Part shown: piece after piece, positions 1-64,000 of the stretch
Layout of the letters: the number at the start of each line of letters is the position of its first letter
Position numbering within the stretch: the first letter of the stretch is position 1
Virus record (IMG/VR): IMGVR_UViG_3300024262_006558
Coordinates: 62,001-126,000 of that record
Length of the DNA: 64,000 nt
Direction: 5' to 3' (one strand)
The notes under the pieces: model-generated
Database searches by the model: none
What the model was told of the DNA's origin: nothing
The model's input: the letters and a program-made list of their open reading frames with translations, nothing else
Position numbers and translations under genes: made by a program

Positions 1-1602
1 AGTATGAATCTTACTTGCAAACACATTATTTAAATTTGTCCCTCCTGAATATATATTACTAACATCCAATGATTCCCCAAAAAACACTGCCTCTGTTGTG
101 TTTCCAGAAAAAACATCAGAATAAGTTGTTCCTGTTATATATAAATCTGTAAAATTTTGAGTTTCTAAACTTCCAGAGTCTCCCTTTAGTCCTCTAGGGC
201 CTTGTATTTTAACAATATTAAGAGAGGATCCATTGGCTTGTAATTGAAGTGTCCCACCTCCCTGTCCTCTTCTAAATCCTATTCTTAATTTATACCCTTC
301 TTTTAAATCTAAAGAAACAAAAAATGATCCTGTTGCACCAAACCCTGTTTGCCTGATATACATCTCAGATAACGTACCGTCTACTTCTTGCCATGTGGAT
401 CCTGTGTTTATTTCTAGTCTACATTCTGCCTGAGTTCTACTAGTACTACCAGTTCCTTTTATAGACACTCTACCAAGAACAAGATATGTAAAATCTGAAT
501 TTATAGTAACTTCATCACTGTCTACTATTACATCATGAGAAAAGTTTAAATCTGTTTTCCTTTCTTCATTTAGAGGTACTGTTGCGACCCAGGCTGTAGA
601 TGTTGTCGTTGTTCCCCCGACTCCATCATAAGCATCAAAATAAGAAGTTGATAAACCTGATAGCGACTCATCTATTATAGAGTCTATTATATCTTCTAAA
701 TATGTTCCGCCAGAATATATAGTAGTAGCCGATAATATATTAAATAATGAATCTCCACTAACTGAGATGTTATCAAATGAACCTCCACTTATATTTACCG
801 TTGGATTATTGTCCGTCCCCCCAGTAAATGTATTTAACCCATCTTGAACTCTTGTTATGTCACTTGTGCCCCCAGTTGGTATCAAAGATATAATTACATC
901 CTCTAAATCTGTTCCGCCTGAATATATAGTCCCACCAGATAATGTCGGAGCATAAACTCCTCCAATAAACGTAGCGCCAGATAAATTAGCTTTAGAATCT
1001 AGGATGCCCTGGAGATTGTTTATATCACTTATATTATGCGTGTGAATCTTGCTTGCAAACACATCACTTAAATCCGTGCTTCCAGAATATATAGTAGTAG
1101 CCGATAACGCATTAAATAAAGAACTTCCACTAATTGAAATGTTATCAAATGACCCCCCGCTTATATTCACAGTAGGATTTAAAATAGTACCTCCAGTAAA
1201 TGTATTTAATCCATCTTGTATTTTTGATGAATTTTGTGCTGTAGATGCCGTTATTACACTTTCTAAATCAGTTCCACCTGACAATATCACACCAAAAGAT
1301 GCTGTAGACGCTGTTACATTCCCAACTATTGTTACATCTGAATTTATAACACCATTATATGCTGCTATATAATTAATTCCTACCGTATTAACATTTATAA
1401 TTAAATCCCCGTCTGATGATAAAATAATATCACCAGAATCAACACTACTTTGAAGATCCAATGAAGCCCTTACTTCATCAATAGTAAAATTGCCATCAGG
1501 AGAAATTAACTCGGTAGAAGTGCCTGCTGAAAAAATAGTTCCATTAGGCTCTATTAAATCACTTATTAATTGAGTTGTTATAGCGCTTAATATAATCCCC
1601 AT
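1..1602 (-). CDS. Fibre-like G/S/T-rich repeat protein, truncated at window edge
   Basis: ATG at 1602 overlaps the TAA of the upstream gene. Reads MGIILSAITTQLISDLIEPNG... and contains the shared module ITRVQDGLNTFTGGTDNNPTVNISGG. Not in the ORF track because it runs off the window. Confidence 0.75.
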   Translation of the reverse strand, partial: MGIILSAITTQLISDLIEPNGTIFSAGTSTELISPDGNFTIDEVRASLDLQSSVDSGDIILSSDGDLIINVNTVGINYIAAYNGVINSDVTIVGNVTASTASFGVILSGGTDLESVITASTAQNSSKIQDGLNTFTGGTILNPTVNISGGSFDNISISGSSLFNALSATTIYSGSTDLSDVFASKIHTHNISDINNLQGILDSKANLSGATFIGGVYAPTLSGGTIYSGGTDLEDVIISLIPTGGTSDITRVQDGLNTFTGGTDNNPTVNISGGSFDNISVSGDSLFNILSATTIYSGGTYLEDIIDSIIDESLSGLSTSYFDAYDGVGGTTTTSTAWVATVPLNEERKTDLNFSHDVIVDSDEVTINSDFTYLVLGRVSIKGTGSTSRTQAECRLEINTGSTWQEVDGTLSEMYIRQTGFGATGSFFVSLDLKEGYKLRIGFRRGQGGGTLQLQANGSSLNIVKIQGPRGLKGDSGSLETQNFTDLYITGTTYSDVFSGNTTEAVFFGESLDVSNIYSGGTNLNNVFASKIHT

Positions 1603-4493
1603 TATATACTTAGTTTTGTTATTGTTATATTACTATCATTAGCAATTGTTGTTAATGAACCACTTCCAGCATGAATAGATATTTGAACTTTTATCTTATC
1701 TCCTGAGTTAAATCTTTGTTTTATAGTTTTTGAAATGCTGCATTCGCCATTTGCTGTGCTTCTATGATATCCATAAGAAGCGCTTCTAAATATTTCATTA
1801 TATCCACCGCCAGAGTCTAACACAATTCTATTTTTTGAATTCTTTCTACCTCCTGAATTAATATCTATAGATAATCCATATGTTACCTCATAGAAACCAT
1901 CAGTTAATAGAGAAACTTCAGTGCCAGAATGAGAATAATTACTTCCAACTATTATTTCTGAATCCCAATTAACATCAGAATACACCCCTGTAGTAATAGT
2001 TGTCCCTGATTGGTATATGTCTAAATTCCAATCTTCTTTTATTATTTGATCATAACTTACTCCGCCAGTAATGGTAATATTATTTAAATCATTTCTGCTT
2101 AGCGTAAATGTTCCCCCTGACGAAACCGTACCTCCTGTAACAAAGGTGTCTGAAGAATTTATAATATCCTCAAGATTAGTCCCTCCAGAATATATAGTAC
2201 CCCCACTTATCGTAGGAGCATAGACTACACCAGTAAATGTTGCTCCAGATAAACTTGCTTTTGTATCAAGGCTTCCCTGTAGATTGTTTATATCATTTAT
2301 TTCATGAGTATGTCCAGTTACTGAAAATAACTCATATAAATTAGTGGATCCTGAATTTATAGTGTCAGCACTTAATGTGTTAAGATTTGTTGATCCAGTT
2401 ACAATTAAACTATCAAATGTTCCACCGCTAATATTGACTGTTGGATTATTTGCAGTGCCTCCAGTAAATGTGTTGATACCATTCCCAATACGGGTTATAT
2501 CACTTGTGTCCCCGCTTAAAATTAAAGAAATTATTATATCTTCAAGATCCGTTGAACCAGAATACAAAGTTCCACCACTTAGGGTAGGAGCGTAAACCCC
2601 ACCAATGAATGTTGCTCCAGATAAATTTGCTTTTGAATCAAGACTTCCCTGTAGATTGTTTATGTCACCTATTTCATGAGTATGTCCAGTTACCGAGAAT
2701 ATCTCATATAGATTAGTGGAGCCAGATATTATAGTACTAGCACTTAATGTGTTAAATGAGGATGATCCACTTACTGAAATGCTATCAAATGTTCCACCGC
2801 TAATATTAATTATTGGATTTAACTCAGTTCCTCCAGTATATGTATTTAAACCATTTTGGACACGAGTGACATCTAACAATTCAGTTTCGGATGCAATTGA
2901 TCTAATTATATCATCAAGTTCAGTAGAACCAGAATATATAGTGCCACCGCTTAATGTTGGAGCATATACTCCCCCAGTAAATGTTGCCCCAGAAAGATTA
3001 GCCTTTGAATCAAGGCTTCCCTGCAGATTGTTTATGTCACCTATTTCATGAGTATGTCCAGTTACTGAGAATATCTCATATAAATTTGTAGACCCTGAAC
3101 TTATATTGCTAGCACTTAATGCATTAAGATTTGTTAGCCCAGTTACAATTAAACTATCAAATGTTCCTCCAGTGATGTTAATTGTTGGATTATTATCTGT
3201 ACCTCCCGTAAAAGTATTTATTCCATTACCAACGCGAGTTACATCACTCGTATCCCCGCTTAATATTAAAGAAATGATTACATCTTCAAGATTTGTTGAT
3301 CCTGAAAACAAAGTCCCTCCACTTAGTGTATTTGCGCTAAATGAGTTAGACGAGCTTGTTCCTGATACATAAAGATTATCTAAGCTAGCGCCAGTAATAT
3401 TAACTGTTGGATTTAAATCAGTTCCTCCCGTAAAAGTATTTATTCCATTACCAACGCGGGTTACATCACTAGTATCACCGCTTAATATCAAAGAAATGAT
3501 TACATCTTCAAGATTGGTTCCTCCAGAATATATGGTGCCACCGCTTATTGTTGGAGCATATACTCCCCCAGTAAATGTTGCTCCAGAAAGATTAGCTTTT
3601 GAATCAAGACTGCCTTGTAAATTAAGTATATCGCTTATTTCATGAGTATGTATCTTGCTTGCAAACACATCATTAAGATTGGTGTTTCCAGAATAAATAC
3701 TACTTCCTGAAAGTGATGTCGCTGCAAATCCTACATTTGAATTCCAGTCTCCATTGAAAATTGTGGATATGCTTGATGAACTACCATCAGTCTGTCCAGA
3801 CAATACTGTTATCCCTCCGCCTACAGCGCTAAGATGTGTACCACCATAATTAAGATCAATGTTATTGTCTTTAGATTGAACTACTTCTGTGTTTAATGTC
3901 GTAGCTGTGCCAAGCACTTCTAAATCTCCAGTAATCGAAACATTTCCTGTGATAGTCCCGCCTGTTTTGTCATACTTAGAAACATTTAGATCATTAATAA
4001 AAAACCCTAAATCAGTACTTCCAGAATAAAATGTGGTAGCACTCAGCGTGTTAAACGCAGCTTCTCCACTAACTATTATATTATCAAAAGTTCCCCCAGT
4101 AACATTAACTGTTGGATTATTATCTGTGCCTCCCGTAAAAGTATTTATTCCATTACCAACGCGAGTTACATCACTAGTATCACCGCTTAATATCAAAGAA
4201 ATGATTACATCTTCAAGATTGGTTCCTCCAGAATATATGGTAGACGCGCTTAGCGTATCAAATAAAGATGCTCCACTTACTGATATATTATCAAAAGTTC
4301 CTCCAGTAATATTTACTGTAGGGAATAATTTAGTGCCTCCAGTAAATGTATTTAAACCATTTTGTACTGAAGTAGCATTTTGATTTAATATAAATCCAAG
4401 CTCAGTAGACCCTGAATAGTAAGTTGACGCACTAAAAGATTGCCTCACTATAGAGCTTCTATCAATATCTAACCCTCCCTTTACTTTTGCCAT
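1602..4493 (-). CDS. Putative tail fibre/virion appendage protein with many internal repeats (963 aa)
   Basis: Repeated TIYSGSTNL...DVTRVGNGINTFTGGTDNNPTVN and HTHEIxDINNLQGSLDSKAN (HxH fibre repeat) modules. The C-terminal domain is beta-rich. Confidence 0.75.
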   Translation of the reverse strand: MAKVKGGLDIDRSSIVRQSFSASTYYSGSTELGFILNQNATSVQNGLNTFTGGTKLFPTVNITGGTFDNISVSGASLFDTLSASTIYSGGTNLEDVIISLILSGDTSDVTRVGNGINTFTGGTDNNPTVNVTGGTFDNIIVSGEAAFNTLSATTFYSGSTDLGFFINDLNVSKYDKTGGTITGNVSITGDLEVLGTATTLNTEVVQSKDNNIDLNYGGTHLSAVGGGITVLSGQTDGSSSSISTIFNGDWNSNVGFAATSLSGSSIYSGNTNLNDVFASKIHTHEISDILNLQGSLDSKANLSGATFTGGVYAPTISGGTIYSGGTNLEDVIISLILSGDTSDVTRVGNGINTFTGGTDLNPTVNITGASLDNLYVSGTSSSNSFSANTLSGGTLFSGSTNLEDVIISLILSGDTSDVTRVGNGINTFTGGTDNNPTINITGGTFDSLIVTGLTNLNALSASNISSGSTNLYEIFSVTGHTHEIGDINNLQGSLDSKANLSGATFTGGVYAPTLSGGTIYSGSTELDDIIRSIASETELLDVTRVQNGLNTYTGGTELNPIINISGGTFDSISVSGSSSFNTLSASTIISGSTNLYEIFSVTGHTHEIGDINNLQGSLDSKANLSGATFIGGVYAPTLSGGTLYSGSTDLEDIIISLILSGDTSDITRIGNGINTFTGGTANNPTVNISGGTFDSLIVTGSTNLNTLSADTINSGSTNLYELFSVTGHTHEINDINNLQGSLDTKASLSGATFTGVVYAPTISGGTIYSGGTNLEDIINSSDTFVTGGTVSSGGTFTLSRNDLNNITITGGVSYDQIIKEDWNLDIYQSGTTITTGVYSDVNWDSEIIVGSNYSHSGTEVSLLTDGFYEVTYGLSIDINSGGRKNSKNRIVLDSGGGYNEIFRSASYGYHRSTANGECSISKTIKQRFNSGDKIKVQISIHAGSGSLTTIANDSNITITKLSI

Positions 4494-4549
4494 TACTAGT
4501 GTTTTTTATAAATATCAAAAACTTATTAAAATAAGCTTTTTATTATGCT

Positions 4550-6868
4550 TTAAATGTCAACCGTTGTAATAACAGCCATGCATATTTTAATGCCATTTAT
4601 ACCGACCCCGCTACCTGATTGATTTTCAAACTCAATACCTATTAGATCTCCAGATGATATAGATCCAGAAATATCTAAATTAGCACTTTGAAAGGCGTTG
4701 CCAGTCAAATCATTATTAACCCCTATACCTGATGTATCACTAAGCACTATGTTAGCTGTTTCTAGCAATGTTCTAGATGAATATAAATGTTTGTATATAT
4801 TAATCCTTAAAGTTGGACTGAGGCCAACAGAAGCATTGTCAACAGATGCGTTTGCAATAGTAATAGATATGTTTTTTAGATTTGAATCCTTTGGTATTAT
4901 AAAAGGGTTGATGCTTCCTCCACTAAAAACGTTTACGCTACTGGTTGTTGTTATGCCAGAATCATTAGTGAATTTATAAAAAGGGGCGGTAGCTCCCGTT
5001 ATCTCATTGAGATATTCAAACTGATATTCTCTTTCTTTTTTAGTTAAAGAGTTAATTATAGTTTCAAGATCAGTTCCTCCAGATAAAAAGAGAGATGAGT
5101 CTATGGAATTAATTCCACTTAAATCATTTGAATCGTTTAAAAGTACATTGGAGCCTTTTATCACTTTCCCGCTTGTTCCATTAAATCTAGATAATGAATT
5201 ATTTATAGAAGATGCTGGAGCAATAACATCACCAAACGACCCTCCAGATACAATTACATTAGAAGAACCGCATTTCTGAACTATCGTTCTGATTGTACAA
5301 CCGCTATCACCCACAAATACTCTAATAGATTCATTATTTAACCTTTCAATATCTCCAGGTATAATATCTCTATTATTTGTTAGATCATATGCAGTTATAT
5401 CAACATCTAAACTTCCTAAATTATGCTTAAAGTCTGCATAGTAAAAAGATGTGTCTGCTGAAAACGGAAACCAAGTACTAAGAGTGGTTGCTGTGCATCC
5501 AGTTATTTCTGGTATAGCATCTTTTATAATGTCGTATAGATCAGTGGTCCCAGAGTAGAAAGTAGCAGCTGTTATAGTTGTAGCGCTCAAAGCGTTGAAC
5601 ACGCTTTGACCTGAAGCGTTAATGCTATTAACTATTGGATCATCAATTAATCCAACTATTGGCTTATTAGCCGTGCCTCCAGTATAAATATTGTTTCCAG
5701 GCTGAACTCTTGTCAATTCACCGCTCGTAACAGTTGAACCGCATTTCTGAACCAGTGTTCTAATGGTACACCCGCTATCGCTTATGTAAAGCCTTACATC
5801 ATCAACGCTTATTCTTTGTATGTCATCTAAAAAAATGTCTTTTTTAGTAAAAAAGTCATAAGCAGTAACATCAACATCGTAAGTATCTAGATTGTGATTA
5901 AAATCTGCATAGTACAAAGTGGGGTCTCCTGAAAATGGCAGCCAGGAACTTATTGTAGTAGAAGCACATCCTGAAATTTCAAAGTTAATTAAATTACTTA
6001 TTATCTCTTCAAGATTTGTTCCTCCAGAATAAAAAGTGGTAGCCGATATTGTAATAGCGCTCAATGTGTTAAACACAGAGTCTCCGCTTACATATATATT
6101 ATCAAAAGTTCCACCAGTAATATTAACTGTTGGAAAATTATCAGTGCCTCCAGTAAATGTGTTTACACCACTTTGTACACGAGTTATGTCTCCAGTTGCA
6201 CCGCTGCCAACCAGGGATATGATTACATTTTCAAGATTTGTTCCTCCAGAATATATAGTGGTTGCGCTTAAAATATTAAGACTAGTTGCCCCGCTTACAT
6301 TTAACGTATCAAAAGTTCCTCCAGTAATGTTAACTGTTGGGTAATTATCTGTGCCTCCAGTAAATGTGTTTATACCACCTTGAACGCGAGTGATATCTCC
6401 AGTAGCCCCGCTTCCAGCTAGTGATATTATTATATCCTCAAGATTAGTGTTTCCAGAATAAATTGTAGTAGCTGACAGTTCATTAAATGAAGAGTCCCCA
6501 CTAACTGTTATATTGTCAATTGATAAACCTGTTACATTTACCTCTGGGTAATTATCAGTTCCTCCAGTAAATGTGTTTATACCACCTTGAACGCGAGTGA
6601 TATCTCCACTCCCCCCTCCTCCACTTCCAAAAATATCATATAAATCAGTAGAGCCAGAATATATAGTTCCAGCAGAAATTGTAACCGCGCTAACACCAGC
6701 ATTAAACGTAGTTAACCCTGTAACGGTCCCGCCAGATAAAGGTAGGAAGTTTTTAGAAAAATAATCATTACAATAATTTATAGATTCGAAATTATCATTT
6801 AACTTTATTCGAAGTCTATGCTCATTGTTAATGTCCGTGTTAAATATTTCTTGAAGATTACAAGGCAT
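4550..6868 (-). CDS. Putative fibre/appendage protein (772 aa)
   Basis: Same DITRVQxGxNTFTGGT module, plus a duplicated HNLxxxDVDVTAYD domain. Confidence 0.7.
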   Translation of the reverse strand: MPCNLQEIFNTDINNEHRLRIKLNDNFESINYCNDYFSKNFLPLSGGTVTGLTTFNAGVSAVTISAGTIYSGSTDLYDIFGSGGGGSGDITRVQGGINTFTGGTDNYPEVNVTGLSIDNITVSGDSSFNELSATTIYSGNTNLEDIIISLAGSGATGDITRVQGGINTFTGGTDNYPTVNITGGTFDTLNVSGATSLNILSATTIYSGGTNLENVIISLVGSGATGDITRVQSGVNTFTGGTDNFPTVNITGGTFDNIYVSGDSVFNTLSAITISATTFYSGGTNLEEIISNLINFEISGCASTTISSWLPFSGDPTLYYADFNHNLDTYDVDVTAYDFFTKKDIFLDDIQRISVDDVRLYISDSGCTIRTLVQKCGSTVTSGELTRVQPGNNIYTGGTANKPIVGLIDDPIVNSINASGQSVFNALSATTITAATFYSGTTDLYDIIKDAIPEITGCTATTLSTWFPFSADTSFYYADFKHNLGSLDVDITAYDLTNNRDIIPGDIERLNNESIRVFVGDSGCTIRTIVQKCGSSNVIVSGGSFGDVIAPASSINNSLSRFNGTSGKVIKGSNVLLNDSNDLSGINSIDSSLFLSGGTDLETIINSLTKKEREYQFEYLNEITGATAPFYKFTNDSGITTTSSVNVFSGGSINPFIIPKDSNLKNISITIANASVDNASVGLSPTLRINIYKHLYSSRTLLETANIVLSDTSGIGVNNDLTGNAFQSANLDISGSISSGDLIGIEFENQSGSGVGINGIKICMAVITTVDI

Positions 6869-6930
6869 TTATAAATTTTTTTTTATATAAATAGCTGTCA
6901 TTTTAAAGCAAGACAGCTGTATATAAAAAA

Positions 6931-7359
6931 CTACCTTATATAAGATTTGGTGCCAAACACTCTCACCATAGCATATCTTATAATATTATCAGTTAAACTC
7001 CACAATGTCCTATCATTTAAAACATTGCTCCACATTAACTGCTCTTTATCGGCAAGTTTTTTAGCTACTTTAACTCCAGAAATGCTTCTTACATAGTCAA
7101 ACTCATACATCCAATCATGTATCATTGCAGCAAACAAAAATGGGCCATAAGCTGGGAAAATCCCCCTTAATAATCTAGGTGAAGAGCTGCCATTAAAATT
7201 AAAGCCTTTATCTATAGTTATTATACTTCCGCAAGAAAGTTGTATGTCTATTTCTTTGTTTACAATAAAATACTTTTCATCATCAACAAACTTATTAGAA
7301 ATAACTCCTATATATTTATTAAGATCTAATTCTTTAACATTAACTAAAGTAACTAGCAT
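6931..7359 (-). CDS. DUF1353-like protein
   Basis: GFxFxGxSxPR...AAMIHDWMY...ADK motif pattern. Confidence 0.7.
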   Translation of the reverse strand: MLVTLVNVKELDLNKYIGVISNKFVDDEKYFIVNKEIDIQLSCGSIITIDKGFNFNGSSSPRLLRGIFPAYGPFLFAAMIHDWMYEFDYVRSISGVKVAKKLADKEQLMWSNVLNDRTLWSLTDNIIRYAMVRVFGTKSYIR

Positions 7360-7688
7360 TATAATTGTATTTCTACAATCCCAGTAGCACCAGAGCTATA
7401 TCCTAATTTTTCTAAAACCCAATACTTCAAGTATTCGTTAACACCCTCTGGGTCTAAAGCTAAATATCCTGCCTGATCTAAAACTAGATTATAATTGTTA
7501 GGAAATTCATTTATTCTTCTAATTTTTGACATCCCATTATCATAGTCAGTCTCAGATCTGTATATACTTAAATTGTAGTCAACGTTATATCCTTTTTCTG
7601 GAAATATTGTTGAAAATTTTACTAATGATCCAGATGCTACAACTCCACCATCTGGTGTGTTTAATTCTTCGTTTATTTTAAGTGCCAT
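7359..7688 (-). CDS. Hypothetical protein (possible fibre chaperone)
   Basis: 109-aa ORF directly after an adhesin-like gene. Function inferred from position only. Confidence 0.6.
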   Translation of the reverse strand: MALKINEELNTPDGGVVASGSLVKFSTIFPEKGYNVDYNLSIYRSETDYDNGMSKIRRINEFPNNYNLVLDQAGYLALDPEGVNEYLKYWVLEKLGYSSGATGIVEIQL

Positions 7689-7730
7689 TTTTGTATTATT
7701 TATTTTAAATATTATTCTTAAATATTATTT

Positions 7731-10268
7731 TTAATGGAAATCAACCCACGTACTTCCATCATACCCTCTAAATTTGCTAGTAGTAGAATTAAAAACTATC
7801 ATTCCAGCCGTTGCTGTCAACGCTCCCTCCTCGGTAGTATCTACAACATTAGTTTTAAAAACTCTTGTTGTAGATTTCAAATCTAAACCAACAGAGGAGG
7901 TTGTCGCAGTAAGCCCGTGTATTACTAAAGCGCCAGTTCCATTTATGTATTGATCTTCAGTTTTAGCAAACAACACTCTAGGCACGTCTTCAGCCCATCC
8001 AAGAGCAAAAGAATCACTTAGTAAATTATCTACTGAATCCCCCATTGTAATAGAACGAGCCCCTAAAGCCTGATTGTAATTAACATTATTACCAATACTT
8101 ATAGTGTTTATTCCAGATGTTCCAGTAGTACCTCCTCCAGCTCTATATCCAATACAAACTTGAGCCTGAGCTCTAGCTGCAGATTGCGTACCTATAGACA
8201 CAGCATTTGTGCTATCCACTGTAGCATCTCCAATAGCTATAGACCCATTACCACTCGCAAAAGAACTACTTCCAATAGCGATAGACCCGCTACCATCACT
8301 TCTAGATGTGCTACCAATAGCTAAAGCTGTACTGCCAGAAGAGCTTGCTCCTGGACCTATTGTGACTGAGTTTGCTCCGATTGTTGCAGCGTTATAATTA
8401 GTCGCGCTTCCTATGGTTATAGAAGAGGCACCAAACGTTGTCACATTACCACCACCCGCTCTATATCCTAAAGAAATTGCTCCATTAGCATCGCTTTCAG
8501 ATTGATTTCCGATAGCTACAGCATTTGCGTCTTTAGCTTCAGACTGAGTCCCTATTGCTACAGAGTTGGATCCTATGTTTACAGATCCATCGTTTGATTG
8601 ATATCCTATAGAAACCGAAGAATTCCCTTTTGTCCCTGTCGTATTTCCAGCGTTATACCCAACAGCTATAGCTCCAAGAACTTCGCTTGTAGCTACATTT
8701 CCTATAGACAAAGAATATTGACCTGATGCTACTGAGCTCCTCCCTAGTGATATAGAATATAAACCGCTAGAATCCACATTATGACCTACAGCTACAGAGG
8801 ATGTAGTTGTTGCTTGCGATAAGTAACCTATACATACTGATTCACCTCCCGATGACGTAGTTGTACTGCCGACTGCTACTGAATTATTACCTATATCTGT
8901 AGTGCCTTGATTTGAGTTATACCCCATTGACACCGTCACTGAACCTTTGGTTCCAGTGGTGTTTCCAGCGTTTTTACCAATGGTTACAACTCCTAAATTC
9001 TCAGCTTTAGCTGACCTACCTATAGCTATAGATTCAAGACCTGAAGCTATAGAATTGTATCCTACAGAAACTGAATCATTTCCATCTGACTGAGAAAAGC
9101 CTCCAACTGATATACCTCTTTCCCCCTTAGCATTTGAAGCTCCTCCAATAGACACAGATGTTACACCTGTAGCTTCAGCCAAATACCCTAAGGAAACAGA
9201 GTAGTTAGAACGAGTCTTAGATTGATATCCTATTGCAACAGAATCTAAACCTATATCATTAGATCCATTATTAGATAAATGCCCAATGCTTATTGCATAA
9301 TTATTTTTTGCACCGCTAGTGTTTCCAGCATTATACCCAATCGACACGCACCCTGAAGCAGATTTAGAAAGCCTACCTATAGAAATGCTATCGGTTTCTG
9401 TAGATGAAGCTTCCGAGCCTATAGCAATGGAATAGTCACCAATTGCATCCGACTGATACCCTACAGCAGTAGGTCTAACTCCAGAAGCGTTAGCGCTCTC
9501 ACCTACAGATACAGCTGAAGAACTACTTCCAGAAGCCAAATAACCTAAACTAAAAGAGCCATCATTTTTTAAAGTTAATAAATCATTCGACCCAGTTTTG
9601 AAATCCAAATCATAACCATTAAGCTCTAGTGAGGTGTCTTGAATTATGCTACCTCCAAACCCAAAAGTGTTTGCGCTATATTCAGTTATAGCATTTACAA
9701 AACTATTAGAAGATCCACCCCCGCCTAATAGTAAAGATAAATCCGTACTACCTGAATAAAACGTGGTTGCACTTATCGTAGATGCGCTAAACGAGTTAGC
9801 TGAATTACTTCCGCTTACGTATAAATTATCTAAACTTGCTCCAGTGATATTTACCGTTGGTAAATTTTCCGTCCCGCCAGTGAATGTGTTTACACCATTA
9901 CCAATTCGAGTAATATCCACAGCTCCATTTCCAAACAACAAAGACAAATCCGTACTTCCTGAATATATTGTTGCAGCGCTTATTGTAATAGCGCTAAACG
10001 AGTTAACCTGACTATCTCCACTTACCGTAATATTATCAACAGTTAAGCCAGTAATGTTTACCGTTGGTATATTATCCGTTCCTCCAGTAAATGAATTTAC
10101 ACCATTACCAACGCGAGTAACATCTATAGACCCGCTTCCAAACAATAAAGACAAATCCGTACTTCCAGAATATATAGTGTCACCCGAAATAGATGGATTC
10201 GAATTTACACTGCTTAAAAAATTATTTTCATCTAATCCCCTTCTAGGAAAACCACTCTTACTTCCCAT
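7731..10268 (-). CDS. Adhesin/fibre protein with YadA-head-like (Hep/Hag) repeats
   Basis: Dozens of 14-aa S(V/I)AIGxxSxA repeats. The N-terminal part carries the shared fibre module. Confidence 0.8.
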   Translation of the reverse strand: MGSKSGFPRRGLDENNFLSSVNSNPSISGDTIYSGSTDLSLLFGSGSIDVTRVGNGVNSFTGGTDNIPTVNITGLTVDNITVSGDSQVNSFSAITISAATIYSGSTDLSLLFGNGAVDITRIGNGVNTFTGGTENLPTVNITGASLDNLYVSGSNSANSFSASTISATTFYSGSTDLSLLLGGGGSSNSFVNAITEYSANTFGFGGSIIQDTSLELNGYDLDFKTGSNDLLTLKNDGSFSLGYLASGSSSSAVSVGESANASGVRPTAVGYQSDAIGDYSIAIGSEASSTETDSISIGRLSKSASGCVSIGYNAGNTSGAKNNYAISIGHLSNNGSNDIGLDSVAIGYQSKTRSNYSVSLGYLAEATGVTSVSIGGASNAKGERGISVGGFSQSDGNDSVSVGYNSIASGLESIAIGRSAKAENLGVVTIGKNAGNTTGTKGSVTVSMGYNSNQGTTDIGNNSVAVGSTTTSSGGESVCIGYLSQATTTSSVAVGHNVDSSGLYSISLGRSSVASGQYSLSIGNVATSEVLGAIAVGYNAGNTTGTKGNSSVSIGYQSNDGSVNIGSNSVAIGTQSEAKDANAVAIGNQSESDANGAISLGYRAGGGNVTTFGASSITIGSATNYNAATIGANSVTIGPGASSSGSTALAIGSTSRSDGSGSIAIGSSSFASGNGSIAIGDATVDSTNAVSIGTQSAARAQAQVCIGYRAGGGTTGTSGINTISIGNNVNYNQALGARSITMGDSVDNLLSDSFALGWAEDVPRVLFAKTEDQYINGTGALVIHGLTATTSSVGLDLKSTTRVFKTNVVDTTEEGALTATAGMIVFNSTTSKFRGYDGSTWVDFH

Positions 10269-10279
10269 AATTAACTTTA

Positions 10280-10801
10280 TTAATAAATAGCATCAAATAT
10301 ACCTCTTGAATCCATCTCTAAAACTTTATTTCTAATCGCGTCTGGTAATGTTGCGTTTTTTTCAATCATTACTAAATTAAAGAAATAATCAAACTCACCT
10401 ATCTCCGTCTCCATTCCTTCATTTAATAAAAAATCATTACCTATTTTGAACGTGTGTCTCTTCTCAATAGGTAAACCCGATTCATCTATATATGTTATCA
10501 ACATAGAAGCGTACATAGTTCTAGTGGAAAAATCCATGGGCATTGAGAGAATTGTTACCTTCCTTTCATTGTCAGTTTCTTCAAAAACATAATTTGAAAT
10601 TATTACATCAAATATTGATTCTTCTTCTAAATCAAAATCGAAAACAATGGAGCTATAATCAATATTCTTTCTTCTAAAAAAGTGTATAGCCTCATCCAGT
10701 TCACCAACAAAAGCTTTTTCTTTTGTTCTAGTTATAGACGTTTCTTCATGCTCTATACATGAAAGAACTTCTGTGTCGTTGTATAATATTCTATACTCCA
10801 T
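10280..10801 (-). CDS. Hypothetical protein
   Basis: 173-aa ORF in operon context. Confidence 0.65.
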   Translation of the reverse strand: MEYRILYNDTEVLSCIEHEETSITRTKEKAFVGELDEAIHFFRRKNIDYSSIVFDFDLEEESIFDVIISNYVFEETDNERKVTILSMPMDFSTRTMYASMLITYIDESGLPIEKRHTFKIGNDFLLNEGMETEIGEFDYFFNLVMIEKNATLPDAIRNKVLEMDSRGIFDAIY

Positions 10802-10816
10802 AATTATTTATTATTT

Positions 10817-13498
10817 TTAAATTCCACCACCATCAATTATTACCCAAGATGAATTGCTTATTAAGTTTGCTCTAGCTGTATCTGCCGCCCCACCTAGAGT
10901 GTATGTAGAAGAGCCAAAATCAGCAGTGACACTAGATTGAACCGCTCCACCTTCCCATGCTATTAATAGAGCATCATAATCAGCTGTTGATATATTAGTG
11001 CCATTTAAGAAACCTGTCATATCGGTAACGCCTGAAATGTCCCATTCATCAAAATTAACACTAGTTAATGAAGTGCAATCTTTAAATGTATCCACTAACG
11101 TTGTATCTAAAATTAAATCTGGAATATCTGTTGCTGTTACTTCTAAGTTAGCGCATCCATTAAGATTAAGAGTGTATGGCTTATTAGTACCCCATTGTTT
11201 CACTTTTTTAATTTTCAACTTATCCCCCGTATCATCAAAATGAAAATGTGGTATATCTGTATTGTTTAACGACATCATTCTTATTTCATATGTACCAGCA
11301 GTACTATATTCGTGACTTAAATCAGGTGTTGTATTATGTCGCTCCGCTTCATCATCTCCCCAAAACACCTTAAAATTATTAGCACCTGCTCCTATATCTT
11401 GTGTAGGTAAAGTAAACGTTTCGTTACCACTTGTCGTTTCTACTTCAATGATAAACTCATTCCATATTTCAGATTCAGTTGTAACAGACCATCCAGCATT
11501 AGTCAAAGTTGTCACGGCAGATAACCCATCATAACCACCACTAGTGCCATCGGGTGCTGAATTGTTTGATATATTCAAACTTCCGCTTCCATAACTATGT
11601 GTAGTTTCCATACTAGCAATATCCACTAATATTTTATTTACTTGTGCTGTTGTAAAATAATTAGTAGTTAATTGTATATCTGTTCCTAAACAGTTTAATG
11701 CTGAAAAAGCATTTATATCTAAATCTGTAGTTAATCCATATAAATTTGTTAACCACAAATTTGTCCCTCTTGACCCTCTTGCTAAATAACCACCTGTTCT
11801 AAAAGGGATTTCTTTTACTCTATGAAAATGTTGCAATCTTAAATCTCTGTGATTTATAAATCCCGACATATCACATACTGTTCCATCATATTGATTTGTA
11901 AGAGCAAGGAAAGACGATGGTGGCGTAACATCACTACCACTAGGAGGAAATATAATATTAACGTCAGTGATGCTTAAATTTGATATATCTCTACAATCCA
12001 TCCAAGCTGAAGCAATCATGTCTTCTCTTGATAAATCAAGAGTACCTGTTAAGTTAGGCACAAATCTACAATTAAACTGAGTAATTCTACCAAACGTATT
12101 TGATGGAGTAAACATGTTAACGGTTGCTAAATTAACATTATTGCTTATAGTAAAGCTACCACCCAAAAAAATAGAGGTAGATAAATCTAATTCTGTGATA
12201 GTGCCATTATTTGTCAAATTTAATCCTCTAATTCTAGTCCCATCAAAATCGTATGATGAAACATTTAGATTTCCAAGTGATAATGATACACCATCAGTTC
12301 TTTGGTATGCTGAAAAATCTAAACTACCAGTGATACCACCGTTATTTGTTAAGTTCAATGTTGAAATATTACTTTCTTGCCCATTATCTACTGTAAAAGA
12401 TGTTAATCCAATATCATCTAATTGTAAATTGGCATCAACAAATGTAACACCTGTCAAATCCAATACTCCAATATTAGCACTAGAATTACTACCTATGTCT
12501 AACTCTGTATATGTTGTTGTTGCGTTTGGCGGCAAAGTTATAGATGTTAAATTTCCTGTTCCTTGCCCTTGAACTCGGAGTATCCCATTAAAATTTTTAA
12601 AACCAGATAAGTCTAAAGTGTTTATTGTATTGTTATATAATCTTACTTGTGTGATTTCATTAGTTATATTACTATTAAATGTTAATGTACTAATTTCACA
12701 ATGATTTAAAAAAATATTACCACCTAAATTATGCATTGCTGATAAATCAAATACTTTATCAGCAGTATTATCAACACCAGTACCTTCTGTAAAATCTATT
12801 TTAGTTATTATAGGAGCATCCAATTCTACGAATGTTGGAAATGTTATACCACTATGCACTGTTCTATCTATTGTTATAGAACCACCCAATCTTGACCATG
12901 TTGATAAATCTAATACCGCATCAGCATTGGTATTGTTATCTCTTAGATTTAATATCGTCACTGGTCTAGTCACATTTATTGGTAGAATTGGGTCATTAAC
13001 ACCAAATATGTTAGAAAAATTTATTATACCACCAAACATACCATTTACATTCAATGGTGTTAAATCCAACCTACCATCTATTGAATTTTCACCGCCATAT
13101 GTTACTATTCCATCTAAATCATTAATTTGTGCTAACGGTACTACAATCTCTGGTAATGTTATATTATCAGCACTCAAAAAAACAGAGCCTAATTGAATGT
13201 ACTCTAGATATTTATATTCGGATAAATCTAAAACACCAATAGTGTTGGTATCAGGAACAGTATATGTATTACCTCTTTTTTGTTGTATTATTAAAGTTTC
13301 TAGTTTGTTTGTAAATCCAATATCATCATCACTCTGCTTAACGCCATAATCAATAAAATATGTGTTATTACTATATGAGCCATCTGCGTATTTTATTAAA
13401 CCGAAATTACCACTACCATAACCAGATTCTTCATAATTTGGTCTAGGTATGACTAATCTTTTATACTTCGCTGATGCTAAAATTCCTCCAAATCCCAT
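10817..13498 (-). CDS. Leucine-rich-repeat protein with C-terminal PKD-like and BspA/DUF285-like region
   Basis: Repeated LDLS/LxLxNN motifs, VFWGD..HEYSTAGTYEI, and KQWG...FKDCTSL...WDISGVTDMTGF. Confidence 0.7.
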   Translation of the reverse strand: MGFGGILASAKYKRLVIPRPNYEESGYGSGNFGLIKYADGSYSNNTYFIDYGVKQSDDDIGFTNKLETLIIQQKRGNTYTVPDTNTIGVLDLSEYKYLEYIQLGSVFLSADNITLPEIVVPLAQINDLDGIVTYGGENSIDGRLDLTPLNVNGMFGGIINFSNIFGVNDPILPINVTRPVTILNLRDNNTNADAVLDLSTWSRLGGSITIDRTVHSGITFPTFVELDAPIITKIDFTEGTGVDNTADKVFDLSAMHNLGGNIFLNHCEISTLTFNSNITNEITQVRLYNNTINTLDLSGFKNFNGILRVQGQGTGNLTSITLPPNATTTYTELDIGSNSSANIGVLDLTGVTFVDANLQLDDIGLTSFTVDNGQESNISTLNLTNNGGITGSLDFSAYQRTDGVSLSLGNLNVSSYDFDGTRIRGLNLTNNGTITELDLSTSIFLGGSFTISNNVNLATVNMFTPSNTFGRITQFNCRFVPNLTGTLDLSREDMIASAWMDCRDISNLSITDVNIIFPPSGSDVTPPSSFLALTNQYDGTVCDMSGFINHRDLRLQHFHRVKEIPFRTGGYLARGSRGTNLWLTNLYGLTTDLDINAFSALNCLGTDIQLTTNYFTTAQVNKILVDIASMETTHSYGSGSLNISNNSAPDGTSGGYDGLSAVTTLTNAGWSVTTESEIWNEFIIEVETTSGNETFTLPTQDIGAGANNFKVFWGDDEAERHNTTPDLSHEYSTAGTYEIRMMSLNNTDIPHFHFDDTGDKLKIKKVKQWGTNKPYTLNLNGCANLEVTATDIPDLILDTTLVDTFKDCTSLTSVNFDEWDISGVTDMTGFLNGTNISTADYDALLIAWEGGAVQSSVTADFGSSTYTLGGAADTARANLISNSSWVIIDGGGI

Positions 13499-13515
13499 TT
13501 AATTAAATCTATTTT

Positions 13516-15882
13516 TTAGTTATAACCTATACCTGTATCAATACTAATATCAACACCATCATATTGGATGAATACTTTATTCGTATCATTCGCTATTGTG
13601 CTTAACGCTAATGGTGATTTAATACCATTATTGGCAACAATTGCAGTATTTGCAATGGTAACTTCGTGTCCACCTGTCCCATCTTGTTTAATGTTGGCTT
13701 GATATTCTCCACCATTTACATGGTTAGAAATTGTGATTGTGGTATCCGCTGTTATTGTTATGGTAATCTTTGGCTCCACCGAAACATCCCATGCATAAGT
13801 TACTCCAGTGTTTCCAACTGCTGTAAAGGCGGTTGGGCCGCCTCCAGACAAGTCTCTAATAATTGTTTCTACATCCGTAGATCCAGAATAAAATGTAGTT
13901 GCGCTTAATGATGTGAAAGATGACTCTCCACTAACCGTTATATTATCAACAGTTAACCCAGTTACGTTTATCGTTGGTAAATTTTCCGTCCCGCCAGTGA
14001 ATGTATTTACACCACTTTGAACTCTTGTGATATCAGCATTGTCACCAGTAGTATCTAAATCAACATACTCTTCAGGATTAAAGAACATCCTACCATCATA
14101 ATACCAACCAACCTGCTGAAGGAATCCACTAGAATACTGGTTGTCAGTTAACCCTCCAAGAACAGTTTGAGAAAGATAAATAGCTGTAGCGCTTGAGTAG
14201 CCCAAATCTATATCTAAAGTTGACCCAACCGTGCCTATATTGATAGTATTAGCGTCTACAACAGAGCTTACATAGTTTGTAACAAAGCTATCATTAATAT
14301 CAGCGCTAGAGTTAGCTATAGATTTTGTCCAAACGGATCCGCTTATACTCACCATATCACCTACTGATAATCCGTGACTAGCTTGAGTATAACTCAGGGA
14401 TTCTGTAGCAAATATATCAAGTAAATTCGTGCTTCCTGAATAAAAAGAGGTTGCTGAAACCGATCCTTGAGCATTAAAATTGATCCCATAAACAGTGTCC
14501 TCCGTTTCCCCAGTAATGCTTTGCCCCCCTAAAATAACAGATCTAAAAGCCGCTGGTGTTAACATGTTGCTTTGGCCGCCTAATATTGCAGACTCGCTAG
14601 ATATTACAGTTGATCCCGAAGAGTGAATAAATGATCTTGGTCCAATAGCTGAAGATTTAGACCCTCCCGCGTGAGTATTATTTCCTAGCGCTGTAGTATA
14701 CTCCCCTTCTGAATGAGAATTGGGCCCAGAAGCAGTAGTTGAATAACCTTCAGCATGAGACGCTATACCTATAGCTTTATTGCTTAGACCTTCAGAAAAG
14801 GAAGCGTTACCTGACGCTGTTGTGCCAGAACCTATCGCGAAAGAAAAGTCGCCAGTAGATAAATTGTTCCCACTTACAGAGAGTATAGCCCCGTTTATTG
14901 GATTTCCACTAAGTGGGGATGATGTTATATTCTCTTTTATTAAACCTATTGATGGTATGTTATTATCGTCAGTTGACCAGGTTACATTAGGTTCATCAGA
15001 TGCTCTATCAAAAAACTTTAAACCTCTACCTGTATAGCTTTCTCTTATCGTGGTTCCTGAGTTAGAGACTCCATCAGGGTAAATGTAAAACCCTTGATAT
15101 GTTGTGCTTGAAGAATATGTTTTTCTGTGTATTATTCCAATTCTTGTTGCAGAAACACCTGTAACTTCACCTCTAAGAGCAATTTCAGATCTAGTGATAG
15201 AAGAATAGTGGTCTGGATATCCTGCATTAGCTCTAAATGAAATTTTCCCTGGACCTGTTTCATATGGGACCCCAAAATAATCACCTTTTCTATTTGACCC
15301 TTGACTCGTATCAAAACTAGAAGAGTCGCCTACTTTTGTTGGGAATGAATTAAAATATAATCCAGCATTTGTTTTTCCAACCGCATCAGATGATGATGTT
15401 GTAAAATCAATATAACCTCCAAACCCAGTAGTTCCAGACCCGATGTTATTAAAAAACATTCCATCATTAGTCTTAAACCCTCCTTGTTTTAATCTAGATG
15501 ATGAAGTACCTAGTGAAAGAATATTCGTGTCTCCACCATTTAAATTTCTACTAGATGTTAATGTGCCATCGCTGTTATATATATTTGTCTCCCCTCCAAA
15601 CAAATCAGACAGATCAGTCCCCCCAGAATATATAGTGGTTGCTGAAATTGAACCTGTTATATCCAGATCTCCTACAACTGTTCCCCCACTTAAATTTAGA
15701 TAAGATTTAGCTCCAATTTCAAAAATGTTACTTCCGTCATAGGAAAACAACTTTTGATCAGCCGTGTTCAAAGCAAGCTCGCCTTGCTTAATAAGATTAG
15801 ACTCGCTACCAGTAGTTCCAGATGGAACTCTACTAGGAATCGCGGTTTTCTTTACTATTAACCGTACGCTTCTATCTGACAT
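13516..15882 (-). CDS. Putative tail fibre with SHAEG repeats
   Basis: N-terminal GELALNTADQKLF fibre-attachment-like motif, SHAEG/SHSEG repeats and the shared module. ATG at 15882 preferred over the upstream TTG. Confidence 0.7.
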   Translation of the reverse strand: MSDRSVRLIVKKTAIPSRVPSGTTGSESNLIKQGELALNTADQKLFSYDGSNIFEIGAKSYLNLSGGTVVGDLDITGSISATTIYSGGTDLSDLFGGETNIYNSDGTLTSSRNLNGGDTNILSLGTSSSRLKQGGFKTNDGMFFNNIGSGTTGFGGYIDFTTSSSDAVGKTNAGLYFNSFPTKVGDSSSFDTSQGSNRKGDYFGVPYETGPGKISFRANAGYPDHYSSITRSEIALRGEVTGVSATRIGIIHRKTYSSSTTYQGFYIYPDGVSNSGTTIRESYTGRGLKFFDRASDEPNVTWSTDDNNIPSIGLIKENITSSPLSGNPINGAILSVSGNNLSTGDFSFAIGSGTTASGNASFSEGLSNKAIGIASHAEGYSTTASGPNSHSEGEYTTALGNNTHAGGSKSSAIGPRSFIHSSGSTVISSESAILGGQSNMLTPAAFRSVILGGQSITGETEDTVYGINFNAQGSVSATSFYSGSTNLLDIFATESLSYTQASHGLSVGDMVSISGSVWTKSIANSSADINDSFVTNYVSSVVDANTINIGTVGSTLDIDLGYSSATAIYLSQTVLGGLTDNQYSSGFLQQVGWYYDGRMFFNPEEYVDLDTTGDNADITRVQSGVNTFTGGTENLPTINVTGLTVDNITVSGESSFTSLSATTFYSGSTDVETIIRDLSGGGPTAFTAVGNTGVTYAWDVSVEPKITITITADTTITISNHVNGGEYQANIKQDGTGGHEVTIANTAIVANNGIKSPLALSTIANDTNKVFIQYDGVDISIDTGIGYN

Positions 15883-15960
15883 AACAACGAAATTATATAA
15901 CTTCAATTACCGCCCTTAAAGAGCGGTGAACTATAGAGTTCATAATATAAATAACAAAAA

Positions 15961-15991
15961 AAAAAGCCCTTTCTATATAGAAAGGGCTTTT
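15961..15991. terminator. Intrinsic (bidirectional) terminator
   Basis: aaaaagccctttct-atat-agaaagggctttt. Confidence 0.8.
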
Positions 15992-16010
15992 GGTTTCAAT
16001 TATTTTTTAG

Positions 16011-18254
16011 TTAGAAGGTTCCCCCATCTAAAACATCAAGCTCAGCTAAAAGCCTAACCCCGTTAGGTGACGAAATCGTCCCTGTCTCTCTTATTCTTAC
16101 ATCTTCCAAGTTCGTGGTAAACGCTCTATTGGAAATTCCAGTAGACGCCCCTCTTATGTCAAAGAATACATCTGTACCAGGAGTTCCTGAACCGTCTTGT
16201 ATTGACCAACCTGAACCTAAAGATGTAGATTCTGTAGAAGCTGTAGGGTTAAAATTTAATTCAATTTTATTGTCCTCAATATAAAGCTCTGAAGTAAATC
16301 CTGAAATAGCATCTCCAATTAAAAGAATATTACCATATACTGTTGCTGTTGTATCCGCTGTTGTAGCTGGATTACCAATAACAATGCTTGGAGTTTTCAA
16401 CTCGTTGTTAACAGCGTCATAAGTAAATCCTGCCTCACCTGTTAAAACTCCATCAGTCCCAGCATAAGCAACTTGCTGATCTGTAAAACCGCCAGTCTCA
16501 GTTAAAAAAATTGATGATAAATCCGTAGATCCAGAATAAAACGTGGTAGCCGAAACTGAACCTTGAGCATTGAAGTTGATTCCGTAAACCGTATCAGATT
16601 CAGTCCCTGTAATATTCTGGCCACCTAAAACAACCGATCTAGCCGCAGATGAGGTTAACTCATTATTATTACCGCCTAGTATCGCAGATTCAGCGCCTCC
16701 AGCAATTGAGCTTCTACCGTGAACAAAAGAATACTGAGTGTCCGCTGTGGTACCATATCCTCCAGCGTGAGACTGATCTCCCAAAGCTTGAGTGCTATAC
16801 CCTTCAGCATGTGACGCCACCCCTGACGCTGTAGTGTAACCTCCTTCAGCATGAGAGCTTTGACCATTTGCTGTTGTATTAAATCCTTCAGCATGAGAAG
16901 ATGCCCCTAACGCTTTAGAGTATTGACCTTCAGCATGAGCTTGGCTTCCCGCTGTAGTAGATAAACCTTCAGCGTGACCAAATGATCCAGTAACTAATGT
17001 ATATTGACCTTCAGCGTGAGATGCTAGTGTGGTTGCAGATGTCTTAAAACCTTGAGCGTTTGCAAATGAACTTGTTGCCTCAGTTCTATATCCAGTCGCT
17101 GTAGACCCTTGTCCTGATGCTATAGAATAAAATCCTGCCGCATGAGACTGATCTCCAGAAGCTATTGTGTGAAATCCTTCAGAGTGAGAACCGCTTCCTG
17201 ATGCTGTGGTATTTTCACCTTCAGCGTGAGACTGATCCCCTGAGGCTAACGTGTATTGACCTTCAGCGTGAGATGAAAATGTTGTAGCTGATGTTTTAAA
17301 TCCTTGAGCGTTCGAATAACTACCAGAGGCAACATTCTGTTTACCTCCATTGACTATTGAATAGGACCCTGATGAAATATTACTACCGCTAATAGTGCTT
17401 ATTGCTCCATTAATAGAGTTCCCGCTAAAAGGTGAGTTTATATCAGCAGCAGTTAAGAATAAATCTTCTAAATTAGTAGAACCAGAATAAATACTTCCAC
17501 CACTTAAATTTACAGCATAAACCCCATTTAATACCGTATCATTAGTTACGGTTAAATTATCTAAAGTTCCCCCAGATATATTTACAGTTGGACTATTATC
17601 TGTTCCTCCAGTATAGGTATTTAAACCATTTCCAACACGAGTTACATCTAATAATTCAGTCTCACTTGCAATAGTTCTTATTACTGAGTCAAGATCAGTA
17701 GAGCCAGAATAAATAGTTACACCACTTAAATTTGTTACATCAGCATTAGTTATTGTTGCTGTAGTAATAGTAGAAACTCCAGATACAGATAAATTATTTA
17801 CTGATGGACTATCTACTAAACTAACAATAGGAAGCGCAATAGTCCCCCCCGTTGCGATGTTTGATCCTGGTTGTACTTTTGTGGGATCTAAAGAATCCGC
17901 TATATTAGTTATATTAGCAAGAACAAATCCGTCAGTTGTTCCAGATAGAAACTTACCAGTAAGACCAGAGCCATTAACCCCTTCATATGTTGATATTGTG
18001 CCAGTGTCTCCAGATATGACGAATTTAGAATTTATCGATAATCTATTTGAGATAGATGAATTGAATAGTCTAGAACCCACTTCAAAGACACCGCTTTCAC
18101 TTGATGTTTCAAAAGATCCTCCAGTTACACCAGAGTACTTTAGTATACCATCGTATGCATTTACAAAACCTTCCCCAAAAAGTGCGTCTCCTGGTAACCC
18201 TCCGCCTGTAGTTAATTTTTTTCTTGTTAATATTGTTGCGCTTCTATTAGCCAT
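16011..18254 (-). CDS. Putative tail fibre/adhesin with long SHAEG beta-roll repeat
   Basis: Many tandem 14-aa ASGxxSHAEGxxTx repeats. C-terminal LDGGTF. Confidence 0.75.
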   Translation of the reverse strand: MANRSATILTRKKLTTGGGLPGDALFGEGFVNAYDGILKYSGVTGGSFETSSESGVFEVGSRLFNSSISNRLSINSKFVISGDTGTISTYEGVNGSGLTGKFLSGTTDGFVLANITNIADSLDPTKVQPGSNIATGGTIALPIVSLVDSPSVNNLSVSGVSTITTATITNADVTNLSGVTIYSGSTDLDSVIRTIASETELLDVTRVGNGLNTYTGGTDNSPTVNISGGTLDNLTVTNDTVLNGVYAVNLSGGSIYSGSTNLEDLFLTAADINSPFSGNSINGAISTISGSNISSGSYSIVNGGKQNVASGSYSNAQGFKTSATTFSSHAEGQYTLASGDQSHAEGENTTASGSGSHSEGFHTIASGDQSHAAGFYSIASGQGSTATGYRTEATSSFANAQGFKTSATTLASHAEGQYTLVTGSFGHAEGLSTTAGSQAHAEGQYSKALGASSHAEGFNTTANGQSSHAEGGYTTASGVASHAEGYSTQALGDQSHAGGYGTTADTQYSFVHGRSSIAGGAESAILGGNNNELTSSAARSVVLGGQNITGTESDTVYGINFNAQGSVSATTFYSGSTDLSSIFLTETGGFTDQQVAYAGTDGVLTGEAGFTYDAVNNELKTPSIVIGNPATTADTTATVYGNILLIGDAISGFTSELYIEDNKIELNFNPTASTESTSLGSGWSIQDGSGTPGTDVFFDIRGASTGISNRAFTTNLEDVRIRETGTISSPNGVRLLAELDVLDGGTF

Positions 18255-18290
18255 TTTTTCTATTTATTTGATTATAAATACTATTTTTTA

Positions 18291-18818
18291 TTAATAAAGA
18301 CCTCCGTCTAACGTGTCTCCAGATAGAAAAATATTATGCTCCGTCATTTCCCTTGTGCCTAATAATATTTTAGTGCTTGCTGTAAAATTGGTAGCTATAC
18401 CATTTTTAGTGTGCAAGTTCCTAAATCTCTTAAAGGCATTACCTATATCCACCGTATCATCTGCTATAGGATCAATACTATAACTAGCGTTTATCGTGCT
18501 TGAAGTTATAGTTGTTGATAATAAGGATGATGCCGTTGTAGATCCTGTAAAATTATAAGGACCTCCAGTGCCTCCAGATAATGCTAGGTATAAACCTAGA
18601 TCACTAGAAGTGCCTATAGATTCCCATGTAGGAACCGTCTTGTCCTTTAAAATATATAACTGCTTTTCAGTTTCAACAAAAACTTGAAGGCCATTAAATT
18701 CTCTACCTGAGCCAATTAAACTGTCTCTGGATGTAATACCAGTAGCGACATACCTATCTCCATCGATAGGGTCAGCTCCTGCTATTCTTACTCCAAAAGG
18801 TAAATTAAAAAATGCCAT
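18291..18818 (-). CDS. Virion appendage protein sharing its N-terminal domain with the next gene
   Basis: MAFFNLPFGVRIAGADPIDGDRY is identical to the N-terminus of 18833..20821. Confidence 0.7.
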   Translation of the reverse strand: MAFFNLPFGVRIAGADPIDGDRYVATGITSRDSLIGSGREFNGLQVFVETEKQLYILKDKTVPTWESIGTSSDLGLYLALSGGTGGPYNFTGSTTASSLLSTTITSSTINASYSIDPIADDTVDIGNAFKRFRNLHTKNGIATNFTASTKILLGTREMTEHNIFLSGDTLDGGLY

Positions 18819-18832
18819 TAAATTATATTATC

Positions 18833-20821
18833 TTAATTAATTGTTACGCTATAGTTAGCAGTAGATGGATACCCACCCCCTCCAATTGTTGTTGTATAAA
18901 CATCATATGAAACAGGGTTGCCTCCAGCATCATCAACATTAAATGTTGTAACTGAAAAAGATCCAGTCACATCAGCATTACTACTTTCCACATAAAGGAC
19001 TGTTGCCGTCTTCCCTGCAGGAACCGCAAAGAACACTAAAGGCTCACTTGCCGCAATTGTAATAGTAAACGAACCATTATTACTTCCATTTAAGAAAACT
19101 CTATCTGTACCAGTTCTTACCTCACTTGAGTTTGCTGGCAATATTCCAGTATCATAAAAGCCATAATACCTACCTGTTATAGTATTTGAGTTATCCGATA
19201 CGTTTCCAGCAACCCTACTACCATCTAAAGAAGTGTCTACACCACCTTTTGAATCGTAATAAAGTCCTGTTCCAATATCATGATTTACTAAAACGTTCCA
19301 AACATTAGACCCAAAGGCAACTTGTGAAGTTGTGAAACCTGTATCACTTGTTGTGATTGAAGTTGGGTTCGTTGAAGTGTCTACAACTGAAGTTGTTGAT
19401 ATACCTGGTCCAGTAAATGTAAATTTATTAGCAAGACCTACTAAATCTGGTCCAGAACTTCCATCACCATTCTCAATGTCACCCTGATTAAAAGTAGCAG
19501 TTAAAGTAGGGTCTAAAGTAGTACCCACCTCAACTGTAGACAATGAAGGTGTAAAAGATAAAATTACAGACTTAGCTACAGATATTGTAGAGAATACTGT
19601 AGGGAATAAGTAATTATCTATAAAATCTGAAAAAGTTTGCCCAGTAACATCACCAACAGTCAGGCCTCCTGGTATTGTCCAACCAGGTGAAGTAGTTGCT
19701 GGAGGTATAGATGAAGTGTATGTATCTTGATAGTTTATCCCTTTAAACAGCTCACTCATATTAGTGCCACCAGAATAGATGGTTGTAGCACTTAATATAT
19801 TAAGTTCAGTTGTTCCAGTGACTTCTAAATCATAAAAAGTACCACCAGTAATATTTACTGTTGGATTTAAGTCGGTACCTCCAGTATAAGTGTTTATACC
19901 ATCCTGTACACGAGTAACATCTAATTGCTCCGTTTCTGAAGCAATATTTCTAATTATAGTGTCAAGATCTGTAGATCCAGAATAAATAGTATCTCCAGAA
20001 ATGTTAGTAGCATAAAACCCTACATTTGAGTGCCAGTCTCCAGCATCATCAGAAAGTATGCTCGATGAACTGCCGTCAGTCTGTCCAGAAATTAATGTAA
20101 TACCTCCACCTACAGCGCTTATATGACTTCCGCTATAATTAAGATCAATGTTATTATCCTTAGTTTGAACAACTTCAGTGTTTAAAGTCGTGGCCGTACC
20201 TAATACTTCTAAATTTCCAGTGATGGAAACATTACCACTTATAGTTCCGCCAGATTTATCATATTTAGAAGAAACATCTAAATTACTTATAATATCTCCT
20301 AAATCTGTACTTCCTGAATAAAATGTAGTTGCGCTAATTGCTCCCTGAGCAAAAGCGTTTGGCATATAAACAGTATCTTCAGAAGTTCCAGTAATTCCAG
20401 TCCCTCCTAAAATTGTAGAGCCAGTAGCTGAATTAATCAGTAAACCTCCCTGCCCTCCTATTATAGAAGAGTAATTTCCATTTACTGTCCCACCTGTTCC
20501 TCCAGCTATAAAAGAGAAATCTCCAGAAGCAGTATTATCTCCCTCTACAGTGGAAATTGATCCGTTTACCGTATTAGCTGAGAAAGGGGATGTTGCCCCA
20601 GTCAAAGCTGAAGACCCTACTACATCCCAAGTACCTAGAGCCTTGTCTACTAATATGTATAATGTTTTATCAGATTCAACGAAAACTTGAAGTCCGTCAA
20701 ATTCTCTACCTGAACCAACTAAACTATCTCTTGTAGCTAAATCTACAGCTATATATCTATCTCCATCGATAGGGTCAGCTCCTGCTATTCTTACTCCAAA
20801 AGGTAAATTAAAAAACGCCAT
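18833..20821 (-). CDS. Mosaic virion appendage protein (662 aa)
   Basis: N-terminus shared with 18291..18818, middle with 1602..4493, C-terminus with 20851..21927. Confidence 0.7.
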   Translation of the reverse strand: MAFFNLPFGVRIAGADPIDGDRYIAVDLATRDSLVGSGREFDGLQVFVESDKTLYILVDKALGTWDVVGSSALTGATSPFSANTVNGSISTVEGDNTASGDFSFIAGGTGGTVNGNYSSIIGGQGGLLINSATGSTILGGTGITGTSEDTVYMPNAFAQGAISATTFYSGSTDLGDIISNLDVSSKYDKSGGTISGNVSITGNLEVLGTATTLNTEVVQTKDNNIDLNYSGSHISAVGGGITLISGQTDGSSSSILSDDAGDWHSNVGFYATNISGDTIYSGSTDLDTIIRNIASETEQLDVTRVQDGINTYTGGTDLNPTVNITGGTFYDLEVTGTTELNILSATTIYSGGTNMSELFKGINYQDTYTSSIPPATTSPGWTIPGGLTVGDVTGQTFSDFIDNYLFPTVFSTISVAKSVILSFTPSLSTVEVGTTLDPTLTATFNQGDIENGDGSSGPDLVGLANKFTFTGPGISTTSVVDTSTNPTSITTSDTGFTTSQVAFGSNVWNVLVNHDIGTGLYYDSKGGVDTSLDGSRVAGNVSDNSNTITGRYYGFYDTGILPANSSEVRTGTDRVFLNGSNNGSFTITIAASEPLVFFAVPAGKTATVLYVESSNADVTGSFSVTTFNVDDAGGNPVSYDVYTTTIGGGGYPSTANYSVTIN

Positions 20822-20850
20822 TTTATTTTTTTTATTTAAATTATTATTTA

Positions 20851-21927
20851 CTAAACTATTGTTACATTATAAGTTGCGTTAGACGGGTATCCCCCCCCTC
20901 CAATTGTTGTTGTATAAATATCATATGATACAGGATTGCCTCCAGCATCATCAACATTAAATGTTGTAACTGAAAAAGATCCAGTCACATCAGCATTACT
21001 ACTTTCCACATAAAGAACTGTTGCTGATTTACCCGCTGGAACTGCAAAAAACGCTAAAGGTTCATTTGCAGATATAGATATATTAAAACTACCAGCATTA
21101 CTTCCACTTAAAAAACTTTTACTAGACCCAACTCTTACTTCATTTGAATTTGTTGGTAATATCCCAGTATTATAAAAAGCATAATACCTTCCCGTTATAG
21201 TGTTTGAGTTGTCTGAAACATTTCCAGCAACTCTATTTCCATCTAAATTGCTGGCAATATTACCTTTTGAATCAAAATAAACACCCGTACCTATACTATG
21301 TATTATGTTTACACTCCAAATATTAGAACCAAATACAGCTTTAGATATTTCATAACCTGGGTTTGATGTATTTATATTTATAGGAGAAGACATTGAACTT
21401 ATCACAACAGAAGTCGCGATCCCTGGACCAGTAAAGGTGTAGGTATTTGGTAAACCCACTAAACTTGGCCCAGCAGATCCGTTCCCGTTCTGAATTTGCC
21501 CTTGATTAAATGATGCTGTTAAAGTTTCATTTAATGAAGTTCCAACCTCTACCGTATTTAATGTAGGAGTAGCTATTAGTTGTCCTGATTTATTTGAAGA
21601 TATACTTGCGTCCGTAGTAGGGAACACATAGTTATCTATAAAGTTTGAAAATGTTTGCCCTCTTATATCCTCTACAGTAGTTCCGACTGGAACATTGATT
21701 CCTGGAGAAGTGGTTCCGCTAAATAAATTGGTTTCATATATTGTAGCAGCAGTTAGGGTTGACGCTGTTGTTAAGAATATATTAGATATATCAGTATCTC
21801 CAGAGTAAATGGTGCCACCAGATAAAGTGCTGCCACTAATTCCATTAGTAAAGTTTGTCAAACCAGTTACGGTTCCACCTGACAAATCTAAAAAATTACC
21901 CGAAGGAAATATGTATCTACCAGCCAT
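20851..21927 (-). CDS. Virion appendage protein, paralogous to the C-terminal half of 18833..20821
   Basis: Near-identical ATVLYVESSNADVTGSFSVTTFNVDDAGGNPVSYD...GGGGYPS. Confidence 0.7.
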   Translation of the reverse strand: MAGRYIFPSGNFLDLSGGTVTGLTNFTNGISGSTLSGGTIYSGDTDISNIFLTTASTLTAATIYETNLFSGTTSPGINVPVGTTVEDIRGQTFSNFIDNYVFPTTDASISSNKSGQLIATPTLNTVEVGTSLNETLTASFNQGQIQNGNGSAGPSLVGLPNTYTFTGPGIATSVVISSMSSPININTSNPGYEISKAVFGSNIWSVNIIHSIGTGVYFDSKGNIASNLDGNRVAGNVSDNSNTITGRYYAFYNTGILPTNSNEVRVGSSKSFLSGSNAGSFNISISANEPLAFFAVPAGKSATVLYVESSNADVTGSFSVTTFNVDDAGGNPVSYDIYTTTIGGGGYPSNATYNVTIV

Positions 21928-22057
21928 TAAAAACTTTTCTTTATAAATAGCACAAAAATATATAGCACGCGCTATTTCCCTATTTAATTAATGGTTTTTT
22001 TAATATTTAATCATATATAATAATAAAAGAAAAAACATGTGTAAAAAATTTTTTTGC

Positions 22058-22065
22058 TATTTATA
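22058..22065 (+). promoter_or_regulatory. TATTTATA putative late-promoter motif (representative copy)
   Basis: Recurs on the coding strand a few to about 60 nt upstream of about 20 mostly structural genes (see findings). Confidence 0.65.
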
Positions 22066-22095
22066 ATAAACAAACACAACTTAAACTGATACGAC

Positions 22096-22584
22096 ATGGC
22101 AGATATGTTTAGACCAGTTCCAATTGAACAGGAACCTAAAAGAAAAAATAGGTTTGCTCTTGAATTTCCTACCGAGCTTGGTATTGATCAATTCATAGTG
22201 CAAACTTCTGGGAAACCAAAGTTAAATATTAACCCAGTGGAAATACCATATATGAATACTAGTACTTGGGTTGCTGGTAGATCTGTATGGCAATCGATTG
22301 ATGTAACATTCATCGATGTTATCGGACCCTCTACTACTCAAAAGCTTATGGAATGGATTAGACTTCATTTCGAATCAGCTACTGGTCGTATGGGATATGC
22401 TGTTGGTTACAAAAAGAACTTAGTATTAAAAGCGCTTGATCCGACTGGTATAGAGGTGGAAAAATGGACTCTTATCGGCTCAATGATTACTAATATCGAT
22501 TTTGGTGGATTTGACTACGGCGATGATGGACTTGCTGACATCACAATAAGTGTTCAAATGGACAGATGTTTATTAGCAGCTTAA
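22096..22584 (+). CDS. Tail tube protein (T4 gp19-like)
   Basis: PKRKNRF...EIPYMN...AGR..WQ.I.VTF...LDPTG..VEKWTL...D.G.FDY pattern, 162 aa. Confidence 0.85.
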   Translation: MADMFRPVPIEQEPKRKNRFALEFPTELGIDQFIVQTSGKPKLNINPVEIPYMNTSTWVAGRSVWQSIDVTFIDVIGPSTTQKLMEWIRLHFESATGRMGYAVGYKKNLVLKALDPTGIEVEKWTLIGSMITNIDFGGFDYGDDGLADITISVQMDRCLLAA

Positions 22585-22603
22585 TTCTCTAAAAGAATAC
22601 TTT

Positions 22604-22652
22604 AAAAGGATTTGTCTAACCTACGTCAGGTTTTAGGCAAATCCTTTTTTTT
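22604..22652 (+). terminator. Intrinsic terminator after tail tube gene
   Basis: aaggatttgtctaa...ttaggcaaatcc followed by a T-run. Confidence 0.75.
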
Positions 22653-22659
22653 AACACTC

Positions 22660-23022
22660 ATGGCAAATATAAGACTATATAGAAAATTTGTATGTATTAG
22701 CGCTCCTACCAGCGCTACAACAGCTTATGAATTTATCACCCCTTTCGGACTAACCGCAAACACTACAACTGCAGCAAGTAGTGGTGGAACGTTTATTGAA
22801 TCTGGACTGAGTCCGATTCAAGAATCTAAAGGAATTTACTATGTAGATCTAAATCCCAATTTATATGCTGGAGATGTTACTTATGAATTGATATGGAATG
22901 TGATATACCTTGCTGGGGTTCCAGTTAAAAGGTTGCAAACCAGATTTAGAATAGCCCCAAATATAGTTGGGGGAAATTTGGCTATAGAGGTTATGAATTA
23001 CCCATTAGAGATTGGTATATAA
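22660..23022 (+). CDS. Hypothetical structural protein
   Basis: ATG at 22660 after a terminator (MANIRLYRK...). Beta-rich, with GIYYVD. Confidence 0.6.
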   Translation: MANIRLYRKFVCISAPTSATTAYEFITPFGLTANTTTAASSGGTFIESGLSPIQESKGIYYVDLNPNLYAGDVTYELIWNVIYLAGVPVKRLQTRFRIAPNIVGGNLAIEVMNYPLEIGI

Positions 23023-23048
23023 AATAATATGATTGATATTGAGATTGG

Positions 23049-23411
23049 TTAAGAATTGTTGAGATCATCATTAATTTCAATATCTATACCTCCCACCTGC
23101 GGAATAGTAAGTTTCCCTCCTCCCGTGTATGATAATTCAAACTCCCCTTTATAATTTCCTGAAACGTTAGTATCTCCAAGTTTCCAATTATACTGAATCA
23201 CCCCTCCTGAAACGCAAGTTATCTGAGCTTCTTGATTAAGTATTTTTGCTATGTCGCAAGAAGTGTCAACCATCGTAAAAGTAACTCCAGTTACCCCGCT
23301 TAAGCTATAGTATTGCTTTTGCAAAAGCCTACCTCTATCAATTACATTTACCATCAATGATGGCATTGTGTCATTTCTTTTTATTGCGAATGTAGTTTTA
23401 CTTAATGGCAT
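23049..23411 (-). CDS. BppU-like baseplate/fibre-attachment domain protein
   Basis: IKRNDT.PSL...VTFTM...GVIQYNW..GDT...G.Y.GEF pattern. Confidence 0.6.
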   Translation of the reverse strand: MPLSKTTFAIKRNDTMPSLMVNVIDRGRLLQKQYYSLSGVTGVTFTMVDTSCDIAKILNQEAQITCVSGGVIQYNWKLGDTNVSGNYKGEFELSYTGGGKLTIPQVGGIDIEINDDLNNS

Positions 23412-23533
23412 CAGGAAACTCTATTTTATTATAAATAGATCAGAAAAATTAATGATTACCCTTTTTATTATCCTTAATTTCATTTAAAACTCTACTATAT
23501 TCTTCCCCCACTTTCATTTATAACATAATAACA

Positions 23534-23737
23534 TTATTTGTTTCTAATATACTTTTTTTTATTTATAGATTCTCTATCTCTTTTCTTAGATGTTAAGTGC
23601 CATCTATTACATAGATCGCATAAATATGACCTAATTGGCTTAACTCCTCTATTCTTAGCTCTCTTTATCCTTTTTAAATCCTTATTAGCAGACCCTTGAG
23701 ACACGTATCTAATTTTATCACACGATTCATCATTCAT
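23534..23737 (-). CDS. Small basic protein with Zn-finger-like YxCxxCxxWHLT motif
   Basis: C-x-K...SYLCDLCNRWHLTSK. Confidence 0.65.
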   Translation of the reverse strand: MNDESCDKIRYVSQGSANKDLKRIKRAKNRGVKPIRSYLCDLCNRWHLTSKKRDRESINKKKYIRNK

Positions 23738-24142
23738 CTAAAATACCTCCAGTTCTGGAACCCATCTCTTAGGAATCCTTTTAAATTTAACTTCTATTCT
23801 ATCTGGTCCGCTTCCAGAATAAATTTCCCATTTTCTATGTTTAGGATCAGGTTTTCTATCATTATACCTAAAAGGGTTTGCCGCGTTCATTTGAACCTTG
23901 TCTTTCCAGAATTTCCAAATGTCTCTATGCTTACCTCGATGCCAAAGAGATAGGTTAACAAAATATTTTTCCTTGAAAGTCTGCTCTATATATTTTTCAA
24001 CTTCTCTCAGATATCCTTTAACTAGAAAATTTCCCTTACTTGAATATACGTATGCTAAAGTGTATGCCCCGCCCCACATGCCAGTTTCTCCGCTAGCAGG
24101 AACTTCAATAACGCTTCTCCATCTTGTTTTTTGTTTACTCAT
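23738..24142 (-). CDS. Hypothetical protein
   Basis: 134-aa ORF. Confidence 0.65.
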   Translation of the reverse strand: MSKQKTRWRSVIEVPASGETGMWGGAYTLAYVYSSKGNFLVKGYLREVEKYIEQTFKEKYFVNLSLWHRGKHRDIWKFWKDKVQMNAANPFRYNDRKPDPKHRKWEIYSGSGPDRIEVKFKRIPKRWVPELEVF

Positions 24143-24397
24143 AAGAAAATTTTTAAAGAGGAAGGTATATTGAAATTTCCTTCTATTGGGTAGATTGAGC
24201 GTTTATAGTTCTACTCCTTTGTGAATCAGATAATGAACATAAGCCCAACCTGCAAAGCGAGAATACCACGGGAAATTTACCAAGGGCGTATTAAGCTTTC
24301 TGTATAGCCGCCACGTTTCACCTTCCTCTAATTATTTAATAAGTTAATGTCTTATATAGTACAACGAAGAAAGTTATAGAATTGTTGCGTGAAGCAA

Positions 24398-24508
24398 CTA
24401 ATTATTTTTACCCTCTTCTTGCTTTCGAACTTCATATCCACATTCTCTACTGCATGCAGGAGAAGTTTCTTTAGGTAGTGGATTGCCACAAATTGTACAT
24501 GTTCCCAT
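24398..24508 (-). CDS. 36-aa zinc-ribbon-like peptide
   Basis: Hand translation MGTCTICGNPLPKETSPACSRECGYEVRKQEEGKNN. Preceded by the TATTTAT motif. Confidence 0.5.
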   Translation of the reverse strand: MGTCTICGNPLPKETSPACSRECGYEVRKQEEGKNN

Positions 24509-24564
24509 GTTAATAAATAGACAAAAAAAGATTTGTAATGATCCCTTTTTAAATATTAATTACG

Positions 24565-24624
24565 ATAACAGAAAATAAAAGATAACTCTTCGAGTCGCTT
24601 AACGCTTATCTTTATTTTCGTGTT
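24565..24624 (-). repeat. Terminal hairpin site of array A, inverted copy of 60263..60322
   Basis: The reverse complement matches 60263..60322 at 59/60 nt. Confidence 0.95.
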
Positions 24625-24688
24625 GTATGCCATTAAAACGGTACGCTCGTACCTCGCCATACAACATGGTATATAAAACATACACTCA

Positions 24689-24847
24689 CTACCACTTTTC
24701 TTCTTTAAGAATTATAGGGTCAAAGGCGTAACCTAAATACGCCTTATACAGTTCAGGTCTTATCCAACCCCTATGTTTAGTTTTTAACCAAATTCCTTTT
24801 TTTATACGCCTTATTATGCGTATTTCATTCCATATACTTGTTATCAT
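24689..24847 (-). CDS. 52-aa basic, Trp-rich peptide encoded inside a hairpin loop
   Basis: Hand translation MITSIWNEIRIIRRIKKGIWLKTKHRGWIRPELYKAYLGYAFDPIILKEEKW. Flanked by arms gtatataaaacata / tacgtttcatatac. Confidence 0.6.
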   Translation of the reverse strand: MITSIWNEIRIIRRIKKGIWLKTKHRGWIRPELYKAYLGYAFDPIILKEEKW

Positions 24848-24890
24848 AATCCGTTCGTTTTACGTTTCATATACTTACCGTTGTAACACA

Positions 24891-25181
24891 TTAGCCAACT
24901 CTCGCTAAGTGCTTTCTAAAATCTTCGTTTTCCTTTTCCATAAATTCAGTAGCCTTTTGCATACATTCAATTAGGTTGTGGTTCTTGGTTTCTATTATTT
25001 CAGCAACTCCTTTCCATTGTCTTACTTCAGATGGGCTACCTTTGTCGCTTACATTTATGAAATAACCATCTTCATAGTCATACATAAAACAGATATTTCT
25101 TTCTTTTGCCAACGCTTCAAAACGTGTTACAACATTTTGTATAGTGCATGGCTTAATTTCGTTTTCTTTATTAGTGTTCAT
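24891..25181 (-). CDS. Cassette hypothetical protein (starts in loop, reads through the site)
   Basis: CTIQNVVTR is encoded by the hairpin arm and GTT. Confidence 0.65.
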   Translation of the reverse strand: MNTNKENEIKPCTIQNVVTRFEALAKERNICFMYDYEDGYFINVSDKGSPSEVRQWKGVAEIIETKNHNLIECMQKATEFMEKENEDFRKHLARVG

Positions 25182-25263
25182 CCTTATTTAAGTTTTTGGT
25201 CATTTATTTAATTAGCGGTTTCAAATCGCCACGACACCATACAAGATGCCGTTGTGTGTAATA

Positions 25264-25473
25264 CTAGCAACTACCATATCTGAAACTCCCAAATCCTTCA
25301 CCTTCGTATTCAGAATCAATAAAGAACCCTAATTTATCAAGTTCCTCAATATCATCCTTGCTCACTAATTCAGGGTCAATAGCTACATAAAAGTAGTCGT
25401 GTTCACAATGGCTTGGGTTTCTTGGGTTGCCATATTTTAAAAGTATTTGTAATGCTTTAATTAAATCTTCCAT
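25264..25473 (-). CDS. Cassette hypothetical protein
   Basis: MEDLIKALQILLKYGN...HCEHD. ATG at 25473. Confidence 0.7.
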   Translation of the reverse strand: MEDLIKALQILLKYGNPRNPSHCEHDYFYVAIDPELVSKDDIEELDKLGFFIDSEYEGEGFGSFRYGSC

Positions 25474-25612
25474 CTTTCTATTTAGTTTGTGGCTTAAATT
25501 CCGTACTACACACAACAATGTATATAGTTTATAAGCCTAATTAATATTATTTTTCAATTTGTAAATTTGTGCTATGGCTTACAAAACCATATACTCAACG
25601 TTATGCTTAACA

Positions 25613-25864
25613 CTATTGCATTAATTCTAACATAGCGTCTATACCATGTATTTGTTTAGTTGCTTTGAGTGTATCGTCTTCTTTGCTCTCTATATTTAAA
25701 GAGTAGCTTTTGCCATAACAAACTACTTTATCACTATGTATGTGGCAAAATCCAGCACTTATAGGTTCAAGGTGTTTAAAAGTCGAGTGTTCTATTGTTG
25801 TCGGGAAAATTATAATTTCGTCATATTCTCCTAATCTTACGTATTTCTGTTTTGTATCGTACAT
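25613..25864 (-). CDS. Cassette hypothetical protein
   Basis: KYV...IIIFP..IEHS...PISAGFC....CYGKSYSLNI pattern, typical of small phage proteins. Confidence 0.7.
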   Translation of the reverse strand: MYDTKQKYVRLGEYDEIIIFPTTIEHSTFKHLEPISAGFCHIHSDKVVCYGKSYSLNIESKEDDTLKATKQIHGIDAMLELMQ

Positions 25865-25960
25865 TTTCAATTTTAGTTTAGTGGTTTAACAATCCGTGAT
25901 AAGCATAACACAACCTATAAAGCCAAAAAAAAGGCTTATAGCTTTGTGCATTAGGCACAA

Positions 25961-26185
25961 TTAAGAAACGAACTCATTAAATTCATCTTCCTTAATTTCT
26001 CGTGCTTTACTATTCGTTACACCACCATACTTTTTAGATACCTTTAAAACCGCATCATCTTCATTTAATGCAAATGTGTAAGCACTCGAAGGTGTACAGT
26101 AAGGTCTTGATACCCTATAAAATTTAACTGTGCCTAACATTGTGTATAGCACATTGCTTTCGGTGTTTTTTGATACTGTATTCAT
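25961..26185 (-). CDS. Cassette hypothetical protein (reads through site)
   Basis: VLYTMLGTV is encoded by the arm and GTT. Confidence 0.6.
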   Translation of the reverse strand: MNTVSKNTESNVLYTMLGTVKFYRVSRPYCTPSSAYTFALNEDDAVLKVSKKYGGVTNSKAREIKEDEFNEFVS

Positions 26186-26257
26186 AGTTTTAAGTTTTTT
26201 ATTTTCAATTTAAGTTAGTGAGGCAACGCGCCATACACTCGTTCGTTATAGTGCATA

Positions 26258-26440
26258 TTATTGCTTTACTTCTTTACCACAATCAAAACACTCGTATTCT
26301 GTTTCGCTTATTGGTTTTTGCATACTTGGCTGCACACAATCGCAATAAAACGTACCCTTCGGCACAATAACATTATCTATATTTAATAGCTTGTTTTCTG
26401 CTTCCTTTTTACCTTCGTTGTACATTTGAAAATCATTCAT
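26258..26440 (-). CDS. Cassette Cys-rich small protein (reads through site)
   Basis: LNIDNVIVP crosses the site. Contains CxC...CxxC. Confidence 0.6.
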   Translation of the reverse strand: MNDFQMYNEGKKEAENKLLNIDNVIVPKGTFYCDCVQPSMQKPISETEYECFDCGKEVKQ

Positions 26441-26500
26441 AATTCATATTTTTAAGTTATTAATCGCTACTAAAACATAGACCTTACATTATATTTAATG

Positions 26501-26698
26501 CTACTTATGTAGTTCTAAACAACGGTATCTAAAATTATATTCATCGTACCAAAAACTTCTACAATTCCACATATTTATAGCATCCCCATAAACATTATTA
26601 TCAAACTTTAACCCTCTTTCTTCTGCTTGTTTGCAACTGTCTATCACTTTAAATCTGTGATAAAAGCATACAGTCATAAATCTTAATATTTTTTTCAT
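26501..26698 (-). CDS. Cassette hypothetical protein
   Basis: 65 aa, with NVYGDAIN..NCRS.W. Confidence 0.65.
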   Translation of the reverse strand: MKKILRFMTVCFYHRFKVIDSCKQAEERGLKFDNNVYGDAINMWNCRSFWYDEYNFRYRCLELHK

Positions 26699-26792
26699 TT
26701 TATCTATTTTGTTTTTAGTTAATTAACCGCACTAAAATATAACACGGTATAAAATGGCATTAAAACGCCATCTATACAACCGTTATATGCAA

Positions 26793-27101
26793 TTATAGTT
26801 TTAGTATTTGTTTAATGTCTGAATAACTAAACGTGCTACTTTTGAATTGATTCTTATCATTAGGGTTATACTTACCTATTTTATGACAATCTCTTTGTAT
26901 ATGATACAATAAATCACCAGTAGCGTACAGACTGCCATCTTTATTTATGCTGTAAACTACCCCTTCTTTTACCGTGTACAAATCTCTTCTTGCAACATAA
27001 TCTCTACCACAATAACACAAAGATATTTCCGCAAACAACCCACCTTCAAGCTCTCCACTTATTCTTAAATTTTCGGATAGTTCTTTTTCTATTAAATCCA
27101 T
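26793..27101 (-). CDS. Cassette hypothetical protein
   Basis: 102-aa ORF bounded by complementary ends. Confidence 0.65.
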   Translation of the reverse strand: MDLIEKELSENLRISGELEGGLFAEISLCYCGRDYVARRDLYTVKEGVVYSINKDGSLYATGDLLYHIQRDCHKIGKYNPNDKNQFKSSTFSYSDIKQILKL

Positions 27102-27256
27102 TCTATTAAGTTTATCGGTTAATAATCAACTGCATACAGCATATAGTAAACGGCAATACAAAACTTCTACTTTAACATTATGAGCAACATTTTAACCATT
27201 TCTTTATTTGTGGTTATTTATCCGTAAAATAAAACATTTTATAGCTGTACTCATTA

Positions 27257-27895
27257 TCACCCTATTAGCTTAGTGTTTTGTTGAATTAACAATTGAGCAC
27301 CTTCTGAATCTAGATCAAAAAACAAAGACATTTTTTTAACTAGTTCTTGCATGCCCTTTTTGATGTTTTCAAAGAACTCAAGATTATCTTTAGTGTATTC
27401 AATAAACGTCATCCCATCCAATACGGTCCAGTGAATATTATTTACTGAAGAGACTTTATGATCCTCATCTACTGGAAAATACTCATTAGACTTCCCATTA
27501 AATACCTCCATGAAAATTTTATAATCAATTCCAATAGCGCAATCTGGAGCAGTAAAAGCATCGAACCCTTTTATCTTGCGCGACACGCCTTCAATCGTAC
27601 CTGAATAACTACCTTCACTTACACTATTCATCGTTAGAGAAGTTGTTGCTTTGCATCTGTAAGCTATTACAAGGCGTTCACTTTTTTTAAATTCATGATA
27701 CTTTGGTATGGCTTTATATATAGCTTCTGTCAGCTCAGCTTCTGTGTTGTAGCCAGCATTACTAACTCCCGTCAAATTAAAGAACTCCTCATCTATCCCT
27801 CTAATTTCAAAACCATATTTTTGAGTATAAAACAAAGGGTAGGACACTGGATGTTCTGTGCCAATTCTAAATTCTTTTTTACCAACTTTAGCCAT
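27257..27895 (-). CDS. Hypothetical protein upstream of array A
   Basis: 212-aa ORF. No tyrosine-recombinase motifs recognised. Confidence 0.7.
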   Translation of the reverse strand: MAKVGKKEFRIGTEHPVSYPLFYTQKYGFEIRGIDEEFFNLTGVSNAGYNTEAELTEAIYKAIPKYHEFKKSERLVIAYRCKATTSLTMNSVSEGSYSGTIEGVSRKIKGFDAFTAPDCAIGIDYKIFMEVFNGKSNEYFPVDEDHKVSSVNNIHWTVLDGMTFIEYTKDNLEFFENIKKGMQELVKKMSLFFDLDSEGAQLLIQQNTKLIG

Positions 27896-28020
27896 AACAT
27901 ATTTCTTTTGTATGATTTAATAACGAATTAATTTTAAATTTGTTGCCTATGAATCCGTTATAATATTATTACTTAATCGGAAATTTTCCGATTATCATAT
28001 CTCATATTTACATTTTTAGC

Positions 28021-28053
28021 AAAAAAAAAGAGACCCTTTTGAGGTCTCTTTTT
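28021..28053 (-). terminator. Intrinsic terminator after sheath gene
   Basis: A-run, agagacc...ggtctct, T-run. Confidence 0.8.
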
Positions 28054-28076
28054 ATATATTTGATTATTAATCTCTG

Positions 28077-30458
28077 TTAAAAATCTTCGAACGAAGCGCC
28101 AGTTGGTAAAACTTGAAAGGTCAAGTCGATGAATTCAACTGATGGAGTTGGTTGTAATTGAATCTTACCTACCAATGTGTTTCTATCAATTGTATCTGTA
28201 GAGTTCAAAGTGTCATCCATTACCACATTAAAAGCATTTAAACCTCTTTGGTTTTGGATATTCAATAATATTGGCTCCACTTTCGCTAAGAATTGATCTC
28301 TTAACGTCTGATCGTTTTGTTCGAAAAGCAATGTTAAAGATGCTGCAGCTACTAATCTTCTTACTTGAAGTAATAATCTTCTTACGTTGATTCTATCAAG
28401 TGAAGAACTTTGTCTCTGTAGTGTCTTCTGACCAAAGATAACGATACCTTGTTGAACGAAAGATGCAATTGGATTGACTCTTCCTTGGTAAAGCGTATCT
28501 CTGTTTCCAGCGTTCATTTTCACATCAACTTTGTTTACAAAGTCTCCTAACAAACCTCTGTTGATACCTGCTGGCGCGAACCATGGGTTAGCAACATTAT
28601 CTGTAAGCGCGATTGCTTGAACAGCTCCCATTGTAGGTGCTTGGTAAGTATAAACACTATTGTTAGCGTCTATAATTTGAATCCAAGGCCAATAAGTAGC
28701 AGCATAACTAGAATCAATTCCTGTTGAATCTAATATAGACACAATCTCTTCTGGAGTTCCCTTAACTTCACCAGAGGTAAGTCTTGGAGCATCCATTATG
28801 TATAAGCTATCAGCTCTATCTTCAACCATTTCAAGCGCAGAATTAATTAACTCAAAGTTATTTGAGAAATCTATACCTGGCGTTGCGAATAGGTTGATGT
28901 CAACCTCTTCTGGATTAGAAAATGTTCCAATACCTGCTTTAAATGAATTTGAGTTATCTATTTTAGATGCTGCAAATTCTTCATATTGCTCTTCATAAGA
29001 ATACAATTTATCCCATCCATCAAAACCGCCTGCTGGCACTAATGTGAATTTCAATTTATTTCTATCAATTCTAGTTCCTGCAGCATTAGTATAAGCTGAC
29101 ATTGAAATTTTATCTCCAGTAGTAAATCCTGTTGGCGCAGCGCTTTCCATATGGAAACCGTTAACAGTTGTCATTCCGCTAGAAACCCCTCCTTGATAAG
29201 AGAAAAAATCTTTCTCAAGAGTCTTGATAGAATTCTGGAAAGAAATCTCATTTTGAGTTTGAGAAGTGTATCCAAGCTCAGTAAGACCTAAATAAGATCT
29301 AAAGATTGAATCTCCTGACAAATATGTAGTTTTATAAAATAAATCTGGAGCAGTTGTTCCAGAAACTCCATTATTTCTAATGCTATATCCTCTAAAACCA
29401 CCTGGTACAGTGTTAGATGGTATATTTTGAGCCATCTCTACAGTTATGTAAGAAGATCTCCTTGGGTAATCCTCATCAGTTGTACCAATTACTCTTGCAA
29501 TGTAACCGTTTGAAGTTTCATCTAACGAAAGATTAGAGAATCTTTCAAGAGCTGTTTGGCTAGCTGTTTTGTCTGTATCATTAAAGCTTCTTACTAGAAG
29601 ATCGAATGTATAGTTGTTAATGTCAATGTTTTGAATTGATATCTTGATTTCTTCATTTGCAGAATCACCATCAGAAATTGTTCTAACCTTGAAAAGGTTT
29701 CTAACTTCATTTCCTATAACTCTAGAAACAACCCATGGAGTAACTGCGTCAGAATAACTGTCAGCATAATCTGTATAAGAAGCATCATTTGCGTATACTA
29801 AAGTAGGACTCAAATCTGACAACTCACCTCTTGCAAAAGATTCTCTCACATAATGAGGAAAAATACTTTCAACATAAAGATCAATTTCCCCTGTTATAAC
29901 ATCTGGACTTTCACCTAACGCTCTAACAATGTAATCATCTCTAGTTTCATCTAAAGATACTGTCATTCCGCTTCCAGTAATCCCTGTCATAGGACCTGTA
30001 GTTGCGCTTAATACGAATGAACTAAGAGGTGTACTACCTGTAGTTAACCCCCCTATAGTCACGTCACTTTCCTCATTGAATGAGAACTCTCCGCTAATTT
30101 GATTTGCTTTACTTCTAAGAACTGCTAATACTGATCCAGCATTAGTTGATCCTGTTCCAGCAACGATTAACCACGCTCCTGAGTTAGTAAAACCATTTTG
30201 TCCCAAAATTCTTGTGACCGTTAACTCATTGGACTGTGCCAAGAATGCGTTCGCAACATAAGGGAGTGAAAATTTAGGGTTTGTGCTTCCAAATCTTGCA
30301 AGGTACTCATCGGTACTTGCAATTTTTACTGGTTCGAAAGCAGGCCCTTTTAACGTTTTACCAACAAGACCCAATCTTGTGATACCAACTCTTGATGCAA
30401 AGATGGTAAAATCTTGTTCTCTAGTAAAAACACCTGGTGATAAGAATACTGTAGCCAT
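28077..30458 (-). CDS. Tail sheath protein (T4 gp18-like)
   Basis: SPGVFTREQD N-terminus; YAATYWPW, PWFAPAG.NRG, NPI, GQKTLQ...DRINVRRL C-terminus. Confidence 0.95.
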   Translation of the reverse strand: MATVFLSPGVFTREQDFTIFASRVGITRLGLVGKTLKGPAFEPVKIASTDEYLARFGSTNPKFSLPYVANAFLAQSNELTVTRILGQNGFTNSGAWLIVAGTGSTNAGSVLAVLRSKANQISGEFSFNEESDVTIGGLTTGSTPLSSFVLSATTGPMTGITGSGMTVSLDETRDDYIVRALGESPDVITGEIDLYVESIFPHYVRESFARGELSDLSPTLVYANDASYTDYADSYSDAVTPWVVSRVIGNEVRNLFKVRTISDGDSANEEIKISIQNIDINNYTFDLLVRSFNDTDKTASQTALERFSNLSLDETSNGYIARVIGTTDEDYPRRSSYITVEMAQNIPSNTVPGGFRGYSIRNNGVSGTTAPDLFYKTTYLSGDSIFRSYLGLTELGYTSQTQNEISFQNSIKTLEKDFFSYQGGVSSGMTTVNGFHMESAAPTGFTTGDKISMSAYTNAAGTRIDRNKLKFTLVPAGGFDGWDKLYSYEEQYEEFAASKIDNSNSFKAGIGTFSNPEEVDINLFATPGIDFSNNFELINSALEMVEDRADSLYIMDAPRLTSGEVKGTPEEIVSILDSTGIDSSYAATYWPWIQIIDANNSVYTYQAPTMGAVQAIALTDNVANPWFAPAGINRGLLGDFVNKVDVKMNAGNRDTLYQGRVNPIASFVQQGIVIFGQKTLQRQSSSLDRINVRRLLLQVRRLVAAASLTLLFEQNDQTLRDQFLAKVEPILLNIQNQRGLNAFNVVMDDTLNSTDTIDRNTLVGKIQLQPTPSVEFIDLTFQVLPTGASFEDF

Positions 30459-30481
30459 TTAACTTCTATTTTTAGTCTTTT

Positions 30482-30835
30482 TTACTCGGTTTTTTTTGTT
30501 TTTTTACTTTTTGCAGAAGAAGCTTCCTTAATGATTTCCGAATCTTTCTCATCAATCACTCCGTCCTTGTTTACATCTGCAATATATTCTTCAGTTTGTT
30601 CTTTAGCCTTTTCCACTTCAGAAATCACTTTCTTTGGTGCTTCAGGGGCTGGAGCTGCTATTGAAGCTTCTACTAGGTGTCCATGTTTAAATAGAAATTT
30701 GTTAACCACTTGATCAACACTATTCAAAGTTGGAATATCAACCGTTTCACCAGCTAATATCTTGTATACAACCGATCTAACTCCATCTTTGAAGTGTAAT
30801 GTGGCATATCCTTGTTTTGTGTTCCTAACTATCAT
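30482..30835 (-). CDS. Hypothetical protein with an EF-hand/dockerin-like loop
   Basis: ADVNKDGVIDEKD. Confidence 0.6.
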   Translation of the reverse strand: MIVRNTKQGYATLHFKDGVRSVVYKILAGETVDIPTLNSVDQVVNKFLFKHGHLVEASIAAPAPEAPKKVISEVEKAKEQTEEYIADVNKDGVIDEKDSEIIKEASSAKSKKTKKTE

Positions 30836-30902
30836 TCTACACGCTATTTTTAGATAAATAGATAAAAATTTTCAAACTTATGCTTATTTACCTGAATACT
30901 AA

Positions 30903-31622
30903 TTAATCTTTTTTCTCGCAAATATTGATTGCTATTTTAGTAATCGTACTTACTTTCTCAAAGTCAGAAGGGTCTATTAATTTTCCGTGTACCTCTAAAG
31001 GTATTCTCACCGTATAAATAGACTCTTGAGTCAAATCATCAATATTATTTTCAGTGCTTGGATCTCCAGACATATATGCTGGAACATCGTATCCATTTAT
31101 TTTCATATATCCTTGAAAATCTGAAAAACCATCTCTTATAATCATCTCATAAAACTCATTTACATCTTCCATGTAATGAGTTTCAAAAATTAATTCATAA
31201 CCAGTATTAACATAAGTTGGTTGTGGAATTTTATAAATATCATACCCTTTTAAAGTTCCGTCAAAAACAGGAACTTTAACAAATGAAAATTTTCTCTTTC
31301 TTGGTATTGTTGACTTAAGTGGGGATAAGCCTTTTTTCACATTCGTCCTATGGATAGTAACAAACGGTCTAGCTATTTCCTCCCCTCTTTCTTCATTATT
31401 AAAAGCCCAGTTTTGTTTTCTTTCCGCCCAAAGTTCTTTGTTTCCCCAAAGAACTGGTACGGGTATTTGCTTATCCGTTTGATCTGTAACAGAAAAATTT
31501 AACTCTTTTATGTAATCAAAAACTCCTAGATCTAAATCCTCTAAAGCAAGCTTCTGAGGCAAAAAATTGCTGTTTTCAAAATTCTTATCCAGTAAATCTT
31601 GTTGGTTTTTTATAGTACCCAT
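30903..31622 (-). CDS. Putative tail terminator/completion protein (gp15-like)
   Basis: Size, position between sheath and neck genes, and IPVPV...PFVTI.R...IPQP.Y...YEL pattern. Confidence 0.55.
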   Translation of the reverse strand: MGTIKNQQDLLDKNFENSNFLPQKLALEDLDLGVFDYIKELNFSVTDQTDKQIPVPVLWGNKELWAERKQNWAFNNEERGEEIARPFVTIHRTNVKKGLSPLKSTIPRKRKFSFVKVPVFDGTLKGYDIYKIPQPTYVNTGYELIFETHYMEDVNEFYEMIIRDGFSDFQGYMKINGYDVPAYMSGDPSTENNIDDLTQESIYTVRIPLEVHGKLIDPSDFEKVSTITKIAINICEKKD

Positions 31623-31699
31623 AGAGATGTTTATTAATAAATAGCTAACAAATATTTGATTTTTCGCTTTTTACGAGATATATTTGTTTTGTTGTAACC

Positions 31700-31995
31700 C
31701 TTAAAAGGGTGTGAAAGGATATTAAATACTTGAACATTAAACTACGTTCCCCAATGAGATACACGGGTAATTGTTACGAATGCATCCCCATAATACTAGG
31801 GGGTAAATGCTAAGTCTATTATCTTTGTTCTGAGGTGTTATTGAGATAATGGAGCCTAAATCAATGGGGAACTCGTCTTCACAGGAAGTTATCTCGGTTA
31901 ACATGCAATAAGCGCCCCCTATAGATTCCCTTTTTAAAGAGGGGGACTTTAGGGGGTGTTTCTTGCAGATGACCAATCTGCAAAAGAATCTATCT
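31700..31995. ncRNA. Candidate structured non-coding RNA
   Basis: Nested stems gttccccaatga(31747)/tcaatggggaac(31861), gcgccccct/agggggtgt and ttgcagat/atctgcaa. GC-richer than flanks. TAnnTTTG at 31679. Confidence 0.45.
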
Positions 31996-32017
31996 TCTAG
32001 GAATTTATTCTTGAGCC

Positions 32018-32494
32018 TCAGTTAATAAAAGACTCTACTGACTCAATAAAAAATTCTATCTCAAACTGAAGGTTAGAAAAAGTGTTATCATATGATGAAA
32101 CGGGAGATTTAACTGATTCGGGACATACGCCTCGAAGAGCGTATTCACGAATTACATTACCTTCTTCAGAAATCTTCCTAATTACTCCAGATTTTCTAAA
32201 GTTATTGTAATTAACGTCACTTCCAGCGCCAATCCAATTTTTTATTTGATTAAGTGTTCTTTCATCCGCCCTTCTTAATGTTAATTTTAAACTAGCAATT
32301 GTTCTTCCAATTAATCTATTTGTAGCAATTACATGATCCACTAAAAGCTCCTCTTGACCCACAGTTATAATCCCTTCACAAATAAAATTATTGATATTAT
32401 CAAAATCAACCTCAAATAAACCATTTTCATAAAGGCTCGTTATTGGAGAATATTCCTTAATGATGTTATAAGCAATATAGAATTGTTTTCTCAT
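32018..32494 (-). CDS. Divergent tail-tube-like protein
   Basis: LxLTL...W....R....I....EGNVIREYAL.G..P..V resembles the gp19 fold. Confidence 0.45.
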   Translation of the reverse strand: MRKQFYIAYNIIKEYSPITSLYENGLFEVDFDNINNFICEGIITVGQEELLVDHVIATNRLIGRTIASLKLTLRRADERTLNQIKNWIGAGSDVNYNNFRKSGVIRKISEEGNVIREYALRGVCPESVKSPVSSYDNTFSNLQFEIEFFIESVESFIN

Positions 32495-32531
32495 AATGGA
32501 ATTTATTGATTTAAAATGTTAATGTAAACAA

Positions 32532-33098
32532 TTATCTTGCTCTAAAAACATCCCCATCTACCTCTTTCGCTTTTATCGTAAGAGAGAATCTTCTATCTCC
32601 AGCGTAAGAGTGTTGATTAGATATTTGAGCAAATCCATCGTCATATATTTCATAGAATTGACCTTTATGAGCAATGAAATCCCCAGGGTGAAGGTCTACT
32701 GTAATATCGCCACCATCTTTTTTAACCAATCCTTTTTCTTCAAGGTGAGAAATGTGAACAGCAGCAGTAAGGTTCCCAAATGCTTTTTTGTAAGGACCAA
32801 CTCCATTTCTTTTAGATGGATCATTAACTTCTACATTAATTCTACCAAATACTTCAATTTCTTCTTTCCAGTTTTTCTTTTTAGCTTCACCATACAATTT
32901 ATGAGCCCTAGTTTTTTTCATATCCACTCTATAGAGAATAAACGCTTCTTTGAGAATGTCTATAGTTAATTCTTTACCAACTTGATCAAAAAATCTAGCT
33001 TCAGCTTCACCAAAGAAAAGATCAATACCTGTCTTTTTTGTAAGGTTTTCGTTTGCCTCATTGGGTCTTTGTCCAAATTCTCCTAATCCGTCTTTCAT
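32532..33098 (-). CDS. Neck/head-closure protein (gp14-like)
   Basis: LYRVD..KT..HKLYGE...PGDFI pattern; adjacent to the gp13-like gene. Confidence 0.6.
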   Translation of the reverse strand: MKDGLGEFGQRPNEANENLTKKTGIDLFFGEAEARFFDQVGKELTIDILKEAFILYRVDMKKTRAHKLYGEAKKKNWKEEIEVFGRINVEVNDPSKRNGVGPYKKAFGNLTAAVHISHLEEKGLVKKDGGDITVDLHPGDFIAHKGQFYEIYDDGFAQISNQHSYAGDRRFSLTIKAKEVDGDVFRAR

Positions 33099-33104
33099 AA
33101 TTTA

Positions 33105-34283
33105 TTAACCCCAGAATATACCTAAAGGAATTGATTGTAAAGATTTGTTAACTGCTTCTTGCATAGCAGCTCTGTCTTCTAATATTTTCTTTAAAGAAAG
33201 TTTATCTAAAGTCTCTTTAAGTTGATCTAGTAACCTGTCTTGATCAGCTCTACCATTAGTAATAAGGTCAGCGCTATTCATTGTAACAGTTCCATCAGGT
33301 ATAGGTAATTCTCCACTAAATTTACCTCTAATACCAATCCCTAACAACTCTTTAGATAAAGCTTCAGCATAAGCCTTTACCCAGTTTTTACCAACATCAT
33401 TTAAATCATCAAATGCAATATTATATAAAGGCGCATCAGCTGGTCCAGAAACAAGTCCATTACCCGTTTTTCCAGTATCTCCTAATCCTTGAGGATTAGC
33501 AGTATTACCACTAAAAAGTGCATTACCATCAGTACCTACTCTATCAAAGTATCTATAAAATAAAGTACCAGGAGTACCAGCGCCCATTGTATAAACATTT
33601 GATTCTCCAGAGCCTTGAGTTCTTGTAGGAATAGGATATAATCTTAAAACTCTAGTTCCGCCAGATCCAGCATGTATTGTGTAAGAAAATTCTGAACCTC
33701 GAACTTTATTTCTCAACTCCATCGCCTGAGCTGTAAGAATTGTATCAAAAACTGGAACAACAGAATATAATGAGTTTCCAGCGAAACTTGCTCCAAACTC
33801 ATAAAAATCTATACCATTATTACTAAAAGGGCTTAAACCATAAAGATTAATAAAACTAGGCGTGTACCACATAATTTCTTCAACCTCCCTGTTAGCTGGT
33901 ATAGAATAATTCTGAGTACCTGCAGTTAATGATAAACCATCAGTTTTTAACTCTCGCGTAGTATTAACACCTCCACCAATCATTTCTGAAGGATGTTTAG
34001 CCATAGATTTCTCCATGTACAAGCTATTTGCTACATACTTAAGAGTAACGTCTTCATTATTTGGAAGCCCTAGCATTTCTGCCATCCTATTCTCTAAAGC
34101 CCAATTGTTAATGTTACTAGAATACATTTCGATAGCTTGGCATATACACTCTTCTATTTGCTCATCTACTAACTCTACAGTAAGTACAGGAGCGCCAATT
34201 TTTCTACGAATCCTCCTGAAAAGCGCCTGTTGAGCGCTTTCAGTCATTCCAGTTAAACATTTTTCTACTACACAGATGCTCAT
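33105..34283 (-). CDS. Neck protein (T4 gp13-like)
   Basis: RRKIGAPVLTVELVDEQIEECI; WVKAYA.ALSKELLG.IRGKF..LP.PDG.VTMN; C-terminal PLGIFWG. Confidence 0.85.
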   Translation of the reverse strand: MSICVVEKCLTGMTESAQQALFRRIRRKIGAPVLTVELVDEQIEECICQAIEMYSSNINNWALENRMAEMLGLPNNEDVTLKYVANSLYMEKSMAKHPSEMIGGGVNTTRELKTDGLSLTAGTQNYSIPANREVEEIMWYTPSFINLYGLSPFSNNGIDFYEFGASFAGNSLYSVVPVFDTILTAQAMELRNKVRGSEFSYTIHAGSGGTRVLRLYPIPTRTQGSGESNVYTMGAGTPGTLFYRYFDRVGTDGNALFSGNTANPQGLGDTGKTGNGLVSGPADAPLYNIAFDDLNDVGKNWVKAYAEALSKELLGIGIRGKFSGELPIPDGTVTMNSADLITNGRADQDRLLDQLKETLDKLSLKKILEDRAAMQEAVNKSLQSIPLGIFWG

Positions 34284-34292
34284 AATTATTTA

Positions 34293-34589
34293 TTAGTTAG
34301 GGAATACAACAGTGTTTGGATTAAAGCCTGGCTTGTCACCTTTTGTTCTAAAACCTACAAATGTACCTGAGGAAACCGAATAGCTTCCAACCATTATTTT
34401 TACACTTTGACCAGTAGTCATTGGGAATATTGCCGTTCCACCGCCTATAGCCGAAAGCTCAATTGACCCTGATGCAGTACAATAAACTTCGTGAACGGTT
34501 GTAGCTAATACTCCATCATAACCTGCTGCAGCTAAATCTTGAGTTCCAGAAAGGTTTAGAAATGAATAATTTGTATTATGAAATGCCAT
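34293..34589 (-). CDS. Hypothetical small structural protein
   Basis: 98 aa, preceded by the late-type motif. Confidence 0.6.
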   Translation of the reverse strand: MAFHNTNYSFLNLSGTQDLAAAGYDGVLATTVHEVYCTASGSIELSAIGGGTAIFPMTTGQSVKIMVGSYSVSSGTFVGFRTKGDKPGFNPNTVVFPN

Positions 34590-34703
34590 GATTAAATACT
34601 TTTTATTTATAAATAGCTTTGAAAATTCTTCCTTAAGCTGTTTGGATATGATTATTCAAATCTATACATTTACTAAAATACATACATATTAACAAAATAA
34701 ATT

Positions 34704-34958
34704 ATGTCCGAAAAGAAAATAACGTTAACTAAATGTATTGAATGCCCACATCATTCAGTAATAGGAGATCCTGATCCTAACGATTCTTTTTGCTACGATG
34801 ACGAAGCCATAGTTTGTACTAAAACAGAAAAAGATGAGTCAGAAATTAATTTTAATTCTTCATATGCTGTAGATTGGCAGAAGTTTAGAGCTGCAGATTC
34901 TGGCTGTAGACCATATCAAATTAAAAACGTTAAAATACCTGACTGGTGCCCTTTATAA
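34704..34958 (+). CDS. Cys-rich hypothetical protein
   Basis: CxxCPHH...C...C...IPDWCPL. Confidence 0.65.
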   Translation: MSEKKITLTKCIECPHHSVIGDPDPNDSFCYDDEAIVCTKTEKDESEINFNSSYAVDWQKFRAADSGCRPYQIKNVKIPDWCPL

Positions 34959-34959
34959 T

Positions 34960-35667
34960 ATGAAATTTAAACTTCCAGAAGAGCACTTCTTCCTTACAGA
35001 GGAAGAAAGTGATCTGATATCTCAAAAAGTCATCAATCTTAAATCTAAATGGATTAGTAGAGAAGGGTTTTATACATTAGGAGCAGCCTCTTATTTAGAT
35101 AGTAGAGATATTGATGTCTATAAAAAATTATCAGACAATTCAAACGTGATTTTACGTAAAGAATTTGAATCTGTTTATGATAAGATAAAATCATTCTTCG
35201 AATTAAAATTAGGGAAGCCAGTCAAATTCGACCTCGCGTGGCCTGGATTTCACATATTCGAATTTAATAAACAATTTTCTGAGATGAAAAATACTCAATA
35301 CATAGCAAGTATACATGTAGATAAACCTTACTCAAATCATGATTGGGGTTTTGAGGTCAATGAAGAAGAGACGTTCTCATTTACTATACCAGTTAGAATC
35401 CCTAAAAATGGAGCAGGATTAAACTGTTTTAATACCGAAACTGGTCGTAATTATATAGAATTCTACAACTCACCTAATGAGTTACAAGAGCAATTGTTAG
35501 CTTCTAAAAATAGAATTGATTATATTAATGGCAATTTATATTACCATGAGTTCGGTTTACTACATCAGATTTCTAATGATTCACCATTGACACATGGAGA
35601 TATGCGTATAACCATTCAAGGGCACGGGGTTCTTTGTCATAATGAATATTACAATATATTCTTTTAA
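34960..35667 (+). CDS. Putative 2OG-Fe(II) oxygenase-fold protein
   Basis: PGFHIF, HVD (HxD), FSFT, LHQI, RITIQGH. Confidence 0.6.
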   Translation: MKFKLPEEHFFLTEEESDLISQKVINLKSKWISREGFYTLGAASYLDSRDIDVYKKLSDNSNVILRKEFESVYDKIKSFFELKLGKPVKFDLAWPGFHIFEFNKQFSEMKNTQYIASIHVDKPYSNHDWGFEVNEEETFSFTIPVRIPKNGAGLNCFNTETGRNYIEFYNSPNELQEQLLASKNRIDYINGNLYYHEFGLLHQISNDSPLTHGDMRITIQGHGVLCHNEYYNIFF

Positions 35668-35669
35668 AG

Positions 35670-35694
35670 GCAACAAAAAACAAGAATTTACGTT
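35670..35694 (+). promoter_or_regulatory. GCAAC-N16-CGTT putative ECF-sigma-type promoter (representative copy)
   Basis: Also present on the minus strand at 27922-27946 and 24363-24388. Confidence 0.5.
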
Positions 35695-35714
35695 AATAAA
35701 ACAAATACAGACTT

Positions 35715-36275
35715 ATGAACGCATTAGAAAGGCTAAAAAAACATTTTTTCATAAAACTATATACTTTTTCAGAGTATAGAGATTATATAGATGATGAGCA
35801 TGATGAAACAATGGATTTCATTGAAGAGTCTTACGGTATAAATGGTTTAGTATTGATTGCTTGGAGAGGTGAGTATATGGTTGATTCTCATATAACAGAA
35901 ATATATCCCTCACTAGAAGATTTGGGTATACTTGAAGAATGTGAAGGTTTCATGGTGTCTTCTGGAATACCTGAAAAAGACATGCTTGAAAGTAAGTTAA
36001 ATGCTATGGGGTTTAAAACGAATATGGAAGACATGGAACCACTATCAGATCAGCTATTCTATAAATTAATAGACGAGATAGATGAAATGGACGAGAGTGA
36101 AAGAGGGGGCATGGCTCAAGGCTATACTACTATTTCAGATCTAATGGCAGGTAAAACTAAAGAAGAAATTGACATAGAGAGATATACTCGGTTTTTAAAT
36201 AAAGCTGTAGAGGAAGAGGATTATATATTAGCTGCAGAGTTTAGAGATAAACTAAAAGAGGTCACGGGTGAATGA
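35715..36275 (+). CDS. Acidic protein with C-terminal UVR (UvrB/UvrC) motif
   Basis: LNKAVEEEDYILAAEFRDKLK. Confidence 0.65.
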   Translation: MNALERLKKHFFIKLYTFSEYRDYIDDEHDETMDFIEESYGINGLVLIAWRGEYMVDSHITEIYPSLEDLGILEECEGFMVSSGIPEKDMLESKLNAMGFKTNMEDMEPLSDQLFYKLIDEIDEMDESERGGMAQGYTTISDLMAGKTKEEIDIERYTRFLNKAVEEEDYILAAEFRDKLKEVTGE

Positions 36276-36886
36276 TTGACTGGATTTACTGTTTAGACCT
36301 TTTTGGTACTGGCATTTTCGCTATATCTGGAGTATTGATGGCGATTAGAAAAAAGTTTGACCTGGTCGGAACTTTAGTTATTGGTTTCGCAACCGCAGTC
36401 GGTGGCGGAACCATAAGAGATTTATTAATAGGAGTAAGTCCAGTTGGCTGGCTAAATGATAGAAATTATTTTATTGCAATAATATTTGGATACATCATAA
36501 CTTATGCATTTAAAAACAATATTATACAATTTAAACGTAGCATGTTCATATTTGATACTATAGGTATTGGAGTATTTACTATACTTGGGATAGAAACTAC
36601 TATGTCACATAATCTTAATATAGAAATTTGTTTAATAATGGGGGTTATTTCCGCTTGTTTTGGAGGTGTTATAAGAGACGTTCTCACAAATGAGGTGCCA
36701 TTGATATTTAGAAGAGAGATTTACGCATCAGCATGCTTGGTAGGAGGAATAACATACCTTTTATCATCAAAACTAAGCTCGTATAGCGATCTAAATGTAA
36801 TAACTTCTATTTTAGTTGTAATATGCATAAGATATCTTTCAGTAAAATATAAGTGGACACTAAACACGACATTCAAAAAGAAATAA
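36272..36886 (+). CDS. TRIC/UPF0126 (YadS-like) membrane protein
   Basis: FAISG, TAVGGGTIRDLL, FDTIG.GVF, ACFGGVIRDVL..EVPL; about 7 TM segments. Confidence 0.9.
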   Translation: MIDWIYCLDLFGTGIFAISGVLMAIRKKFDLVGTLVIGFATAVGGGTIRDLLIGVSPVGWLNDRNYFIAIIFGYIITYAFKNNIIQFKRSMFIFDTIGIGVFTILGIETTMSHNLNIEICLIMGVISACFGGVIRDVLTNEVPLIFRREIYASACLVGGITYLLSSKLSSYSDLNVITSILVVICIRYLSVKYKWTLNTTFKKK

Positions 36887-36896
36887 ATTTACCTAC

Positions 36897-37586
36897 ATGA
36901 AAACAAATGTAACATTAAAAAGCTCTGATAGAGATCTTTTTGGAATAAAGATAAGGCAACAAACAAAAACTGAAATGCTTTCAGTTACAGATCTTCAAAA
37001 ATCATACGAAAAAGCTAGATGGTCTTATGGTTGGTCTGAAAGAACTTATCATACCGTAATGCAATCTAAAGATTTTCAAGAAAGATTGTTTTTTATATTA
37101 AAAGAGCAGGATTTCATAAACTTAGGAATTCCTCAGTTTATGGAAATGATAAAAAAAGAGTCGATTGCAAAGGTTTTGAAAGGTTTAGGGGTGTGGAAAA
37201 CAACTGGTAGAGGAGAAAATAGGATGACAGTTTGCAATCCTTATATTTGGGTTCTTTTAGCGTTGGAGCTAAACCCTATGATTTATGCTAAGGTTATAAT
37301 ATGGCTTACTGACTCCTTAGTGTTTGATAGAATTGAGGCTGGCACAGAATTCTTACCTATGAACTCAGCTATTAAATCTATTATCGAAAAACCTAATTAC
37401 CCAGAATACTCCAGGACAATTAATAGAAAAGTTTTTGGAACTCATCAGAGAGGTATTAGGGATTTATCATCATCTAAACAATTGAGGAAAATATCAGATA
37501 TAGAGAAATTTGTCACAAATTGCATTAATATGAAAATTGTAACAAATGAAGCTCAGTTGTTTACTGTAATTAATGGGTATAAATAA
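36897..37586 (+). CDS. KilA-N-like DNA-binding protein
   Basis: IRQ.TK..MLSVTDL...TTGRG....T.CNPYIWV..A.ELNP. Confidence 0.65.
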   Translation: MKTNVTLKSSDRDLFGIKIRQQTKTEMLSVTDLQKSYEKARWSYGWSERTYHTVMQSKDFQERLFFILKEQDFINLGIPQFMEMIKKESIAKVLKGLGVWKTTGRGENRMTVCNPYIWVLLALELNPMIYAKVIIWLTDSLVFDRIEAGTEFLPMNSAIKSIIEKPNYPEYSRTINRKVFGTHQRGIRDLSSSKQLRKISDIEKFVTNCINMKIVTNEAQLFTVINGYK

Positions 37587-37615
37587 AAAAGCCCCGACCA
37601 AAAGGTCAGGGCTTT
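37585..37615 (-). terminator. Terminator after major capsid gene
   Basis: aaaaaagccccgacc-aaaa-ggtcagggcttt. Confidence 0.75.
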
Positions 37616-37638
37616 AATGTAGTTATATTATCTACTGA

Positions 37639-39297
37639 TTATGCTGCACCGTAAGTGTTAACATTATCGATAATTACAACTCCGTAGAAACGGTTATTAA
37701 CCATTTTCTTAGCGTATCTAGTCATGATACCTTTTCTTGGAGTGAAATCATTTGGATCGTAGATAGTTTGAGTCAATTGTAAAGGAATGTATGGAGCGTA
37801 GATATATCCAGCTTCAAGGAACGTAGACCCTTTGTGACCAACTAATACAATTTGAGAAGGTAAATAAGGATCTTTAAATACAGAGTATCTGTTTCCTAAG
37901 TTACCAATTTTTTCAACACCTAAGTTGTACTTCTCCATATCAGGAGCTGCAGATCCAGCAACGTGGAAGTAATCCAAGTCATCAAATATTGCACCCGCCT
38001 CAGCAGAACATACAATCCAGTTAGCACCACCTCTTAAAGTAGCCTTGTGAATTTGAGCTGAAAGTTCATTTACTCTAGTAATAAGAGTTTGGTTCCAGTC
38101 TTTTTGCGTTCCGAAGAAGTTAGCATTGTTAGAAAGACCATTGTAATCCCATCTTGCTCTGAATGGAGCTTGGTTGATTAAGTCAATGATGATTTCTCTA
38201 TCAACCTCTGCAGCAATGTGCTCAGAAAGAAGAGCTGTTAACTCAGCTTCTGCATCGATAGAGTGGTATGCTTCAAGATCTTGCGCTAATTCTGGAGTCC
38301 AGTGAGCTCTAAGTTTTCTTGTGATAGTTGTTACAGTTACAGAAGAGAATCTGATTGTAAGTTCAGCCATTTCAGACTTACCTTCAAGGTCGTTAAACAC
38401 TTCGTAAGCAGGAGTTATAGCAATATTGAATGCCGCACCAGAATTACCAGCTCCGTCATTTATATTTGCAGAACTAAAGCTTGAAGAATCAACTCCAGCA
38501 GGTCTCAAGTCAAGAATAACATCAGCGAACTGAGAGCTAAACATATCTTGAGTATAATCTTGGATTTGGTGGTAATAAGGTACACCTTGACCAGCTGCTA
38601 CAACTAATAAGTTCTGAGAACCTGAAGAGTAGTAGATGTCAGTTCCAGCAGAGAATCTTAAAGTAGCAGAAGACTGTTGCTTAGAGATATCAAAACCTTG
38701 ACCTAAATCGAAAGTAGTAGATAAAATACCATTTGTCCATCCAGAAGCGTTAAGCGCTGCTGCAGTACCAACTACAGTTTCTCCTGTCCCGAAAGAAAGA
38801 TCAAAACCCTTGTTGTTATAAAATCTTTCATATGCAGATGTGCTTGCAAATGTAGGACCAGGCTTTTCAGTAGCAGTGTTTGCAGGTGCAACTCTCTGTA
38901 CTCTAGCCAATTCTTGTTGTCTAGTTAATTGATTTTTTTGAGTGTTATCAGCACCATTCCAAGATACTCTCGCATCAAGATAAAATAACAATCCAGAAGG
39001 AAGTGCTAAAGGTTGTACAGAAACTAACTCGTTAGCTAATAATCTTGAGAATACTCTTCTCACGATTGGAAAAGCTACAGTATCAAAACGACCTGCAGAT
39101 GTATCAAGAGTAACCTCTTGTAACATGTGAGATGCTTGATTTTCTAGAAGTTGAGCGATGTTCGCTTTCTCCATTCCTTGAAGTCCTTTTAAAAGACCAG
39201 AGTTATCCCAAGAAGCCACGATAGACTTTCTTTGCTCTGCAAGGCTTTTAATGTTGGTTAAACCAACTTTGCCGCTTGTTAATAATTCGCTTGCCAT
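37639..39297 (-). CDS. Major capsid protein (T4 gp23-like)
   Basis: VQPL..PSGL.F, TRKLRA.WT.ELAQDL.A.H.IDAEAEL..LLSE.I..E.DREII, YAPYIPL, FTP..GIMTRY. Confidence 0.97.
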   Translation of the reverse strand: MASELLTSGKVGLTNIKSLAEQRKSIVASWDNSGLLKGLQGMEKANIAQLLENQASHMLQEVTLDTSAGRFDTVAFPIVRRVFSRLLANELVSVQPLALPSGLLFYLDARVSWNGADNTQKNQLTRQQELARVQRVAPANTATEKPGPTFASTSAYERFYNNKGFDLSFGTGETVVGTAAALNASGWTNGILSTTFDLGQGFDISKQQSSATLRFSAGTDIYYSSGSQNLLVVAAGQGVPYYHQIQDYTQDMFSSQFADVILDLRPAGVDSSSFSSANINDGAGNSGAAFNIAITPAYEVFNDLEGKSEMAELTIRFSSVTVTTITRKLRAHWTPELAQDLEAYHSIDAEAELTALLSEHIAAEVDREIIIDLINQAPFRARWDYNGLSNNANFFGTQKDWNQTLITRVNELSAQIHKATLRGGANWIVCSAEAGAIFDDLDYFHVAGSAAPDMEKYNLGVEKIGNLGNRYSVFKDPYLPSQIVLVGHKGSTFLEAGYIYAPYIPLQLTQTIYDPNDFTPRKGIMTRYAKKMVNNRFYGVVIIDNVNTYGAA

Positions 39298-39361
39298 TTT
39301 TTAATAGTTTAATTTTAAATGCTTAATCTTAAATAGTCTGGAAAAACTGTTTTTCCAGTTT

Positions 39362-40828
39362 TTAACCATTTAGTGGTTTAATTCCCGCTAAATTTTGCCA
39401 TCTTCTTGACTCATCACTTTCGTAAAGAGTTTCAGTTTCTGACTTTTCAGTTGGTTGTCCAGCTTTGATACTTGAACTTCTCACTTTATCAAGTCCAGAT
39501 TTCTTAATAGAAATACTGTGCTCTTTGATGATCTTGTCATATACCTTCTTAGCTGCTTCTGCATTAGATGCTTCAGCAAATGCTTCGTTGATAGCGACTT
39601 TCTCACTGTTAGTTAAGCCTCCGTTCGTAAGAATCTTGTTAGCTAAAGCCAACTTTGCATTAAGAGTGTTCATTTCGTGAAACTGTGTTCTAAGTTCGAT
39701 GAATGAATTTTTATATTCCTCGATCTCAGTTTTTAAACTATCGTTTTCCTCGTTCAGCTCCTCTATGTTAGAGTCTTGTTGAGCCGTCAGTTCCGAGAAC
39801 TCTTTATGTTCTTTGTTTATTCTTTTACTTTGTGATTTTGGGTTGTTCTCCCCGCCAAATTTAGAGCTTTGACCTTTAGTAGATACAGAATGAGAAACTC
39901 CATGCATTTCTTCCATACCCTCTTCTCCTTCAACAGATTCGAAATCATCTTCATCAACAATTTCAATCGTTTCTTCTAATTGCTCATCTTCAGCAATGAA
40001 ATCACTTTCTTCAAAAGTGTTCATGCTAAACTCTTCTTCCATAGCTGGAGCTTCTTCCTCCGCTTCTGGTTCCATTGCAGTTTCGTCTCCAGCAGGCTCT
40101 TCACCTAAAGGGTCTTCCATCACTTCTTCCTCTCCACCCAATTCTTCTCCAGGCTCAGCTACTTCTTCGTCATCAACGATTTCAACTTCTCCTTCAGCAT
40201 CGCCTTCATCAGATGTTCCACCTTCTAGTTTAGATTCAATATCATCTAGTCTACTAAGAATAATATCAAACGGATTAGCCATTTCTGGTTCCCCCTCATC
40301 TTCTAATTCTTGGTCCTCTACAATTTCTTTAATCTCAAAAAGAGTTTCTTCAATCTCTTCAGGCTCTTCCTCATCTTCATCATCTTCATCAGATGTTTCA
40401 TCGTCAATTTCTTCAGCTTCAGCTTCTTCAGAATCGAATGTTTCAATTTCATCTTCGGCGTCACCACCTTCAATTTCTTCCTCATCTCCGATAGCTTCAA
40501 AACCTGATTCAATTTCTCCACCCATAATAGGCTCAATTTCAGACCCCATTTCAGCTCCCATATCGAAACCAGATTCAACTTCTGCTTCACTATCCCCAAC
40601 AGTAACTTTAGTGCCACCCTTTTCAATAGTTACTGTAGTATCAGTAACTTCAACATCAACACCATCCTTTTCGATAGAGATGTTTTCTTTCAATTGTTTG
40701 TCGAGAATTTTCTCTAGCTTGGAATCTACTTTTTTTGCCATATCTTCTTTAGCTTCTTTCATAGCGAATTCAGTTATTTGGTTGTATTCTGCAATAGCTT
40801 CCTTGATGATGTGTTTTTTGTCTGCCAT
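39362..40828 (-). CDS. Prohead core/scaffold protein
   Basis: Highly acidic with a C-terminal coiled coil; lies between protease and capsid genes. Confidence 0.75.
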   Translation of the reverse strand: MADKKHIIKEAIAEYNQITEFAMKEAKEDMAKKVDSKLEKILDKQLKENISIEKDGVDVEVTDTTVTIEKGGTKVTVGDSEAEVESGFDMGAEMGSEIEPIMGGEIESGFEAIGDEEEIEGGDAEDEIETFDSEEAEAEEIDDETSDEDDEDEEEPEEIEETLFEIKEIVEDQELEDEGEPEMANPFDIILSRLDDIESKLEGGTSDEGDAEGEVEIVDDEEVAEPGEELGGEEEVMEDPLGEEPAGDETAMEPEAEEEAPAMEEEFSMNTFEESDFIAEDEQLEETIEIVDEDDFESVEGEEGMEEMHGVSHSVSTKGQSSKFGGENNPKSQSKRINKEHKEFSELTAQQDSNIEELNEENDSLKTEIEEYKNSFIELRTQFHEMNTLNAKLALANKILTNGGLTNSEKVAINEAFAEASNAEAAKKVYDKIIKEHSISIKKSGLDKVRSSSIKAGQPTEKSETETLYESDESRRWQNLAGIKPLNG

Positions 40829-40890
40829 TTTTTGTCTTATTTTACAATAAATATTTTGAAAAAATCAAAAAACGAGTATTACCTCATTTT

Positions 40891-41562
40891 TTATATATTT
40901 TTCCAGAAATCGTCGTTTAACATATTATTTAACTTCTGGTGATATTCGTAGATACTTCCACTATCGTCCTTGGCTAATTTAAAAATCTTTTCGGCCTCTG
41001 GAGTAAGAGGGACCATTCCTCGCTTAGCATCCACCCCTTCCTTGAACATGTATGCTCCAGGTGTTGAAGGTGATGAAACAAAGTCAAATGCAATTAATTC
41101 AAAATCTTCTTGAACAACATCATTTCCACCTTTTGAAGTTACAGAACCCACCCCTCTTGATGAGATACCTAAAGTTCCTCCCATCTTTAAAAGTGATTTT
41201 AATTTTTTACCTGCATCATCTTCTGGATCAACTACTACTTTGCCATAAAGAGTCTTCTCTTGCCACCACATATCTGTTACCAAATGTGATACGTTAGCTA
41301 AACTAACTACAGCTGAATCTGGATGATCTAACTCTCCGTAAGCAACGCCTTTTTCTACACATTCCTGCATATAAGTTTCAGCTTGACGCTTAAGTATGTC
41401 GTATGGATAAATTCTACCGTTCCTATTTAGTGTGTCGGCTTTTTGTAAAATTCCAACTAAAGTAATAAGCCCGCCCTGCTCAATCGCTTCTTTAATAAGT
41501 TGCGGATCAGCTTTGAACTCGAAATATTCCGAGATGATGTATTTTTCCGATTTTGTGCTCAT
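40891..41562 (-). CDS. Prohead protease (T4 gp21-like)
   Basis: N.NGRIYP, GELDHP, VSH, GISSRGVGS, DFVSSPS. Start MSTKSEK follows the TATTTATA motif. Confidence 0.93.
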   Translation of the reverse strand: MSTKSEKYIISEYFEFKADPQLIKEAIEQGGLITLVGILQKADTLNRNGRIYPYDILKRQAETYMQECVEKGVAYGELDHPDSAVVSLANVSHLVTDMWWQEKTLYGKVVVDPEDDAGKKLKSLLKMGGTLGISSRGVGSVTSKGGNDVVQEDFELIAFDFVSSPSTPGAYMFKEGVDAKRGMVPLTPEAEKIFKLAKDDSGSIYEYHQKLNNMLNDDFWKNI

Positions 41563-41685
41563 GTCTATAAATATTGGTTTTTTTTCTAATTCACGTATTT
41601 TAGAATTAAAACAAAAAAATAAATCCATTTGCATGGATTTATATAGACAATTGCTAGGAACTGTTAAAAAATATGTGCTACAAAG

Positions 41686-42177
41686 TTATTTTTTCCGAGA
41701 CACATCAAAAATAGGGTTTTCATTCAAGTGAGGTGATTTGCATATTATTTGAGCTATTTTTAAAGCCTCATCATATAAAGTTGTATTCTTTTTATTACTT
41801 AAAGGGAAGAAAGATTTACCATCTAAATTAATAGTGTGCAATGTAACATCAATAGAAACAAAATTCTTTTTTCCATTGTAGTCAATGTTTTCAGGAATAT
41901 TTAATATGTATAAATTATCTTTAAATTTCGGAAAGAATTCATTATCTCTTAAAACAGGATCAAGGTCTTGAGTGTTTATTTCGCTCAATTGTTTATGTAA
42001 AGCCTTTCTTAGTTCTTTAGAAGAAATATCGTGTTTTTTGTTTTTGATCCAAAAAGATATCTCCACATATATTGTTTCTGGTTTGTCCCTATTTTCAGCT
42101 GTACCTATTTTAATACTAACTGACTGATTATCAAATTCTTCAGGCTTTAACTTTATTTCTCTAGCTTTTACTAACAT
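41686..42177 (-). CDS. Hypothetical protein
   Basis: 163-aa ORF. Confidence 0.65.
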   Translation of the reverse strand: MLVKAREIKLKPEEFDNQSVSIKIGTAENRDKPETIYVEISFWIKNKKHDISSKELRKALHKQLSEINTQDLDPVLRDNEFFPKFKDNLYILNIPENIDYNGKKNFVSIDVTLHTINLDGKSFFPLSNKKNTTLYDEALKIAQIICKSPHLNENPIFDVSRKK

Positions 42178-42223
42178 TGCTTATTTATTTATTTATAACT
42201 TAAACAAAAATTATAAATTAAGC

Positions 42224-42258
42224 AAAAAAAATGAGAGATGTTTTGCATCTCTCATTTT
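42224..42258 (-). terminator. Intrinsic terminator
   Basis: aaaatgagagatg-tttt-gcatctctcatttt. Confidence 0.75.
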
Positions 42259-42280
42259 AAGTATATATCTTTGCAAAATT

Positions 42281-43090
42281 TTATTTAGATAATATCTCTT
42301 TTAGTTCGAAGCAAGAAATAATAGCCTCATCTATTTGAGCGATATCCTGGGAATCAATCTTATCAAGTTTCTGTCTAAAGTTTCCTAGAGCAGCTACCTC
42401 TAATTCTTCAGAGCCACTTTCAATAAGTTTTTCTATAAGAGCTATGTTTTCTAATTTTAGATCTTCCAAATAATTTGTTTTATGATTACTTGGAGAAAGT
42501 AAGACTTTTAATAAAGATCTATCCCCCTCATTAAGATGCTCATATCTTTTATTAAAATTATTAACAGCTAAACTAGTTACGAATTTCCAAGATCCAATTT
42601 TAGGATTTTCTGTTGATTCATTAACCTGTTCAGGTTCAATAACTTCTTCAAGAGCAGGTCTCATGATATAATTTAAAACAACCTCATAAGCCTCTTGATC
42701 TTCAGTAGGGTTTATAGCATGACACCTAGACTCGATCAAAGTGTTTATAGAGTTAAAAAGTTCATCTTTACCTGAGGTGGAGCTTACATGGCTCTCACCT
42801 AAGAACTTAACCCTTACGTATTCATTAGTTTTTAGAATGTCTTTCCAATCCAATCCTTCAAACAATCTAAAGCTTTGATTTATGAATCTTTCAGCAAGAT
42901 GATCTTTAGTGAAAGGTTTTGCGTTTTCAAAAATCTTATATATTAGATATTGTTTTTTAAGAATTTCGTTATTCTGTATTTCTTCCGCAAACCCACTAAC
43001 GGTTTCCTTGTCTTCATTTAAGAATTGGTTAGCAGAATATCTAAGAACAGATTCTTTTATAGCGCCAAAGTTTAGAGATATTTCTTTCAT
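42281..43090 (-). CDS. Hypothetical head-module protein
   Basis: Helical 269-aa ORF with FN..Y..L motif and late-type promoter motif. Confidence 0.6.
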   Translation of the reverse strand: MKEISLNFGAIKESVLRYSANQFLNEDKETVSGFAEEIQNNEILKKQYLIYKIFENAKPFTKDHLAERFINQSFRLFEGLDWKDILKTNEYVRVKFLGESHVSSTSGKDELFNSINTLIESRCHAINPTEDQEAYEVVLNYIMRPALEEVIEPEQVNESTENPKIGSWKFVTSLAVNNFNKRYEHLNEGDRSLLKVLLSPSNHKTNYLEDLKLENIALIEKLIESGSEELEVAALGNFRQKLDKIDSQDIAQIDEAIISCFELKEILSK

Positions 43091-43127
43091 TACAATGTTT
43101 TCCTATAAATAGATGAAAAAAGAGAAA

Positions 43128-44408
43128 TTACGCTTTAATAATTTCCTTTTTATCAGTCATAATGCTTTTGTAGAAATCCACTCTTTCTTCAGTAACTTTC
43201 TTTATGTTGTATTTCTCGATAACAAACTGGTGAAGGTTATCAGCTAATTCCTCTCTGTAATCCTTGTCGAGAATAACTTTTTTAATAGCTTTATACCACT
43301 CTTTGTTATGCTTCTTTTTACATGGTATCAGTATACCGTTTTTACCATCTTCAATTAACTCTTTATAGATACCGAAATCCTGAGCAATAAGAGTCTTCCT
43401 TTTTATACCAGCTTCAATAATCTTTAATTCAGATTTAACTTCATTAAAAATATTGTGTTGATTAATTATTTGACCTTTAGGAGTTCTTATTTGATCTACA
43501 TCACAAATAGGAGCTAAACATACATCACAGTAGTCATAATGCTTCCCGTACTGAGTTAATGGCAAAGTCCATCTTCTTACATAATTTTGCTCGTTAGCGG
43601 TCTTATATGGATCTTTAACGATTCTATTTAAATAATCAGTGTAATCTGGATTGTCTCCATTTACCTTGTAATCTGAAGTAACTATTTCTTCAAACCTTTT
43701 CCAAACACTCTCATTTGGAGTTATCGGCCTAGTTTTCTGACGCCCATCTGGACTTACTTCCGTAATATTACCCCTAGTATCAAATCCGCAAAGCACCATT
43801 TGATATTTATCTTTAAGCTCAGCACTTGAGTGTAATATGCCCATAGAAGTTTCTAGCAATTTCAAATCAGCATGGTGAGAAGATCCTCCAATCCAAGCAA
43901 TTCTAACTTTGTCATTATCCTCAGATCTTTGATCGGTACCGCTCCACATTTTATGCTCTGGATATACAGAGTTTGGCAACACGGAAACATTAGGATTATA
44001 TTTCAATATTTCATTTCTAAATATACTAGTGGTAGTAGTAACGTGATCAACTAAAGGTAATAGCGATCTAATTTTATCACCTATCTTTTCTTGTTTTATT
44101 ATGTAATAGAGAGGGTGAGCTCCAAAAGGTTCCCAGTAATCATCAATATCCATAATCACAGTTAAACCCAAACTTTTAAGCATTTGAATTTGTTTTGGAG
44201 ATGTGTTTATATCCCCAAGTTGCCTATGAAAATGAACTATATCAAATTTTTTGAAATATTCTAAATCATTAAAGTCTGGAGTTGTATTTATCTCCACTTC
44301 TATCTCATCTTGATGGTTTCTGTTGATAGCCTGAGCTGGCCATATGTTACGAAAGTGACCAACACCCATTGTGTCAGAAGGAAGCATCAAAAGTTTTATC
44401 TTGCCCAT
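43128..44408 (-). CDS. Glycosyltransferase (GT-B/GT4-like)
   Basis: G.GHFR..WP, DIDDYW, V.VLPN, IAWIGGSSH..DL, FN..KSELK.IEAG. Confidence 0.85.
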   Translation of the reverse strand: MGKIKLLMLPSDTMGVGHFRNIWPAQAINRNHQDEIEVEINTTPDFNDLEYFKKFDIVHFHRQLGDINTSPKQIQMLKSLGLTVIMDIDDYWEPFGAHPLYYIIKQEKIGDKIRSLLPLVDHVTTTTSIFRNEILKYNPNVSVLPNSVYPEHKMWSGTDQRSEDNDKVRIAWIGGSSHHADLKLLETSMGILHSSAELKDKYQMVLCGFDTRGNITEVSPDGRQKTRPITPNESVWKRFEEIVTSDYKVNGDNPDYTDYLNRIVKDPYKTANEQNYVRRWTLPLTQYGKHYDYCDVCLAPICDVDQIRTPKGQIINQHNIFNEVKSELKIIEAGIKRKTLIAQDFGIYKELIEDGKNGILIPCKKKHNKEWYKAIKKVILDKDYREELADNLHQFVIEKYNIKKVTEERVDFYKSIMTDKKEIIKA

Positions 44409-44506
44409 AATTAGGTTTTTAGGAAAACTTAATCATACTTTCTTAGATTATAAAGCTTGGCAAGGAAAAAGTTTGTATATTTGTTTCTTATATATAAATA
44501 AATTAT

Positions 44507-44806
44507 ATGAAACAACTAAAAAGTGAGCCATTATATTTAATGGTGACAATGTTTGTTATTGCAATATTCTTGACTGGGTGCGCTGATTCAATTAATATTG
44601 ATTAATGCGCAATTGATGAACCTTATGGATTTTTCTCAGGATTATGGCATGGGTCTATCGTCATTTTCTCTTTCATAGGAAGTTTATTCTATGACGATAT
44701 AAGCATTTATGCTATGAATAATTCTGGCGGGATGTATGATTTTGGCTTTATGCTAGGCAGTGGATTGATTGGTTTTTCAGCAGTTAAAGGGACATCTAGA
44801 AGATAA
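44507..44806 (+). pseudogene. Small lipoprotein/membrane protein gene with an in-frame TAA
   Basis: MKQLK...IFLTGC (lipobox) ADSINID*CAIDEPYGFFSGLWHG...YDFGFMLG. Stop at 44603-44605. TAnnTTTG at 44476 and a terminator downstream. Confidence 0.7.
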
Positions 44807-44838
44807 AAAAAAGGATCTCGTTTGGAGATCCTTTTTTT
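44805..44838. terminator. Bidirectional terminator between convergent genes
   Basis: aaaaaaaggatctc...gagatccttttttt. Confidence 0.8.
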
Positions 44839-45145
44839 ATTTCATGTATTCATCAGTATTACTTTGGACTTTATCTATATGCCCAATTTCATATTGTTCT
44901 CCGAGTGGTAAATCTAATACGGAATTATCAAACTCTTCATCTATAGTCACAAACCTTCTTCGGTTTTGAGCATCTAATGATGTAGTTATTTGAGCCATTC
45001 CTATTACAAAATTTCCAGGCTCTATAATAACAGCTTTACTTGCGTTACTGTTTATTTTAACAACTACTTTAACTTTTTGAGAGCTTGGAGCCCCAGAGTT
45101 ACCAGTGTTGTTGATTACTTTCCAAAATTTAGGTTGTGCTTTCAT
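44837..45145 (-). CDS. Hypothetical protein
   Basis: 102-aa ORF. Confidence 0.65.
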   Translation of the reverse strand: MKAQPKFWKVINNTGNSGAPSSQKVKVVVKINSNASKAVIIEPGNFVIGMAQITTSLDAQNRRRFVTIDEEFDNSVLDLPLGEQYEIGHIDKVQSNTDEYMK

Positions 45146-45193
45146 AATGTCTTTTCTTTGAATTTAACACATTCTTTATCATATGTAAAGCGA

Positions 45194-46288
45194 TTATCGC
45201 TTTACATAGCATTTGTTAGAAGAAATTATATTTACAGGATAAAAGTAAGACACGCCTTCAAACTTTAATTCTTGTACTTCTTTACCTTTAGAGACTAATA
45301 AACTATCTACATTTTTAGGGTCAGACAATGACTCTACTAACCCTTTTGGAGCATCGACTTTTCTATAAGCCCTCTCATTCATAGCAAGTTCTACCATTTT
45401 AATCTCATTCTCCTCAGCTTCAGATATTTCAGTTTTTACACTATTTCTCCCCATAGCATCTTGCGCGTTATCTGCAATAATTAAATTCTCTTCTGTTTTT
45501 TTAGGAGACTCTTGCATAGGCATTTCTGGAGTTGGAGTTTCAGTTTCTGGAGCCTGCATTTGAAAGCTAGTATTTAACTGAGCTCTCAAAGCGTCTTCAA
45601 TATACTTCTTCATCATACCTTCTATATTAATGGAACTTAGATCCATAGTAATAGGTCCAGCTGAATTACTTCCAGTAACCTGCAAGTTAGCTGATCCGTC
45701 TGCGTATGGATTCTGCTTCTCTCCAGGGATTGAAATATTATTAATTCTCTTTTCCTCGAATTTAGAAGTTCCAGCTAACGGGTCAAAGGATATATCTCCA
45801 ATCTCTTCGAATTTAGCAACATATACTTTCGCTTTCCTTTTACCCTCCTCAATCCAGCATTGATGTATTGATCTCCTAATATCAGGATTATCAAAAGTTC
45901 TGAATTGTTTGTTTGAAAGATTTACCCCACCTTCACTTAACTCGTTCATATCAAATACTACAAATTGATCTGGCTCTATTTTATCTAGAAAAGAAGGCAT
46001 TTGAGGCGTGTATCCTTCCACGTTAGCTTCAGTTGAGAAATCAGTATTATTAGGATCTTCTCCCCCTCCAGGTAGAGAGTCAACTACCCCACCGTCCTCC
46101 ACATCCTCTTGTACAGCAGCGCTTTCTTCAGTGTCCACTTCCTCTTCTAAAACAGGAGTGTTAATTTTTTCAGATACTGTTTTTCGAACCTGATCAATGA
46201 ATTCTTCGTTGAAAACAGTGTTCATTCCCATTTCTTTTATTTGTGAGGCTATCTCAGTAGCTAGTTGTTCTTTGGATAGATTTTTCAT
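45194..46288 (-). CDS. Acidic hypothetical protein (possible head-internal protein)
   Basis: 364 aa, acidic, with late-type motif upstream. Confidence 0.6.
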   Translation of the reverse strand: MKNLSKEQLATEIASQIKEMGMNTVFNEEFIDQVRKTVSEKINTPVLEEEVDTEESAAVQEDVEDGGVVDSLPGGGEDPNNTDFSTEANVEGYTPQMPSFLDKIEPDQFVVFDMNELSEGGVNLSNKQFRTFDNPDIRRSIHQCWIEEGKRKAKVYVAKFEEIGDISFDPLAGTSKFEEKRINNISIPGEKQNPYADGSANLQVTGSNSAGPITMDLSSINIEGMMKKYIEDALRAQLNTSFQMQAPETETPTPEMPMQESPKKTEENLIIADNAQDAMGRNSVKTEISEAEENEIKMVELAMNERAYRKVDAPKGLVESLSDPKNVDSLLVSKGKEVQELKFEGVSYFYPVNIISSNKCYVKR

Positions 46289-46388
46289 CTTTAAGATCTT
46301 TTTTGATATAAATATCTAGATTTTTGTGATTTTTTTGTTTAGGTTATTTAAAAGGTATAAATGAAACCTATTTATTAACAAAAAACGT

Positions 46389-47138
46389 ATGGCTAAAGGT
46401 AAAAACCTATCGAGAGAACAAAAAGAAGAGTTTGATTTATATCAAATGTCTCAAGAGTTAAAGGAAAAAACTCATAAACGTATTAAGGAAATTAATTATA
46501 AACCTGGAATAAAAGCCAAGAATCCCTCCCAAGAAAAGCTTATACAGAAAATAAAAAATAACAATATAACGTTCGTCTCTGGACCAGCTGGTGTTGGTAA
46601 AACTTTAATCGCACTTAAAGCGGCTATGGATGCTATGAAAAATAATGAAAAAATCACTCGACTAATCTTTACAAAACCTATTGTGGAAGCTGATGAGTCT
46701 ATGGGGTTTCTTCCAGGAGATATGTCTGAAAAGATAGCTCCATACATGTCTTCATATTATTCAAACATGGAGAAATTAATAGGTTCATCCCCTACTCAAT
46801 GGATGATTACAAACAAAATAATACAAGAAGAACCGCTTAATTTCATGAGAGGTAACACGTATGATGATGCTATAATGATCTTAGATGAAGCTCAAAATAC
46901 TACAATTAAAGGGCTAAAATTATTCATATCAAGATTAGGAGAAAATTCTAAAATGATTGTTATGGGAGACGCTGATCAGACAGATCTCAAACTTAAAGGT
47001 AATGAAAAGTCTGGATTACAAGATGCTTTTGAAAGGTTTCAGGGATTACAAGGCGTTACCACTCACGAGTTCGAGGAGAAGGATATAGTTAGAAACAGCA
47101 TACTTATAGAGGTTATGAAAAGGTATAAAAACAAATAA
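46389..47138 (+). CDS. phoH: PhoH-family ATPase
   Basis: GPAGVGKT, GFLPG, MRG.T, ILDEAQN, SRLGENSK...GD..Q.DL, DIVR. Confidence 0.95.
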   Translation: MAKGKNLSREQKEEFDLYQMSQELKEKTHKRIKEINYKPGIKAKNPSQEKLIQKIKNNNITFVSGPAGVGKTLIALKAAMDAMKNNEKITRLIFTKPIVEADESMGFLPGDMSEKIAPYMSSYYSNMEKLIGSSPTQWMITNKIIQEEPLNFMRGNTYDDAIMILDEAQNTTIKGLKLFISRLGENSKMIVMGDADQTDLKLKGNEKSGLQDAFERFQGLQGVTTHEFEEKDIVRNSILIEVMKRYKNK

Positions 47139-47191
47139 CATACTTTTTACCTCTATTTATAATTACTTAAGTACAATTTAAATAATCGATT

Positions 47192-47389
47192 ATGGACAAT
47201 TTTTTAACAGACAATTTACTTGACCCTAATGGTTTAGACAAAAACGGAAAACCATTAAATAAAGTTCAAGAACAAAAAAAGATCAATGTAGCTCAGGATG
47301 GGTTAATGGAGAGAAAGACTCCTAGCACGCCTTTAACTGATGATGGAAGATCTTTATTAAAAGAAGAAAGTCACAAAGGCCTTCTTTAA
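47192..47389 (+). CDS. Small hypothetical protein
   Basis: 65 aa, with DGLMER...TDDGR.LLKE; promoter motif and terminator present. Confidence 0.6.
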   Translation: MDNFLTDNLLDPNGLDKNGKPLNKVQEQKKINVAQDGLMERKTPSTPLTDDGRSLLKEESHKGLL

Positions 47390-47407
47390 GAAAAACTCTT
47401 TTAAAAC

Positions 47408-47440
47408 AAAAAAGGATAGTCATTGACTATCCTTTTTTTT
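47408..47440. terminator. Bidirectional terminator between convergent genes
   Basis: aaaaaaggatagtca-t-tgactatcctttttt. Confidence 0.8.
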
Positions 47441-47459
47441 GTTACTTATTACTTTAAAT

Positions 47460-48563
47460 TTACATTCCAGCTAAACGTTGCATTCTAGCTCTAAATGATT
47501 CAGAAAGTAAAGACGCACCTTCATCTTTACCCTCATTTAATTTTTCTTTTACAGTATCTATTATTTCTTTAGACTCTTTAGATGTCATTTTAGAAGCTAC
47601 GCTTTCTTGAATCTTTTCAAGATCAACCTCTTCCTCCACATCCTCTTCCTCTATAACCTCTTCTCCAGAAACTTCTTCCATCTCATACATTCCCATGTCT
47701 TCGATTTCAAAAACTTCTTCAGAATCATCAATTGAAAAGGAATCATCTTCCATTTCATCTAACTCTTCTTTTAACCACTCTGGTAGCATTTCGCTCCCTG
47801 GCTCTTCAATAGATTCCGAGCTAAATTCCTCAATCTCACCATCAACTATTTCTTCATCTTCAGCAACCATGCTAGTGTCTCCACCTTGAGCAGCGTCATA
47901 TTTAGCTTTAAGAACACCAACGTGTTTAGATAGAGCTTTTTCACCATCTGGATCAGTAAATACTATTTCACCATTCTCCATTTTAGCTATTGGAAGATCA
48001 TATAGCTTTGCTATGTCGCCCTCCCATTGAATTGCGTTCTCAAGACCTTCGTTAATTTCAGCCTCTCCCAAACCGCTTACTTCAGCAACCTCTTGGTTAG
48101 AATCGATTGAATTTGCAATTTTATCAGCAGAACCACCGCCTTTAGCGATTAGATTTTGAATATAACTATCTAAGTCTCCTTTACCTTGAACATCTCCTGG
48201 TGCAGAAATTTCTTCCCCATCACCTTCCGAAACAGATTGTTCACCACCGCCTTTAGCGACTAAGTTTTGAATATACTTATCTAAGTCTCCATCACTCTTA
48301 ACTTGGTCTGGAGAAGAAATATCACCTTCACCTTCCTCAGTTAAATGCGTTCCTTTAACATCAAAAACAGGCTCCTTTTGGCCCGCGTGATAATCCTGGT
48401 TTTTATCCATTTCGGATCCAGCCATCACTTCATTTAATTGATTTAGTTCAGCTTGAAGCTTTGCCTTTTCTTCTTGAAGCGTTTTTTTCTTCGCGAAGTT
48501 AACAAGCTCTTTCTTTACCATTTCGTAAAGTGCGCCTTTAGTAATTTCGTTTTTGTTTGCCAT
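47460..48563 (-). CDS. Acidic hypothetical protein with RxxxLAG C-terminus
   Basis: Internal duplication GDLDxYIQNLxAKGGG; ends ESFRARMQRLAGM. Confidence 0.65.
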   Translation of the reverse strand: MANKNEITKGALYEMVKKELVNFAKKKTLQEEKAKLQAELNQLNEVMAGSEMDKNQDYHAGQKEPVFDVKGTHLTEEGEGDISSPDQVKSDGDLDKYIQNLVAKGGGEQSVSEGDGEEISAPGDVQGKGDLDSYIQNLIAKGGGSADKIANSIDSNQEVAEVSGLGEAEINEGLENAIQWEGDIAKLYDLPIAKMENGEIVFTDPDGEKALSKHVGVLKAKYDAAQGGDTSMVAEDEEIVDGEIEEFSSESIEEPGSEMLPEWLKEELDEMEDDSFSIDDSEEVFEIEDMGMYEMEEVSGEEVIEEEDVEEEVDLEKIQESVASKMTSKESKEIIDTVKEKLNEGKDEGASLLSESFRARMQRLAGM

Positions 48564-48611
48564 TGTAATGGTTTTTGAGTTCTTAAATTAGATACAAAAA
48601 TAAAAATTCGA

Positions 48612-49010
48612 TTATTTTTTAATCGATTCTTTAATAGCTTTTTGCTCTTTTTTCATATCCTCGATTTGTTTTTTAAGTTCAGAAACAGTATCTACAAGAT
48701 CTTCATTCACTTGCTCTGTAGCTTTTTCTTGAGCTATAGTTTCTTCGTGAGCCGCTTGTATCTCAGCTCCTAAGCTAGATAATCTACCAGCGTAGAATTC
48801 GTTCTCAAATCCAGTTTTAGTTTTAGCTGCAGTATCTCCAGGAGCCGCAAAGCCATGAGAGCTAACCATTCCTCTATGAGCTTCCTCAATAGTAGTCAAT
48901 TCCTTAGCTATTTCAACAGCCTTACCCCAAAGCTCTTCTTTCTTCTTATTAAGAATAGCAGTTTCGATAATTATTTTCTTAAGAGATTCTTTTGAAAGTC
49001 CTTTTGCCAT
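48612..49010 (-). CDS. Hypothetical coiled-coil protein
   Basis: 132 aa, with late-type motif upstream. Confidence 0.6.
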   Translation of the reverse strand: MAKGLSKESLKKIIIETAILNKKKEELWGKAVEIAKELTTIEEAHRGMVSSHGFAAPGDTAAKTKTGFENEFYAGRLSSLGAEIQAAHEETIAQEKATEQVNEDLVDTVSELKKQIEDMKKEQKAIKESIKK

Positions 49011-49229
49011 GATCGGTTATGTTTTTTTTAATAAATAGAACGAAAATTTATAAATTCCACGATTATAATTTGATTAAAAGGTGTAAAATGTTTAAATTTT
49101 AGTTACTGTCAATATTAAATAGTCTGGTTAATGGAAAATTCAATTAAAATTATCACACCTTTTTTATTTGGTTTTTACCACTATTTAATGGAGCGATTTG
49201 TTTAACAATAAAATAAAAGCTGTTGTGAT

Positions 49230-49874
49230 ATGAAAAAGCCAACTATAAACATATATTCAATAACAAGCTCTAATCAAAATTCATGTATATACATAGGAGT
49301 AACTTCTAGGAGTTTAAAAATTAGACTTTCTGAACATATTAGAAATAATACTGGAACATGTTTCAAACAATGGTTGGAGCAAGAAATTAGCCAAGGTCAT
49401 GAAATTTTTATTAACACACTAGATGTTGTATATAAAAAAGAGTCTAAATTTTGGGAAGGGTTTTGGATATGTAACTTTAAATCCTGGGGGTTTACAACCC
49501 TAAATTCAAATATTGGAGGAGGTGGCCCTCTTTATATGACTACACAACAAAAAGAGAAAATGAGTCTTTGTAAGAAGGGTGTGAAAAACCCTTTTTATAA
49601 TAAGAAGCACACAAAAATTTCTAAAGAAAAAATAAGCTGTAACAACTCCAGGTATTGGAAAGGTAGAAAATTAAGACCAGAAATGGTTAGAAAACTTTCT
49701 GAATCCAACTCTATACCAGTGGATCAATTTGATAAATTAGGGAACTTTATAAAGCATTGGAGCTCTATAACAGAGGCTTCAAACATATTGGGTATAGACT
49801 CAAGTTCAATCGTTAAAGTGTTAAAAAACAAAAGAAAAAAAGCAGGAAACTATGGATGGAAATATAAAAAATAG
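49230..49874 (+). CDS. GIY-YIG homing endonuclease with NUMOD3/NUMOD1 domains
   Basis: IYSI...IYIGVT...RL.EH, NPFYNKKHT..SKEKIS, SITEAS..LGI....I..V......AG.Y.WKY. Confidence 0.85.
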   Translation: MKKPTINIYSITSSNQNSCIYIGVTSRSLKIRLSEHIRNNTGTCFKQWLEQEISQGHEIFINTLDVVYKKESKFWEGFWICNFKSWGFTTLNSNIGGGGPLYMTTQQKEKMSLCKKGVKNPFYNKKHTKISKEKISCNNSRYWKGRKLRPEMVRKLSESNSIPVDQFDKLGNFIKHWSSITEASNILGIDSSSIVKVLKNKRKKAGNYGWKYKK

Positions 49875-50607
49875 ATTTGTTATTATCACCCCTTTCTATA
49901 ACCCAGGGGAGTTTTTAGATATTTGTGTTAGAAGCGTCATGACTCAAAAGTATGATGACTTTAAAGTTATTTTCATAGATGATGCGTCTACAGATGACTC
50001 ATGGGACAAGTTGCCACATGAAGATAGTAGAGCAGTTTGCATTCGTAATGAAGAAAATCTTACCGCGCTGGAAAATATCCATAACGCCACCATGAATCAT
50101 TGCGATCCAGATGATATTATTGTATTAGTTGATGGTGATGACTGGTTAAGTTCAAACAAAGTTTTAAATTACCTTAATGATTTTTACAATGAAAATGATT
50201 GCTGGATTTCTTACGGACAAGCCTCTTGGACTAACGGGATGAGAGGTATAGCTAGGCCTATGCCAAAAGAGGTATTTGAAAATATGAGAGAGCACTCTTT
50301 TTACATTTCTCATATAAGAACCTACAGAGCTGGACTGTATCAGAAGATTCAGGAACAAGATGAAAATTTTTCTTGCATGAAAGATAAAGATGGTAAATTC
50401 TATCGATGCACTTACGATGTAGCTATTATGTATCCTATTATGGAAATGGCTGGATATGACAAGACGAAGTATAACGATAAACCTTTGTACATATACAATA
50501 GAGATAATCCAATTTCTGATGATAGAGTTAGACAGGGCATGCAATGGCAAATACATCAAGAAATACTTAAAAAGACAGCCTTTAAAAAGATTGAAAGCTA
50601 TAAATAG
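49852..50607 (+). CDS. Glycosyltransferase family 2
   Basis: IITPFYN, IDDASTD, VDGDDW. Confidence 0.9.
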   Translation: MDGNIKNRFVIITPFYNPGEFLDICVRSVMTQKYDDFKVIFIDDASTDDSWDKLPHEDSRAVCIRNEENLTALENIHNATMNHCDPDDIIVLVDGDDWLSSNKVLNYLNDFYNENDCWISYGQASWTNGMRGIARPMPKEVFENMREHSFYISHIRTYRAGLYQKIQEQDENFSCMKDKDGKFYRCTYDVAIMYPIMEMAGYDKTKYNDKPLYIYNRDNPISDDRVRQGMQWQIHQEILKKTAFKKIESYK

Positions 50608-51056
50608 TGAAAAAGATATTCTACATATCTCAATGCCCGCTACCGCATCCTAACTTAGACCTTGAAAGTGAGGTAGGTGAATTCATTGAAAAATTTATTC
50701 ACCTACCTTTTATTCATCAAACAAATGCGTGGTATGAGAAAAGATTTAATGAAGCTATAGACGCTTTTAATTCCCAGAGAGATAGTATAGGCAACGATCT
50801 ATTTAATACTGGAGGTAAGATGAGATTAAAAAGGGATTCAATATTATGGATCAGGAAAATTGCTCATATAAAAATTAAAATCGACCTTCTTGAAGGTATG
50901 GAAATAAATAATTCAGAATCAACCCCTATATACAATCAAAAGTTTATAGAAAAAAAGATTCTAAAATTAGAAGGGGATTTAAAATTAAACACACTTTTCC
51001 CTTTTCACAATTACGCTAATAGGTTTGATATAGCAAATGGAGGAATGGTAGTATAA
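50607..51056 (+). CDS. Hypothetical protein
   Basis: 149-aa ORF in operon. Confidence 0.55.
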   Translation: MKKIFYISQCPLPHPNLDLESEVGEFIEKFIHLPFIHQTNAWYEKRFNEAIDAFNSQRDSIGNDLFNTGGKMRLKRDSILWIRKIAHIKIKIDLLEGMEINNSESTPIYNQKFIEKKILKLEGDLKLNTLFPFHNYANRFDIANGGMVV

Positions 51057-51058
51057 TT

Positions 51059-51970
51059 ATGGTAAATAACCCGAAAAATATGATAGATGAAATCAATGAT
51101 AACATCTTCGATTATGATTCTGTAAAAAAAGACAGTATAATAATCATTCAAAACCCTGATGAAATTTATGACATCAATGTTATAATTCCAGTGAAAGGTA
51201 GAAGGGAGTTTGCTCTACCTATGTACAACAGCTTTGTGGCAGCTAGGGAAAGTAGCGGTTTAAACATAACATATACAATAGTTGAATTTTCTGATATACC
51301 TGAGCATTCACAATTTTGTAAGAATAATAAAATAAATTATTTATGGATCCCCAGCAAGCCTGGAGACCTGTTTAATAAATGCCTAGCATTCAATATAGGG
51401 GTATTCTTTAGTAATAGAGCAAAGTATATTTTAATGCATGATATAGATTGTTTAATGCAATCTGATTTTTTTGTAAAACTAGAAGAGAATGTATCAGTTA
51501 AGAAATGTAAAGCAATACAATGCTTTACAGGGAGAAGGGTCCTATATTGTAATTCAGAATTGACTTCAAAAATTATAGATGGAAATTTCGACATTGACAA
51601 CCTAAGTATAGATATGCCAGAGGTTGATTACCCTAGGATGGGAGGTCAAATAATGATAGGAGCTCCAGGGGGATCCATCATGATTGATAGGGAATTGTTT
51701 TTTGAAGTTGGAGGTTATGATCCAGAATTATTTCAAGCCAATTCCCCAGAAGACGCATTCTTTTGGGAGAAAGTTAATACTATTTCTAAGATGGAAACAG
51801 CAAATGAGCCAGACATAGAAATATACCATATGTTTCACCCCCCTACATATTATAGCAATCCTAAACTGCAAGACATGCAAGCTATACATCAATACTTCCA
51901 AAGAATGGATACTGATAGTAAAAAAAAAGTGATTGACTATAAATCAGATTTAATAAAAAAATATAAATAA
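51059..51970 (+). CDS. GT-A glycosyltransferase (GT2/GT7C-like)
   Basis: VIIPVKGR, FNK..AFNIG, HDID, VGGYD.......ED..F, H.FHP. Confidence 0.8.
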   Translation: MVNNPKNMIDEINDNIFDYDSVKKDSIIIIQNPDEIYDINVIIPVKGRREFALPMYNSFVAARESSGLNITYTIVEFSDIPEHSQFCKNNKINYLWIPSKPGDLFNKCLAFNIGVFFSNRAKYILMHDIDCLMQSDFFVKLEENVSVKKCKAIQCFTGRRVLYCNSELTSKIIDGNFDIDNLSIDMPEVDYPRMGGQIMIGAPGGSIMIDRELFFEVGGYDPELFQANSPEDAFFWEKVNTISKMETANEPDIEIYHMFHPPTYYSNPKLQDMQAIHQYFQRMDTDSKKKVIDYKSDLIKKYK

Positions 51971-51971
51971 T

Positions 51972-53162
51972 ATGACACCCACCTGGAAAGATGTAATGAA
52001 ATTTGAATTGCCTGATAACCCTATTATTTTTGATATAGGAGGATTTAATGGAGACTGGACCCAAATAGCGTTAGATGAATATACTGCACCAACGATTTAT
52101 GTGTTTGAGCCTGTAAAGCAGTTTTATGAAAAAATCAAAAAAAGATACGCCGATAAAAAAAATGTTAAAGTATTTCATTTTGGATTATCTGACTCCACAA
52201 CATCTTTGGAAATTTCTGTATCTGGAGACGCCTCTTCTGTATTTAAGACAAATGGCGCCTCAGAAACTATACAGCTTAAAAGCATTGTTGAATTCATGAA
52301 GGAAGAGGGGGTTTACCATGTTGATCTTGCTAAGATCAACATAGAAGGGGAAGAATATAGACTCTTAGAGCACTTGGTAAAACTGCCTGAACTAAACATT
52401 TTTAACAATTTTTTAATACAATTTCATAAGTTTGTAGACAATTACGAAGAGAGAAGAAGGCTAATTCAAAAGGAGTTATCTAAATATTATGACATGCCTT
52501 TTAATTTTGAAATGATCTTTGAAGGATGGTCTAATAAAAAGGTTGAATTGATTAATTGTGTAGGAGATAGTCATGTTAGCAATTTTGCTAACACAGAAAA
52601 ATTGACTGATATGAAAGTGCCGTCTATCAATAATATGTTTAAAACTTATAGAGCTGGCCCGTACACTGCTTTTAATGTAAATCAAAAAAGCGATGTTAAA
52701 AACTATATAGAATCTATTAGCGATAAAGAGTCTTTACTTATTTGTTTTGGGGAAATAGACTGCAGAGCGCAAGTGAAAAAGGTAATGGAAAATACCAACA
52801 GGAAATATAGAGAAGTGATAGACGAAATTATAGATAACTATATAGATATAATTCAAAACTTTAAAGGTGACAATGTATATTTATGCTCAATAACCCCATG
52901 CATAGAGGATAAACCTCACTGGTACTACTATGAATCTCACCAGGAAGCCTTTGACTGCCCTAAAGGGACTAAGGAAGAAAGAAATTCATATAAAGAATAT
53001 TTTAATGAAAAATTAAAAAGTATATCTTCAAAAAAAGGATATAAATTCATTAGCATTTTTGACTATGTCAAAGATAGAAAAGATTTTTACCTAGATGATA
53101 TACATCTATCTCCAAAAAAAGTTAATTACTTAATAAGAAGGGAGGTACTAAAATTAGCATAA
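51972..53162 (+). CDS. FkbM-family methyltransferase fused to SGNH-hydrolase-like domain
   Basis: DIGGFNG, FEP, KINIEGEEY; then GDSH, FGEIDCR, DDIHL. Confidence 0.8.
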   Translation: MTPTWKDVMKFELPDNPIIFDIGGFNGDWTQIALDEYTAPTIYVFEPVKQFYEKIKKRYADKKNVKVFHFGLSDSTTSLEISVSGDASSVFKTNGASETIQLKSIVEFMKEEGVYHVDLAKINIEGEEYRLLEHLVKLPELNIFNNFLIQFHKFVDNYEERRRLIQKELSKYYDMPFNFEMIFEGWSNKKVELINCVGDSHVSNFANTEKLTDMKVPSINNMFKTYRAGPYTAFNVNQKSDVKNYIESISDKESLLICFGEIDCRAQVKKVMENTNRKYREVIDEIIDNYIDIIQNFKGDNVYLCSITPCIEDKPHWYYYESHQEAFDCPKGTKEERNSYKEYFNEKLKSISSKKGYKFISIFDYVKDRKDFYLDDIHLSPKKVNYLIRREVLKLA

Positions 53163-53959
53163 TGAAAGACATAATAGTAAAAAGTAATTGGGGCATGAAA
53201 GTTAATCTACAACATGAAAAACAAATATATCTTTTTGTTGATGATTTATCTGGAGCGAACACTCAAGTTGACGGTGTTAAGATTTTGTATTTATGTGAGC
53301 CAAATGAAATTTCAGGATTAGCTCAAAAAGCTATTTTAGAAAGCAGCAAATTTGATTACGTATTAACCCATGAATCAACAGTGTTAGACAGATGTAAAAA
53401 TGCTGTACTGTTTGAATTTGGAGGTTGTTGGATTCAAGGATATGAGTTCCCAGAAAAAGAGTTCTCAGTTTCAACAATCGTAGGTTTTAAGAAAATGGCT
53501 GAAGGTCATCTATTAAGACATAATTTATGGATTAGACAAGATGCTATAACTACTCCTAAAAAGTTCTTTATTAGCGGTAATGATCCTCACCACTTAAGGA
53601 TGCCAGCATTTGGAGAAAACCCAGTATTGGAAGGGGAAAAAACCCCATTGTTTGATAGCATGTTTCATATTGTTATTGAAAACTGTAAGAAAGACAATTG
53701 GTTTACAGAAAAGTTAATAGACACATTACAAACGAAGACATTACCTATTTACTGGGGATGCCCTAATATAGGTAACTGGTTCAATACTGACGGGATGATA
53801 ATAGTTAATAATGTTGACGATCTTATTGAGCAAGTAAATAAATTAACCCCAGAATTATATCAAGAAAAACTTTCTTTTATTGAAAGAAATTACGAAAAAT
53901 CCAAAGAGTTTATTAACTTAAGTGATAGGGTTGCAGATAAATTAAAAGAGATTTTATAA
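53162..53959 (+). CDS. GT10 (alpha-1,3-fucosyltransferase-like) protein
   Basis: FHIVIEN....WFTEKL.D......PIYWG.PNI. Confidence 0.75.
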   Translation: MKDIIVKSNWGMKVNLQHEKQIYLFVDDLSGANTQVDGVKILYLCEPNEISGLAQKAILESSKFDYVLTHESTVLDRCKNAVLFEFGGCWIQGYEFPEKEFSVSTIVGFKKMAEGHLLRHNLWIRQDAITTPKKFFISGNDPHHLRMPAFGENPVLEGEKTPLFDSMFHIVIENCKKDNWFTEKLIDTLQTKTLPIYWGCPNIGNWFNTDGMIIVNNVDDLIEQVNKLTPELYQEKLSFIERNYEKSKEFINLSDRVADKLKEIL

Positions 53960-54032
53960 TGAGGGTCATAGGAAACTATTTTTTCACCATTCTAGAAAAA
54001 GGGGAAGTTTGAAACTTTAAAATATATTGAAA

Positions 54033-54824
54033 ATGTATAAAAATATTGTCACATCTCAACTTGCTGGAGGCCTTGGCAACTATTTATTTCAAATAGCTGC
54101 AGCATACTCTTATGCTCTAAAGCATGGCAAAAAGCCAGTTTTTAACACTAATTTATCCATAAAAGTTCACAGGGGAATAGAATGTTATTTTGACAACATA
54201 CTTCGATCGATAGAGAAGAAAGATACGGTAGCAACTCAGACCACAATTGGTGAACAAGGATTTCAATTTACAGAATTGCCTTTTGTTGCAAATGGAGTAG
54301 CTTTAACTGGATATTTTCAATCTGAAAAATACTTTAAGGAATACGAAAAAGAGATTAAAGATCTCTTTTCCTGCCCTGATCACATAAAAGAATCTATAAA
54401 CAAAAGATTCCCTAGTATGGATAGTGTGGAATCATGTTCTATACATGTCCGCAGAGGTGACTATGTAAAACTGCAAGATATACACCCAGTTCAGAGCATG
54501 CCTTACTTTATGAAAGCTTTAAATAAGATGCCAAAAGATTGTAGCATATTTGTTTTTTCTGATGATATAGAGTGGTGTAAAAATTCTTTCCCAGATATGG
54601 GGGAAAGAATTCATTTCGTAGAAGGATATTCCGATGTAGAAGATTTGTATTTAATGTCAATGTGTGATCATAACATTATTTCAAATAGCACTTTTTCATG
54701 GTGGGCTGCCTGGTTAAATGATAATCCTAAAAAAATAGTAGTGGCTCCAAAGAAATGGTTTGGGCCAATGAACTCTCATTTAGATACAAAGGATATTTAT
54801 CCAGAAAAATGGGAGAAAATATAA
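54033..54824 (+). CDS. GT11 alpha-1,2-fucosyl/colitosyl-transferase
   Basis: GGLGNYLFQ, GYFQSEKYF, HVRRGDY, FSDDI.WC, NSTFSWW.AWL. Confidence 0.92.
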   Translation: MYKNIVTSQLAGGLGNYLFQIAAAYSYALKHGKKPVFNTNLSIKVHRGIECYFDNILRSIEKKDTVATQTTIGEQGFQFTELPFVANGVALTGYFQSEKYFKEYEKEIKDLFSCPDHIKESINKRFPSMDSVESCSIHVRRGDYVKLQDIHPVQSMPYFMKALNKMPKDCSIFVFSDDIEWCKNSFPDMGERIHFVEGYSDVEDLYLMSMCDHNIISNSTFSWWAAWLNDNPKKIVVAPKKWFGPMNSHLDTKDIYPEKWEKI

Positions 54825-54967
54825 TGATTTAGGTAGTGATATTAATCTGAATCACTTTTGAATTTTGAAGGACCTAAAATGAGGAAAATGTTAAACGATA
54901 AAGGTAGTAAATGATTATCTAGATAATCATTTAATAAATAGAATTAAACGTATTTATAAAAAAGATT

Positions 54968-55348
54968 GTGAAATTTATGAGAAAACTCTTCTACGTAAAT
55001 AATAGTGGATATAAAACGTCTCTTAATCAAACTCTCAGGCAAGCTGAAGAATCTGCCACAATTAATTACATAAGGGAGAAGTGCAGCGTTTTTATAGCTC
55101 AAATGATTGAATTAAATATAGAGTCGACATTTGGCCCAATGGAATTGCATAACTTTAATATAAGGTGTAGCAAATTTTTTAAGACTATTAATGTCCATGA
55201 TTTTGGTGTAGTATATGATGAGTCTATTTGGATGCCTCAAGACATACCAAGAAATATGTTAAGGGTAACAGTTCAATTAAGCAGTTATTTACATGCATAT
55301 GAGATGGACTTCTCTATATCTAATATTAAGAAAAAATACAATTTATGA
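54968..55348 (+). CDS. Hypothetical protein resembling the tail sheath C-terminal domain
   Basis: NQTLRQ...F.VVYDE......IPRNML...VQL parallels sheath GQKTLQR...FNVVMDD......IDRNTL...IQL. Confidence 0.45.
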   Translation: MKFMRKLFYVNNSGYKTSLNQTLRQAEESATINYIREKCSVFIAQMIELNIESTFGPMELHNFNIRCSKFFKTINVHDFGVVYDESIWMPQDIPRNMLRVTVQLSSYLHAYEMDFSISNIKKKYNL

Positions 55349-56277
55349 AAAGTAAAAGACCGACTAATACAATAATAGTAACTGGAGGCTCTGGGTTACT
55401 TGGAAAACATTTACGAGAAATATGGGATAATGATCACGTAATTTATATTTCATCTAAAGACTTTGATCTCACAAACGAGCAATCGGTTAGAACAATGTTT
55501 AAATTTTACCAACCAAAAGTTGTAGTTCATCTAGCGGCTCAAGTTGGAGGTATTATGGATAATTCTAAACATCCAGTTAAATACCTTAACAATAACATAA
55601 AGATGGATGCTAATGTGTTAAAGTGGGCTGAAGATTTCGGAGTCGAAAAAGTAATAGGCATGCTTAGTACATGTATATATCCTGATAATCTAAATGAAGA
55701 TCAATATCCTATGAAAGAGGAAGTGCTTCATGATGGACCTCCAGCTATAACAAATTTCTCATACGGATACGCCAAGCGATGCATGGCAGTTCAAATGGAG
55801 GCGTACAATAAAGAGTTTGGAACCAATTTTCAATGGATTGCTCCATGCAATCTTTATGGGGAGCATGATAATTTTGATCACGAACAAAAAGCTCACTTTA
55901 TTACAGCTTTAATCAAAAAGATTGATACTGCAGTAAAAAATGGAGATGATAATATTCAACTGTTCGGAACTGGGTCTCCATTGCGTCAATTTATGCATGC
56001 TGGAGATTTAGCTAAAATTATCATAGATTGTGTCGAAAATGATTATAATTTAAATATGAATGTTGCAGTCCCTTGGAATTACTCAATTAAGGATATGGCT
56101 GAAATAGCTCTTAAAGCTTGCGGGGCTGAGCATCTAAAGATAGAATTTGACCCATCTAAGCCAGATGGTCAATATAGAAAAGATGCATCAACTGAAAGGT
56201 TTAAAAAAACCTTCCCCGACTTTCAGTTTACCTCACTTGAAGAAGGTATAAAAAAGGTTTATCAAGCATTGCAATAA
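55345..56277 (+). CDS. fcl: GDP-L-fucose synthase / ColC-type epimerase-reductase
   Basis: TGGSGLLG, HLAA.VGGI, STCIYP, YGYAKR, PCNLYG, GTG.PLRQF, KPDG. Confidence 0.9.
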   Translation: MKSKRPTNTIIVTGGSGLLGKHLREIWDNDHVIYISSKDFDLTNEQSVRTMFKFYQPKVVVHLAAQVGGIMDNSKHPVKYLNNNIKMDANVLKWAEDFGVEKVIGMLSTCIYPDNLNEDQYPMKEEVLHDGPPAITNFSYGYAKRCMAVQMEAYNKEFGTNFQWIAPCNLYGEHDNFDHEQKAHFITALIKKIDTAVKNGDDNIQLFGTGSPLRQFMHAGDLAKIIIDCVENDYNLNMNVAVPWNYSIKDMAEIALKACGAEHLKIEFDPSKPDGQYRKDASTERFKKTFPDFQFTSLEEGIKKVYQALQ

Positions 56278-56389
56278 AGTTTAGATATTCATAAAGATGA
56301 TCCTGCTATAGTTTGACAGGTATTGCATTTTAAACTCAAAAATGATACCTTTACCTTTTGACTCTGAATAATAACTTTAATATATCTAT

Positions 56390-56701
56390 ATGAAGCTTAT
56401 AAATCTAAAACAAGTATCTGATCATAAAGTTAACAAATGGCTTGAGGATAATATAGCTGAACTAACCGCATACCAAAAAGAGCGCATTAGAAATGATGAG
56501 ATGGTAAGATGGGCTCCTTTTAAATTCTATGAACGTAGGAAGAAGGTTGACAGTATATGGATTAGGATATCTGCTTTGTTTATACCTTTAGCGTGGACCG
56601 TGCTAGTTATTGGGCTGCCTTTCGACTTTCTCATTACTGGAACTTGGGGATATAATAAGATAGACTGGTTTAGCAACTGGAGCAGCGCTTGTGGGTTTTA
56701 A
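56390..56701 (+). CDS. Hypothetical membrane protein at the head of array B
   Basis: 103 aa with a hydrophobic segment; the stop codon overlaps the first site. Confidence 0.65.
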   Translation: MKLINLKQVSDHKVNKWLEDNIAELTAYQKERIRNDEMVRWAPFKFYERRKKVDSIWIRISALFIPLAWTVLVIGLPFDFLITGTWGYNKIDWFSNWSSACGF

Positions 56702-56738
56702 TGTTAAGTATATGAGTAGGATTTTAAACGATTAAGTA

Positions 56739-56876
56739 ATGAGCAGTAAAAAGCACGATAAATTAAACAACGCAGAAGTTATAAAGGTGTTAGAAGAAAT
56801 AACAACGGAAGAGAAGTTAGCAATGTTTGGAATAACTAAACCAAGTACAGATGATAAAGATAAGCCGAAAAAGTAA
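56739..56876 (+). CDS. 45-aa peptide inside a hairpin loop
   Basis: MSSKKHDKLNNAEVIKVLEEITTEEKLAMFGITKPSTDDKDKPKK, between arms 56708-56729 and 56877-56898. Confidence 0.5.
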   Translation: MSSKKHDKLNNAEVIKVLEEITTEEKLAMFGITKPSTDDKDKPKK

Positions 56877-57051
56877 GTTTAAAATATTACGCATATACCT
56901 TGTTGTGAAGCGTTTTATGGGCGAGATGTTTACTTTTGAGTGCCACCATAAAAAATGCGATGGTAGGTGCTCTTACTTAGGTGATGATAGGCAGACAGGA
57001 GTTTGGATTAGCTTATATGAATGCAATAAGTGCGGAACTGAATGGATGTAA
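56851..57051 (+). CDS. Cassette Cys-rich protein (reads through site)
   Basis: ILRIYLVVKR is encoded by the arm and GTT; C-terminal CxxC. Confidence 0.55.
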   Translation: MIKISRKSKFKILRIYLVVKRFMGEMFTFECHHKKCDGRCSYLGDDRQTGVWISLYECNKCGTEWM

Positions 57052-57073
57052 TGCTTTACAATAATATATATAT

Positions 57074-57382
57074 ATGACATTTGAAGAAATAGAAACAAAC
57101 CCTGATCTTTCAAACAATTCAGAGCAGGAATATGTTAGACTTAAAAAAAGAAACGTAATGATCAGAAAGTCATTCTACCATAGCTACAATAAATCGGTCT
57201 GCGAGTATGATGTAAACGGTCATCCTACCAAATGCGAATGTGGATGCGAGGATTTCGATCAAGATATCATAGAAATGGTCGAAGGTCATATTCATGAATA
57301 TGACCTTACATGCTCAAATGAAGGCTGTAGAAAAATAGTTGGATACTGGTCTTATGGATCTTGGCAGTCTTTAGAATTGTAA
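57074..57382 (+). CDS. Hypothetical Zn-binding protein
   Basis: CECG...C...C...GYWSYG.W. Confidence 0.65.
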   Translation: MTFEEIETNPDLSNNSEQEYVRLKKRNVMIRKSFYHSYNKSVCEYDVNGHPTKCECGCEDFDQDIIEMVEGHIHEYDLTCSNEGCRKIVGYWSYGSWQSLEL

Positions 57383-57395
57383 TAAAACACATATA

Positions 57396-57635
57396 ATGAA
57401 AAAATTTATAGACATAGAATTGCCTAAAAATTTTATGAACGTATCTATTACCGATAACAACGAATTAGTAGCGGATAACAATAGTAGTTCGGAATGGGAT
57501 ACTTTAAAATTCCCATTGCCAAAAAGGGTGTGGGGAGTGTATAGCTATGAAGCTACCGTAGATAATCAAAACGCTAAATCTATTGCTAGACTAGTTGATT
57601 GTCGAGGTTGGATAAGAAGGTTCTTAGAGGTTTAA
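57396..57635 (+). CDS. Hypothetical protein
   Basis: 79-aa ORF. Confidence 0.6.
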   Translation: MKKFIDIELPKNFMNVSITDNNELVADNNSSSEWDTLKFPLPKRVWGVYSYEATVDNQNAKSIARLVDCRGWIRRFLEV

Positions 57636-57645
57636 TTATAGAATT

Positions 57646-57825
57646 ATGGATATAAAAGAAATAAAAAAAGAAGAGGTAAGTGAAATATATGACTTTTTAG
57701 AGGGGCTGCAAGATTACGGACACATTTACCACTACCCGCCCGAAAATCTTGACGAACCTTTCAAAAAGATAATGGAAGGAATTGAAGAGGTGCAGGGATT
57801 GATGAAAGATAGCTTTGGGATGTAA
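57646..57825 (+). CDS. 59-aa hypothetical protein
   Basis: Hand translation MDIKEIKKEEVSEIYDFLEG...KDSFGM. Confidence 0.55.
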   Translation: MDIKEIKKEEVSEIYDFLEGLQDYGHIYHYPPENLDEPFKKIMEGIEEVQGLMKDSFGM

Positions 57826-58183
57826 TCTTATTTACATGCTGTTAATAAAACTAGGGCAACGTTTAACGTTTTCTAGTAGATTATAATATGCACTCTACCA
57901 TGTGCCCGACATCGGCAACATGGTTTTATGTTGAATTAAATAGGGGTGGGATTAAATGAACGTCTGCACTAGTCGAGTTGAAAATATACTTGCAAGTTGG
58001 TACTAAAGCCAACTATCCTAGCCAACGGGCTTTGCGGTTCACCCTATTTAATGTAACGCTTTGTGTATGGTTAGTAAACCCTTGCACAGACTTTCAAAAT
58101 TAGTATAAACCTTGGTGGGTTTATTACCTACAATGTTAAATGTATGCTTTGCTAGAGATTACGGACAGATAACCACTAAAACA

Positions 58184-58489
58184 ATGGACTTAAAAAAGAG
58201 AATAGAAGAAATTACACAAAACGGAACGCTTGAAAGCGGTGAACAAATAACCTATGTAGATACCGATGACCTTTACTTGTTGCTGAATGAAGTAAACTCT
58301 AGTGAAGTCATACATCTTGTTAGCGATTGGAATGATTGGGTATATGGATCACCTACATCAATAATAGATGGGAGTCATATTGAAGTTATGTGGTCTGACA
58401 ACTCAGTCACTAAAGTTTTTTATGAATGGAGAAGTAAATCTATGGCACATAAGTTACCACCAATAAAGTGGAGGTATTCTAATAGCTAA
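58184..58489 (+). CDS. Cassette hypothetical protein (first 45 codons lie within the hairpin)
   Basis: MDLKKRIEE...SSEVIHLVSDW. GTT at 58319; the TAA overlaps the closing TAAC. Confidence 0.65.
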   Translation: MDLKKRIEEITQNGTLESGEQITYVDTDDLYLLLNEVNSSEVIHLVSDWNDWVYGSPTSIIDGSHIEVMWSDNSVTKVFYEWRSKSMAHKLPPIKWRYSNS

Positions 58490-58581
58490 CGGTTTGGCTA
58501 TGTGCTGAACGTAGAGCAACGGAGTTTTGCATATAGCTAGTGTTATATGCTTTTAATTATTAACAACTAAAGATTATAAAA

Positions 58582-58932
58582 ATGAGTGAAACAGTACATT
58601 ACAGAGGGATTGCTACTAAAATTGAGCAACCAAACGACAAGACATTAATTGATGTCGCAAAAAGTATTTTAACAGAACGTAACAAAGAAATAGCCGACTA
58701 TTATGACAATGTAATAGAGTGTTTGTGTGATAGCTATTATAGAGAATTTTTCTACCATTCAAAAACACAGACCCTTTACAAATTAGACAATAATGAATAC
58801 GAGCCTGATGAAGATATAATAAGAGCAGAACCGAAAGAAAACGGGACTATTGAATATGAGTTAAGATATTATAACGGTGGTGCTGGATTTGATGAATGTA
58901 TGGAAGAGGCTTTTGATAAGCTCGATGCTTAA
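58582..58932 (+). CDS. Cassette hypothetical protein
   Basis: MSETVHYRG...YYNGGAGFDE; bounded by gttatatgc/gcatataac. Confidence 0.75.
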   Translation: MSETVHYRGIATKIEQPNDKTLIDVAKSILTERNKEIADYYDNVIECLCDSYYREFFYHSKTQTLYKLDNNEYEPDEDIIRAEPKENGTIEYELRYYNGGAGFDECMEEAFDKLDA

Positions 58933-59036
58933 TTGCATATAACGGCATCCTGTATGATGTCGTGAAACGAAGTGGAATGCATTCATACACCGTGTTGTGT
59001 GTAGTGCGGATTATTAACTGATAACAAAATTAAAAG

Positions 59037-59216
59037 ATGAATGTATTTGATGAATTTTTAATGGAATCTGAAAAGGAACAATTAAAAGACAACCGACTGA
59101 AAGAACAGAAAGATAAAAAAGACTACTCGTATGAACACGATGGTAGAATAGAAACATGTGACGATTGTAGAACACCTATAAACTCACACGGACACTGCCC
59201 TAGATGCGATTACTAG
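59037..59216 (+). CDS. 59-aa cassette protein with CxxC...CxxC zinc finger
   Basis: Hand translation ends TCDDCRTPINSHGHCPRCDY. Confidence 0.65.
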   Translation: MNVFDEFLMESEKEQLKDNRLKEQKDKKDYSYEHDGRIETCDDCRTPINSHGHCPRCDY

Positions 59217-59267
59217 CATTACACACAACGGATGGTAATATGAATAGTGCGGATTAAAAACATAAAA

Positions 59268-59435
59268 ATGGCAAAGACACGAGAACAAAAAAGAATTGAA
59301 AGTGCGGATAAAGTTTGTAGAGAACTTAGATACCAAATAGTTAAATATGGATTGATAGGTGATTGGGACGCATTAAATAAGCACTTTAATTCTTGGATGA
59401 ATAACGCTAAGAAATCTAAATACGACAGACCCTAG
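59268..59435 (+). CDS. 55-aa protein inside a hairpin loop
   Basis: MAKTREQKR..., between arms gtaatatgaatagtgc and gcattatttatattac. Confidence 0.6.
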   Translation: MAKTREQKRIESADKVCRELRYQIVKYGLIGDWDALNKHFNSWMNNAKKSKYDRP

Positions 59436-59514
59436 CATTATTTATATTACGTGTTGTGCGCACGTTTTAATTGCGACACAACGCTAAGTATAACAAACGG
59501 AAAATTTACGACTT

Positions 59515-59673
59515 ATGAGATTTGAATTAATGCAATGGAAATGGTATAGGAAGTGGAAAGGTGGCTCTTATTACCTTATATGGAATTGGCTACCTATGAA
59601 CACTTTTTGGAGCGACAAACTTATTACAAGCTGTGGAGGCAGAGCCATTAAAGAGGAACACTACCCTAAGTAA
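59515..59673 (+). CDS. 52-aa Trp-rich peptide inside a hairpin loop
   Basis: MRFELMQWKWYRKWKGGSYYLIWNWLPMNTFWSDKLITSCGGRAIKEEHYPK. Confidence 0.6.
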   Translation: MRFELMQWKWYRKWKGGSYYLIWNWLPMNTFWSDKLITSCGGRAIKEEHYPK

Positions 59674-59791
59674 ATTTTATGTTTTGTTATACAATGTTGT
59701 ATGGCAAAGCGTACCGTTTTAATGGCATACAACGGTTGAGTATAAACGTAGTGTTTAACTGAACTTAATTTGAAACACAAAACTTAAAATT

Positions 59792-59992
59792 ATGATAAAA
59801 AGATTGATTGAAAAACTGAAAACATTACGTTTATACTTTGTTAGAAAACGTTGTTTTGAGGTGTATTTCACAGATACCAAAAGTGGAAAGGAAGGAAGAA
59901 TTAATTTATGGGTGAAAGATGTCGATGAAGTAGAACCTTACTTTGAAAAACACTTTCCACATTTGGAATTATATGATATAGGAGAATGTTGA
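59792..59992 (+). CDS. Cassette hypothetical protein (reads through site)
   Basis: TLRLYFVRKR is encoded by the arm and the GTT at 59840. Confidence 0.65.
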   Translation: MIKRLIEKLKTLRLYFVRKRCFEVYFTDTKSGKEGRINLWVKDVDEVEPYFEKHFPHLELYDIGEC

Positions 59993-60102
59993 TTACAATG
60001 TTTTCTAACGACCTGTGTAAAATTTCGTGTGAGGCACGAGCAATGAATTTTAAACCTTGTTAGCGTTTCGTTTTTGAGCGTTGGCATTTAAAAACTAAAA
60101 AG

Positions 60103-60264
60103 ATGAAAGTAAGTATTCAGTTCACAAAAGAAGAATTAAGATTATTAAAAAAGGCGTTATTTTTTGGAATAACACATAATGAAAACAACCAAGAAGCAAA
60201 TAAAATGAATGAATTAGATGCGAAAATGAATTTACTGTGTGCGTTGGCAGAAAATGAACGCTAA
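60103..60264 (+). CDS. 53-aa cassette protein
   Basis: MKVSIQFTKEELRLLKKALFFG...; the TAA overlaps the TAAC of the terminal site. Confidence 0.6.
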   Translation: MKVSIQFTKEELRLLKKALFFGITHNENNQEANKMNELDAKMNLLCALAENER

Positions 60265-60322
60265 CACGAAAATAAAGATAAGCGTTAAGCGACTCAAAGA
60301 GTTATCTTTTATTTTCTGTTAT
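60263..60322 (+). repeat. Terminal hairpin site of array B, inverted copy of 24565..24624
   Basis: aacacgaaaataaagataagcgttaagcgactcaaagagttatcttttattttctgttat. Confidence 0.95.
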
Positions 60323-60394
60323 AACGCGCTTTTAGCTACATAATTTTTATTGATTATATTCAAAAATTTGTTTATGTTTTGAATAAAATCATAA

Positions 60395-61594
60395 ATGACG
60401 GAAGTAAAGATACCCTTAGTAAAAGACACTATATCACATGAGGATATGGATGCTCTTGCGGATTGGATTAAAACCTACCCTCGCCTTACGAAAGGCCCAG
60501 AAACAAATGAATTTGAAAAAGAGTGGTCTGAATGGCTAGGTACAAAGTATTCCGTATTTTGTAACTCTGGATCTTCAGCAAACCTTCTTATGCTTTACGC
60601 TCTTATCGTAGCGAAAAGACTTAACAATAAAAAAATAGTGGTACCAGCATTAGCTTGGGCTACGGATCTTGCTCCAGTAATGCAATTGGGTCTTGAGCCA
60701 ATTATATGCGATTGTAATGGTCAAAATCTCGCTGTAGACCTAAATGATTTAGAACGTATTTTCCAGAAAGACAACCCTTCAGCCCTTATGCTGGTATCGG
60801 TTCTTGGTATCCCTCCAAATATGGATGAGATAATTGTTCTTTGTAAAAAGTATGGAGTTATCCTTTTAGAGGATGCTTGTGAATCACTAGGTTCTGAATA
60901 CAAAGGCAATAAACTCGGAACTTTCGGATCCATGTCAACATTCTCACTATATTTCGGACACCATCTTTCAACTATTGAAGGTGGTATGGTATGCACTGAT
61001 GATGAAGAGCTTTATGAAATATTGAAATCTATTCGTTCTCATGGTTGGGACAGAGATGCTTCAGAAGAGTATCGTAAAAAGTGGAGAGATAAATGGGATG
61101 TGGATGATTTTAACGGCCTTTACACTTTCTACCACCCTGGATTCAATTTAAGAGCTACAGATTTACAAGCATTTATAGGTAGAAGGCAAATTAAAAAAGC
61201 TGATGAAGTTTCTAAAATCAGAGCTGCTAATTTTCAGAAATATCAAGAATTGATATCCGATCATTCTGCATGGAAACCTGAACCGCCAGAAGGCGCTTTT
61301 GTTTCCAATTTTTGTTACCCTGTACTGCACGCAAAGAGAAAAGAGATAGTAACAGATCTAATCGCTAATGGCGTTGAAACTAGACCTATGATATGTGGAT
61401 CTATGAGTACTCAACCATTTTATGTGGACAAATACGGCAGAAAAGAATTATACACCGCAAAGCAAATAGATGATTACGGATTCTACGTGCCTAATAATGA
61501 TAAAATGACTGATGAGGACATTCAAACCGTATGCAACATAATCAATAAGCATACTGTAAACCCTGAAGTAGAACCGCAAGAAAACAATCAATAA
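60395..61594 (+). CDS. DegT/DnrJ-fold PLP enzyme, ColD-like GDP-4-keto-6-deoxymannose 3-dehydratase
   Basis: [29 protein letters not shown] (His at the usual Lys position), RSHGW. Confidence 0.8.
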
Positions 61595-61595
61595 A

Positions 61596-63608
61596 ATGAA
61601 AGAAGATAAAAAGAAAGCTCTCATTATAGGTATCACTGGAATGGATGGGTCTCACTTGTCTGAATTACTTTTAGATAAAGGATATGAAGTTCACGGGGTT
61701 ATTAGAAGACATTCTCATATAGGGGGAACTGGACGAATTGATCACATATTCGATGAATTGAAACTTCATTATGGAGACGTTACTGACGCTTTAAATATAT
61801 CTAGGTTAATTTCCGAAATACAACCCGATGAAATTTACAACCTATCAGCTCAGAGCCATGTAAAAGTTTCTTTTGAAGAACCTGGATATACAGCTCAAGT
61901 AGATGCAATTGGAACATTAAACGTAATGGAATCAGCTAGAATCCATTGTCCTAATGCGAAGATTTACCAAGCATCAACCTCTGAGATGTTTGGAGGTTTA
62001 GCTTACAATAGACCTGAAAATGGTTATACTGAAGAATCTCCATTTCACCCGCGATCACCTTATGGTGTCGCTAAGGTGTACGGTTTTTGGATAGTAAAAA
62101 ACTATAGAGAAGCATACAATATGCATGCTTCCAACGGTATATTATTCAATCATGAAGGTGAAAGACGTGGAGTAACTTTTGTTACTAGAAAAGTGACCAG
62201 AGCATTGGCGGCCATTAAGAAGGGTGAGCAAGATGTTTTGACTCTCGGTAACATGGATTCCTTAAGAGACTGGGGATATGCTAAAGAGTATTGTATAAAT
62301 TTAGATGTACCTATTTTGACAACTAGTGGATGGAAATTTTATGATGAAATTTCTGAAGGTGATCAAATAATTAATTTTAATTCTGAAGAAAATCACATAA
62401 CTACAGATACAGTTAAAAGCAAAATAGTAATTAAATCAAATGGTGAAAAAATTAAATTAACAGGCAGAGGAGTTTGTATAAACGTAACTCCAGATCATCG
62501 GATTTACTATCAGAAAAAAAGTAAAAAATCAAAAGGTGGATGGTCAAAATACAAAATTTGTACAGCTAAAGAATTTTATGATTTATTAAAAAATAAAGCG
62601 TACAGAACAAAGTATGACTATAGGCTGCCGCATTTTCAAGATTATGACAAAAAAGAAAATGAAAAATACTCAGATAACGAACTTTATTTAATAGGGGCTT
62701 TATTGGCGGAAGGTTGTCTATCTAATTCAAATCCTGGGAGAGGGTCTATAGTTTCCTTATCTCAATCTTTTATTAAAAATGAAAAAATTCACAAAAAATT
62801 ACAAAAAATAATAGATGATGAAAAACTTGAAGCTAGGTTATGCAATAAAAACAATGGTGTAACTGAATGGGTCTTTACAGCAGATAGTTCTAAAAAAATT
62901 ATTGAATATTTTGATGGATTTGATGTGCATGTGATGCCTAAAGATTTCTATAATTTAAGCAGTAGGCAATGTAAAATTGTATTTGACTCTTTAATGGATT
63001 GCGATGGATGTTGGGGATCATACACATACACTTCTAAACGTAATTTACTAGCATCTGATTTCCAAACTATAGCTCATCTTGCAGGATATAGAACTACGGG
63101 CGTAAAATTTGTAAATAACGTTTACATAACTAGTGTTATAACACGATCCAAAAAACATATGTATATACAAAATGTGGAATCATATAATGATAACAATGAT
63201 AAAGTTTGGTGTGTGAATAGCAATAATGGAACTATCATAACTAGAGATCAAAACTGCATTAATATAGTAGGTAATTGTGAAGGAATGTGGAGAATGTTGC
63301 AACAAGACACTCCTGATGACTATGTACTGGCAACTAACGAAACTCATACAGTAAGACAATTTGTAGAAGAAGCAGTTAGGTATTGCGGATGGGATATCGA
63401 GTGGAGAGGTGAGGGCGTAGATGAAAAAGGTTATGATAAGTCAACTGGTAAACTTCTCATCGAAATTAACCCTAAATATTATAGACCATCTGAAGTTGAT
63501 CTATTGTTAGGGGACGCTACCAAAGCAAAGGAGAAGATGGGTTGGGAACCTAAAACTAAATTTAAAGATCTAGTCAAATTAATGATGGAGCATGATCTGA
63601 AAGCTTAA
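61596..63608 (+). CDS. gmd: GDP-mannose 4,6-dehydratase interrupted by an intein
   Basis: GITG.DGS.L, AQSHV..SF, QASTSE, PRSPYG.AK, LFNHE..RRG.TFVTRK, RDWG.A; resumes after the insert with WRMLQQD.PDDYV. Confidence 0.95.
62292..63275 (+). mobile_element. Intein with LAGLIDADG homing endonuclease (328 aa)
   Basis: Starts [12 protein letters not shown]; block B VTPDH; LIGALLAEG and FDSLMDCDG; ends VWCV...NG....R.....IVGN followed by Cys+1. Confidence 0.92.
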
Positions 63609-63678
63609 ATGTGGAAAAATTTGTTTTTCTGTTTAAAAAACTATAAATTCGCAATTAGAAGAAGTAAATTAAATACCT

Positions 63679-64000
63679 ATGAAGTTCAAAGAGTTAACTG
63701 AAGAAGATATATCTAAAATCAAAAAGATATACTTTGACAAGGAGATGAAATATGGAAAGAGAATTCAGATCATATCAGATTTTTTTGGAAAAGAAGAGCG
63801 ACAAACAAGAAAATGGCTAGTTAAACTAGGTATTAAAGAAAAAAAGGATGTAGATGAGCCAGAAGACTTTAAAAAAGCGAAAGGTAAACAAACAGATACT
63901 TCCAAAAAGAGATTTATAGTAACTTGGGCACAGAACGCCACCTCTATTCATCACGAATTCTTTCACTTAATAGAACATTACGCAAAAGATATAGATGCTG
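63679..64000 (+). CDS. Hypothetical protein, truncated at window end
   Basis: MKFKELTEED...RFIVTWAQNAT; open to the edge. Confidence 0.65.
   Translation, partial: MKFKELTEEDISKIKKIYFDKEMKYGKRIQIISDFFGKEERQTRKWLVKLGIKEKKDVDEPEDFKKAKGKQTDTSKKRFIVTWAQNATSIHHEFFHLIEHYAKDIDA

What the first reader, a model, noticed from the sequence alone, without database searches (positions are those of the whole stretch)
24565..27140. Second, oppositely oriented cassette array (array A) with the same grammar
Seen: eight units with complementary ends, e.g. gttgtaacac 24880 / gtgttacaac 25133, gttgtgtgtaatac 25251 / gtactacacacaac 25516, gttatgctta 25600 / taagcataac 25909, gttatagtgc 26245 / gcacaataac 26371. 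The ORFs are on the minus strand. One arm read on the minus strand (aacggcatcttgtatggtgtcgtg, about 25230-25253) closely matches array B 58941 (aacggcatcctgtatgatgtcgtg). Three cores are degenerate (25950, 26488, 27140), as expected for aged or immobilised units. Inference: one system feeds several loci from a common pool.
Basis: partly seen in the sequence, partly recalled or inferred. Interest (0 to 1): 0.88.

Follow-up and report, generated by a model that had tools for sequence, protein, structure and literature searches.

The report
Helix-closed gene cassettes in phages
A giant T4-like phage of marine Flavobacteriia carries two arrays of tiny genes, each gene enclosed by its own pair of complementary ends, and identical gene-plus-ends units turn up with different neighbours in unrelated phages, so they behave as exchangeable cassettes of a kind not described before.

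Summary
On the minus strand, 27151-24565 holds eight small ORFs. Five are enclosed by unit-specific inverted repeats starting GT[T/A] and ending [A/T]AC; two have weak arms and one has none. ORF-less hairpins with the same ends fill the gaps, so 25909-24572 is tiled by consecutive helices 3-8 nt apart. Array B (58542-60322, plus strand) follows the same grammar.

Same-ORF arm pairing far exceeds non-cognate pairing. Of 31 arm mismatches, 22 are G(5' arm)·T(3' arm) on the coding strand, and arms covary between cassettes. So the sense strand, most simply the mRNA, is what pairs.

The non-coding modules are 95-100% identical in unrelated phages (Maribacter phage Panino, a 462-kb phage, many metagenome contigs). 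One 298-nt cassette is 99-100% identical in five contigs with unrelated flanks, ending exactly at AAC|G.

It is not an integron. The break point is different, the hairpin travels with the downstream ORF, the folding strand is the sense strand, no integrase lies in the window, and none of these modules occurs in bacterial genomes. The closest known kind is the PeSL regulatory cassette of T4-type phages; the cistron-closing helices are new. Exchange is shown; its mechanism is not. A dedicated site-specific system remains possible.

The parts
27139..27151 (-). Degenerate 5' arm of unit A1 (GTTTACTATATGC; 3-nt insertion relative to its partner), followed by a conserved 5'-UTR piece GATTATTAAC
26782..27101 (-). 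ORF A1 (27101-26793, 102 aa) plus 3' arm TTGCATATAAC (26792-26782). The same arm follows the unrelated ORF B2' in array B
26747..26777 (-). ORF-less hairpin unit GTATAGATGGC..GCCATTTTATAC
26488..26743 (-). Unit A2. Arms are 26743-26729 and 26501-26488 (ends AAT, giving a G·U closing pair); ORF 26698-26501, 65 aa, phrog_35589
26245..26476 (-). Unit A3 with weak arms (GTTTTAGTAGC / GCACTATAAC). ORF 26440-26258, 60 aa, resembles Panino CDS0080 (similarity judged by eye, not computed)
25916..26185 (-). ORF A4 (26185-25961, 74 aa) with no cognate arms, followed by local hairpins including the terminator-like TATAAGCC-T8-GGCTTTATA (25940-25916)
25600..25909 (-). Unit A5. Arms 14 nt, 13/14 paired; ORF 25864-25613, phrog_3988
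25520..25594 (-). ORF-less hairpin unit (19/18-nt arms, 38-nt loop). The same module precedes a different ORF in L110
25251..25516 (-). Unit A6. Arms GTTGTGTGTAGTAC / GTATTACACACAAC (one G·U); ORF 25473-25264. Same arm type as B3' around an unrelated ORF, with a compensatory A-T to G-C change
25139..25242 (-). Leader-like unit (GTATGGTG..GCACTATAC) holding the 5' UTR, the ATG and 14 codons, read in frame into unit A7. L085 has the same arms as an empty 40-nt hairpin
24880..25133 (-). Unit A7 body. Arms 13 nt with one G·U; it carries the rest of ORF 25181-24891
24669..24874 (-). Unit A8. Arms GTATATGAAACGTA / TATGTTTTATATAC (two G·U); ORF 24847-24689, 52 aa
24622..24665 (-). ORF-less hairpin GTTGTATGGC..GGCATACAAC; homologous to 59696-59733 in array B
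24565..24624 (-). 60-nt terminator-like element that closes the array. It is 98.3% identical to 60263-60322 (+) at the end of array B; only these two copies exist in the 388-kb contig
58542..60322 (+). Array B, same grammar. Units: 58542-58943, 58994-59229, 59235-59450, 59453-59482, 59488-59692, 59696-59733, 59740-59836 (leader unit), 59840-60009, 60017-60055, 60059-60265, then the terminator element. Linkers from 58994 onward are 2-7 nt

Best explanation
Array A, and its twin array B, is a hyperplastic region of a 388-kb T4-like phage of marine Flavobacteriia. It is built from exchangeable units of one cistron each.

Shown: each unit starts with a 5' arm (GT[T/A] plus 6-14 unit-specific bases), then a conserved A-rich leader, a small ORF, and a 3' arm that is the reverse complement of the 5' arm. 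The 3' arm sits on or just after the stop codon and ends in [A/T]AC. Hairpins without an ORF have the same ends. The arms pair in the sense strand. The same units and linker modules circulate among unrelated phages.

Inferred: the pairing happens in the mRNA. The array transcript would then fold into a string of closed domains, one per cistron, 2-8 nt apart, ending in a strong terminator hairpin. I propose that each closing helix makes a cistron an autonomous folding, processing and stability domain (an RNA insulator or processing stalk), so the gene works in whatever context it lands. I also infer that shuffling comes mainly from the phages' own short-homology recombination within the highly conserved linker modules (mini-hairpin + 5' arm + leader, and the 3'-arm region). 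Selection would then remove recombinants that separate an arm from its partner, which would make break points appear at the helix feet (AAC|G). This is a PeSL-like system with a new structural element, not an integron.
For: Context: the phage is T4-like (Gp23, prohead protease, gp19, PhoH). The window is 100% identical to IMG/VR contig 3300024262_006558.

Pairing is real:
- Cognate against non-cognate arm pairing: 8/15 vs 6/210, and 14/35 above the 95th percentile.
- Tiling: a chain of 7 helices against at most 3 in shuffles.

The sense strand is what pairs:
- 22 of 31 arm mismatches are G(5')·T(3') on the sense strand, with only 1 A·C. Among unrelated inverted repeats the G·T share is 54/833.
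- Covariation: A6 vs B3' (A-T to G-C), and GTTAGAAAACGTTGT/ACAATGTTTTCTAAC vs GTTAGCAAACGTTGT/..ATGTTTGCTAAC around different ORFs.
- The sense transcript's MFE contains all 6 array-A helices tested (-285 kcal/mol against -242 antisense).
- 59735-60012 folds into two adjacent closed domains in both the MFE and the centroid, z = -4.5, -63.1 kcal/mol sense against -47.3 antisense.

Exchange is real:
- Intergenic modules are shared between arrays A and B around unrelated ORFs.
- They are 95.6-98.6% identical in LR756500 and in Maribacter phage Panino.
- The leader unit occurs in 7 viral contigs, fused to 3 different ORF bodies.
- A 75-nt module occurs in 22 metagenome contigs, upstream of at least 10 unrelated ORFs that share the 3' arm.
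- A 298-nt cassette is 99-100% identical in five contexts.

Short-homology recombination is active in these phages: indels between near-identical contigs are flanked by 16-45-nt direct repeats of leader + ATG.

Precedent: PeSL cassettes in T4-type phages (PMC2839356, PMC4122927).
Against: - No transcript data exist. The G·T pattern would fit a folded sense-strand ssDNA equally well.
- The precision of AAC|G ends next to flanks with no homology, and the strict tiling, are what a dedicated site-specific mechanism would produce. General recombination explains them only with the added assumption of selection.
- Helices occur only in the accessory arrays, not around core genes. That fits a mobility function at least as well as an expression function.
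- About 40% of ORFs in the arrays lack convincing arms.
- No nuclease or RNA-binding partner has been identified.
- No host-type promoter was recognised in the modules.
Confidence: 0.5

Rival explanations
1. A dedicated, structure-guided, site-specific cassette system: integron-like in logic, or HUH/Y1-like, but a different family. An unidentified enzyme recognises the hairpin formed by a cassette's two arms in single-stranded sense-strand DNA. It cuts and joins at AAC|G, excising cassettes and inserting them next to other units, which builds the tiled arrays.
For: - A 298-nt cassette is 99-100% identical in five contigs whose flanks are unrelated right up to AA(C/T)|G and AAC|G.
- The same ends appear in the window-L085, window-L096/L099 and L103-L110 comparisons.
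- GT[T/A]/[A/T]AC feet are conserved on otherwise variable arms.
- The arrays are strictly tiled.
- 'Empty' hairpin units have the same ends.
- Joined into a circle, the cassette ends form a perfect attC-like palindrome.
- Strand asymmetry is what single-strand recombination systems show.
- Panino encodes a 185-aa tyrosine recombinase although it is virulent.
Against: - No recombinase or HUH protein was found among 30 window ORFs of at least 150 aa.
- No cassette-bearing contig is among the best 80 of 440 viral hits to the Panino recombinase family.
- In Panino the recombinase gene lies 29 kb from the array.
- The carriers are very different phages (45 kb to 462 kb) with no known shared enzyme.
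- The modules are absent from bacterial genomes.
- Other indels in the same phages are plainly repeat-mediated.
- Unrelated ORFs inside identical arms, bracketed by an 11-nt direct repeat, need break points inside the unit as well.
Confidence: 0.25
2. Ordinary PeSL-type cassettes only. The functional elements are local intergenic hairpins (terminators or attenuators) plus leaders. ORFs have been inserted into hairpin loops, so the ORF-flanking complementarity is a leftover with no function of its own.
For: - ORF-less hairpins with the same ends are common.
- One hairpin that is empty in L085 encloses a leader and the start of an ORF in the window.
- Different ORFs sit inside the same arms.
- PeSL crossovers inside a stem-loop's loop are documented (PMC2839356).
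Against: - Leftover arms should decay with all kinds of mismatch. Instead 22/31 are sense-strand G·T against 1 A·C, and arms covary.
- Arms are kept over loops of 200-430 nt in several unrelated genomes.
Confidence: 0.12
3. Small transposable elements with terminal inverted repeats (MITE-like), or REPIN-like doublets mobilised in trans by a RAYT or IS200/IS605-type Y1 transposase.
For: - The units have terminal inverted repeats and a conserved short head (GT[T/A], compare GTAG of REP).
- They cluster like BIMEs.
- The asymmetry points to a single strand.
Against: - There are no target-site duplications at unit ends.
- Arms are unit-specific rather than one repeated sequence.
- No transposase was found in the window.
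- The elements are absent from bacterial genomes.
Confidence: 0.06
4. Chance inverted repeats in AT-rich intergenic DNA.
For: Inverted repeats of 10 nt are abundant in the window (1446).
Against: all reject chance.
Confidence: 0.01

Closest known systems
PeSL (promoter-early stem-loop) regulatory cassettes of T4-type phages (Arbiol et al. 2010, PMC2839356; Comeau et al. 2014, PMC4122927)
   Same: - Sits in hyperplastic regions of a T4-like phage.
- Small ORFan genes are separated by conserved composite non-coding motifs that contain stem-loops.
- The same motif flanks unrelated ORFs.
- Indels and replacements have break points in the motifs.
- The authors themselves compared PeSLs to integrons.
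   Different: - Here each cistron is enclosed by its own long-range complementary arms with GT[T/A]/[A/T]AC feet, wobble-only mismatches and covariation.
- The arrays are tiled by such helices.
- No sigma70-type promoter is recognisable.
- The modules are shared at 95-100% identity by phages that are not T4-like (Panino at 77 kb, a 45-kb contig, 462-kb phages).
Integron gene cassettes and attC sites
   Same: - Tandem, co-oriented, promoter-less single-ORF units.
- Each unit's first bases are complementary to a site near its end.
- Conserved GTT/AAC triplets.
- Recognition would have to be by structure, since the sequences vary.
- The asymmetry points to a single strand.
- Cassettes are drawn from a shared pool.
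   Different: - The boundary is AAC|G rather than G|TT.
- The hairpin lies upstream of its ORF and is often absent.
- Complementarity runs 9-17 nt, not 6-7.
- The folding strand is the ORF sense strand.
- No IntI, attI or Pc was found.
- The hosts are virulent phages, and the modules are absent from bacterial genomes.
Long-range processing stems flanking 16S and 23S rRNA (RNase III substrates), and RNase III sites between phage T7 early genes (established knowledge, not tested here)
   Same: Complementary sequences on both sides of a functional RNA segment pair to close it off within a polycistronic transcript.
   Different: - Here the stems enclose protein-coding cistrons.
- They are short (9-17 bp).
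- Cleavage has not been shown.
REPIN/BIME elements with RAYT transposases
   Same: Hairpin-forming inverted doublets with a conserved short head, clustered in intergenic DNA.
   Different: REPINs are many near-identical copies without cargo in bacterial chromosomes. These units have unit-specific arms, carry ORFs and are found only in phages.

Membership tests
Integron | IntI-type tyrosine recombinase next to the array | tested here: not met
   Pfam scan of 30 window ORFs of at least 150 aa found no PF00589. Array A is flanked by tail genes and array B by sugar-modification genes. The other 324 kb of the contig could not be read.
Integron | A local attC imperfect palindrome (R''-L''-L'-R', about 57-141 nt) at the 3' end of every cassette, moving with the upstream ORF | tested here: not met
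   Several junctions have no hairpin (e.g. 59229-59235, 26488-26476). Where one is present, it stays with the downstream ORF across genomes.
Integron | Cassette boundary inside R' at G|TT | tested here: not met
   Conserved blocks begin right after AAC and end at AAC (AAC|G) in five or more independent contexts.
Integron | The recombining folded strand is the bottom strand (antisense to cassette ORFs) | tested here: not met
   The wobble-tolerant strand is the ORF sense strand: 22 G·T against 1 A·C.
Integron | Match to the attC covariance model (IntegronFinder) | not testable with these tools
   The model is not in Rfam. Rfam gave no hit in the window.
PeSL cassettes | Lies in hyperplastic regions of a T4-type genome, between small ORFan genes | tested here: met
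   Gp23, gp21-type protease, gp19, PhoH. The ORFs are 52-116 aa and mostly without family. Sheath relatives lack an array at this place.
PeSL cassettes | A conserved composite motif with a stem-loop that flanks unrelated ORFs and marks exchange points | tested here: met
PeSL cassettes | A strong host-type early promoter within the motif | tested here: inconclusive
   Reading the modules by eye, I found no Bacteroidota -33/-7 consensus. The only promoter scan on hand is sigma70-type and was not run, as it does not cover this host.
PeSL cassettes | Mini-circles formed by recombination between flanking motifs | not testable with these tools
   Needs inverse PCR on infected cells.
TIR transposon / MITE | Target-site duplication flanking the terminal inverted repeats | tested here: not met
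   Bases outside the arms differ on the two sides of every unit.
REPIN-RAYT / IS200-IS605 | Y1 HUH transposase, and many near-identical palindromic copies | tested here: not met
   No such Pfam hit (ORFs under 150 aa outside the arrays were not scanned). Arms are unit-specific.

The most novel reading that the evidence does not exclude
Virulent phages of marine Flavobacteriia share a true cassette-mobility system. An as yet unknown enzyme recognises the hairpin made by a cassette's own two ends in single-stranded sense-strand nucleic acid and exchanges cassettes precisely at AAC|G. This would be a phage counterpart of the integron that arose independently, with its own site grammar.
Probability: 0.25. 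Interest if true: 0.9.

Novelty: new variant of a known kind. Interest (0 to 1): 0.72.

Why it matters
How phages gain and swap their many small accessory genes is a long-standing question. PeSLs are the only described cassette-like device, and they are known only in T4-type phages of Proteobacteria.

Here the exchangeable unit has a sharply defined physical form: a cistron closed by its own helix. Identical units are shared by phages of very different types and sizes that appear to infect the same host group.

If the helices act in RNA, they are a natural 'insulator' that makes a gene portable. That is of interest for RNA biology and for synthetic design. If instead they guide recombination, this is a new site-specific gene-capture system.

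An isolated phage-host pair carries a small array (Maribacter phage Panino on M. halichondriae), so both ideas can be tested directly.

Tried and rejected
- Rfam (gathering thresholds) and tRNA scans of the window: nothing.
- Near and distant DNA search of array A against GenBank phages: only short ORF-level hits.
- Relatives found through the tail sheath (29 loci, 39-100% identity): apart from the source contig and its near-identical sister (100%), none has an array next to the sheath gene, so they gave no presence/absence comparison.
- Pattern TAGTGCGGATTANNAAC in viral contigs: 50 hits, all chance except the window's own contig.
- One viral scan was wasted on a pattern that did not fit the window.
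- Homologues of ORF B2' in more distant phages (L086-L091) carry no arms, so the arms belong to a phage lineage or pool, not to the protein family.
- Panino's small tyrosine recombinase as the candidate enzyme: the family is widespread, but no cassette-bearing contig was among the 80 listed of 440 hits. Inconclusive.
- Bacterial and archaeal genomes: no true match to the module.
- A mutation-bias explanation for the G·T excess: rejected by argument, because it would need a strand asymmetry of more than 20-fold (22 G·T against 1 A·C at G-C pairs).
- Literature searches for a prior description of ORF-flanking helices in flavobacterial phages: none found.
Full report
**What the window is.** It encodes a Gp23-type capsid protein, a gp21-type prohead protease, a gp19-type tail tube protein, PhoH and a 793-aa tail sheath. 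The only nucleotide relatives of that stretch among GenBank phages (about 66% identity) are Flavobacterium phages. It is therefore a very large T4-like phage of a Bacteroidota host. Array A lies between tail genes. Array B lies inside a cluster of glycosyltransferase and sugar-nucleotide genes.

**The observation.** Read on the minus strand, 27151-24565 holds eight small ORFs of 52-102 aa.
- Five are enclosed by unit-specific inverted repeats that begin GT[T/A] and end [A/T]AC: A2, A5, A6, A7 and A8. Their arms are 13-15 nt.
- Two have weak arms (A1, A3) and one has none (A4).
- The 3' arm lies on or within a few bases of the stop codon. The 5' arm lies about 30-45 nt upstream of the ATG, followed by a conserved ..GCGG-ATTAATAAC-A-rich leader.
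- Hairpins without an ORF have the same ends (26777-26747, 25594-25520, 24665-24622).
- One unit (25242-25139) holds only a leader, an ATG and 14 codons, read in frame into the next unit.
- As a result, 25909-24572 is completely tiled by eight consecutive helices with 3-8-nt linkers. It ends in a 60-nt terminator-like element that is 98.3% identical to the one ending array B.
- Array B is tiled the same way from 58994 to 60315.

**Statistics.**
- Arms of at least 9 nt between the two sides of the same ORF occur in 8 of 15 ORFs, against 6 of 210 non-cognate combinations. Three of those six arise because two cassettes share an arm type.
- With unconstrained scoring over 35 ORFs from four genomes, 14 cognate helices exceed the 95th percentile of non-cognate pairs.
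- GTT/GTA-headed repeats of at least 13 nt: 6 in the 4.8 kb of arrays, 1 in the other 59 kb.
- Chains of adjacent helices reach 7 in array A and 4 in array B. The maximum is 3 in 200 dinucleotide shuffles and 2 in 40 control pieces.

**Which strand pairs.** I tallied mismatches inside arms in the window, L085, Panino and LR756500. Of 31 mismatches, 22 are G in the 5' arm opposite T in the 3' arm on the ORF sense strand. Only one is the antisense equivalent (A·C). Among 833 mismatches in unrelated inverted repeats, this class is 6.5%. A mutation bias would need a strand asymmetry of more than 20-fold, so pairing of the sense strand is under selection.

Arms also covary:
- A6 and B3' differ by A-T against G-C at arm position 13, around unrelated ORFs.
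- GTTAGAAAACGTTGT/ACAATGTTTTCTAAC becomes GTTAGCAAACGTTGT/..ATGTTTGCTAAC around a different ORF.

Folding agrees. The MFE of the sense transcript of 25960-24600 contains all six helices tested (-285 against -242 kcal/mol for the antisense). The stretch 59735-60012 folds into two adjacent closed domains in both the MFE and the centroid (z = -4.5; -63.1 against -47.3 kcal/mol).

**Exchange between genomes.** The intergenic modules of arrays A and B are homologous, while the ORFs they flank are not.
- **ORF B2' (phrog_6035, 96 homologues).** In contig L085 it keeps its arms (GTTATATGC/GCATATAAC) and its upstream hairpin, but has different neighbours. Similarity starts and stops at AAC|G. L085 carries a whole array with the same grammar. 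A 94%-identical copy has only the 3' arm. More distant homologues have no arms.
- **Leader unit 59740-59836.** It is 95.6% identical in the 462-kb phage LR756500. It occurs in seven viral contigs, fused in frame to three different ORF bodies, always preceded by a different ..AAC.
- **Module at 60014-60086.** A 73-nt stretch is 98.6% identical in Maribacter phage Panino. There it sits in a five-ORF array inside the virion genes, next to an ORF that resembles window ORF A3 (similarity judged by eye).
- **The same module in metagenomes.** It occurs in 22 metagenome contigs. Nearly every copy is preceded by a different ORF end plus AAC-G. It is followed by at least ten unrelated ORFs, most of which end in the same 3' arm (..TTGGCAAATGAACGCTAAC, which encodes LANER-stop). 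An 11-nt direct repeat, GAGCGTTGGCA, brackets the variable part.
- **A 298-nt cassette.** It is 99-100% identical in five contigs whose flanks on both sides are unrelated (47-66% in global alignment). Its ends are exactly AA(C/T)|G and AAC|G.

**How exchange happens.** Near-identical contig pairs show indels flanked by 16-45-nt direct repeats of leader + ATG + first codons (L103/L110, L104/L123, L112/L122). One replacement has its ends at AAC|GG. Short-homology recombination is therefore active in these phages, as in the PeSL system of T4-type phages. The linker modules are long and conserved enough to serve as crossover sites. Crossovers within shared modules, plus selection against recombinants that split a helix, can produce the observed pattern.

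The precision of the AAC|G ends and the strict tiling are equally what a dedicated structure-guided recombinase would give, so I keep that as the main rival at 0.25.
- No recombinase was found in the window.
- Panino's 185-aa tyrosine recombinase belongs to a family common in flavobacterial phages. No cassette-bearing contig was among the 80 listed of 440 hits, which is inconclusive.
- The modules are absent from 185,579 bacterial and archaeal genomes.
- Only two arrays with the shared terminal element exist in the 388-kb contig.

**Comparison with known systems.** Membership in the integron family fails on four tested features: the boundary position, the placement and presence of the hairpin, the folding strand, and an adjacent integrase. 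The logic does resemble an integron: co-oriented single-ORF units with self-complementary ends, drawn from a pool. The transposon and REPIN readings fail on target-site duplications and on arm uniformity.

The closest known kind is the PeSL regulatory cassette. The new elements are:
- the cistron-closing, unit-specific helix with conserved feet and wobble-only mismatches;
- the tiling of whole arrays by such helices;
- leader-only units that supply a start to start-less bodies;
- sharing of modules among phages of unrelated types.

I found no earlier description.

**Verdict.** My best explanation is helix-closed exchangeable cistron modules, acting in RNA and shuffled by the phages' own recombination (confidence 0.5). 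The function of the helix is inferred, not shown.

Noticed in passing
window 49230-49874 (+): A GIY-YIG homing endonuclease with NUMOD1/NUMOD3 domains (seg-like), just upstream of the glycosyltransferase cluster.
   Followed up: partly
window 49852-63608 (+): A large phage-borne sugar-modification cluster. It includes GT2, GT10-like and GT11 (fucosyltransferase-like) enzymes, an FkbM methyltransferase, a GDP-mannose 4,6-dehydratase fusion, an epimerase and a DegT aminotransferase. Array B is inserted in the middle of it.
   Followed up: partly
window 57826-58183 (+): About 360 nt upstream of array B with no convincing ORF. It contains a 16-nt-armed inverted repeat (57930-58057). Rfam and tRNA scans found nothing.
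   Followed up: partly
window 18639-19315 and 20642-21333: Two copies of a ~690-nt segment at 79.5% identity, inside neighbouring large minus-strand genes of unassigned function (no Pfam hit); an internal duplication.
   Followed up: no
window 36272-36886 (+): A phage-encoded membrane protein with two glycine-transporter (PF03458) repeats, which is unusual cargo.
   Followed up: no
L095 31797-32354 (Panino CDS0116): A 185-aa tyrosine recombinase consisting of the catalytic domain only, in a virulent phage. The family (175-195 aa) is common in flavobacterial phages and in Bacteroidota genomes. Its role is unknown.
   Followed up: partly
window 60076-60086 and 60239-60249; L103-L122: A direct repeat (GAGCGTTGGCA in most contigs; only GCGTTGGCA, 9 nt, in the window's second copy) brackets the variable leader + ORF inside the conserved GTTAGCGTT/AACGCTAAC arms. 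The 3' copy can also form a local hairpin with the 3' arm, giving an alternative pairing.
   Followed up: partly
L103 about 700-900: tRNA-like sequence (T-loop GGTTCGATTCC) lies within a segment that replaces a cassette between AAC|GG boundaries, relative to L110.
   Followed up: no
window 25181-24891 and 59792-59992: Two ORFs run in frame across a unit boundary, from a leader unit into a body unit. The 17-residue leader MIKRLIEKLKTLRLYFV is conserved across phages while the body changes.
   Followed up: partly

What the first reader, a model, noticed from the sequence alone, without database searches (positions are those of the whole stretch)
24565..60322. Both arrays end in the same 60-bp site, inverted and 35.6 kb apart
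Seen: 24565-24624 is the reverse complement of 60263-60322 at 59/60 nt, while internal sites are highly diverged. Each copy is the last (3') site of its array and lacks the G after AAC seen in most other left arms. Inference: this is a founder or anchor site that seeds new arrays, or a special attachment-type site. As inverted repeats, the two copies could also invert the intervening sheath-head-glycan segment.
Basis: partly seen in the sequence, partly recalled or inferred. Interest (0 to 1): 0.8.

Follow-up and report, generated by a model that had tools for sequence, protein, structure and literature searches.

The report
Boundary site of phage gene-cassette arrays
The repeated 60-base hairpin is real: it marks where arrays of small swappable genes, built like bacterial integron cassettes, meet the fixed genome of a roughly 494-kb phage of Bacteroidota, and there is no sign that it flips the 35-kb segment between the two copies.

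Summary
Window 24565-24624 and 60263-60322 are inverted copies at 59/60 nt, with none expected by chance.

The window comes from a T4-like jumbo phage (JGI contig of 494,080 bp). That genome carries six copies of the 60-mer, and two diverged phages carry it too. The stems are invariant in all eight copies. Only the tip hairpin varies, through compensatory changes.

Seven of the eight copies are the last site of an array of small ORFs. One is internal.

The ordinary array sites form a structured AAC...GTT hairpin family. I found it in 20 other viral contigs and in 65 mostly Bacteroidota genome loci. It follows integron-cassette logic: the bases after GTT reappear, reverse-complemented, before the next AAC.

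Two phage strains that are 99.99% identical switch to unrelated sequence exactly at an AAC box.

Phage cassette genes lie on the opposite strand, relative to the site, from bacterial cassette genes. Read in the integron sense, this puts the 60-mer in the attI position.

I found no integrase. Three independent assemblies are collinear, so there is no inversion evidence.

Best reading: an attC-type boundary or anchor site of CALIN-like phage cassette arrays, possibly also a terminator. This is a new variant of a known kind.

The parts
24565..24624 (-). 60-mer copy 1, the boundary site at the 3' end of array 1. Read on the - strand it runs AAC, bulged A/T-rich stem, branched tip, GTTAT.
60263..60322 (+). 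60-mer copy 2, the boundary site at the 3' end of array 2. Its AAC overlaps the stop codon of the last cassette ORF.
24625..27101 (-). Array 1: eight small ORFs (52-102 aa) separated by complete or partial AAC...GTT sites, lying between the sheath-side backbone and 60-mer copy 1.
   Evidence: absent from relatives such as L002
56390..60262 (+). Array 2: about 14 small ORFs. The site-bearing part runs from about 57826. It lies between an epimerase gene and 60-mer copy 2.
58486..58546 (+). Complete generic site (covariance model, 60.1 bits).
58939..58998 (+). Complete generic site (68.5 bits).
26739..26786 (-). Complete generic site (27.1 bits).
25508..25609 (-). Complete site with a long loop, bounded by the private boxes of two neighbouring cassettes.
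   Evidence: soil-metagenome pieces end at 25603-25605
59731..59848 (+). 112-nt site whose loop and 3' arm are overlapped by the start of the next ORF. Its GTT box is at 59840-59848.
60001..60067 (+). Last generic site before copy 2. Its GTT box (60059-60067) is the exact reverse complement of 60257-60265, which abuts the 60-mer.
58542..58943 (+). Example cassette: a 9-nt box at 58542-58550 and its exact reverse complement at 58935-58943 flank the ORF at 58582-58932.
25251..25516 (-). Example cassette: 9-nt boxes at 25508-25516 and 25251-25259 flank the ORF at 25264-25473.
24622..24665 (-). ORF-less mini-cassette next to copy 1. 26 nt are identical to 59708-59733 in array 2.
   Evidence: (I8)
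59696..59739 (+). Homologous ORF-less mini-cassette in array 2.
   Evidence: (I8)
60395..61594 (+). Backbone gene just beyond copy 2: a DegT-type aminotransferase, not a recombinase.
23738..24508 (-). Backbone beyond copy 1: a 36-aa zinc-ribbon ORF (24398-24508) and a 134-aa ORF (23738-24142). No family hit, no recombinase.

Best explanation
The two 60-mers are copies of a dedicated boundary site of integron-like gene-cassette arrays in a jumbo T4-like phage that probably infects Bacteroidota. Shown: the arrays are made of small ORFs separated by a family of structured AAC...GTT hairpin sites. Each ORF is bracketed by a private 7-10 nt inverted repeat, which is one R-box stem split by recombination, exactly as in integron cassettes. 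The same site family sits just 3' of ORFs in Bacteroidota chromosomes. Near-identical phage strains exchange array content precisely at an AAC box. Single cassettes recur elsewhere without the backbone. Shown for the 60-mer: it is a bulged hairpin in the same AAC...GTT frame. It is invariant across eight contexts. Its AAC side is joined to different cassettes by the cassette rule, while its GTT side has no partner and is joined to different backbone genes. Inferred: a tyrosine recombinase of the integron type cuts at the AAC box. This recombinase could come from the host, or from the phage outside the regions I read. The AAC box corresponds to G|TT on the other strand. Because phage cassette genes lie on the opposite strand, relative to the site, from bacterial cassette genes, the 60-mer occupies the position that attI holds in an integron. 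It would act as the fixed anchor against which cassettes are added, lost or swapped. Since array transcription runs into it, it may at the same time stop read-through into the backbone genes.
For: Copies and conservation: searches show six copies in Ga0210003_1000004 plus two in other contigs. The stems are invariant and the tip pair changes T-A to C-G in a compensatory way. Position: it is terminal in 7 of 8 contexts. Structure of the site family: 42 double-change cells against 10.1 in shuffles, with 0/500 shuffles reaching the observed value. Split R box: in viral loci 13 of 34 are exact and 15 have one mismatch, against 0 exact in both controls. In bacterial loci 14 of 47 are exact, against 1 and 0 in the controls. 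Window examples have exact coordinates. Distribution: 20 further viral contigs and 65 genome loci, almost all Bacteroidota. Gene orientation: 25 of 31 viral sites have a same-strand ORF ending at the AAC side, while 41 of 60 bacterial sites have an opposite-strand ORF ending at the GTT side. Recombination point: L153 and L154 are 99.99% identical over 10,269 bp and become unrelated exactly at TAAC of a site. Cassette mobility: the identical 83-aa cassette protein has different neighbours in an ENA contig. Array-1 cassettes and sites occur at 99-100% identity in soil metagenomes without the backbone, with ends at 25603-25605, just after GTT. Asymmetry of the 60-mer: the AAC side pairs with the preceding GTT box, and the GTT side has no exact partner within 6 kb for any copy. 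Integrons are known in Bacteroidota (PMC8618304), and attC clusters without an integrase are known in phages (PMC9892861).
Against: No integrase was found in the window or within about 10 kb of four copies. A motif scan of all fetched loci found a single tyrosine recombinase. It is bacterial and scores below the integron-integrase cut-off. The 60-mer scores only 11-14 bits with the generic-site model. It folds about equally well on both strands, unlike the generic sites, and unlike known attI sites it is a palindrome. The one observed strain difference lies one site away from the 60-mer, not at it. One copy is internal. Some homology ends fall in the conserved 5' leader rather than at the box (25484), so ordinary homologous exchange also contributes. 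The core consensus here is GTT-R-Y-R-Y rather than the canonical GTTRRRY. I could not run the standard attC covariance model.
Confidence: 0.55

Rival explanations
1. The 60-mer is mainly a transcription terminator or insulator that closes each array of co-directional small genes before the next transcription unit. This would be like the stem-loop part of the PeSL promoter-terminator cassettes of T4-type phages. Its conservation would then reflect that function plus gene conversion between copies.
For: It always lies 3' of the array ORFs and 5' of the next gene. In three copies it is followed within about 30 nt by a promoter-like motif that recurs more than 20 times upstream of genes elsewhere in the genome. 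It is a hairpin with a U-rich 3' arm. The tip hairpin shows compensatory change. attC sites are thought to be weak terminators (PMC9892861), and PeSLs combine a terminator and a promoter (PMC2839356, PMC4122927).
Against: The stem is A/T-rich and bulged, and its folding energy is unexceptional (z about -1.7 to -2.7). The terminator scan does not call it. A terminator needs structure, not an invariant stem sequence across diverged phages. This reading does not explain the sharp AAC boundary or the R-box pairing with the preceding cassette. It is compatible with the best explanation as a second role.
Confidence: 0.25
2. The 60-mer is just the attC-type site of one old or ORF-less cassette that has been copied between arrays. 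It has no special boundary role.
For: At copy 2 the GTTAT is directly followed by AAC, as an empty cassette would look. ORF-less mini-cassettes exist in both arrays (I8). A generic site in L153 (6992-7090) carries the same tip module. One copy is internal.
Against: 7 of 8 contexts are terminal. No copy has a partner box downstream, whereas 28 of 34 generic sites have one with at most 1 mismatch. Only copy 2 shows the empty-cassette form. It is conserved in diverged phages, again at array ends.
Confidence: 0.15
3. The inverted pair acts as a switch that inverts the 35.6-kb sheath-head-glycan segment.
For: Two inverted repeats 59/60 identical. T4-type recombination can use patches under 50 bp (statement in PMC2839356). 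The orientation of the small tube block relative to the sheath differs among relatives.
Against: Assemblies from JGI 3300024262, JGI 3300009149 and ENA ERZ27249621 are collinear with the window at the junctions they cover. There is no invertase or other recombinase next to either copy. The genome has six copies in both orientations, so this pair is not special. The rearrangement seen in relatives involves a block of about 1 kb outside the segment.
Confidence: 0.03

Closest known systems
Integron gene cassettes with attC sites, and clusters of attC sites lacking an integrase (CALIN), including those reported in phages (PMC4889954, PMC9892861)
   Same: Imperfect palindromic sites with conserved AAC and GTT triplets, bulges and a variable loop. 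Structure is conserved more than sequence. Each cassette is bracketed by the two halves of one R-box stem. Arrays hold single small ORFs and some ORF-less units. No integrase is nearby. The same site family sits directly 3' of ORFs in Bacteroidota chromosomes.
   Different: In the phage the ORFs lie on the other strand relative to the site, so each site is upstream of its cassette gene and the genes must have their own promoters. The private boxes are 9-10 nt rather than 7. The core is GTT-R-Y-R-Y. Several arrays are spread over one 494-kb virus genome. Nearly every one of them ends in the same dedicated 60-nt site.
attI, the integron's own attachment site
   Same: It is first in the array when read in the integron top-strand sense. 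One side is fixed to the platform and the other is joined to varying cassettes at the conserved G|TT (AAC on the other strand). It is one specific sequence per system, whereas the cassette sites vary.
   Different: There is no adjacent integrase gene or Pc promoter. The 60-mer is a hairpin-forming palindrome, which known attI sites are not. It is present at six or more loci per genome. Cassette entry at it has not been observed.
PeSL (promoter-early stem-loop) cassettes in hyperplastic regions of T4-type phages (PMC2839356, PMC4122927)
   Same: The host genome is a T4-like myovirus. ORFan genes cluster in variable regions between conserved blocks. Conserved stem-loop-containing motifs lie between the genes. 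Content is shuffled between close strains. Some exchange points lie in the conserved leader.
   Different: PeSLs are sigma-70 promoter plus terminator units exchanged by homologous recombination. Here the junctions sit at a conserved triplet, cassettes carry private split inverted repeats, no sigma-70-type promoter excess is seen, and the sites are shared with bacterial chromosomes.

Membership tests
integron attC site | Imperfect inverted repeats with conserved AAC (R'') and GTT (R') triplets around a variable loop, 50-150 nt long | tested here: met
   Generic sites: AAC in 42/43 and GTT in 43/43, lengths 48-127 nt. The 60-mer has AAC...GTT, is 58-60 nt long and forms a bulged hairpin.
integron attC site | The R-box stem is split by recombination, so the bases after GTT at one cassette end are complementary to the bases before AAC at the other | tested here: met
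   Viral: 13/34 exact plus 15 with one mismatch, against 0 exact in controls. Bacterial: 14/47 exact, against 1 and 0. For the 60-mer this is met on the AAC side only.
integron attC site | Secondary structure conserved through covariation | tested here: met
   89.8% of cells paired, 42 double changes against 10.1 in shuffles, 0/500 shuffles as high. Slid controls gave 31-55% paired.
integron attC site | Canonical core consensus RYYYAAC / GTTRRRY | tested here: inconclusive
   The boxes read mostly R-Y-R-Y-AAC and GTT-R-Y-R-Y in the phage. GTTAG.. and GTTGG.. are common in the bacterial loci.
integron attC site | Lies 3' of a promoterless ORF encoded on the top strand | tested here: not met
   Met in bacterial loci (41/60). 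Reversed in phage contigs, where 25/31 have the ORF on the strand that folds.
integron attC site | Extrahelical bases and unpaired central spacer at the canonical positions | tested here: inconclusive
   The generic sites have a 3-5 nt bulge on the 5' arm, a 2-nt bulge on the 3' arm and a conserved G-T wobble. They fold better on one strand. I did not map these features onto the canonical positions.
integron attC site | Recognised by the IntegronFinder/HattCI attC model and recombined by an integron integrase | not testable with these tools
CALIN (cluster of attC sites lacking integrase) | Two or more attC sites with no integron integrase nearby | tested here: met
   Each window array has several sites. 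There is no recombinase in the window or within about 10 kb of four 60-mer copies. This holds only if the sites are accepted as attC.
attI site | Adjacent to intI and the Pc promoter | tested here: not met
   The flanks are an aminotransferase gene and small ORFs of unknown function.
attI site | Fixed first site of the array, joined to varying cassettes at the conserved triplet | tested here: met
   7 of 8 contexts. Identity starts at AAC with different cassettes upstream, and there is no partner box on the other side.
PeSL of T4-type phages | Composite of a strong sigma-70-like early promoter and a terminator stem-loop | tested here: not met
   Promoter-like hits are below shuffle expectation (14 against 21.5), and the 60-mer is not called as a terminator. 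Bacteroidota promoters are not covered by that scan.
invertible DNA segment | Both orientations exist and an invertase is encoded nearby | tested here: not met
   Only one orientation in three samples and no invertase. Rare isomers could not be tested.

The most novel reading that the evidence does not exclude
A jumbo phage runs its own integron-like gene-capture platform. A dedicated hairpin landing pad, the 60-mer, is placed at six or more loci in the genome. Against it, attC-type cassettes shared with Bacteroidota integrons are gained, lost and swapped. The cassette genes are inverted, so they are expressed from their own leaders in the phage but would be antisense and silent in a bacterial integron. 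This would make host integrons and phage arrays a common cassette pool.
Probability: 0.25. Interest if true: 0.85.

Novelty: new variant of a known kind. Interest (0 to 1): 0.66.

Why it matters
Integron cassettes are the best-understood modular gene-exchange system in bacteria. In phages only a few small attC clusters have been reported. Here a very large phage carries at least five long arrays built on the same logic. They use a site family shared with its presumed host phylum, the gene orientation is reversed, and a conserved boundary site ends the arrays. Natural strains differ exactly at the predicted crossover point. If the boundary site proves to be a functional attachment site, it would give a concrete mechanism for how hyperplastic regions of large phages collect ORFan genes. 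It would also give a testable route for cassette traffic between phages and bacterial integrons. The recombinase remains unidentified and is the obvious next target.

Tried and rejected
- Rfam and tRNA search found nothing in the window.
- Nucleotide searches of isolated phages found nothing, whether with 10 kb of the window, a site module or the 60-mer.
- My first collection scan for the 60-mer used a wrong spacer length and found nothing. I corrected it.
- A simple arm-alignment scan for AAC...GTT palindromes was too strict. It recovered only the 60-mers and two other sites, so I replaced it with a covariance model.
- That model found the family in only one locus of the sheath-gene relatives. 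Their variable region after the sheath gene holds larger ORFs and ordinary hairpins.
- Read laying could not test inversion. All runs are stored as short unitigs that end at the repeat. The loose ends at 24563-24630 are the flanks of the other genomic copies. The joint 25253 to 26349 in that output has only 26 nt on one side, so I did not use it.
- The apparent homology of the two 52-aa ORFs next to the mini-cassettes is confined to the site halves. The proteins do not align, so I dropped the idea that array 2 equals array 1 plus two newer cassettes.
- A search for a partner box downstream of each 60-mer found none.
- Cassette proteins have no Pfam hits and only unknown-function PHROG hits.
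- The only tyrosine recombinase near any site is in bacterial locus L142. It is Xer-like and scores below the integron-integrase cut-off.


Full report
**Observation.** The two 60-nt stretches are reverse complements at 59/60 positions and lie 35,638 nt apart. A search allowing three mismatches finds only these two in the window, against none in 100 shuffles.

Both copies lie at the 3' end, in the direction of transcription, of a run of small ORFs.
- Array 1 is on the minus strand, from 27101 down to 24689.
- Array 2 is on the plus strand, from 56390 to 64 nt short of... more precisely to 60264.

Each strand of the 60-mer folds into a long A/T-rich stem with one single-base bulge on each arm and a small branched tip.

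**Where the window comes from.** The window is positions 62001-126000 of IMG/VR contig 3300024262_006558. That record is the first 388,594 bp of the 494,080-bp JGI contig Ga0210003_1000004.

The genes between the two copies are those of a T4-like myovirus. They include a tail sheath, a head-tail adaptor, the major head protein, a prohead protease, PhoH, a GIY-YIG endonuclease, and a block of glycosyltransferase and sugar-nucleotide genes. The nearest cultured relatives of the sheath protein are only about 31% identical and include Flavobacterium phages.

**More copies of the 60-mer.** The full contig holds six copies, and two other metagenome contigs hold one each.

In an alignment of all eight, both stem arms are invariant. 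Variation is limited to the following:
- the one or two bases after AAC;
- loop bases;
- one tip base pair that changes T-A to C-G on both sides.

The sequence on either side is unrelated between copies. To the left, every copy is preceded by different bases ending in AAC. To the right, all share GTTAT and then diverge. The two foreign contigs share nothing else with this genome at the DNA level.

Seven of the eight copies are the last site of an array and are followed by non-array genes. The eighth is internal to an array near 244 kb. It is followed by a 75-nt duplicate of the sequence that follows the terminal copy 1,066 bp further on.

**What the arrays are.** Reading along the ORFs, each complete junction has this order:
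1. the stop codon;
2. a private 6-7 nt block followed by AAC;
3. G;
4. a 5' arm, a loop and a 3' arm;
5. GTT followed by a private 6-7 nt block;
6. a conserved leader;
7. ATG.

The private bases after GTT reappear as an exact reverse complement just before the next AAC, on the far side of the ORF. Window examples are 58542-58550 with 58935-58943, 58994-59002 with 59221-59229, 25600-25609 with 25900-25909, and 60059-60067 with 60257-60265. The last of these abuts the 60-mer.

I built a covariance model from five complete sites. It finds the family on one strand only, the ORF strand in the phage. Across 43 hits in viral contigs the inner helix is supported by covariation: 42 double changes against 10.1 in shuffles, and no shuffle reached the observed value.

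A strict pattern for the site occurs in 20 further viral contigs and in 65 loci of bacterial genomes. Almost all of those are Flavobacteriaceae, Saprospiraceae, Cytophagales and other Bacteroidota.

The split-box rule holds statistically in both sets.
- Viral sites: 13 of 34 exact and 15 with one mismatch, against no exact match in either control.
- Bacterial sites: 14 of 47 exact, against 1 and 0 in the controls.

This is the signature that integron recombination leaves, because it cuts within the R-box stem of a circular cassette. Integrons are known in Bacteroidota (PMC8618304). Clusters of attC sites without an integrase are known in bacteria (PMC4889954) and in a few phages (PMC9892861).

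**Orientation.** In the bacterial loci the site follows an ORF that lies on the strand opposite to the model strand (41 of 60). This makes the model strand the conventional bottom strand. In the viral contigs the ORFs lie on the model strand itself (25 of 31).

The generic sites also fold better on that strand and keep a G-T wobble there. So the phage cassettes carry their genes inverted relative to bacterial cassettes. Read in the integron sense, each phage array starts at the 60-mer.

**Direct evidence for exchange at the box.**
- Locus L154, from another sample, is 99.99% identical to the reference over 10,269 bp. That stretch includes a 60-mer and the cassette next to it. L154 then becomes completely unrelated, and the identity ends exactly at TAAC of the next site.
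- The identical 83-aa protein of array 1 is encoded on an unrelated ENA contig with different neighbours.
- Soil metagenomes hold single cassettes and sites of array 1 at 99-100% identity without the backbone. Piece ends fall at 25603-25605, just after a GTT box, and also at 25484 in the conserved leader.
- Relatives with 55-68% sheath identity lack array 1 altogether. In one of them the sheath gene is 233 bp from the gene that lies beyond the array here.

**What the 60-mer is.** It shares the AAC...GTT frame and a bulged hairpin with the generic sites. One generic site elsewhere in the genome has the same tip module.

It also differs from the generic sites in several ways.
- It scores only 11-14 bits with the generic model.
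- It has A where all 43 generic sites have G.
- It folds about equally on both strands.
- It obeys the cassette rule on one side only. Its AAC side pairs with the preceding GTT box. No copy has an exact partner for its GTT side within 6 kb, whereas most generic sites do.

It is therefore the point where cassette logic stops and the backbone begins. In integron terms that is the place of attI.

I regard a boundary or anchor recombination site as the best reading. I separate out the stronger claim that cassettes enter there, which nothing here shows. The one strain difference I could examine lies one site inward.

A terminator role is a serious rival, or an additional function. Array transcription runs into the 60-mer, and three copies are followed by a promoter-like motif. 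However, the stem is weak, it is not called by the scan, and its sequence invariance is more than a terminator needs.

**Recombinase.** None is encoded in the window or within about 10 kb of four of the copies. A motif scan of all fetched DNA found a single tyrosine recombinase, in a bacterial locus, and it scores below the integron-integrase threshold. About half of the 494-kb genome was not examined. A host enzyme is equally possible.

**Inversion.** A contig from JGI sample 3300009149 is 99.97% identical and collinear through copy 1. Contigs from that sample and from ENA ERZ27249621 are collinear through copy 2. No assembly shows the inverted junctions.

The public runs are stored as unitigs that stop at the repeat, so rare isomers cannot be assessed. 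With six copies in both orientations in the genome, this pair is not special. The orientation differences seen among relatives concern a tube-gene block of about 1 kb outside the segment.

**Comparison and novelty.** The arrays work like integron cassette arrays and meet most structural criteria of attC clusters without an integrase. They fail the usual gene-orientation criterion, and I could not test them with the standard attC model or an integrase.

They resemble the PeSL cassettes of T4-type phages in setting and in outcome (PMC2839356, PMC4122927), but not in the nature of the junctions.

I found no paper describing attC-type arrays in jumbo phages, or a dedicated terminal site. I rate the finding as a new variant of a known kind.

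Noticed in passing
L163 (contig 238859-259080), e.g. 466, 1001, 2044, 5895, 8302, 10296, 12244, 16023, 19333; also L056 961-1000: A 45-60 nt motif (core CCGTATATATTGGTGA, preceded by GTACATAAT and a C-run) recurs more than 20 times just upstream of genes in this part of the genome. It directly follows three 60-mer copies and is absent from the window. It is probably a phage promoter or leader.
   Followed up: partly
window 1-21927, minus strand: A series of very large ORFs (660-960 aa) is built from diverged repeats with periods of 207, 222, 372 and 42 nt. They are probably tail-fibre or adhesin paralogues.
   Followed up: no
window 57826-58132: A 307-nt gap without an ORF lies inside array 2. 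It has long-range complementary stretches and no Rfam match. It could be a small RNA or a decayed cassette.
   Followed up: no
window 24622-24665 and 59696-59739: An ORF-less mini-cassette (a GTTGTATGGC-type box, about 20 nt, then its complement ending in AAC) occurs in both arrays, with 26 nt identical. In array 1 it abuts the 60-mer.
   Followed up: partly
L002-L029 versus window 22096-30458: The order and orientation of the tube gene and two small neighbours relative to the sheath gene differ among relatives (three arrangements). The space after the sheath gene varies from 0.2 to 5.5 kb.
   Followed up: partly
window 49230-49871: A GIY-YIG/NUMOD homing-endonuclease gene sits inside the glycan-gene block.
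   Followed up: no
L153 6992-7090: A generic-type site has a loop carrying the same two-hairpin tip module as the 60-mer. This suggests that the tip is a separable functional piece.
   Followed up: no
IMG/VR 3300024262_006558 versus Ga0210003_1000004: The IMG/VR record (388,594 bp) is the first part of a 494,080-bp JGI contig with the same coordinates. A sixth 60-mer and its array lie in the part left out.
   Followed up: yes
L082 100-520: In a diverged relative the same 12 nt ending in AAC precede both a generic half-site and the 60-mer, 280 nt apart, bracketing one 92-aa cassette. This looks like a recent insertion or duplication next to the 60-mer.
   Followed up: no
window 56939 and 58403: Contigs from two other samples end inside array 2 at these points, although they are otherwise identical to the window. 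This hints at array variation within those populations.
   Followed up: no

What the first reader, a model, noticed from the sequence alone, without database searches (positions are those of the whole stretch)
49852..63608. Phage-encoded GDP-colitose (or fucose) pathway with matching transferases
Seen: Gmd, an Fcl/ColC-type reductase, and a PLP enzyme with [14 protein letters not shown] (His instead of the Schiff-base Lys), plus GT11, GT10-like and two GT-A enzymes. Established: Gmd + ColD + ColC make GDP-L-colitose; ColD has this His; GT11 enzymes transfer fucose or colitose in alpha-1,2 linkage. Inference: the phage builds a fucose/colitose glycan on its virion (the fibre proteins are very S/T-rich) or on the host surface.
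Basis: partly seen in the sequence, partly recalled or inferred. Interest (0 to 1): 0.65.

Follow-up and report, generated by a model that had tools for sequence, protein, structure and literature searches.

The report
Huge-phage colitose/fucose glycan island, intein-split Gmd

Summary
Window 49852-63608 (+ strand) encodes Gmd, a DegT-family enzyme with His in place of the Schiff-base Lys, one Fcl/ColC-family reductase, a GT11, a GT10-family enzyme and two GT-A enzymes.

Corrections and additions:
- The 670-aa Gmd ORF holds a 328-aa intein with a LAGLIDADG endonuclease (62292-63275). Gmd needs protein splicing.
- The island is in two blocks, split by about 4 kb of small variable ORFs.
- It also has an FkbM methyltransferase/SGNH-like protein and a GIY-YIG endonuclease.

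The His enzyme is ColD-type. It scores best against solved ColD, keeps ColD's Arg219 and Arg331, lacks the E1/SpnQ Fe-S cysteine motif, and abuts Gmd. The genome record has no other 4,6-dehydratase and no sugar nucleotidyltransferase.

The reductase cannot be assigned to Fcl or ColC by sequence. Colitose is 3-deoxy-L-fucose, so one enzyme could plausibly make both sugars.

No island protein has a predicted membrane segment, and the record holds no flippase-, polymerase- or ligase-like protein. The acceptor (virion proteins or host envelope precursors) is unresolved.

The island is syntenic in related huge phages. A Gmd / Fcl-like / His-DegT / GT11 module also occurs in cyanophage ACG-2014f, annotated "aminotransferase". 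Verdict: new variant of a known kind, moderate interest.

The parts
49230..49874 (+). GIY-YIG / NUMOD homing-endonuclease-like gene at the upstream edge of the island; its end overlaps the GT2 start
   Evidence: PF01541, PF07460 and PF07453 hits. Relatives carry free-standing GIY-YIG or LAGLIDADG genes elsewhere in the same island.
49852..50607 (+). GT-A glycosyltransferase, family 2 (251 aa), no predicted membrane segment
   Evidence: PF00535 E 8.4e-18, 65.3 bits. It is the only PF00535 hit in the 388-kb record. No hydrophobic segment.
50607..51056 (+). 149-aa protein of unknown function
   Evidence: No Pfam, NCBIfam or PHROG hit. The atlas search gave nothing usable.
51059..51970 (+). Second GT-A-type glycosyltransferase (303 aa)
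   Evidence: PF10111 Glyco_tranf_2_2, 28.9 bits against a cut-off of 27.3. A PF10111-marked gene lies at the upstream edge of the island on the 91% relative's contig.
51972..53162 (+). FkbM-type methyltransferase (N-terminal half) fused to an SGNH/GDSL-like domain (C-terminal half): candidate glycan O-methylation and O-acyl tailoring
   Evidence: TIGR01444 58 bits against a cut-off of 37.7; PF05050. Weak PF13472 hit; GDSH and DDIH motifs seen in the translation. Relatives carry sulfotransferases or TylF/CmcI methyltransferases in the island instead.
53162..53959 (+). GT10-family (alpha-1,3/4-fucosyltransferase-like) GT-B enzyme, 265 aa
   Evidence: PF00852 at 21.2 bits (below cut-off) for this protein, but 9 of 9 homologues hit it, best E 9.8e-10. 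AlphaFold model pLDDT 89.8; top PDB fold match is H. pylori alpha-1,3-fucosyltransferase 2nzx, E 2.2e-6. An IEN...FTEK motif is present.
54027..54824 (+). GT11 alpha-1,2-fucosyl/colitosyl-transferase (the start is probably the ATG at 54033)
   Evidence: PF01531 E 8.5e-34. 31% identity, E 7e-42, to the GT11 of the E. coli O55 O-antigen cluster. I take that gene to be WbgN, the colitosyltransferase characterised in the literature. HVRRGDY motif. The JGI gene call is 263 aa.
54968..55348 (+). 126-aa protein of unknown function, conserved just upstream of the reductase in relatives
   Evidence: No family hit. An equally sized, unannotated gene stands in the same position on the 91% relative's contig (127 aa); the 123-aa gene calls are this same gene on other assemblies. 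The atlas gave only weak structural look-alikes.
55345..56277 (+). Fcl/ColC-family extended SDR (310 aa): GDP-4-keto-6-deoxy-sugar epimerase/4-reductase. It is the only reductase of this kind in the record
   Evidence: PF01370 E 8.5e-47. NF047922 Fcl at 201 bits, below the 500 cut-off. Human GDP-fucose synthase 218 bits, E. coli Fcl 130 bits. ColC of O55: 32% identity, 145 bits. S-x-C, Y-x3-K and His174 are kept. Only two PF01370 proteins exist in the record.
56390..60264 (+). Variable spacer of about 14 small ORFs (45-125 aa) with no annotation. It splits the island into two blocks and probably does not belong to the pathway
   Evidence: ORF list. No Pfam hits for the four tested. The 91% relative has only three small genes here. 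No tRNA, Rfam family or enriched promoter signal.
60395..61594 (+). ColD-type PMP-dependent GDP-4-keto-6-deoxy-D-mannose 3-dehydratase (399 aa); catalytic His189 is the codon at 60959-60961
   Evidence: PF01041 E 8.4e-71. PDB: ColD 203 bits, E1 141, perosamine synthase 117. 34% identity to ColD of E. coli O55. His189, Arg220 and Arg330 match ColD His188, Arg219 and Arg331. It lacks the C-X57-C-X-C-X8-9-C motif seen in E1-like sequences.
61596..62291 (+). Gmd N-extein (residues 1-232)
   Evidence: PF16363 profile positions 1-229, E 1.7e-91. The catalytic ASTSE and Y-x3-K motifs are kept.
62292..63275 (+). Intein (328 aa) with a LAGLIDADG homing endonuclease, inserted in Gmd between ...AKEY and C+1
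   Evidence: The exteins abut seamlessly in the Gmd profile. 77 protein clusters of Gmd carry a homologous insert. Cys1, T/S-x-x-His, terminal Gly-Asn and Cys+1 are invariant in all 61 aligned proteins; the LAGLIDADG Glu and Asp are each kept in 60 of 61. Model pLDDT 94.6; top fold matches are the Tli/Pho VMA inteins (TM 0.70, E 1e-14), PI-SceI and PI-PfuI. The 91% relative's Gmd is 340 aa with no insert.
63276..63608 (+). Gmd C-extein (110 aa plus stop). It starts with Cys where intein-free Gmds have Val
   Evidence: PF16363 profile positions 230-332, E 1.3e-35. All ten intein-free Gmds aligned have Val at that position.

Best explanation
This is a conserved glycan-building island of a huge, uncultured contractile-tailed phage. 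The IMG/VR record is 388.6 kb, cut from a 494-kb contig of a subsurface metagenome.

Proposed pathway:
1. The phage has no sugar nucleotidyltransferase, so it draws on the host's GDP-mannose.
2. The Gmd precursor first excises its intein by protein splicing. This is inferred from fully conserved splice residues.
3. Spliced Gmd makes GDP-4-keto-6-deoxy-D-mannose.
4. The adjacent ColD-type enzyme uses PMP and a catalytic His in place of Lys. It removes the 3-hydroxyl to give GDP-4-keto-3,6-dideoxy-D-mannose, without an Fe-S cluster or a partner reductase.
5. The single Fcl/ColC-family SDR then epimerises and reduces at C-4. From the ColD product this gives GDP-L-colitose, which is 3-deoxy-L-fucose. 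From the Gmd product it gives GDP-L-fucose. Which sugar dominates depends on flux.
6. A GT11, a GT10-family enzyme and two GT-A enzymes assemble the oligosaccharide. A weak, below-cut-off GT1/GT4-like gene just past the window may add to it. An FkbM methyltransferase/SGNH-like protein tailors it.

No island protein has a predicted membrane segment, and the record encodes no initiating phosphoglycosyltransferase-, flippase-, polymerase- or ligase-like membrane protein. Assembly must therefore be cytoplasmic.

I favour the phage's own structural proteins as acceptor, by a small margin, over host lipid-linked envelope precursors.

Shown: gene identities, active-site features, the intein, synteny, and the absence of export genes. 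Inferred: substrates, products, splicing, acceptor.

My own odds: ColD-type 3-dehydratase activity 0.75; GDP-colitose among the products 0.6; virion acceptor 0.45; host-envelope acceptor 0.35; other acceptor 0.2.
For: - Gene identities and scores.
- ColD-type features: His189 aligns with ColD His188, and the H188N mutant chain 3b8x differs at exactly that aligned position. Arg220 and Arg330 align with ColD Arg219 and Arg331. The window protein has Arg and Ala at two of the Fe-S cysteine columns and gaps at the others, while three E1-like viral proteins in the same alignment keep the full motif. The review PMC8987622 names His-for-Lys and absence of the 2Fe-2S motif as what separates ColD from aminotransferases and from E1/SpnQ.
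- Linkage: the ColD stop codon is one base from the Gmd start.
- Genome content: the whole 388-kb record has only two PF01370 SDRs (Gmd and the reductase), one DegT protein and no NTP_transferase.
- Synteny: GT10 / GT11 / reductase / ColD-like / Gmd stand in the same order in the relatives where Gmd lies on the fetched piece. The tailoring enzymes between them are swapped.
- Wider distribution: 16 of 23 distinct phage loci with a His-type DegT also hold a Gmd, and most hold an Fcl-like gene next to it.
- Donor promiscuity: the GT11 enzymes WbgN and FUT2 accept both GDP-Col and GDP-Fuc, so the donor pool decides which sugar is installed (PMC11987014).
- Intein.
- Cytoplasmic assembly: no island protein has a predicted membrane segment, and no polytopic Wzx/Wzy-like ORF occurs in 388 kb.
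Against: - No biochemical or expression data exist for any of these proteins.
- The maximum-likelihood tree leaves E. coli ColD, the E1-like group, the cyanophage group and the window's group as an unresolved polytomy inside the His clade. Orthology to ColD is not shown.
- Identity to ColD is only 34%.
- The reductase scores far below NCBIfam's Fcl cut-off (201 against 500). It is equidistant from ColC and E. coli Fcl, and sits in its own clade. No ColC structure or diagnostic residue is available. The His179-equivalent that I tried as a marker varies freely within the clade.
- The intein has Gly, not His, before the terminal Asn, and both Pfam intein hits are below their cut-offs. Splicing is inferred from conservation only.
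- WbgN-type GT11 enzymes natively act on lipid-linked glycans. The cyanophage literature assumes host-surface modification.
- The record is a cut contig. About 105 kb of the 494-kb contig were not searchable.
Confidence: 0.6

Rival explanations
1. Same sugar chemistry, different acceptor. The soluble transferases act at the inner face of the host membrane on host undecaprenyl-linked O-antigen, capsule or glycoprotein precursors. The host's own flippase and ligase then export the altered glycan. This remodels the infected cell's surface, for example to block superinfection or adsorption of progeny.
For: - GT11 enzymes of O-antigen clusters such as WbgN act on glycolipid acceptors.
- Cyanophage papers read similar gene sets as LPS or cell-wall modification genes.
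- Lack of phage export genes is expected if the host machinery is used.
Against: - There is no initiating transferase and no sign of lysogeny functions in the island.
- Five or six transferases plus tailoring enzymes would have to fit a host acceptor and be tolerated by the host flippase and ligase.
- The tailoring enzymes differ between close relatives.
- Nothing tests this rival directly either.
Confidence: 0.3
2. Fucose only. Gmd plus the Fcl-like reductase make GDP-L-fucose for the GT10 and GT11 enzymes. The His-type DegT protein is not a GDP-sugar 3-dehydratase in vivo. It could be inactive, work on another substrate, or act as a slow transaminase.
For: - The reductase's best solved relatives are genuine GDP-fucose synthases, and it keeps every Fcl catalytic residue.
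- Phage Gmd + Fcl + fucosyltransferase sets without mention of a dehydratase are described in the literature.
- Orthology of the DegT protein to ColD is unresolved in the tree.
Against: - The DegT gene is conserved at 60-91% identity across relatives, with the His-His motif intact, and it stays linked to the reductase.
- It abuts Gmd.
- The ColD-specific Arg residues are kept.
- In the cyanophage-type loci, Gmd, Fcl-like, His-DegT and (in several of them) a GT11 lie back to back.
Confidence: 0.15
3. The His-type DegT is an E1/SpnQ-like dehydratase that acts on a host-supplied CDP- or dTDP-4-keto-6-deoxyhexose. The product would be a different dideoxy sugar, such as abequose, tyvelose or paratose.
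For: - NCBIfam's best hit is the RfbH (E1) model at 217 bits.
- JGI labels several homologues CDP-6-deoxy-D-xylo-4-hexulose-3-dehydrase.
- E1-like genes do occur in phage contigs.
Against: - The RfbH score is about half the model's cut-off of 423.
- The protein lacks three of the four Fe-S cysteines that the E1-like viral proteins keep.
- Solved ColD outscores solved E1 by 62 bits.
- The record has no E3-like partner, no cytidylyltransferase and no CDP-glucose dehydratase.
Confidence: 0.04
4. The transferases glycosylate the phage's DNA (hypermodified bases) rather than protein or lipid acceptors.
For: Phage glycosyltransferases that hang diverse glycans on hydroxymethyl-pyrimidines are known.
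Against: - The record's only thymidylate-synthase-family gene is a true ThyA, at 260 bits to E. coli ThyA.
- There is no Tet/JBP hit, although the control genomes were also silent for that family.
- That paper does not mention fucose or GDP.
- GT10 and GT11 families are known for glycan acceptors.
Confidence: 0.03

Closest known systems
GDP-L-colitose pathway of E. coli O55/O111 (Gmd, ColD/WbdK, ColC/WbdJ) with the GT11 colitosyltransferase WbgN
   Same: - The same three enzyme families and a GT11.
- His replaces the Schiff-base Lys; there is no Fe-S motif; Arg219 and Arg331 equivalents are kept.
- The GT11 is 31% identical to the O55 cluster's GT11.
   Different: - Identity is only 34% to ColD and 32% to ColC, and orthology is unresolved in the trees.
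- There is no ManB/ManC, no Wzx/Wzy and no initiating transferase.
- The cluster is viral, Gmd carries an intein, and extra GT10, methyltransferase and SGNH-like genes are present.
Cyanophage 'LPS / cell-wall modification' auxiliary gene clusters (S-SCSM1 gmd, fcl and fucosyltransferases; ACG-2014f gp223-gp226)
   Same: - Phage-borne Gmd, Fcl-like reductase, GT11 and other transferases, with methyl- and sulfotransferases.
- ACG-2014f gp225 has the same His-His motif.
   Different: - The window's ColD-like and reductase proteins belong to separate clades, about 36% and 32% identical to the cyanophage ones.
- Gene order differs.
- The cyanophage gene is annotated only as 'aminotransferase'. I found no paper that reads it as a dehydratase.
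Glycan machinery of giant viruses (chlorovirus PBCV-1 Gmd/GMER and multi-domain transferase-methyltransferases; mimivirus fibril sugars)
   Same: Virus-encoded nucleotide-sugar tailoring, soluble transferases and a methyltransferase that build a virion glycan in the host cytoplasm. This is from my own knowledge and from the title and abstract of review PMC9614988 listed, which I did not read.
   Different: Those viruses have eukaryotic hosts. To my knowledge no 3-dehydratase or dideoxyhexose has been reported there. No sequence relationship was tested here.
Virion glycosylation of mycobacteriophages (Freeman et al. 2023, as cited in PMC12619734)
   Same: Phage-encoded soluble glycosyltransferases that decorate capsid and tail proteins.
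   Different: Those phages carry one to a few transferases and no sugar-nucleotide pathway. The acceptor in the present phage is untested.
Full-size inteins with LAGLIDADG endonuclease (PI-SceI, PI-PfuI, Tli/Pho VMA inteins)
   Same: - Fold match with TM 0.70.
- Cys1, a T-x-x-H block, terminal Asn, Cys+1 and two LAGLIDADG motifs with their acidic residues.
   Different: - The host protein is Gmd.
- The penultimate residue is Gly in all 61 family members, instead of the usual His.
- Pfam intein models score below their cut-offs.
- The 2015 intein survey lists only a UDP-glucose/GDP-mannose dehydrogenase intein, not a Gmd intein.

Membership tests
ColD (GDP-4-keto-6-deoxy-D-mannose 3-dehydratase) | Fold-type I aminotransferase-like DegT family protein | tested here: met
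   PF01041 E 8.4e-71 over residues 16-383.
ColD (GDP-4-keto-6-deoxy-D-mannose 3-dehydratase) | Histidine in place of the Schiff-base lysine (ColD His188) | tested here: met
   His189 aligns with ColD His188. Lys-type DegT proteins in the same alignment have Lys there. The feature is defined in PMC8987622.
ColD (GDP-4-keto-6-deoxy-D-mannose 3-dehydratase) | No 2Fe-2S cysteine motif (this separates ColD from E1 and SpnQ) | tested here: met
   Only the first Cys column is kept. Arg220 and Ala222 stand where E1-like proteins have Cys, and there are gaps at the rest.
ColD (GDP-4-keto-6-deoxy-D-mannose 3-dehydratase) | Arg219 and Arg331, which I recall as ligands of the GDP phosphates (from memory of the ColD structures, not checked in a paper here) | tested here: met
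   Arg220 and Arg330 are conserved, as in 21 of 22 and 20 of 22 ColD-like sequences. E1-like proteins have Cys at the first position.
ColD (GDP-4-keto-6-deoxy-D-mannose 3-dehydratase) | Forms one clade with characterised ColD, apart from E1-like proteins | tested here: inconclusive
   The His clade is monophyletic (100/100), but ColD, the E1-like group and the two phage groups form a polytomy. ColD sits on a long branch of 1.59.
ColD (GDP-4-keto-6-deoxy-D-mannose 3-dehydratase) | Converts GDP-4-keto-6-deoxymannose to the 3,6-dideoxy-4-keto product, with PMP regenerated from glutamate | not testable with these tools
   Needs an enzyme assay.
GDP-L-fucose synthase (Fcl/GMER) or GDP-L-colitose synthase (ColC) | Extended SDR with a Ser-x-Cys and Tyr-x3-Lys catalytic set | tested here: met
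   LSTCIYPD and YGYAKR motifs; PF01370 E 8.5e-47.
GDP-L-fucose synthase (Fcl/GMER) or GDP-L-colitose synthase (ColC) | Reaches NCBIfam's equivalog cut-off for Fcl (NF047922) | tested here: not met
   201.2 bits against a cut-off of 500. It is filed as family-level only, not as an Fcl equivalog.
GDP-L-fucose synthase (Fcl/GMER) or GDP-L-colitose synthase (ColC) | Groups with ColC rather than with Fcl, or the reverse | tested here: inconclusive
   145 bits to ColC and 144 bits to E. coli Fcl. It forms its own clade with other huge-phage proteins. The His179-equivalent is present here but varies within the clade (H 51, Y 29, F 28, N 6), and an E. coli O84 Fcl has Asn there. It is not diagnostic.
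Gmd (GDP-mannose 4,6-dehydratase) | Reaches the TIGR01472 equivalog cut-off and keeps the catalytic Thr/Glu and Tyr-x3-Lys | tested here: met
   463.6 bits against 415. ASTSE and SPYGVAK motifs align with E. coli Gmd.
Gmd (GDP-mannose 4,6-dehydratase) | Uninterrupted polypeptide | tested here: not met
   A 328-aa insert lies between profile positions 229 and 230. The enzyme can only form after protein splicing.
Class 1 intein with LAGLIDADG homing endonuclease | Cys/Ser at position 1, T-x-x-H block, C-terminal Asn, Cys/Ser/Thr at +1 | tested here: met
   All four are present and invariant in 61 homologous Gmd inserts.
Class 1 intein with LAGLIDADG homing endonuclease | Penultimate His before the terminal Asn | tested here: not met
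   Gly in 61 of 61. Inteins without this His are known (my knowledge), so this lowers confidence but does not exclude splicing.
Class 1 intein with LAGLIDADG homing endonuclease | HINT fold with an inserted LAGLIDADG domain | tested here: met
   Model pLDDT 94.6. Fold matches: Tli/Pho VMA inteins at TM 0.70, E 1e-14; PI-SceI; PI-PfuI; I-DmoI for the endonuclease part. Pfam PF14890 (E 0.0083) and PF14528 (E 0.15) are below their cut-offs.
GT11 (alpha-1,2-fucosyl/colitosyl-transferases) | Pfam PF01531 over the cut-off, and the HxRRGD donor motif | tested here: met
   117.6 bits against 23.9. HVRRGDY motif. 31% identity to the O55 cluster's GT11.
GT10 (alpha-1,3/4-fucosyltransferases) | Pfam PF00852 over the cut-off | tested here: not met
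   21.2 bits against 23.9 for the window's protein alone. All 9 homologues hit the family at E <= 0.01, best E 9.8e-10.
GT10 (alpha-1,3/4-fucosyltransferases) | GT-B fold closest to solved GT10 enzymes | tested here: met
   The top Foldseek matches are H. pylori FucT (2nzx, 2nzw). FUT9 and plant FUT11 are also listed, but other GT-B enzymes score close behind.
Wzx/Wzy-type O-antigen or capsule gene cluster | Initiating phosphoglycosyltransferase, flippase, polymerase or ligase (polytopic membrane proteins) | tested here: not met
   No island protein has a hydrophobic segment. No ORF in 388 kb looks like a 10-12-helix transporter. This rests on a crude hydropathy scan, not a family search.

The most novel reading that the evidence does not exclude
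Phages encode a complete route to a 3,6-dideoxyhexose (GDP-L-colitose). As far as I could find, this would be the first virus-encoded dideoxy-sugar pathway. The module has gone unrecognised ('aminotransferase') in cultured cyanophages and is widespread in huge phages. There it builds a strain-variable, methylated or sulfated colitose/fucose glycan on the virion itself. In a sizeable subset, the pathway's first enzyme is gated by a previously uncatalogued Gmd intein family that lacks the penultimate His.
Probability: 0.35. Interest if true: 0.7.

Novelty: new variant of a known kind. Interest (0 to 1): 0.5.

Why it matters
Phage-borne Gmd, Fcl and fucosyltransferase genes are already described, and are usually filed as host LPS-modifying auxiliary genes.

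What is added here:
- A ColD-type 3-dehydratase belongs to these modules. The predicted product therefore shifts from common fucose to the rare bacterial antigen sugar colitose.
- The same call applies to cultured, tractable cyanophages such as ACG-2014f. The prediction can be tested on real virions and infected cells.

If confirmed, it would extend virus-made glycans to dideoxyhexoses. It would also give a handle on an old open question, namely what the 'LPS genes' of marine phages are for. And it would correct a recurrent annotation error.

The Gmd intein family covers 77 protein clusters. Its splice residues are invariant, and Gly stands where most inteins have His. That makes it a ready set for studying splicing without the penultimate His, and intein homing in phage metabolic genes.

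Tried and rejected
- Megablast of the ColD-Gmd stretch against GenBank phages: no match.
- His179 of Fcl as a marker for Fcl against ColC. It looked promising: ColC of O55 has Tyr, and the ColD-linked phage reductases have N, K, G, D or F. I rejected it because the residue varies freely inside the window's own clade, and an annotated E. coli O84 Fcl has Asn.
- Trees of the DegT and reductase families did not resolve orthology to ColD or ColC.
- A perosamine-synthase reference from E. coli O157 was sought through a gmd hit, but that hit was serogroup O84. I used Lys-type DegT proteins from phage loci as outgroup, and the PDB scores, instead.
- The two small unknown proteins (149 and 126 aa) gave nothing in Pfam, NCBIfam, PHROGs or the protein atlas.
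- Promoter and terminator scans showed no excess over shuffles. No tRNA and no Rfam family was found in the window.
- The DNA-glycosylation reading was checked and set aside.
- The rest of the 494-kb JGI contig could not be searched as a record. Only 8.5 kb past the cut were seen, through a gene look-up.
- Bacterial species genomes gave only about 36% identical ColD-like genes, from many phyla, so there is no host clue. That scan finds close relatives only.
- Reads: only assembled contigs were available. They confirm the stretch in its probable source sample, and show pieces of an intein-bearing relative in a soil run. They cannot show expression or splicing.
- The large profile search and the complex predictor were not used. 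No claim here rests on absence of relatives or on binding.
- Procedural note: a local script concatenated the two Gmd extein translations as a phmmer query, to label Gmd genes in fetched loci. No outside tool received that joined sequence. From then on, the exteins were used separately and by reference.

Full report
**Setting.** The window is bases 62001-126000 of a 388,594-bp IMG/VR virus record. That record is the first part of a 494,080-bp JGI contig, Ga0210003_1000004. The source is labelled a subsurface metagenome. GC content is 34%. Upstream, on the minus strand, lie large S/T/G/N-rich fibre-like ORFs, a tail sheath (28077-30458) and a T4-like major head protein (37639-39297). The capsid protein's nearest cultured relatives are Flavobacterium and Microcystis myoviruses and the 'huge phages' of the LR7565xx series, at 34-46% identity. 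This is a huge contractile-tailed phage with an unknown host.

| Coordinates | Gene | Key evidence |
|---|---|---|
| 49852-50607 | GT2 | 65.3 bits |
| 51059-51970 | second GT-A | 28.9 bits, cut-off 27.3 |
| 53162-53959 | GT10-like | see below |
| 54027-54824 | GT11 | E 8.5e-34 |
| 55345-56277 | Fcl/ColC-family SDR | PF01370 E 8.5e-47 |
| 60395-61594 | DegT-family enzyme | quoted motif at residues 184-197 |
| 61596-63608 | Gmd | TIGR01472 463.6 bits, cut-off 415 |

The GT10-like call is below Pfam's threshold for this protein alone (21.2 against 23.9 bits). All nine aligned homologues hit PF00852, with a best E of 9.8e-10. A confident model (pLDDT 89.8) has H. pylori alpha-1,3-fucosyltransferase as its top fold match.

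One is an FkbM methyltransferase whose C-terminal half looks SGNH-like, with GDSH and DDIH motifs (51972-53162). The second is a GIY-YIG endonuclease at the upstream edge (49230-49874). The third is that about 4 kb of small unannotated ORFs (56390-60264) split the island into two blocks.

**The intein.** Gmd is 670 aa where relatives have about 340. Residues 1-232 match Gmd profile positions 1-229 and residues 561-670 match positions 230-332, so a 328-aa insert sits exactly between them. The closest relative's Gmd (its ColD-like protein is 91% identical to the window's) is 340 aa with no insert.

A word search restricted to the insert found 77 protein clusters, all of them Gmd proteins, most about 650-700 aa, with a homologous insert at 37-64% identity. 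In 61 aligned members, these are invariant:
- Cys1;
- the His of a T/S-x-x-H block;
- the terminal Gly-Asn;
- Cys+1.

The acidic residues of the two LAGLIDADG motifs are each kept in 60 of 61. All ten intein-free Gmds aligned have Val at the +1 position.

The model (pLDDT 94.6) matches endonuclease-bearing VMA inteins (TM 0.70, E 1e-14), PI-SceI and PI-PfuI. This is therefore a full-size intein under purifying selection, and the phage's Gmd can only exist after splicing. The family-wide Gly in place of the usual penultimate His is unusual. The sub-threshold Pfam scores explain why it is not annotated.

Contigs from a soil run hold pieces of a related intein-bearing allele, differing at a few percent of positions.

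**Is the His enzyme ColD?** The review PMC8987622 gives the defining features of sugar 3-dehydratases. They have His in place of the aminotransferase Lys. E1 and SpnQ also have a four-cysteine 2Fe-2S motif and need a partner reductase. ColD has neither.

What I found for the window's protein:
- Its best solved match is ColD (203 bits), ahead of E1 (141) and perosamine synthase (117).
- It is 34% identical to ColD from the O55 cluster, which I fetched from E. coli CB9615.
- His189 aligns with His188. The H188N mutant chain in the PDB differs at exactly that aligned position.
- Three E1-like proteins from phage contigs in the same alignment keep the motif C-X57-C-X-C-X8-9-C. The window's protein, E. 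coli ColD and all other ColD-like phage proteins keep only the first Cys and have Arg (ColD Arg219) at the second. Arg331 is kept too.
- The gene's stop is one base from the Gmd start.
- The whole record contains only two PF01370 SDRs, one DegT protein and no sugar nucleotidyltransferase. The only 4-keto-6-deoxy sugar the phage itself can make is the GDP-linked one.

One caveat remains. The tree puts all His-type proteins in one clade against the Lys-type outgroup. Inside it, E. coli ColD, the E1-like group, the cyanophage group and the window's group are left unresolved. I therefore file the protein as ColD-type by function-defining features, not as a proven orthologue.

**Fucose or colitose?** The reductase keeps the Ser-x-Cys, Tyr-x3-Lys and His residues of Fcl. 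Its best solved match is human GDP-fucose synthase at 218 bits. It scores far below NCBIfam's Fcl cut-off. It is as far from E. coli ColC (32%, 145 bits) as from E. coli Fcl (29%, 144 bits).

I tested whether loss of the His179-equivalent marks ColC-type enzymes. It does not. Within the window's own clade the position is H, Y, F or N, and an annotated E. coli Fcl has Asn.

What does hold is linkage. Every member of this reductase clade for which I could see flanking DNA also has a ColD-like gene a few kilobases away.

Colitose is 3-deoxy-L-fucose. One enzyme doing C-5 epimerisation and C-4 reduction with Fcl's stereochemistry would give colitose from the ColD product and fucose from the Gmd product. 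GT11 enzymes (WbgN, FUT2) accept either donor, so the donor pool decides what is installed (PMC11987014). My estimate is that GDP-colitose is among the products (0.6), possibly alongside GDP-fucose.

**Distribution.** The window's ColD-like protein has metagenomic relatives at 60-91% identity. The best matches in bacterial species genomes are about 36%, from many phyla.

Related huge-phage contigs show the same island order: GT2, GT10, tailoring enzymes, GT11, reductase, small ORFs or homing endonucleases, ColD-like, Gmd, a 'DNA transfer'/phosphoesterase protein, and a GT1-like gene. The tailoring slot is filled differently in each:
- FkbM/SGNH-like protein in this window;
- two sulfotransferases in the 91% relative;
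- TylF and CmcI methyltransferases in others.

One relative's fetched piece (L041) lacks a Gmd gene, and another (L027) ends before the place where it would stand.

A second, distinct module, Gmd / Fcl-like / His-DegT / GT11 lying back to back, occurs in many viral contigs and in Synechococcus phage ACG-2014f. There the DegT gene is annotated 'aminotransferase' and carries the same His-His motif. In all, 16 of 23 distinct phage loci with a His-type DegT also hold a Gmd.

Phage Gmd + Fcl + fucosyltransferase sets are described for cyanophage S-SCSM1 (PMC9602691). I found no paper that links colitose or a 3-dehydratase to a phage or virus genome.

**Where does the glycan go?** No island protein has a hydrophobic segment. 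No ORF in the 388-kb record resembles a flippase, polymerase, ligase or polyprenyl-phosphate transferase. Assembly is therefore cytoplasmic, on an acceptor the phage does not export by itself. That fits decoration of phage structural proteins before assembly, with precedents in mycobacteriophages and giant viruses. It also fits modification of host lipid-linked precursors that the host then exports, which is the usual reading of cyanophage 'LPS genes'.

Swapping of tailoring enzymes between close relatives points to a surface-exposed, diversifying structure, but it does not tell the two readings apart. I lean to the virion (0.45 against 0.35) because of the all-soluble, initiator-free, multi-transferase make-up in a phage with no sign of lysogeny in the island. 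This is inference only.

S/T-rich fibres are not evidence. DNA glycosylation is unlikely: the only thymidylate-synthase-family gene is a true ThyA, and no Tet/JBP-like gene was found.

**Verdict.** The system is a new variant of a known kind, namely virus-encoded glycan synthesis. It is notable for three things:
- the ColD-type step, which predicts a dideoxyhexose;
- its unrecognised spread into cultured cyanophages;
- the intein that gates the first enzyme.

**Procedural notes.** The single read-laying run used 4,701 letters. In one search a local script joined the two Gmd exteins for labelling only. All later searches used the exteins separately, by reference, and the joined form went to no outside tool.

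Noticed in passing
G000:C1 about 378,050-383,090 (L085:2050-7089, minus strand), outside the window: Phage-borne CRISPR-Cas genes: Cas6, a 327-aa protein, a Cas7fv-like protein and a 740-aa Cas3 HD-helicase. This looks like a type I-F-variant system. A GmrSD_N-domain protein lies about 3 kb away.
   Followed up: no
JGI contig Ga0210003_1000004, positions 388,595-397,109 (first 8.5 kb of L087): The IMG/VR 'provirus' cut at 388,594 does not look like a phage-host junction. The contig runs on to 494,080 bp. The next 8.5 kb encode a Peptidase_S74 fibre-chaperone protein, PspA, an R2K-domain protein, a ligand-gated ion-channel-like protein and small ORFs. The phage genome may be about 494 kb.
   Followed up: partly
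L029:8971-10164 (Synechococcus phage ACG-2014f gp225, NC_026927.1 162882-164075): This gene is annotated 'aminotransferase', but it has the His-His dehydratase motif and lacks the Fe-S cysteines. It sits between an Fcl-like gene and a GT11-like 'glycosyltransferase', downstream of a Gmd. The annotation probably needs correcting to a ColD-type 3-dehydratase.
   Followed up: partly
L022:8167-9498, L024:17927-19219, L030:15556-16857 (LR756502.1): E1/RfbH-like His-type dehydratases (430-443 aa) with the full C-X57-C-X-C-X8-9-C Fe-S motif also occur in phage contigs and in a 642-kb huge phage, beside a ColD-like gene. Some phages may carry both GDP- and CDP-type dideoxy-sugar routes.
   Followed up: no
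window 51972-53162: The FkbM methyltransferase is fused to a C-terminal SGNH/GDSL-like half with GDSH and DDIH motifs. This could be an O-acyl esterase or transferase for the glycan. Pfam support is weak (E 0.0026).
   Followed up: partly
window 56390-60264: A variable spacer of about 14 small ORFs lies between the reductase and ColD. Several have paired Cys motifs (for example 56851-57051, 57074-57382 and 59037-59216), which suggests zinc ribbons. The closest relative has only three small genes here. Relatives carry homing endonucleases in this interval.
   Followed up: no
window 63679-64000 and on (L002:180-1751): The ORF after Gmd is a 523-aa PHROG 1745 'DNA transfer protein' with a metallophosphoesterase hit (E 4e-153). 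It is conserved after Gmd in relatives and marks the downstream end of the sugar genes.
   Followed up: partly
L002:2668-3036 (G000 128,167-128,535): A 122-aa protein (PHROG 2428). The equally sized gene at the same position on the closest relative's contig carried a weak Acb2/Tad1-hairpin Pfam mark, so it may be an anti-defence sponge.
   Followed up: no
L002:3198-4475 (G000 128,697-129,974): A GT1/GT4-like glycosyltransferase (PF00534 at 25.9 bits, just under the 26.4 cut-off) lies about 3 kb past the window. It is conserved at this position in relatives and may be a further transferase of the same system.
   Followed up: partly
window 46389-47138: A PhoH-like ATPase (E 8e-66) lies just upstream of the island, on the same strand.
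   Followed up: no
window 36272-36886: A 204-aa ORF with four hydrophobic segments lies inside the structural region. It is one of very few membrane-protein candidates in the record.
   Followed up: no
P0261, P0285, P0294 (Gmd proteins of 1049-1066 aa from metagenomes): Some Gmd genes appear to carry two inteins. Two of the three bear extra PF14890 and PF14528 marks, and one bears PF05204.
   Followed up: no
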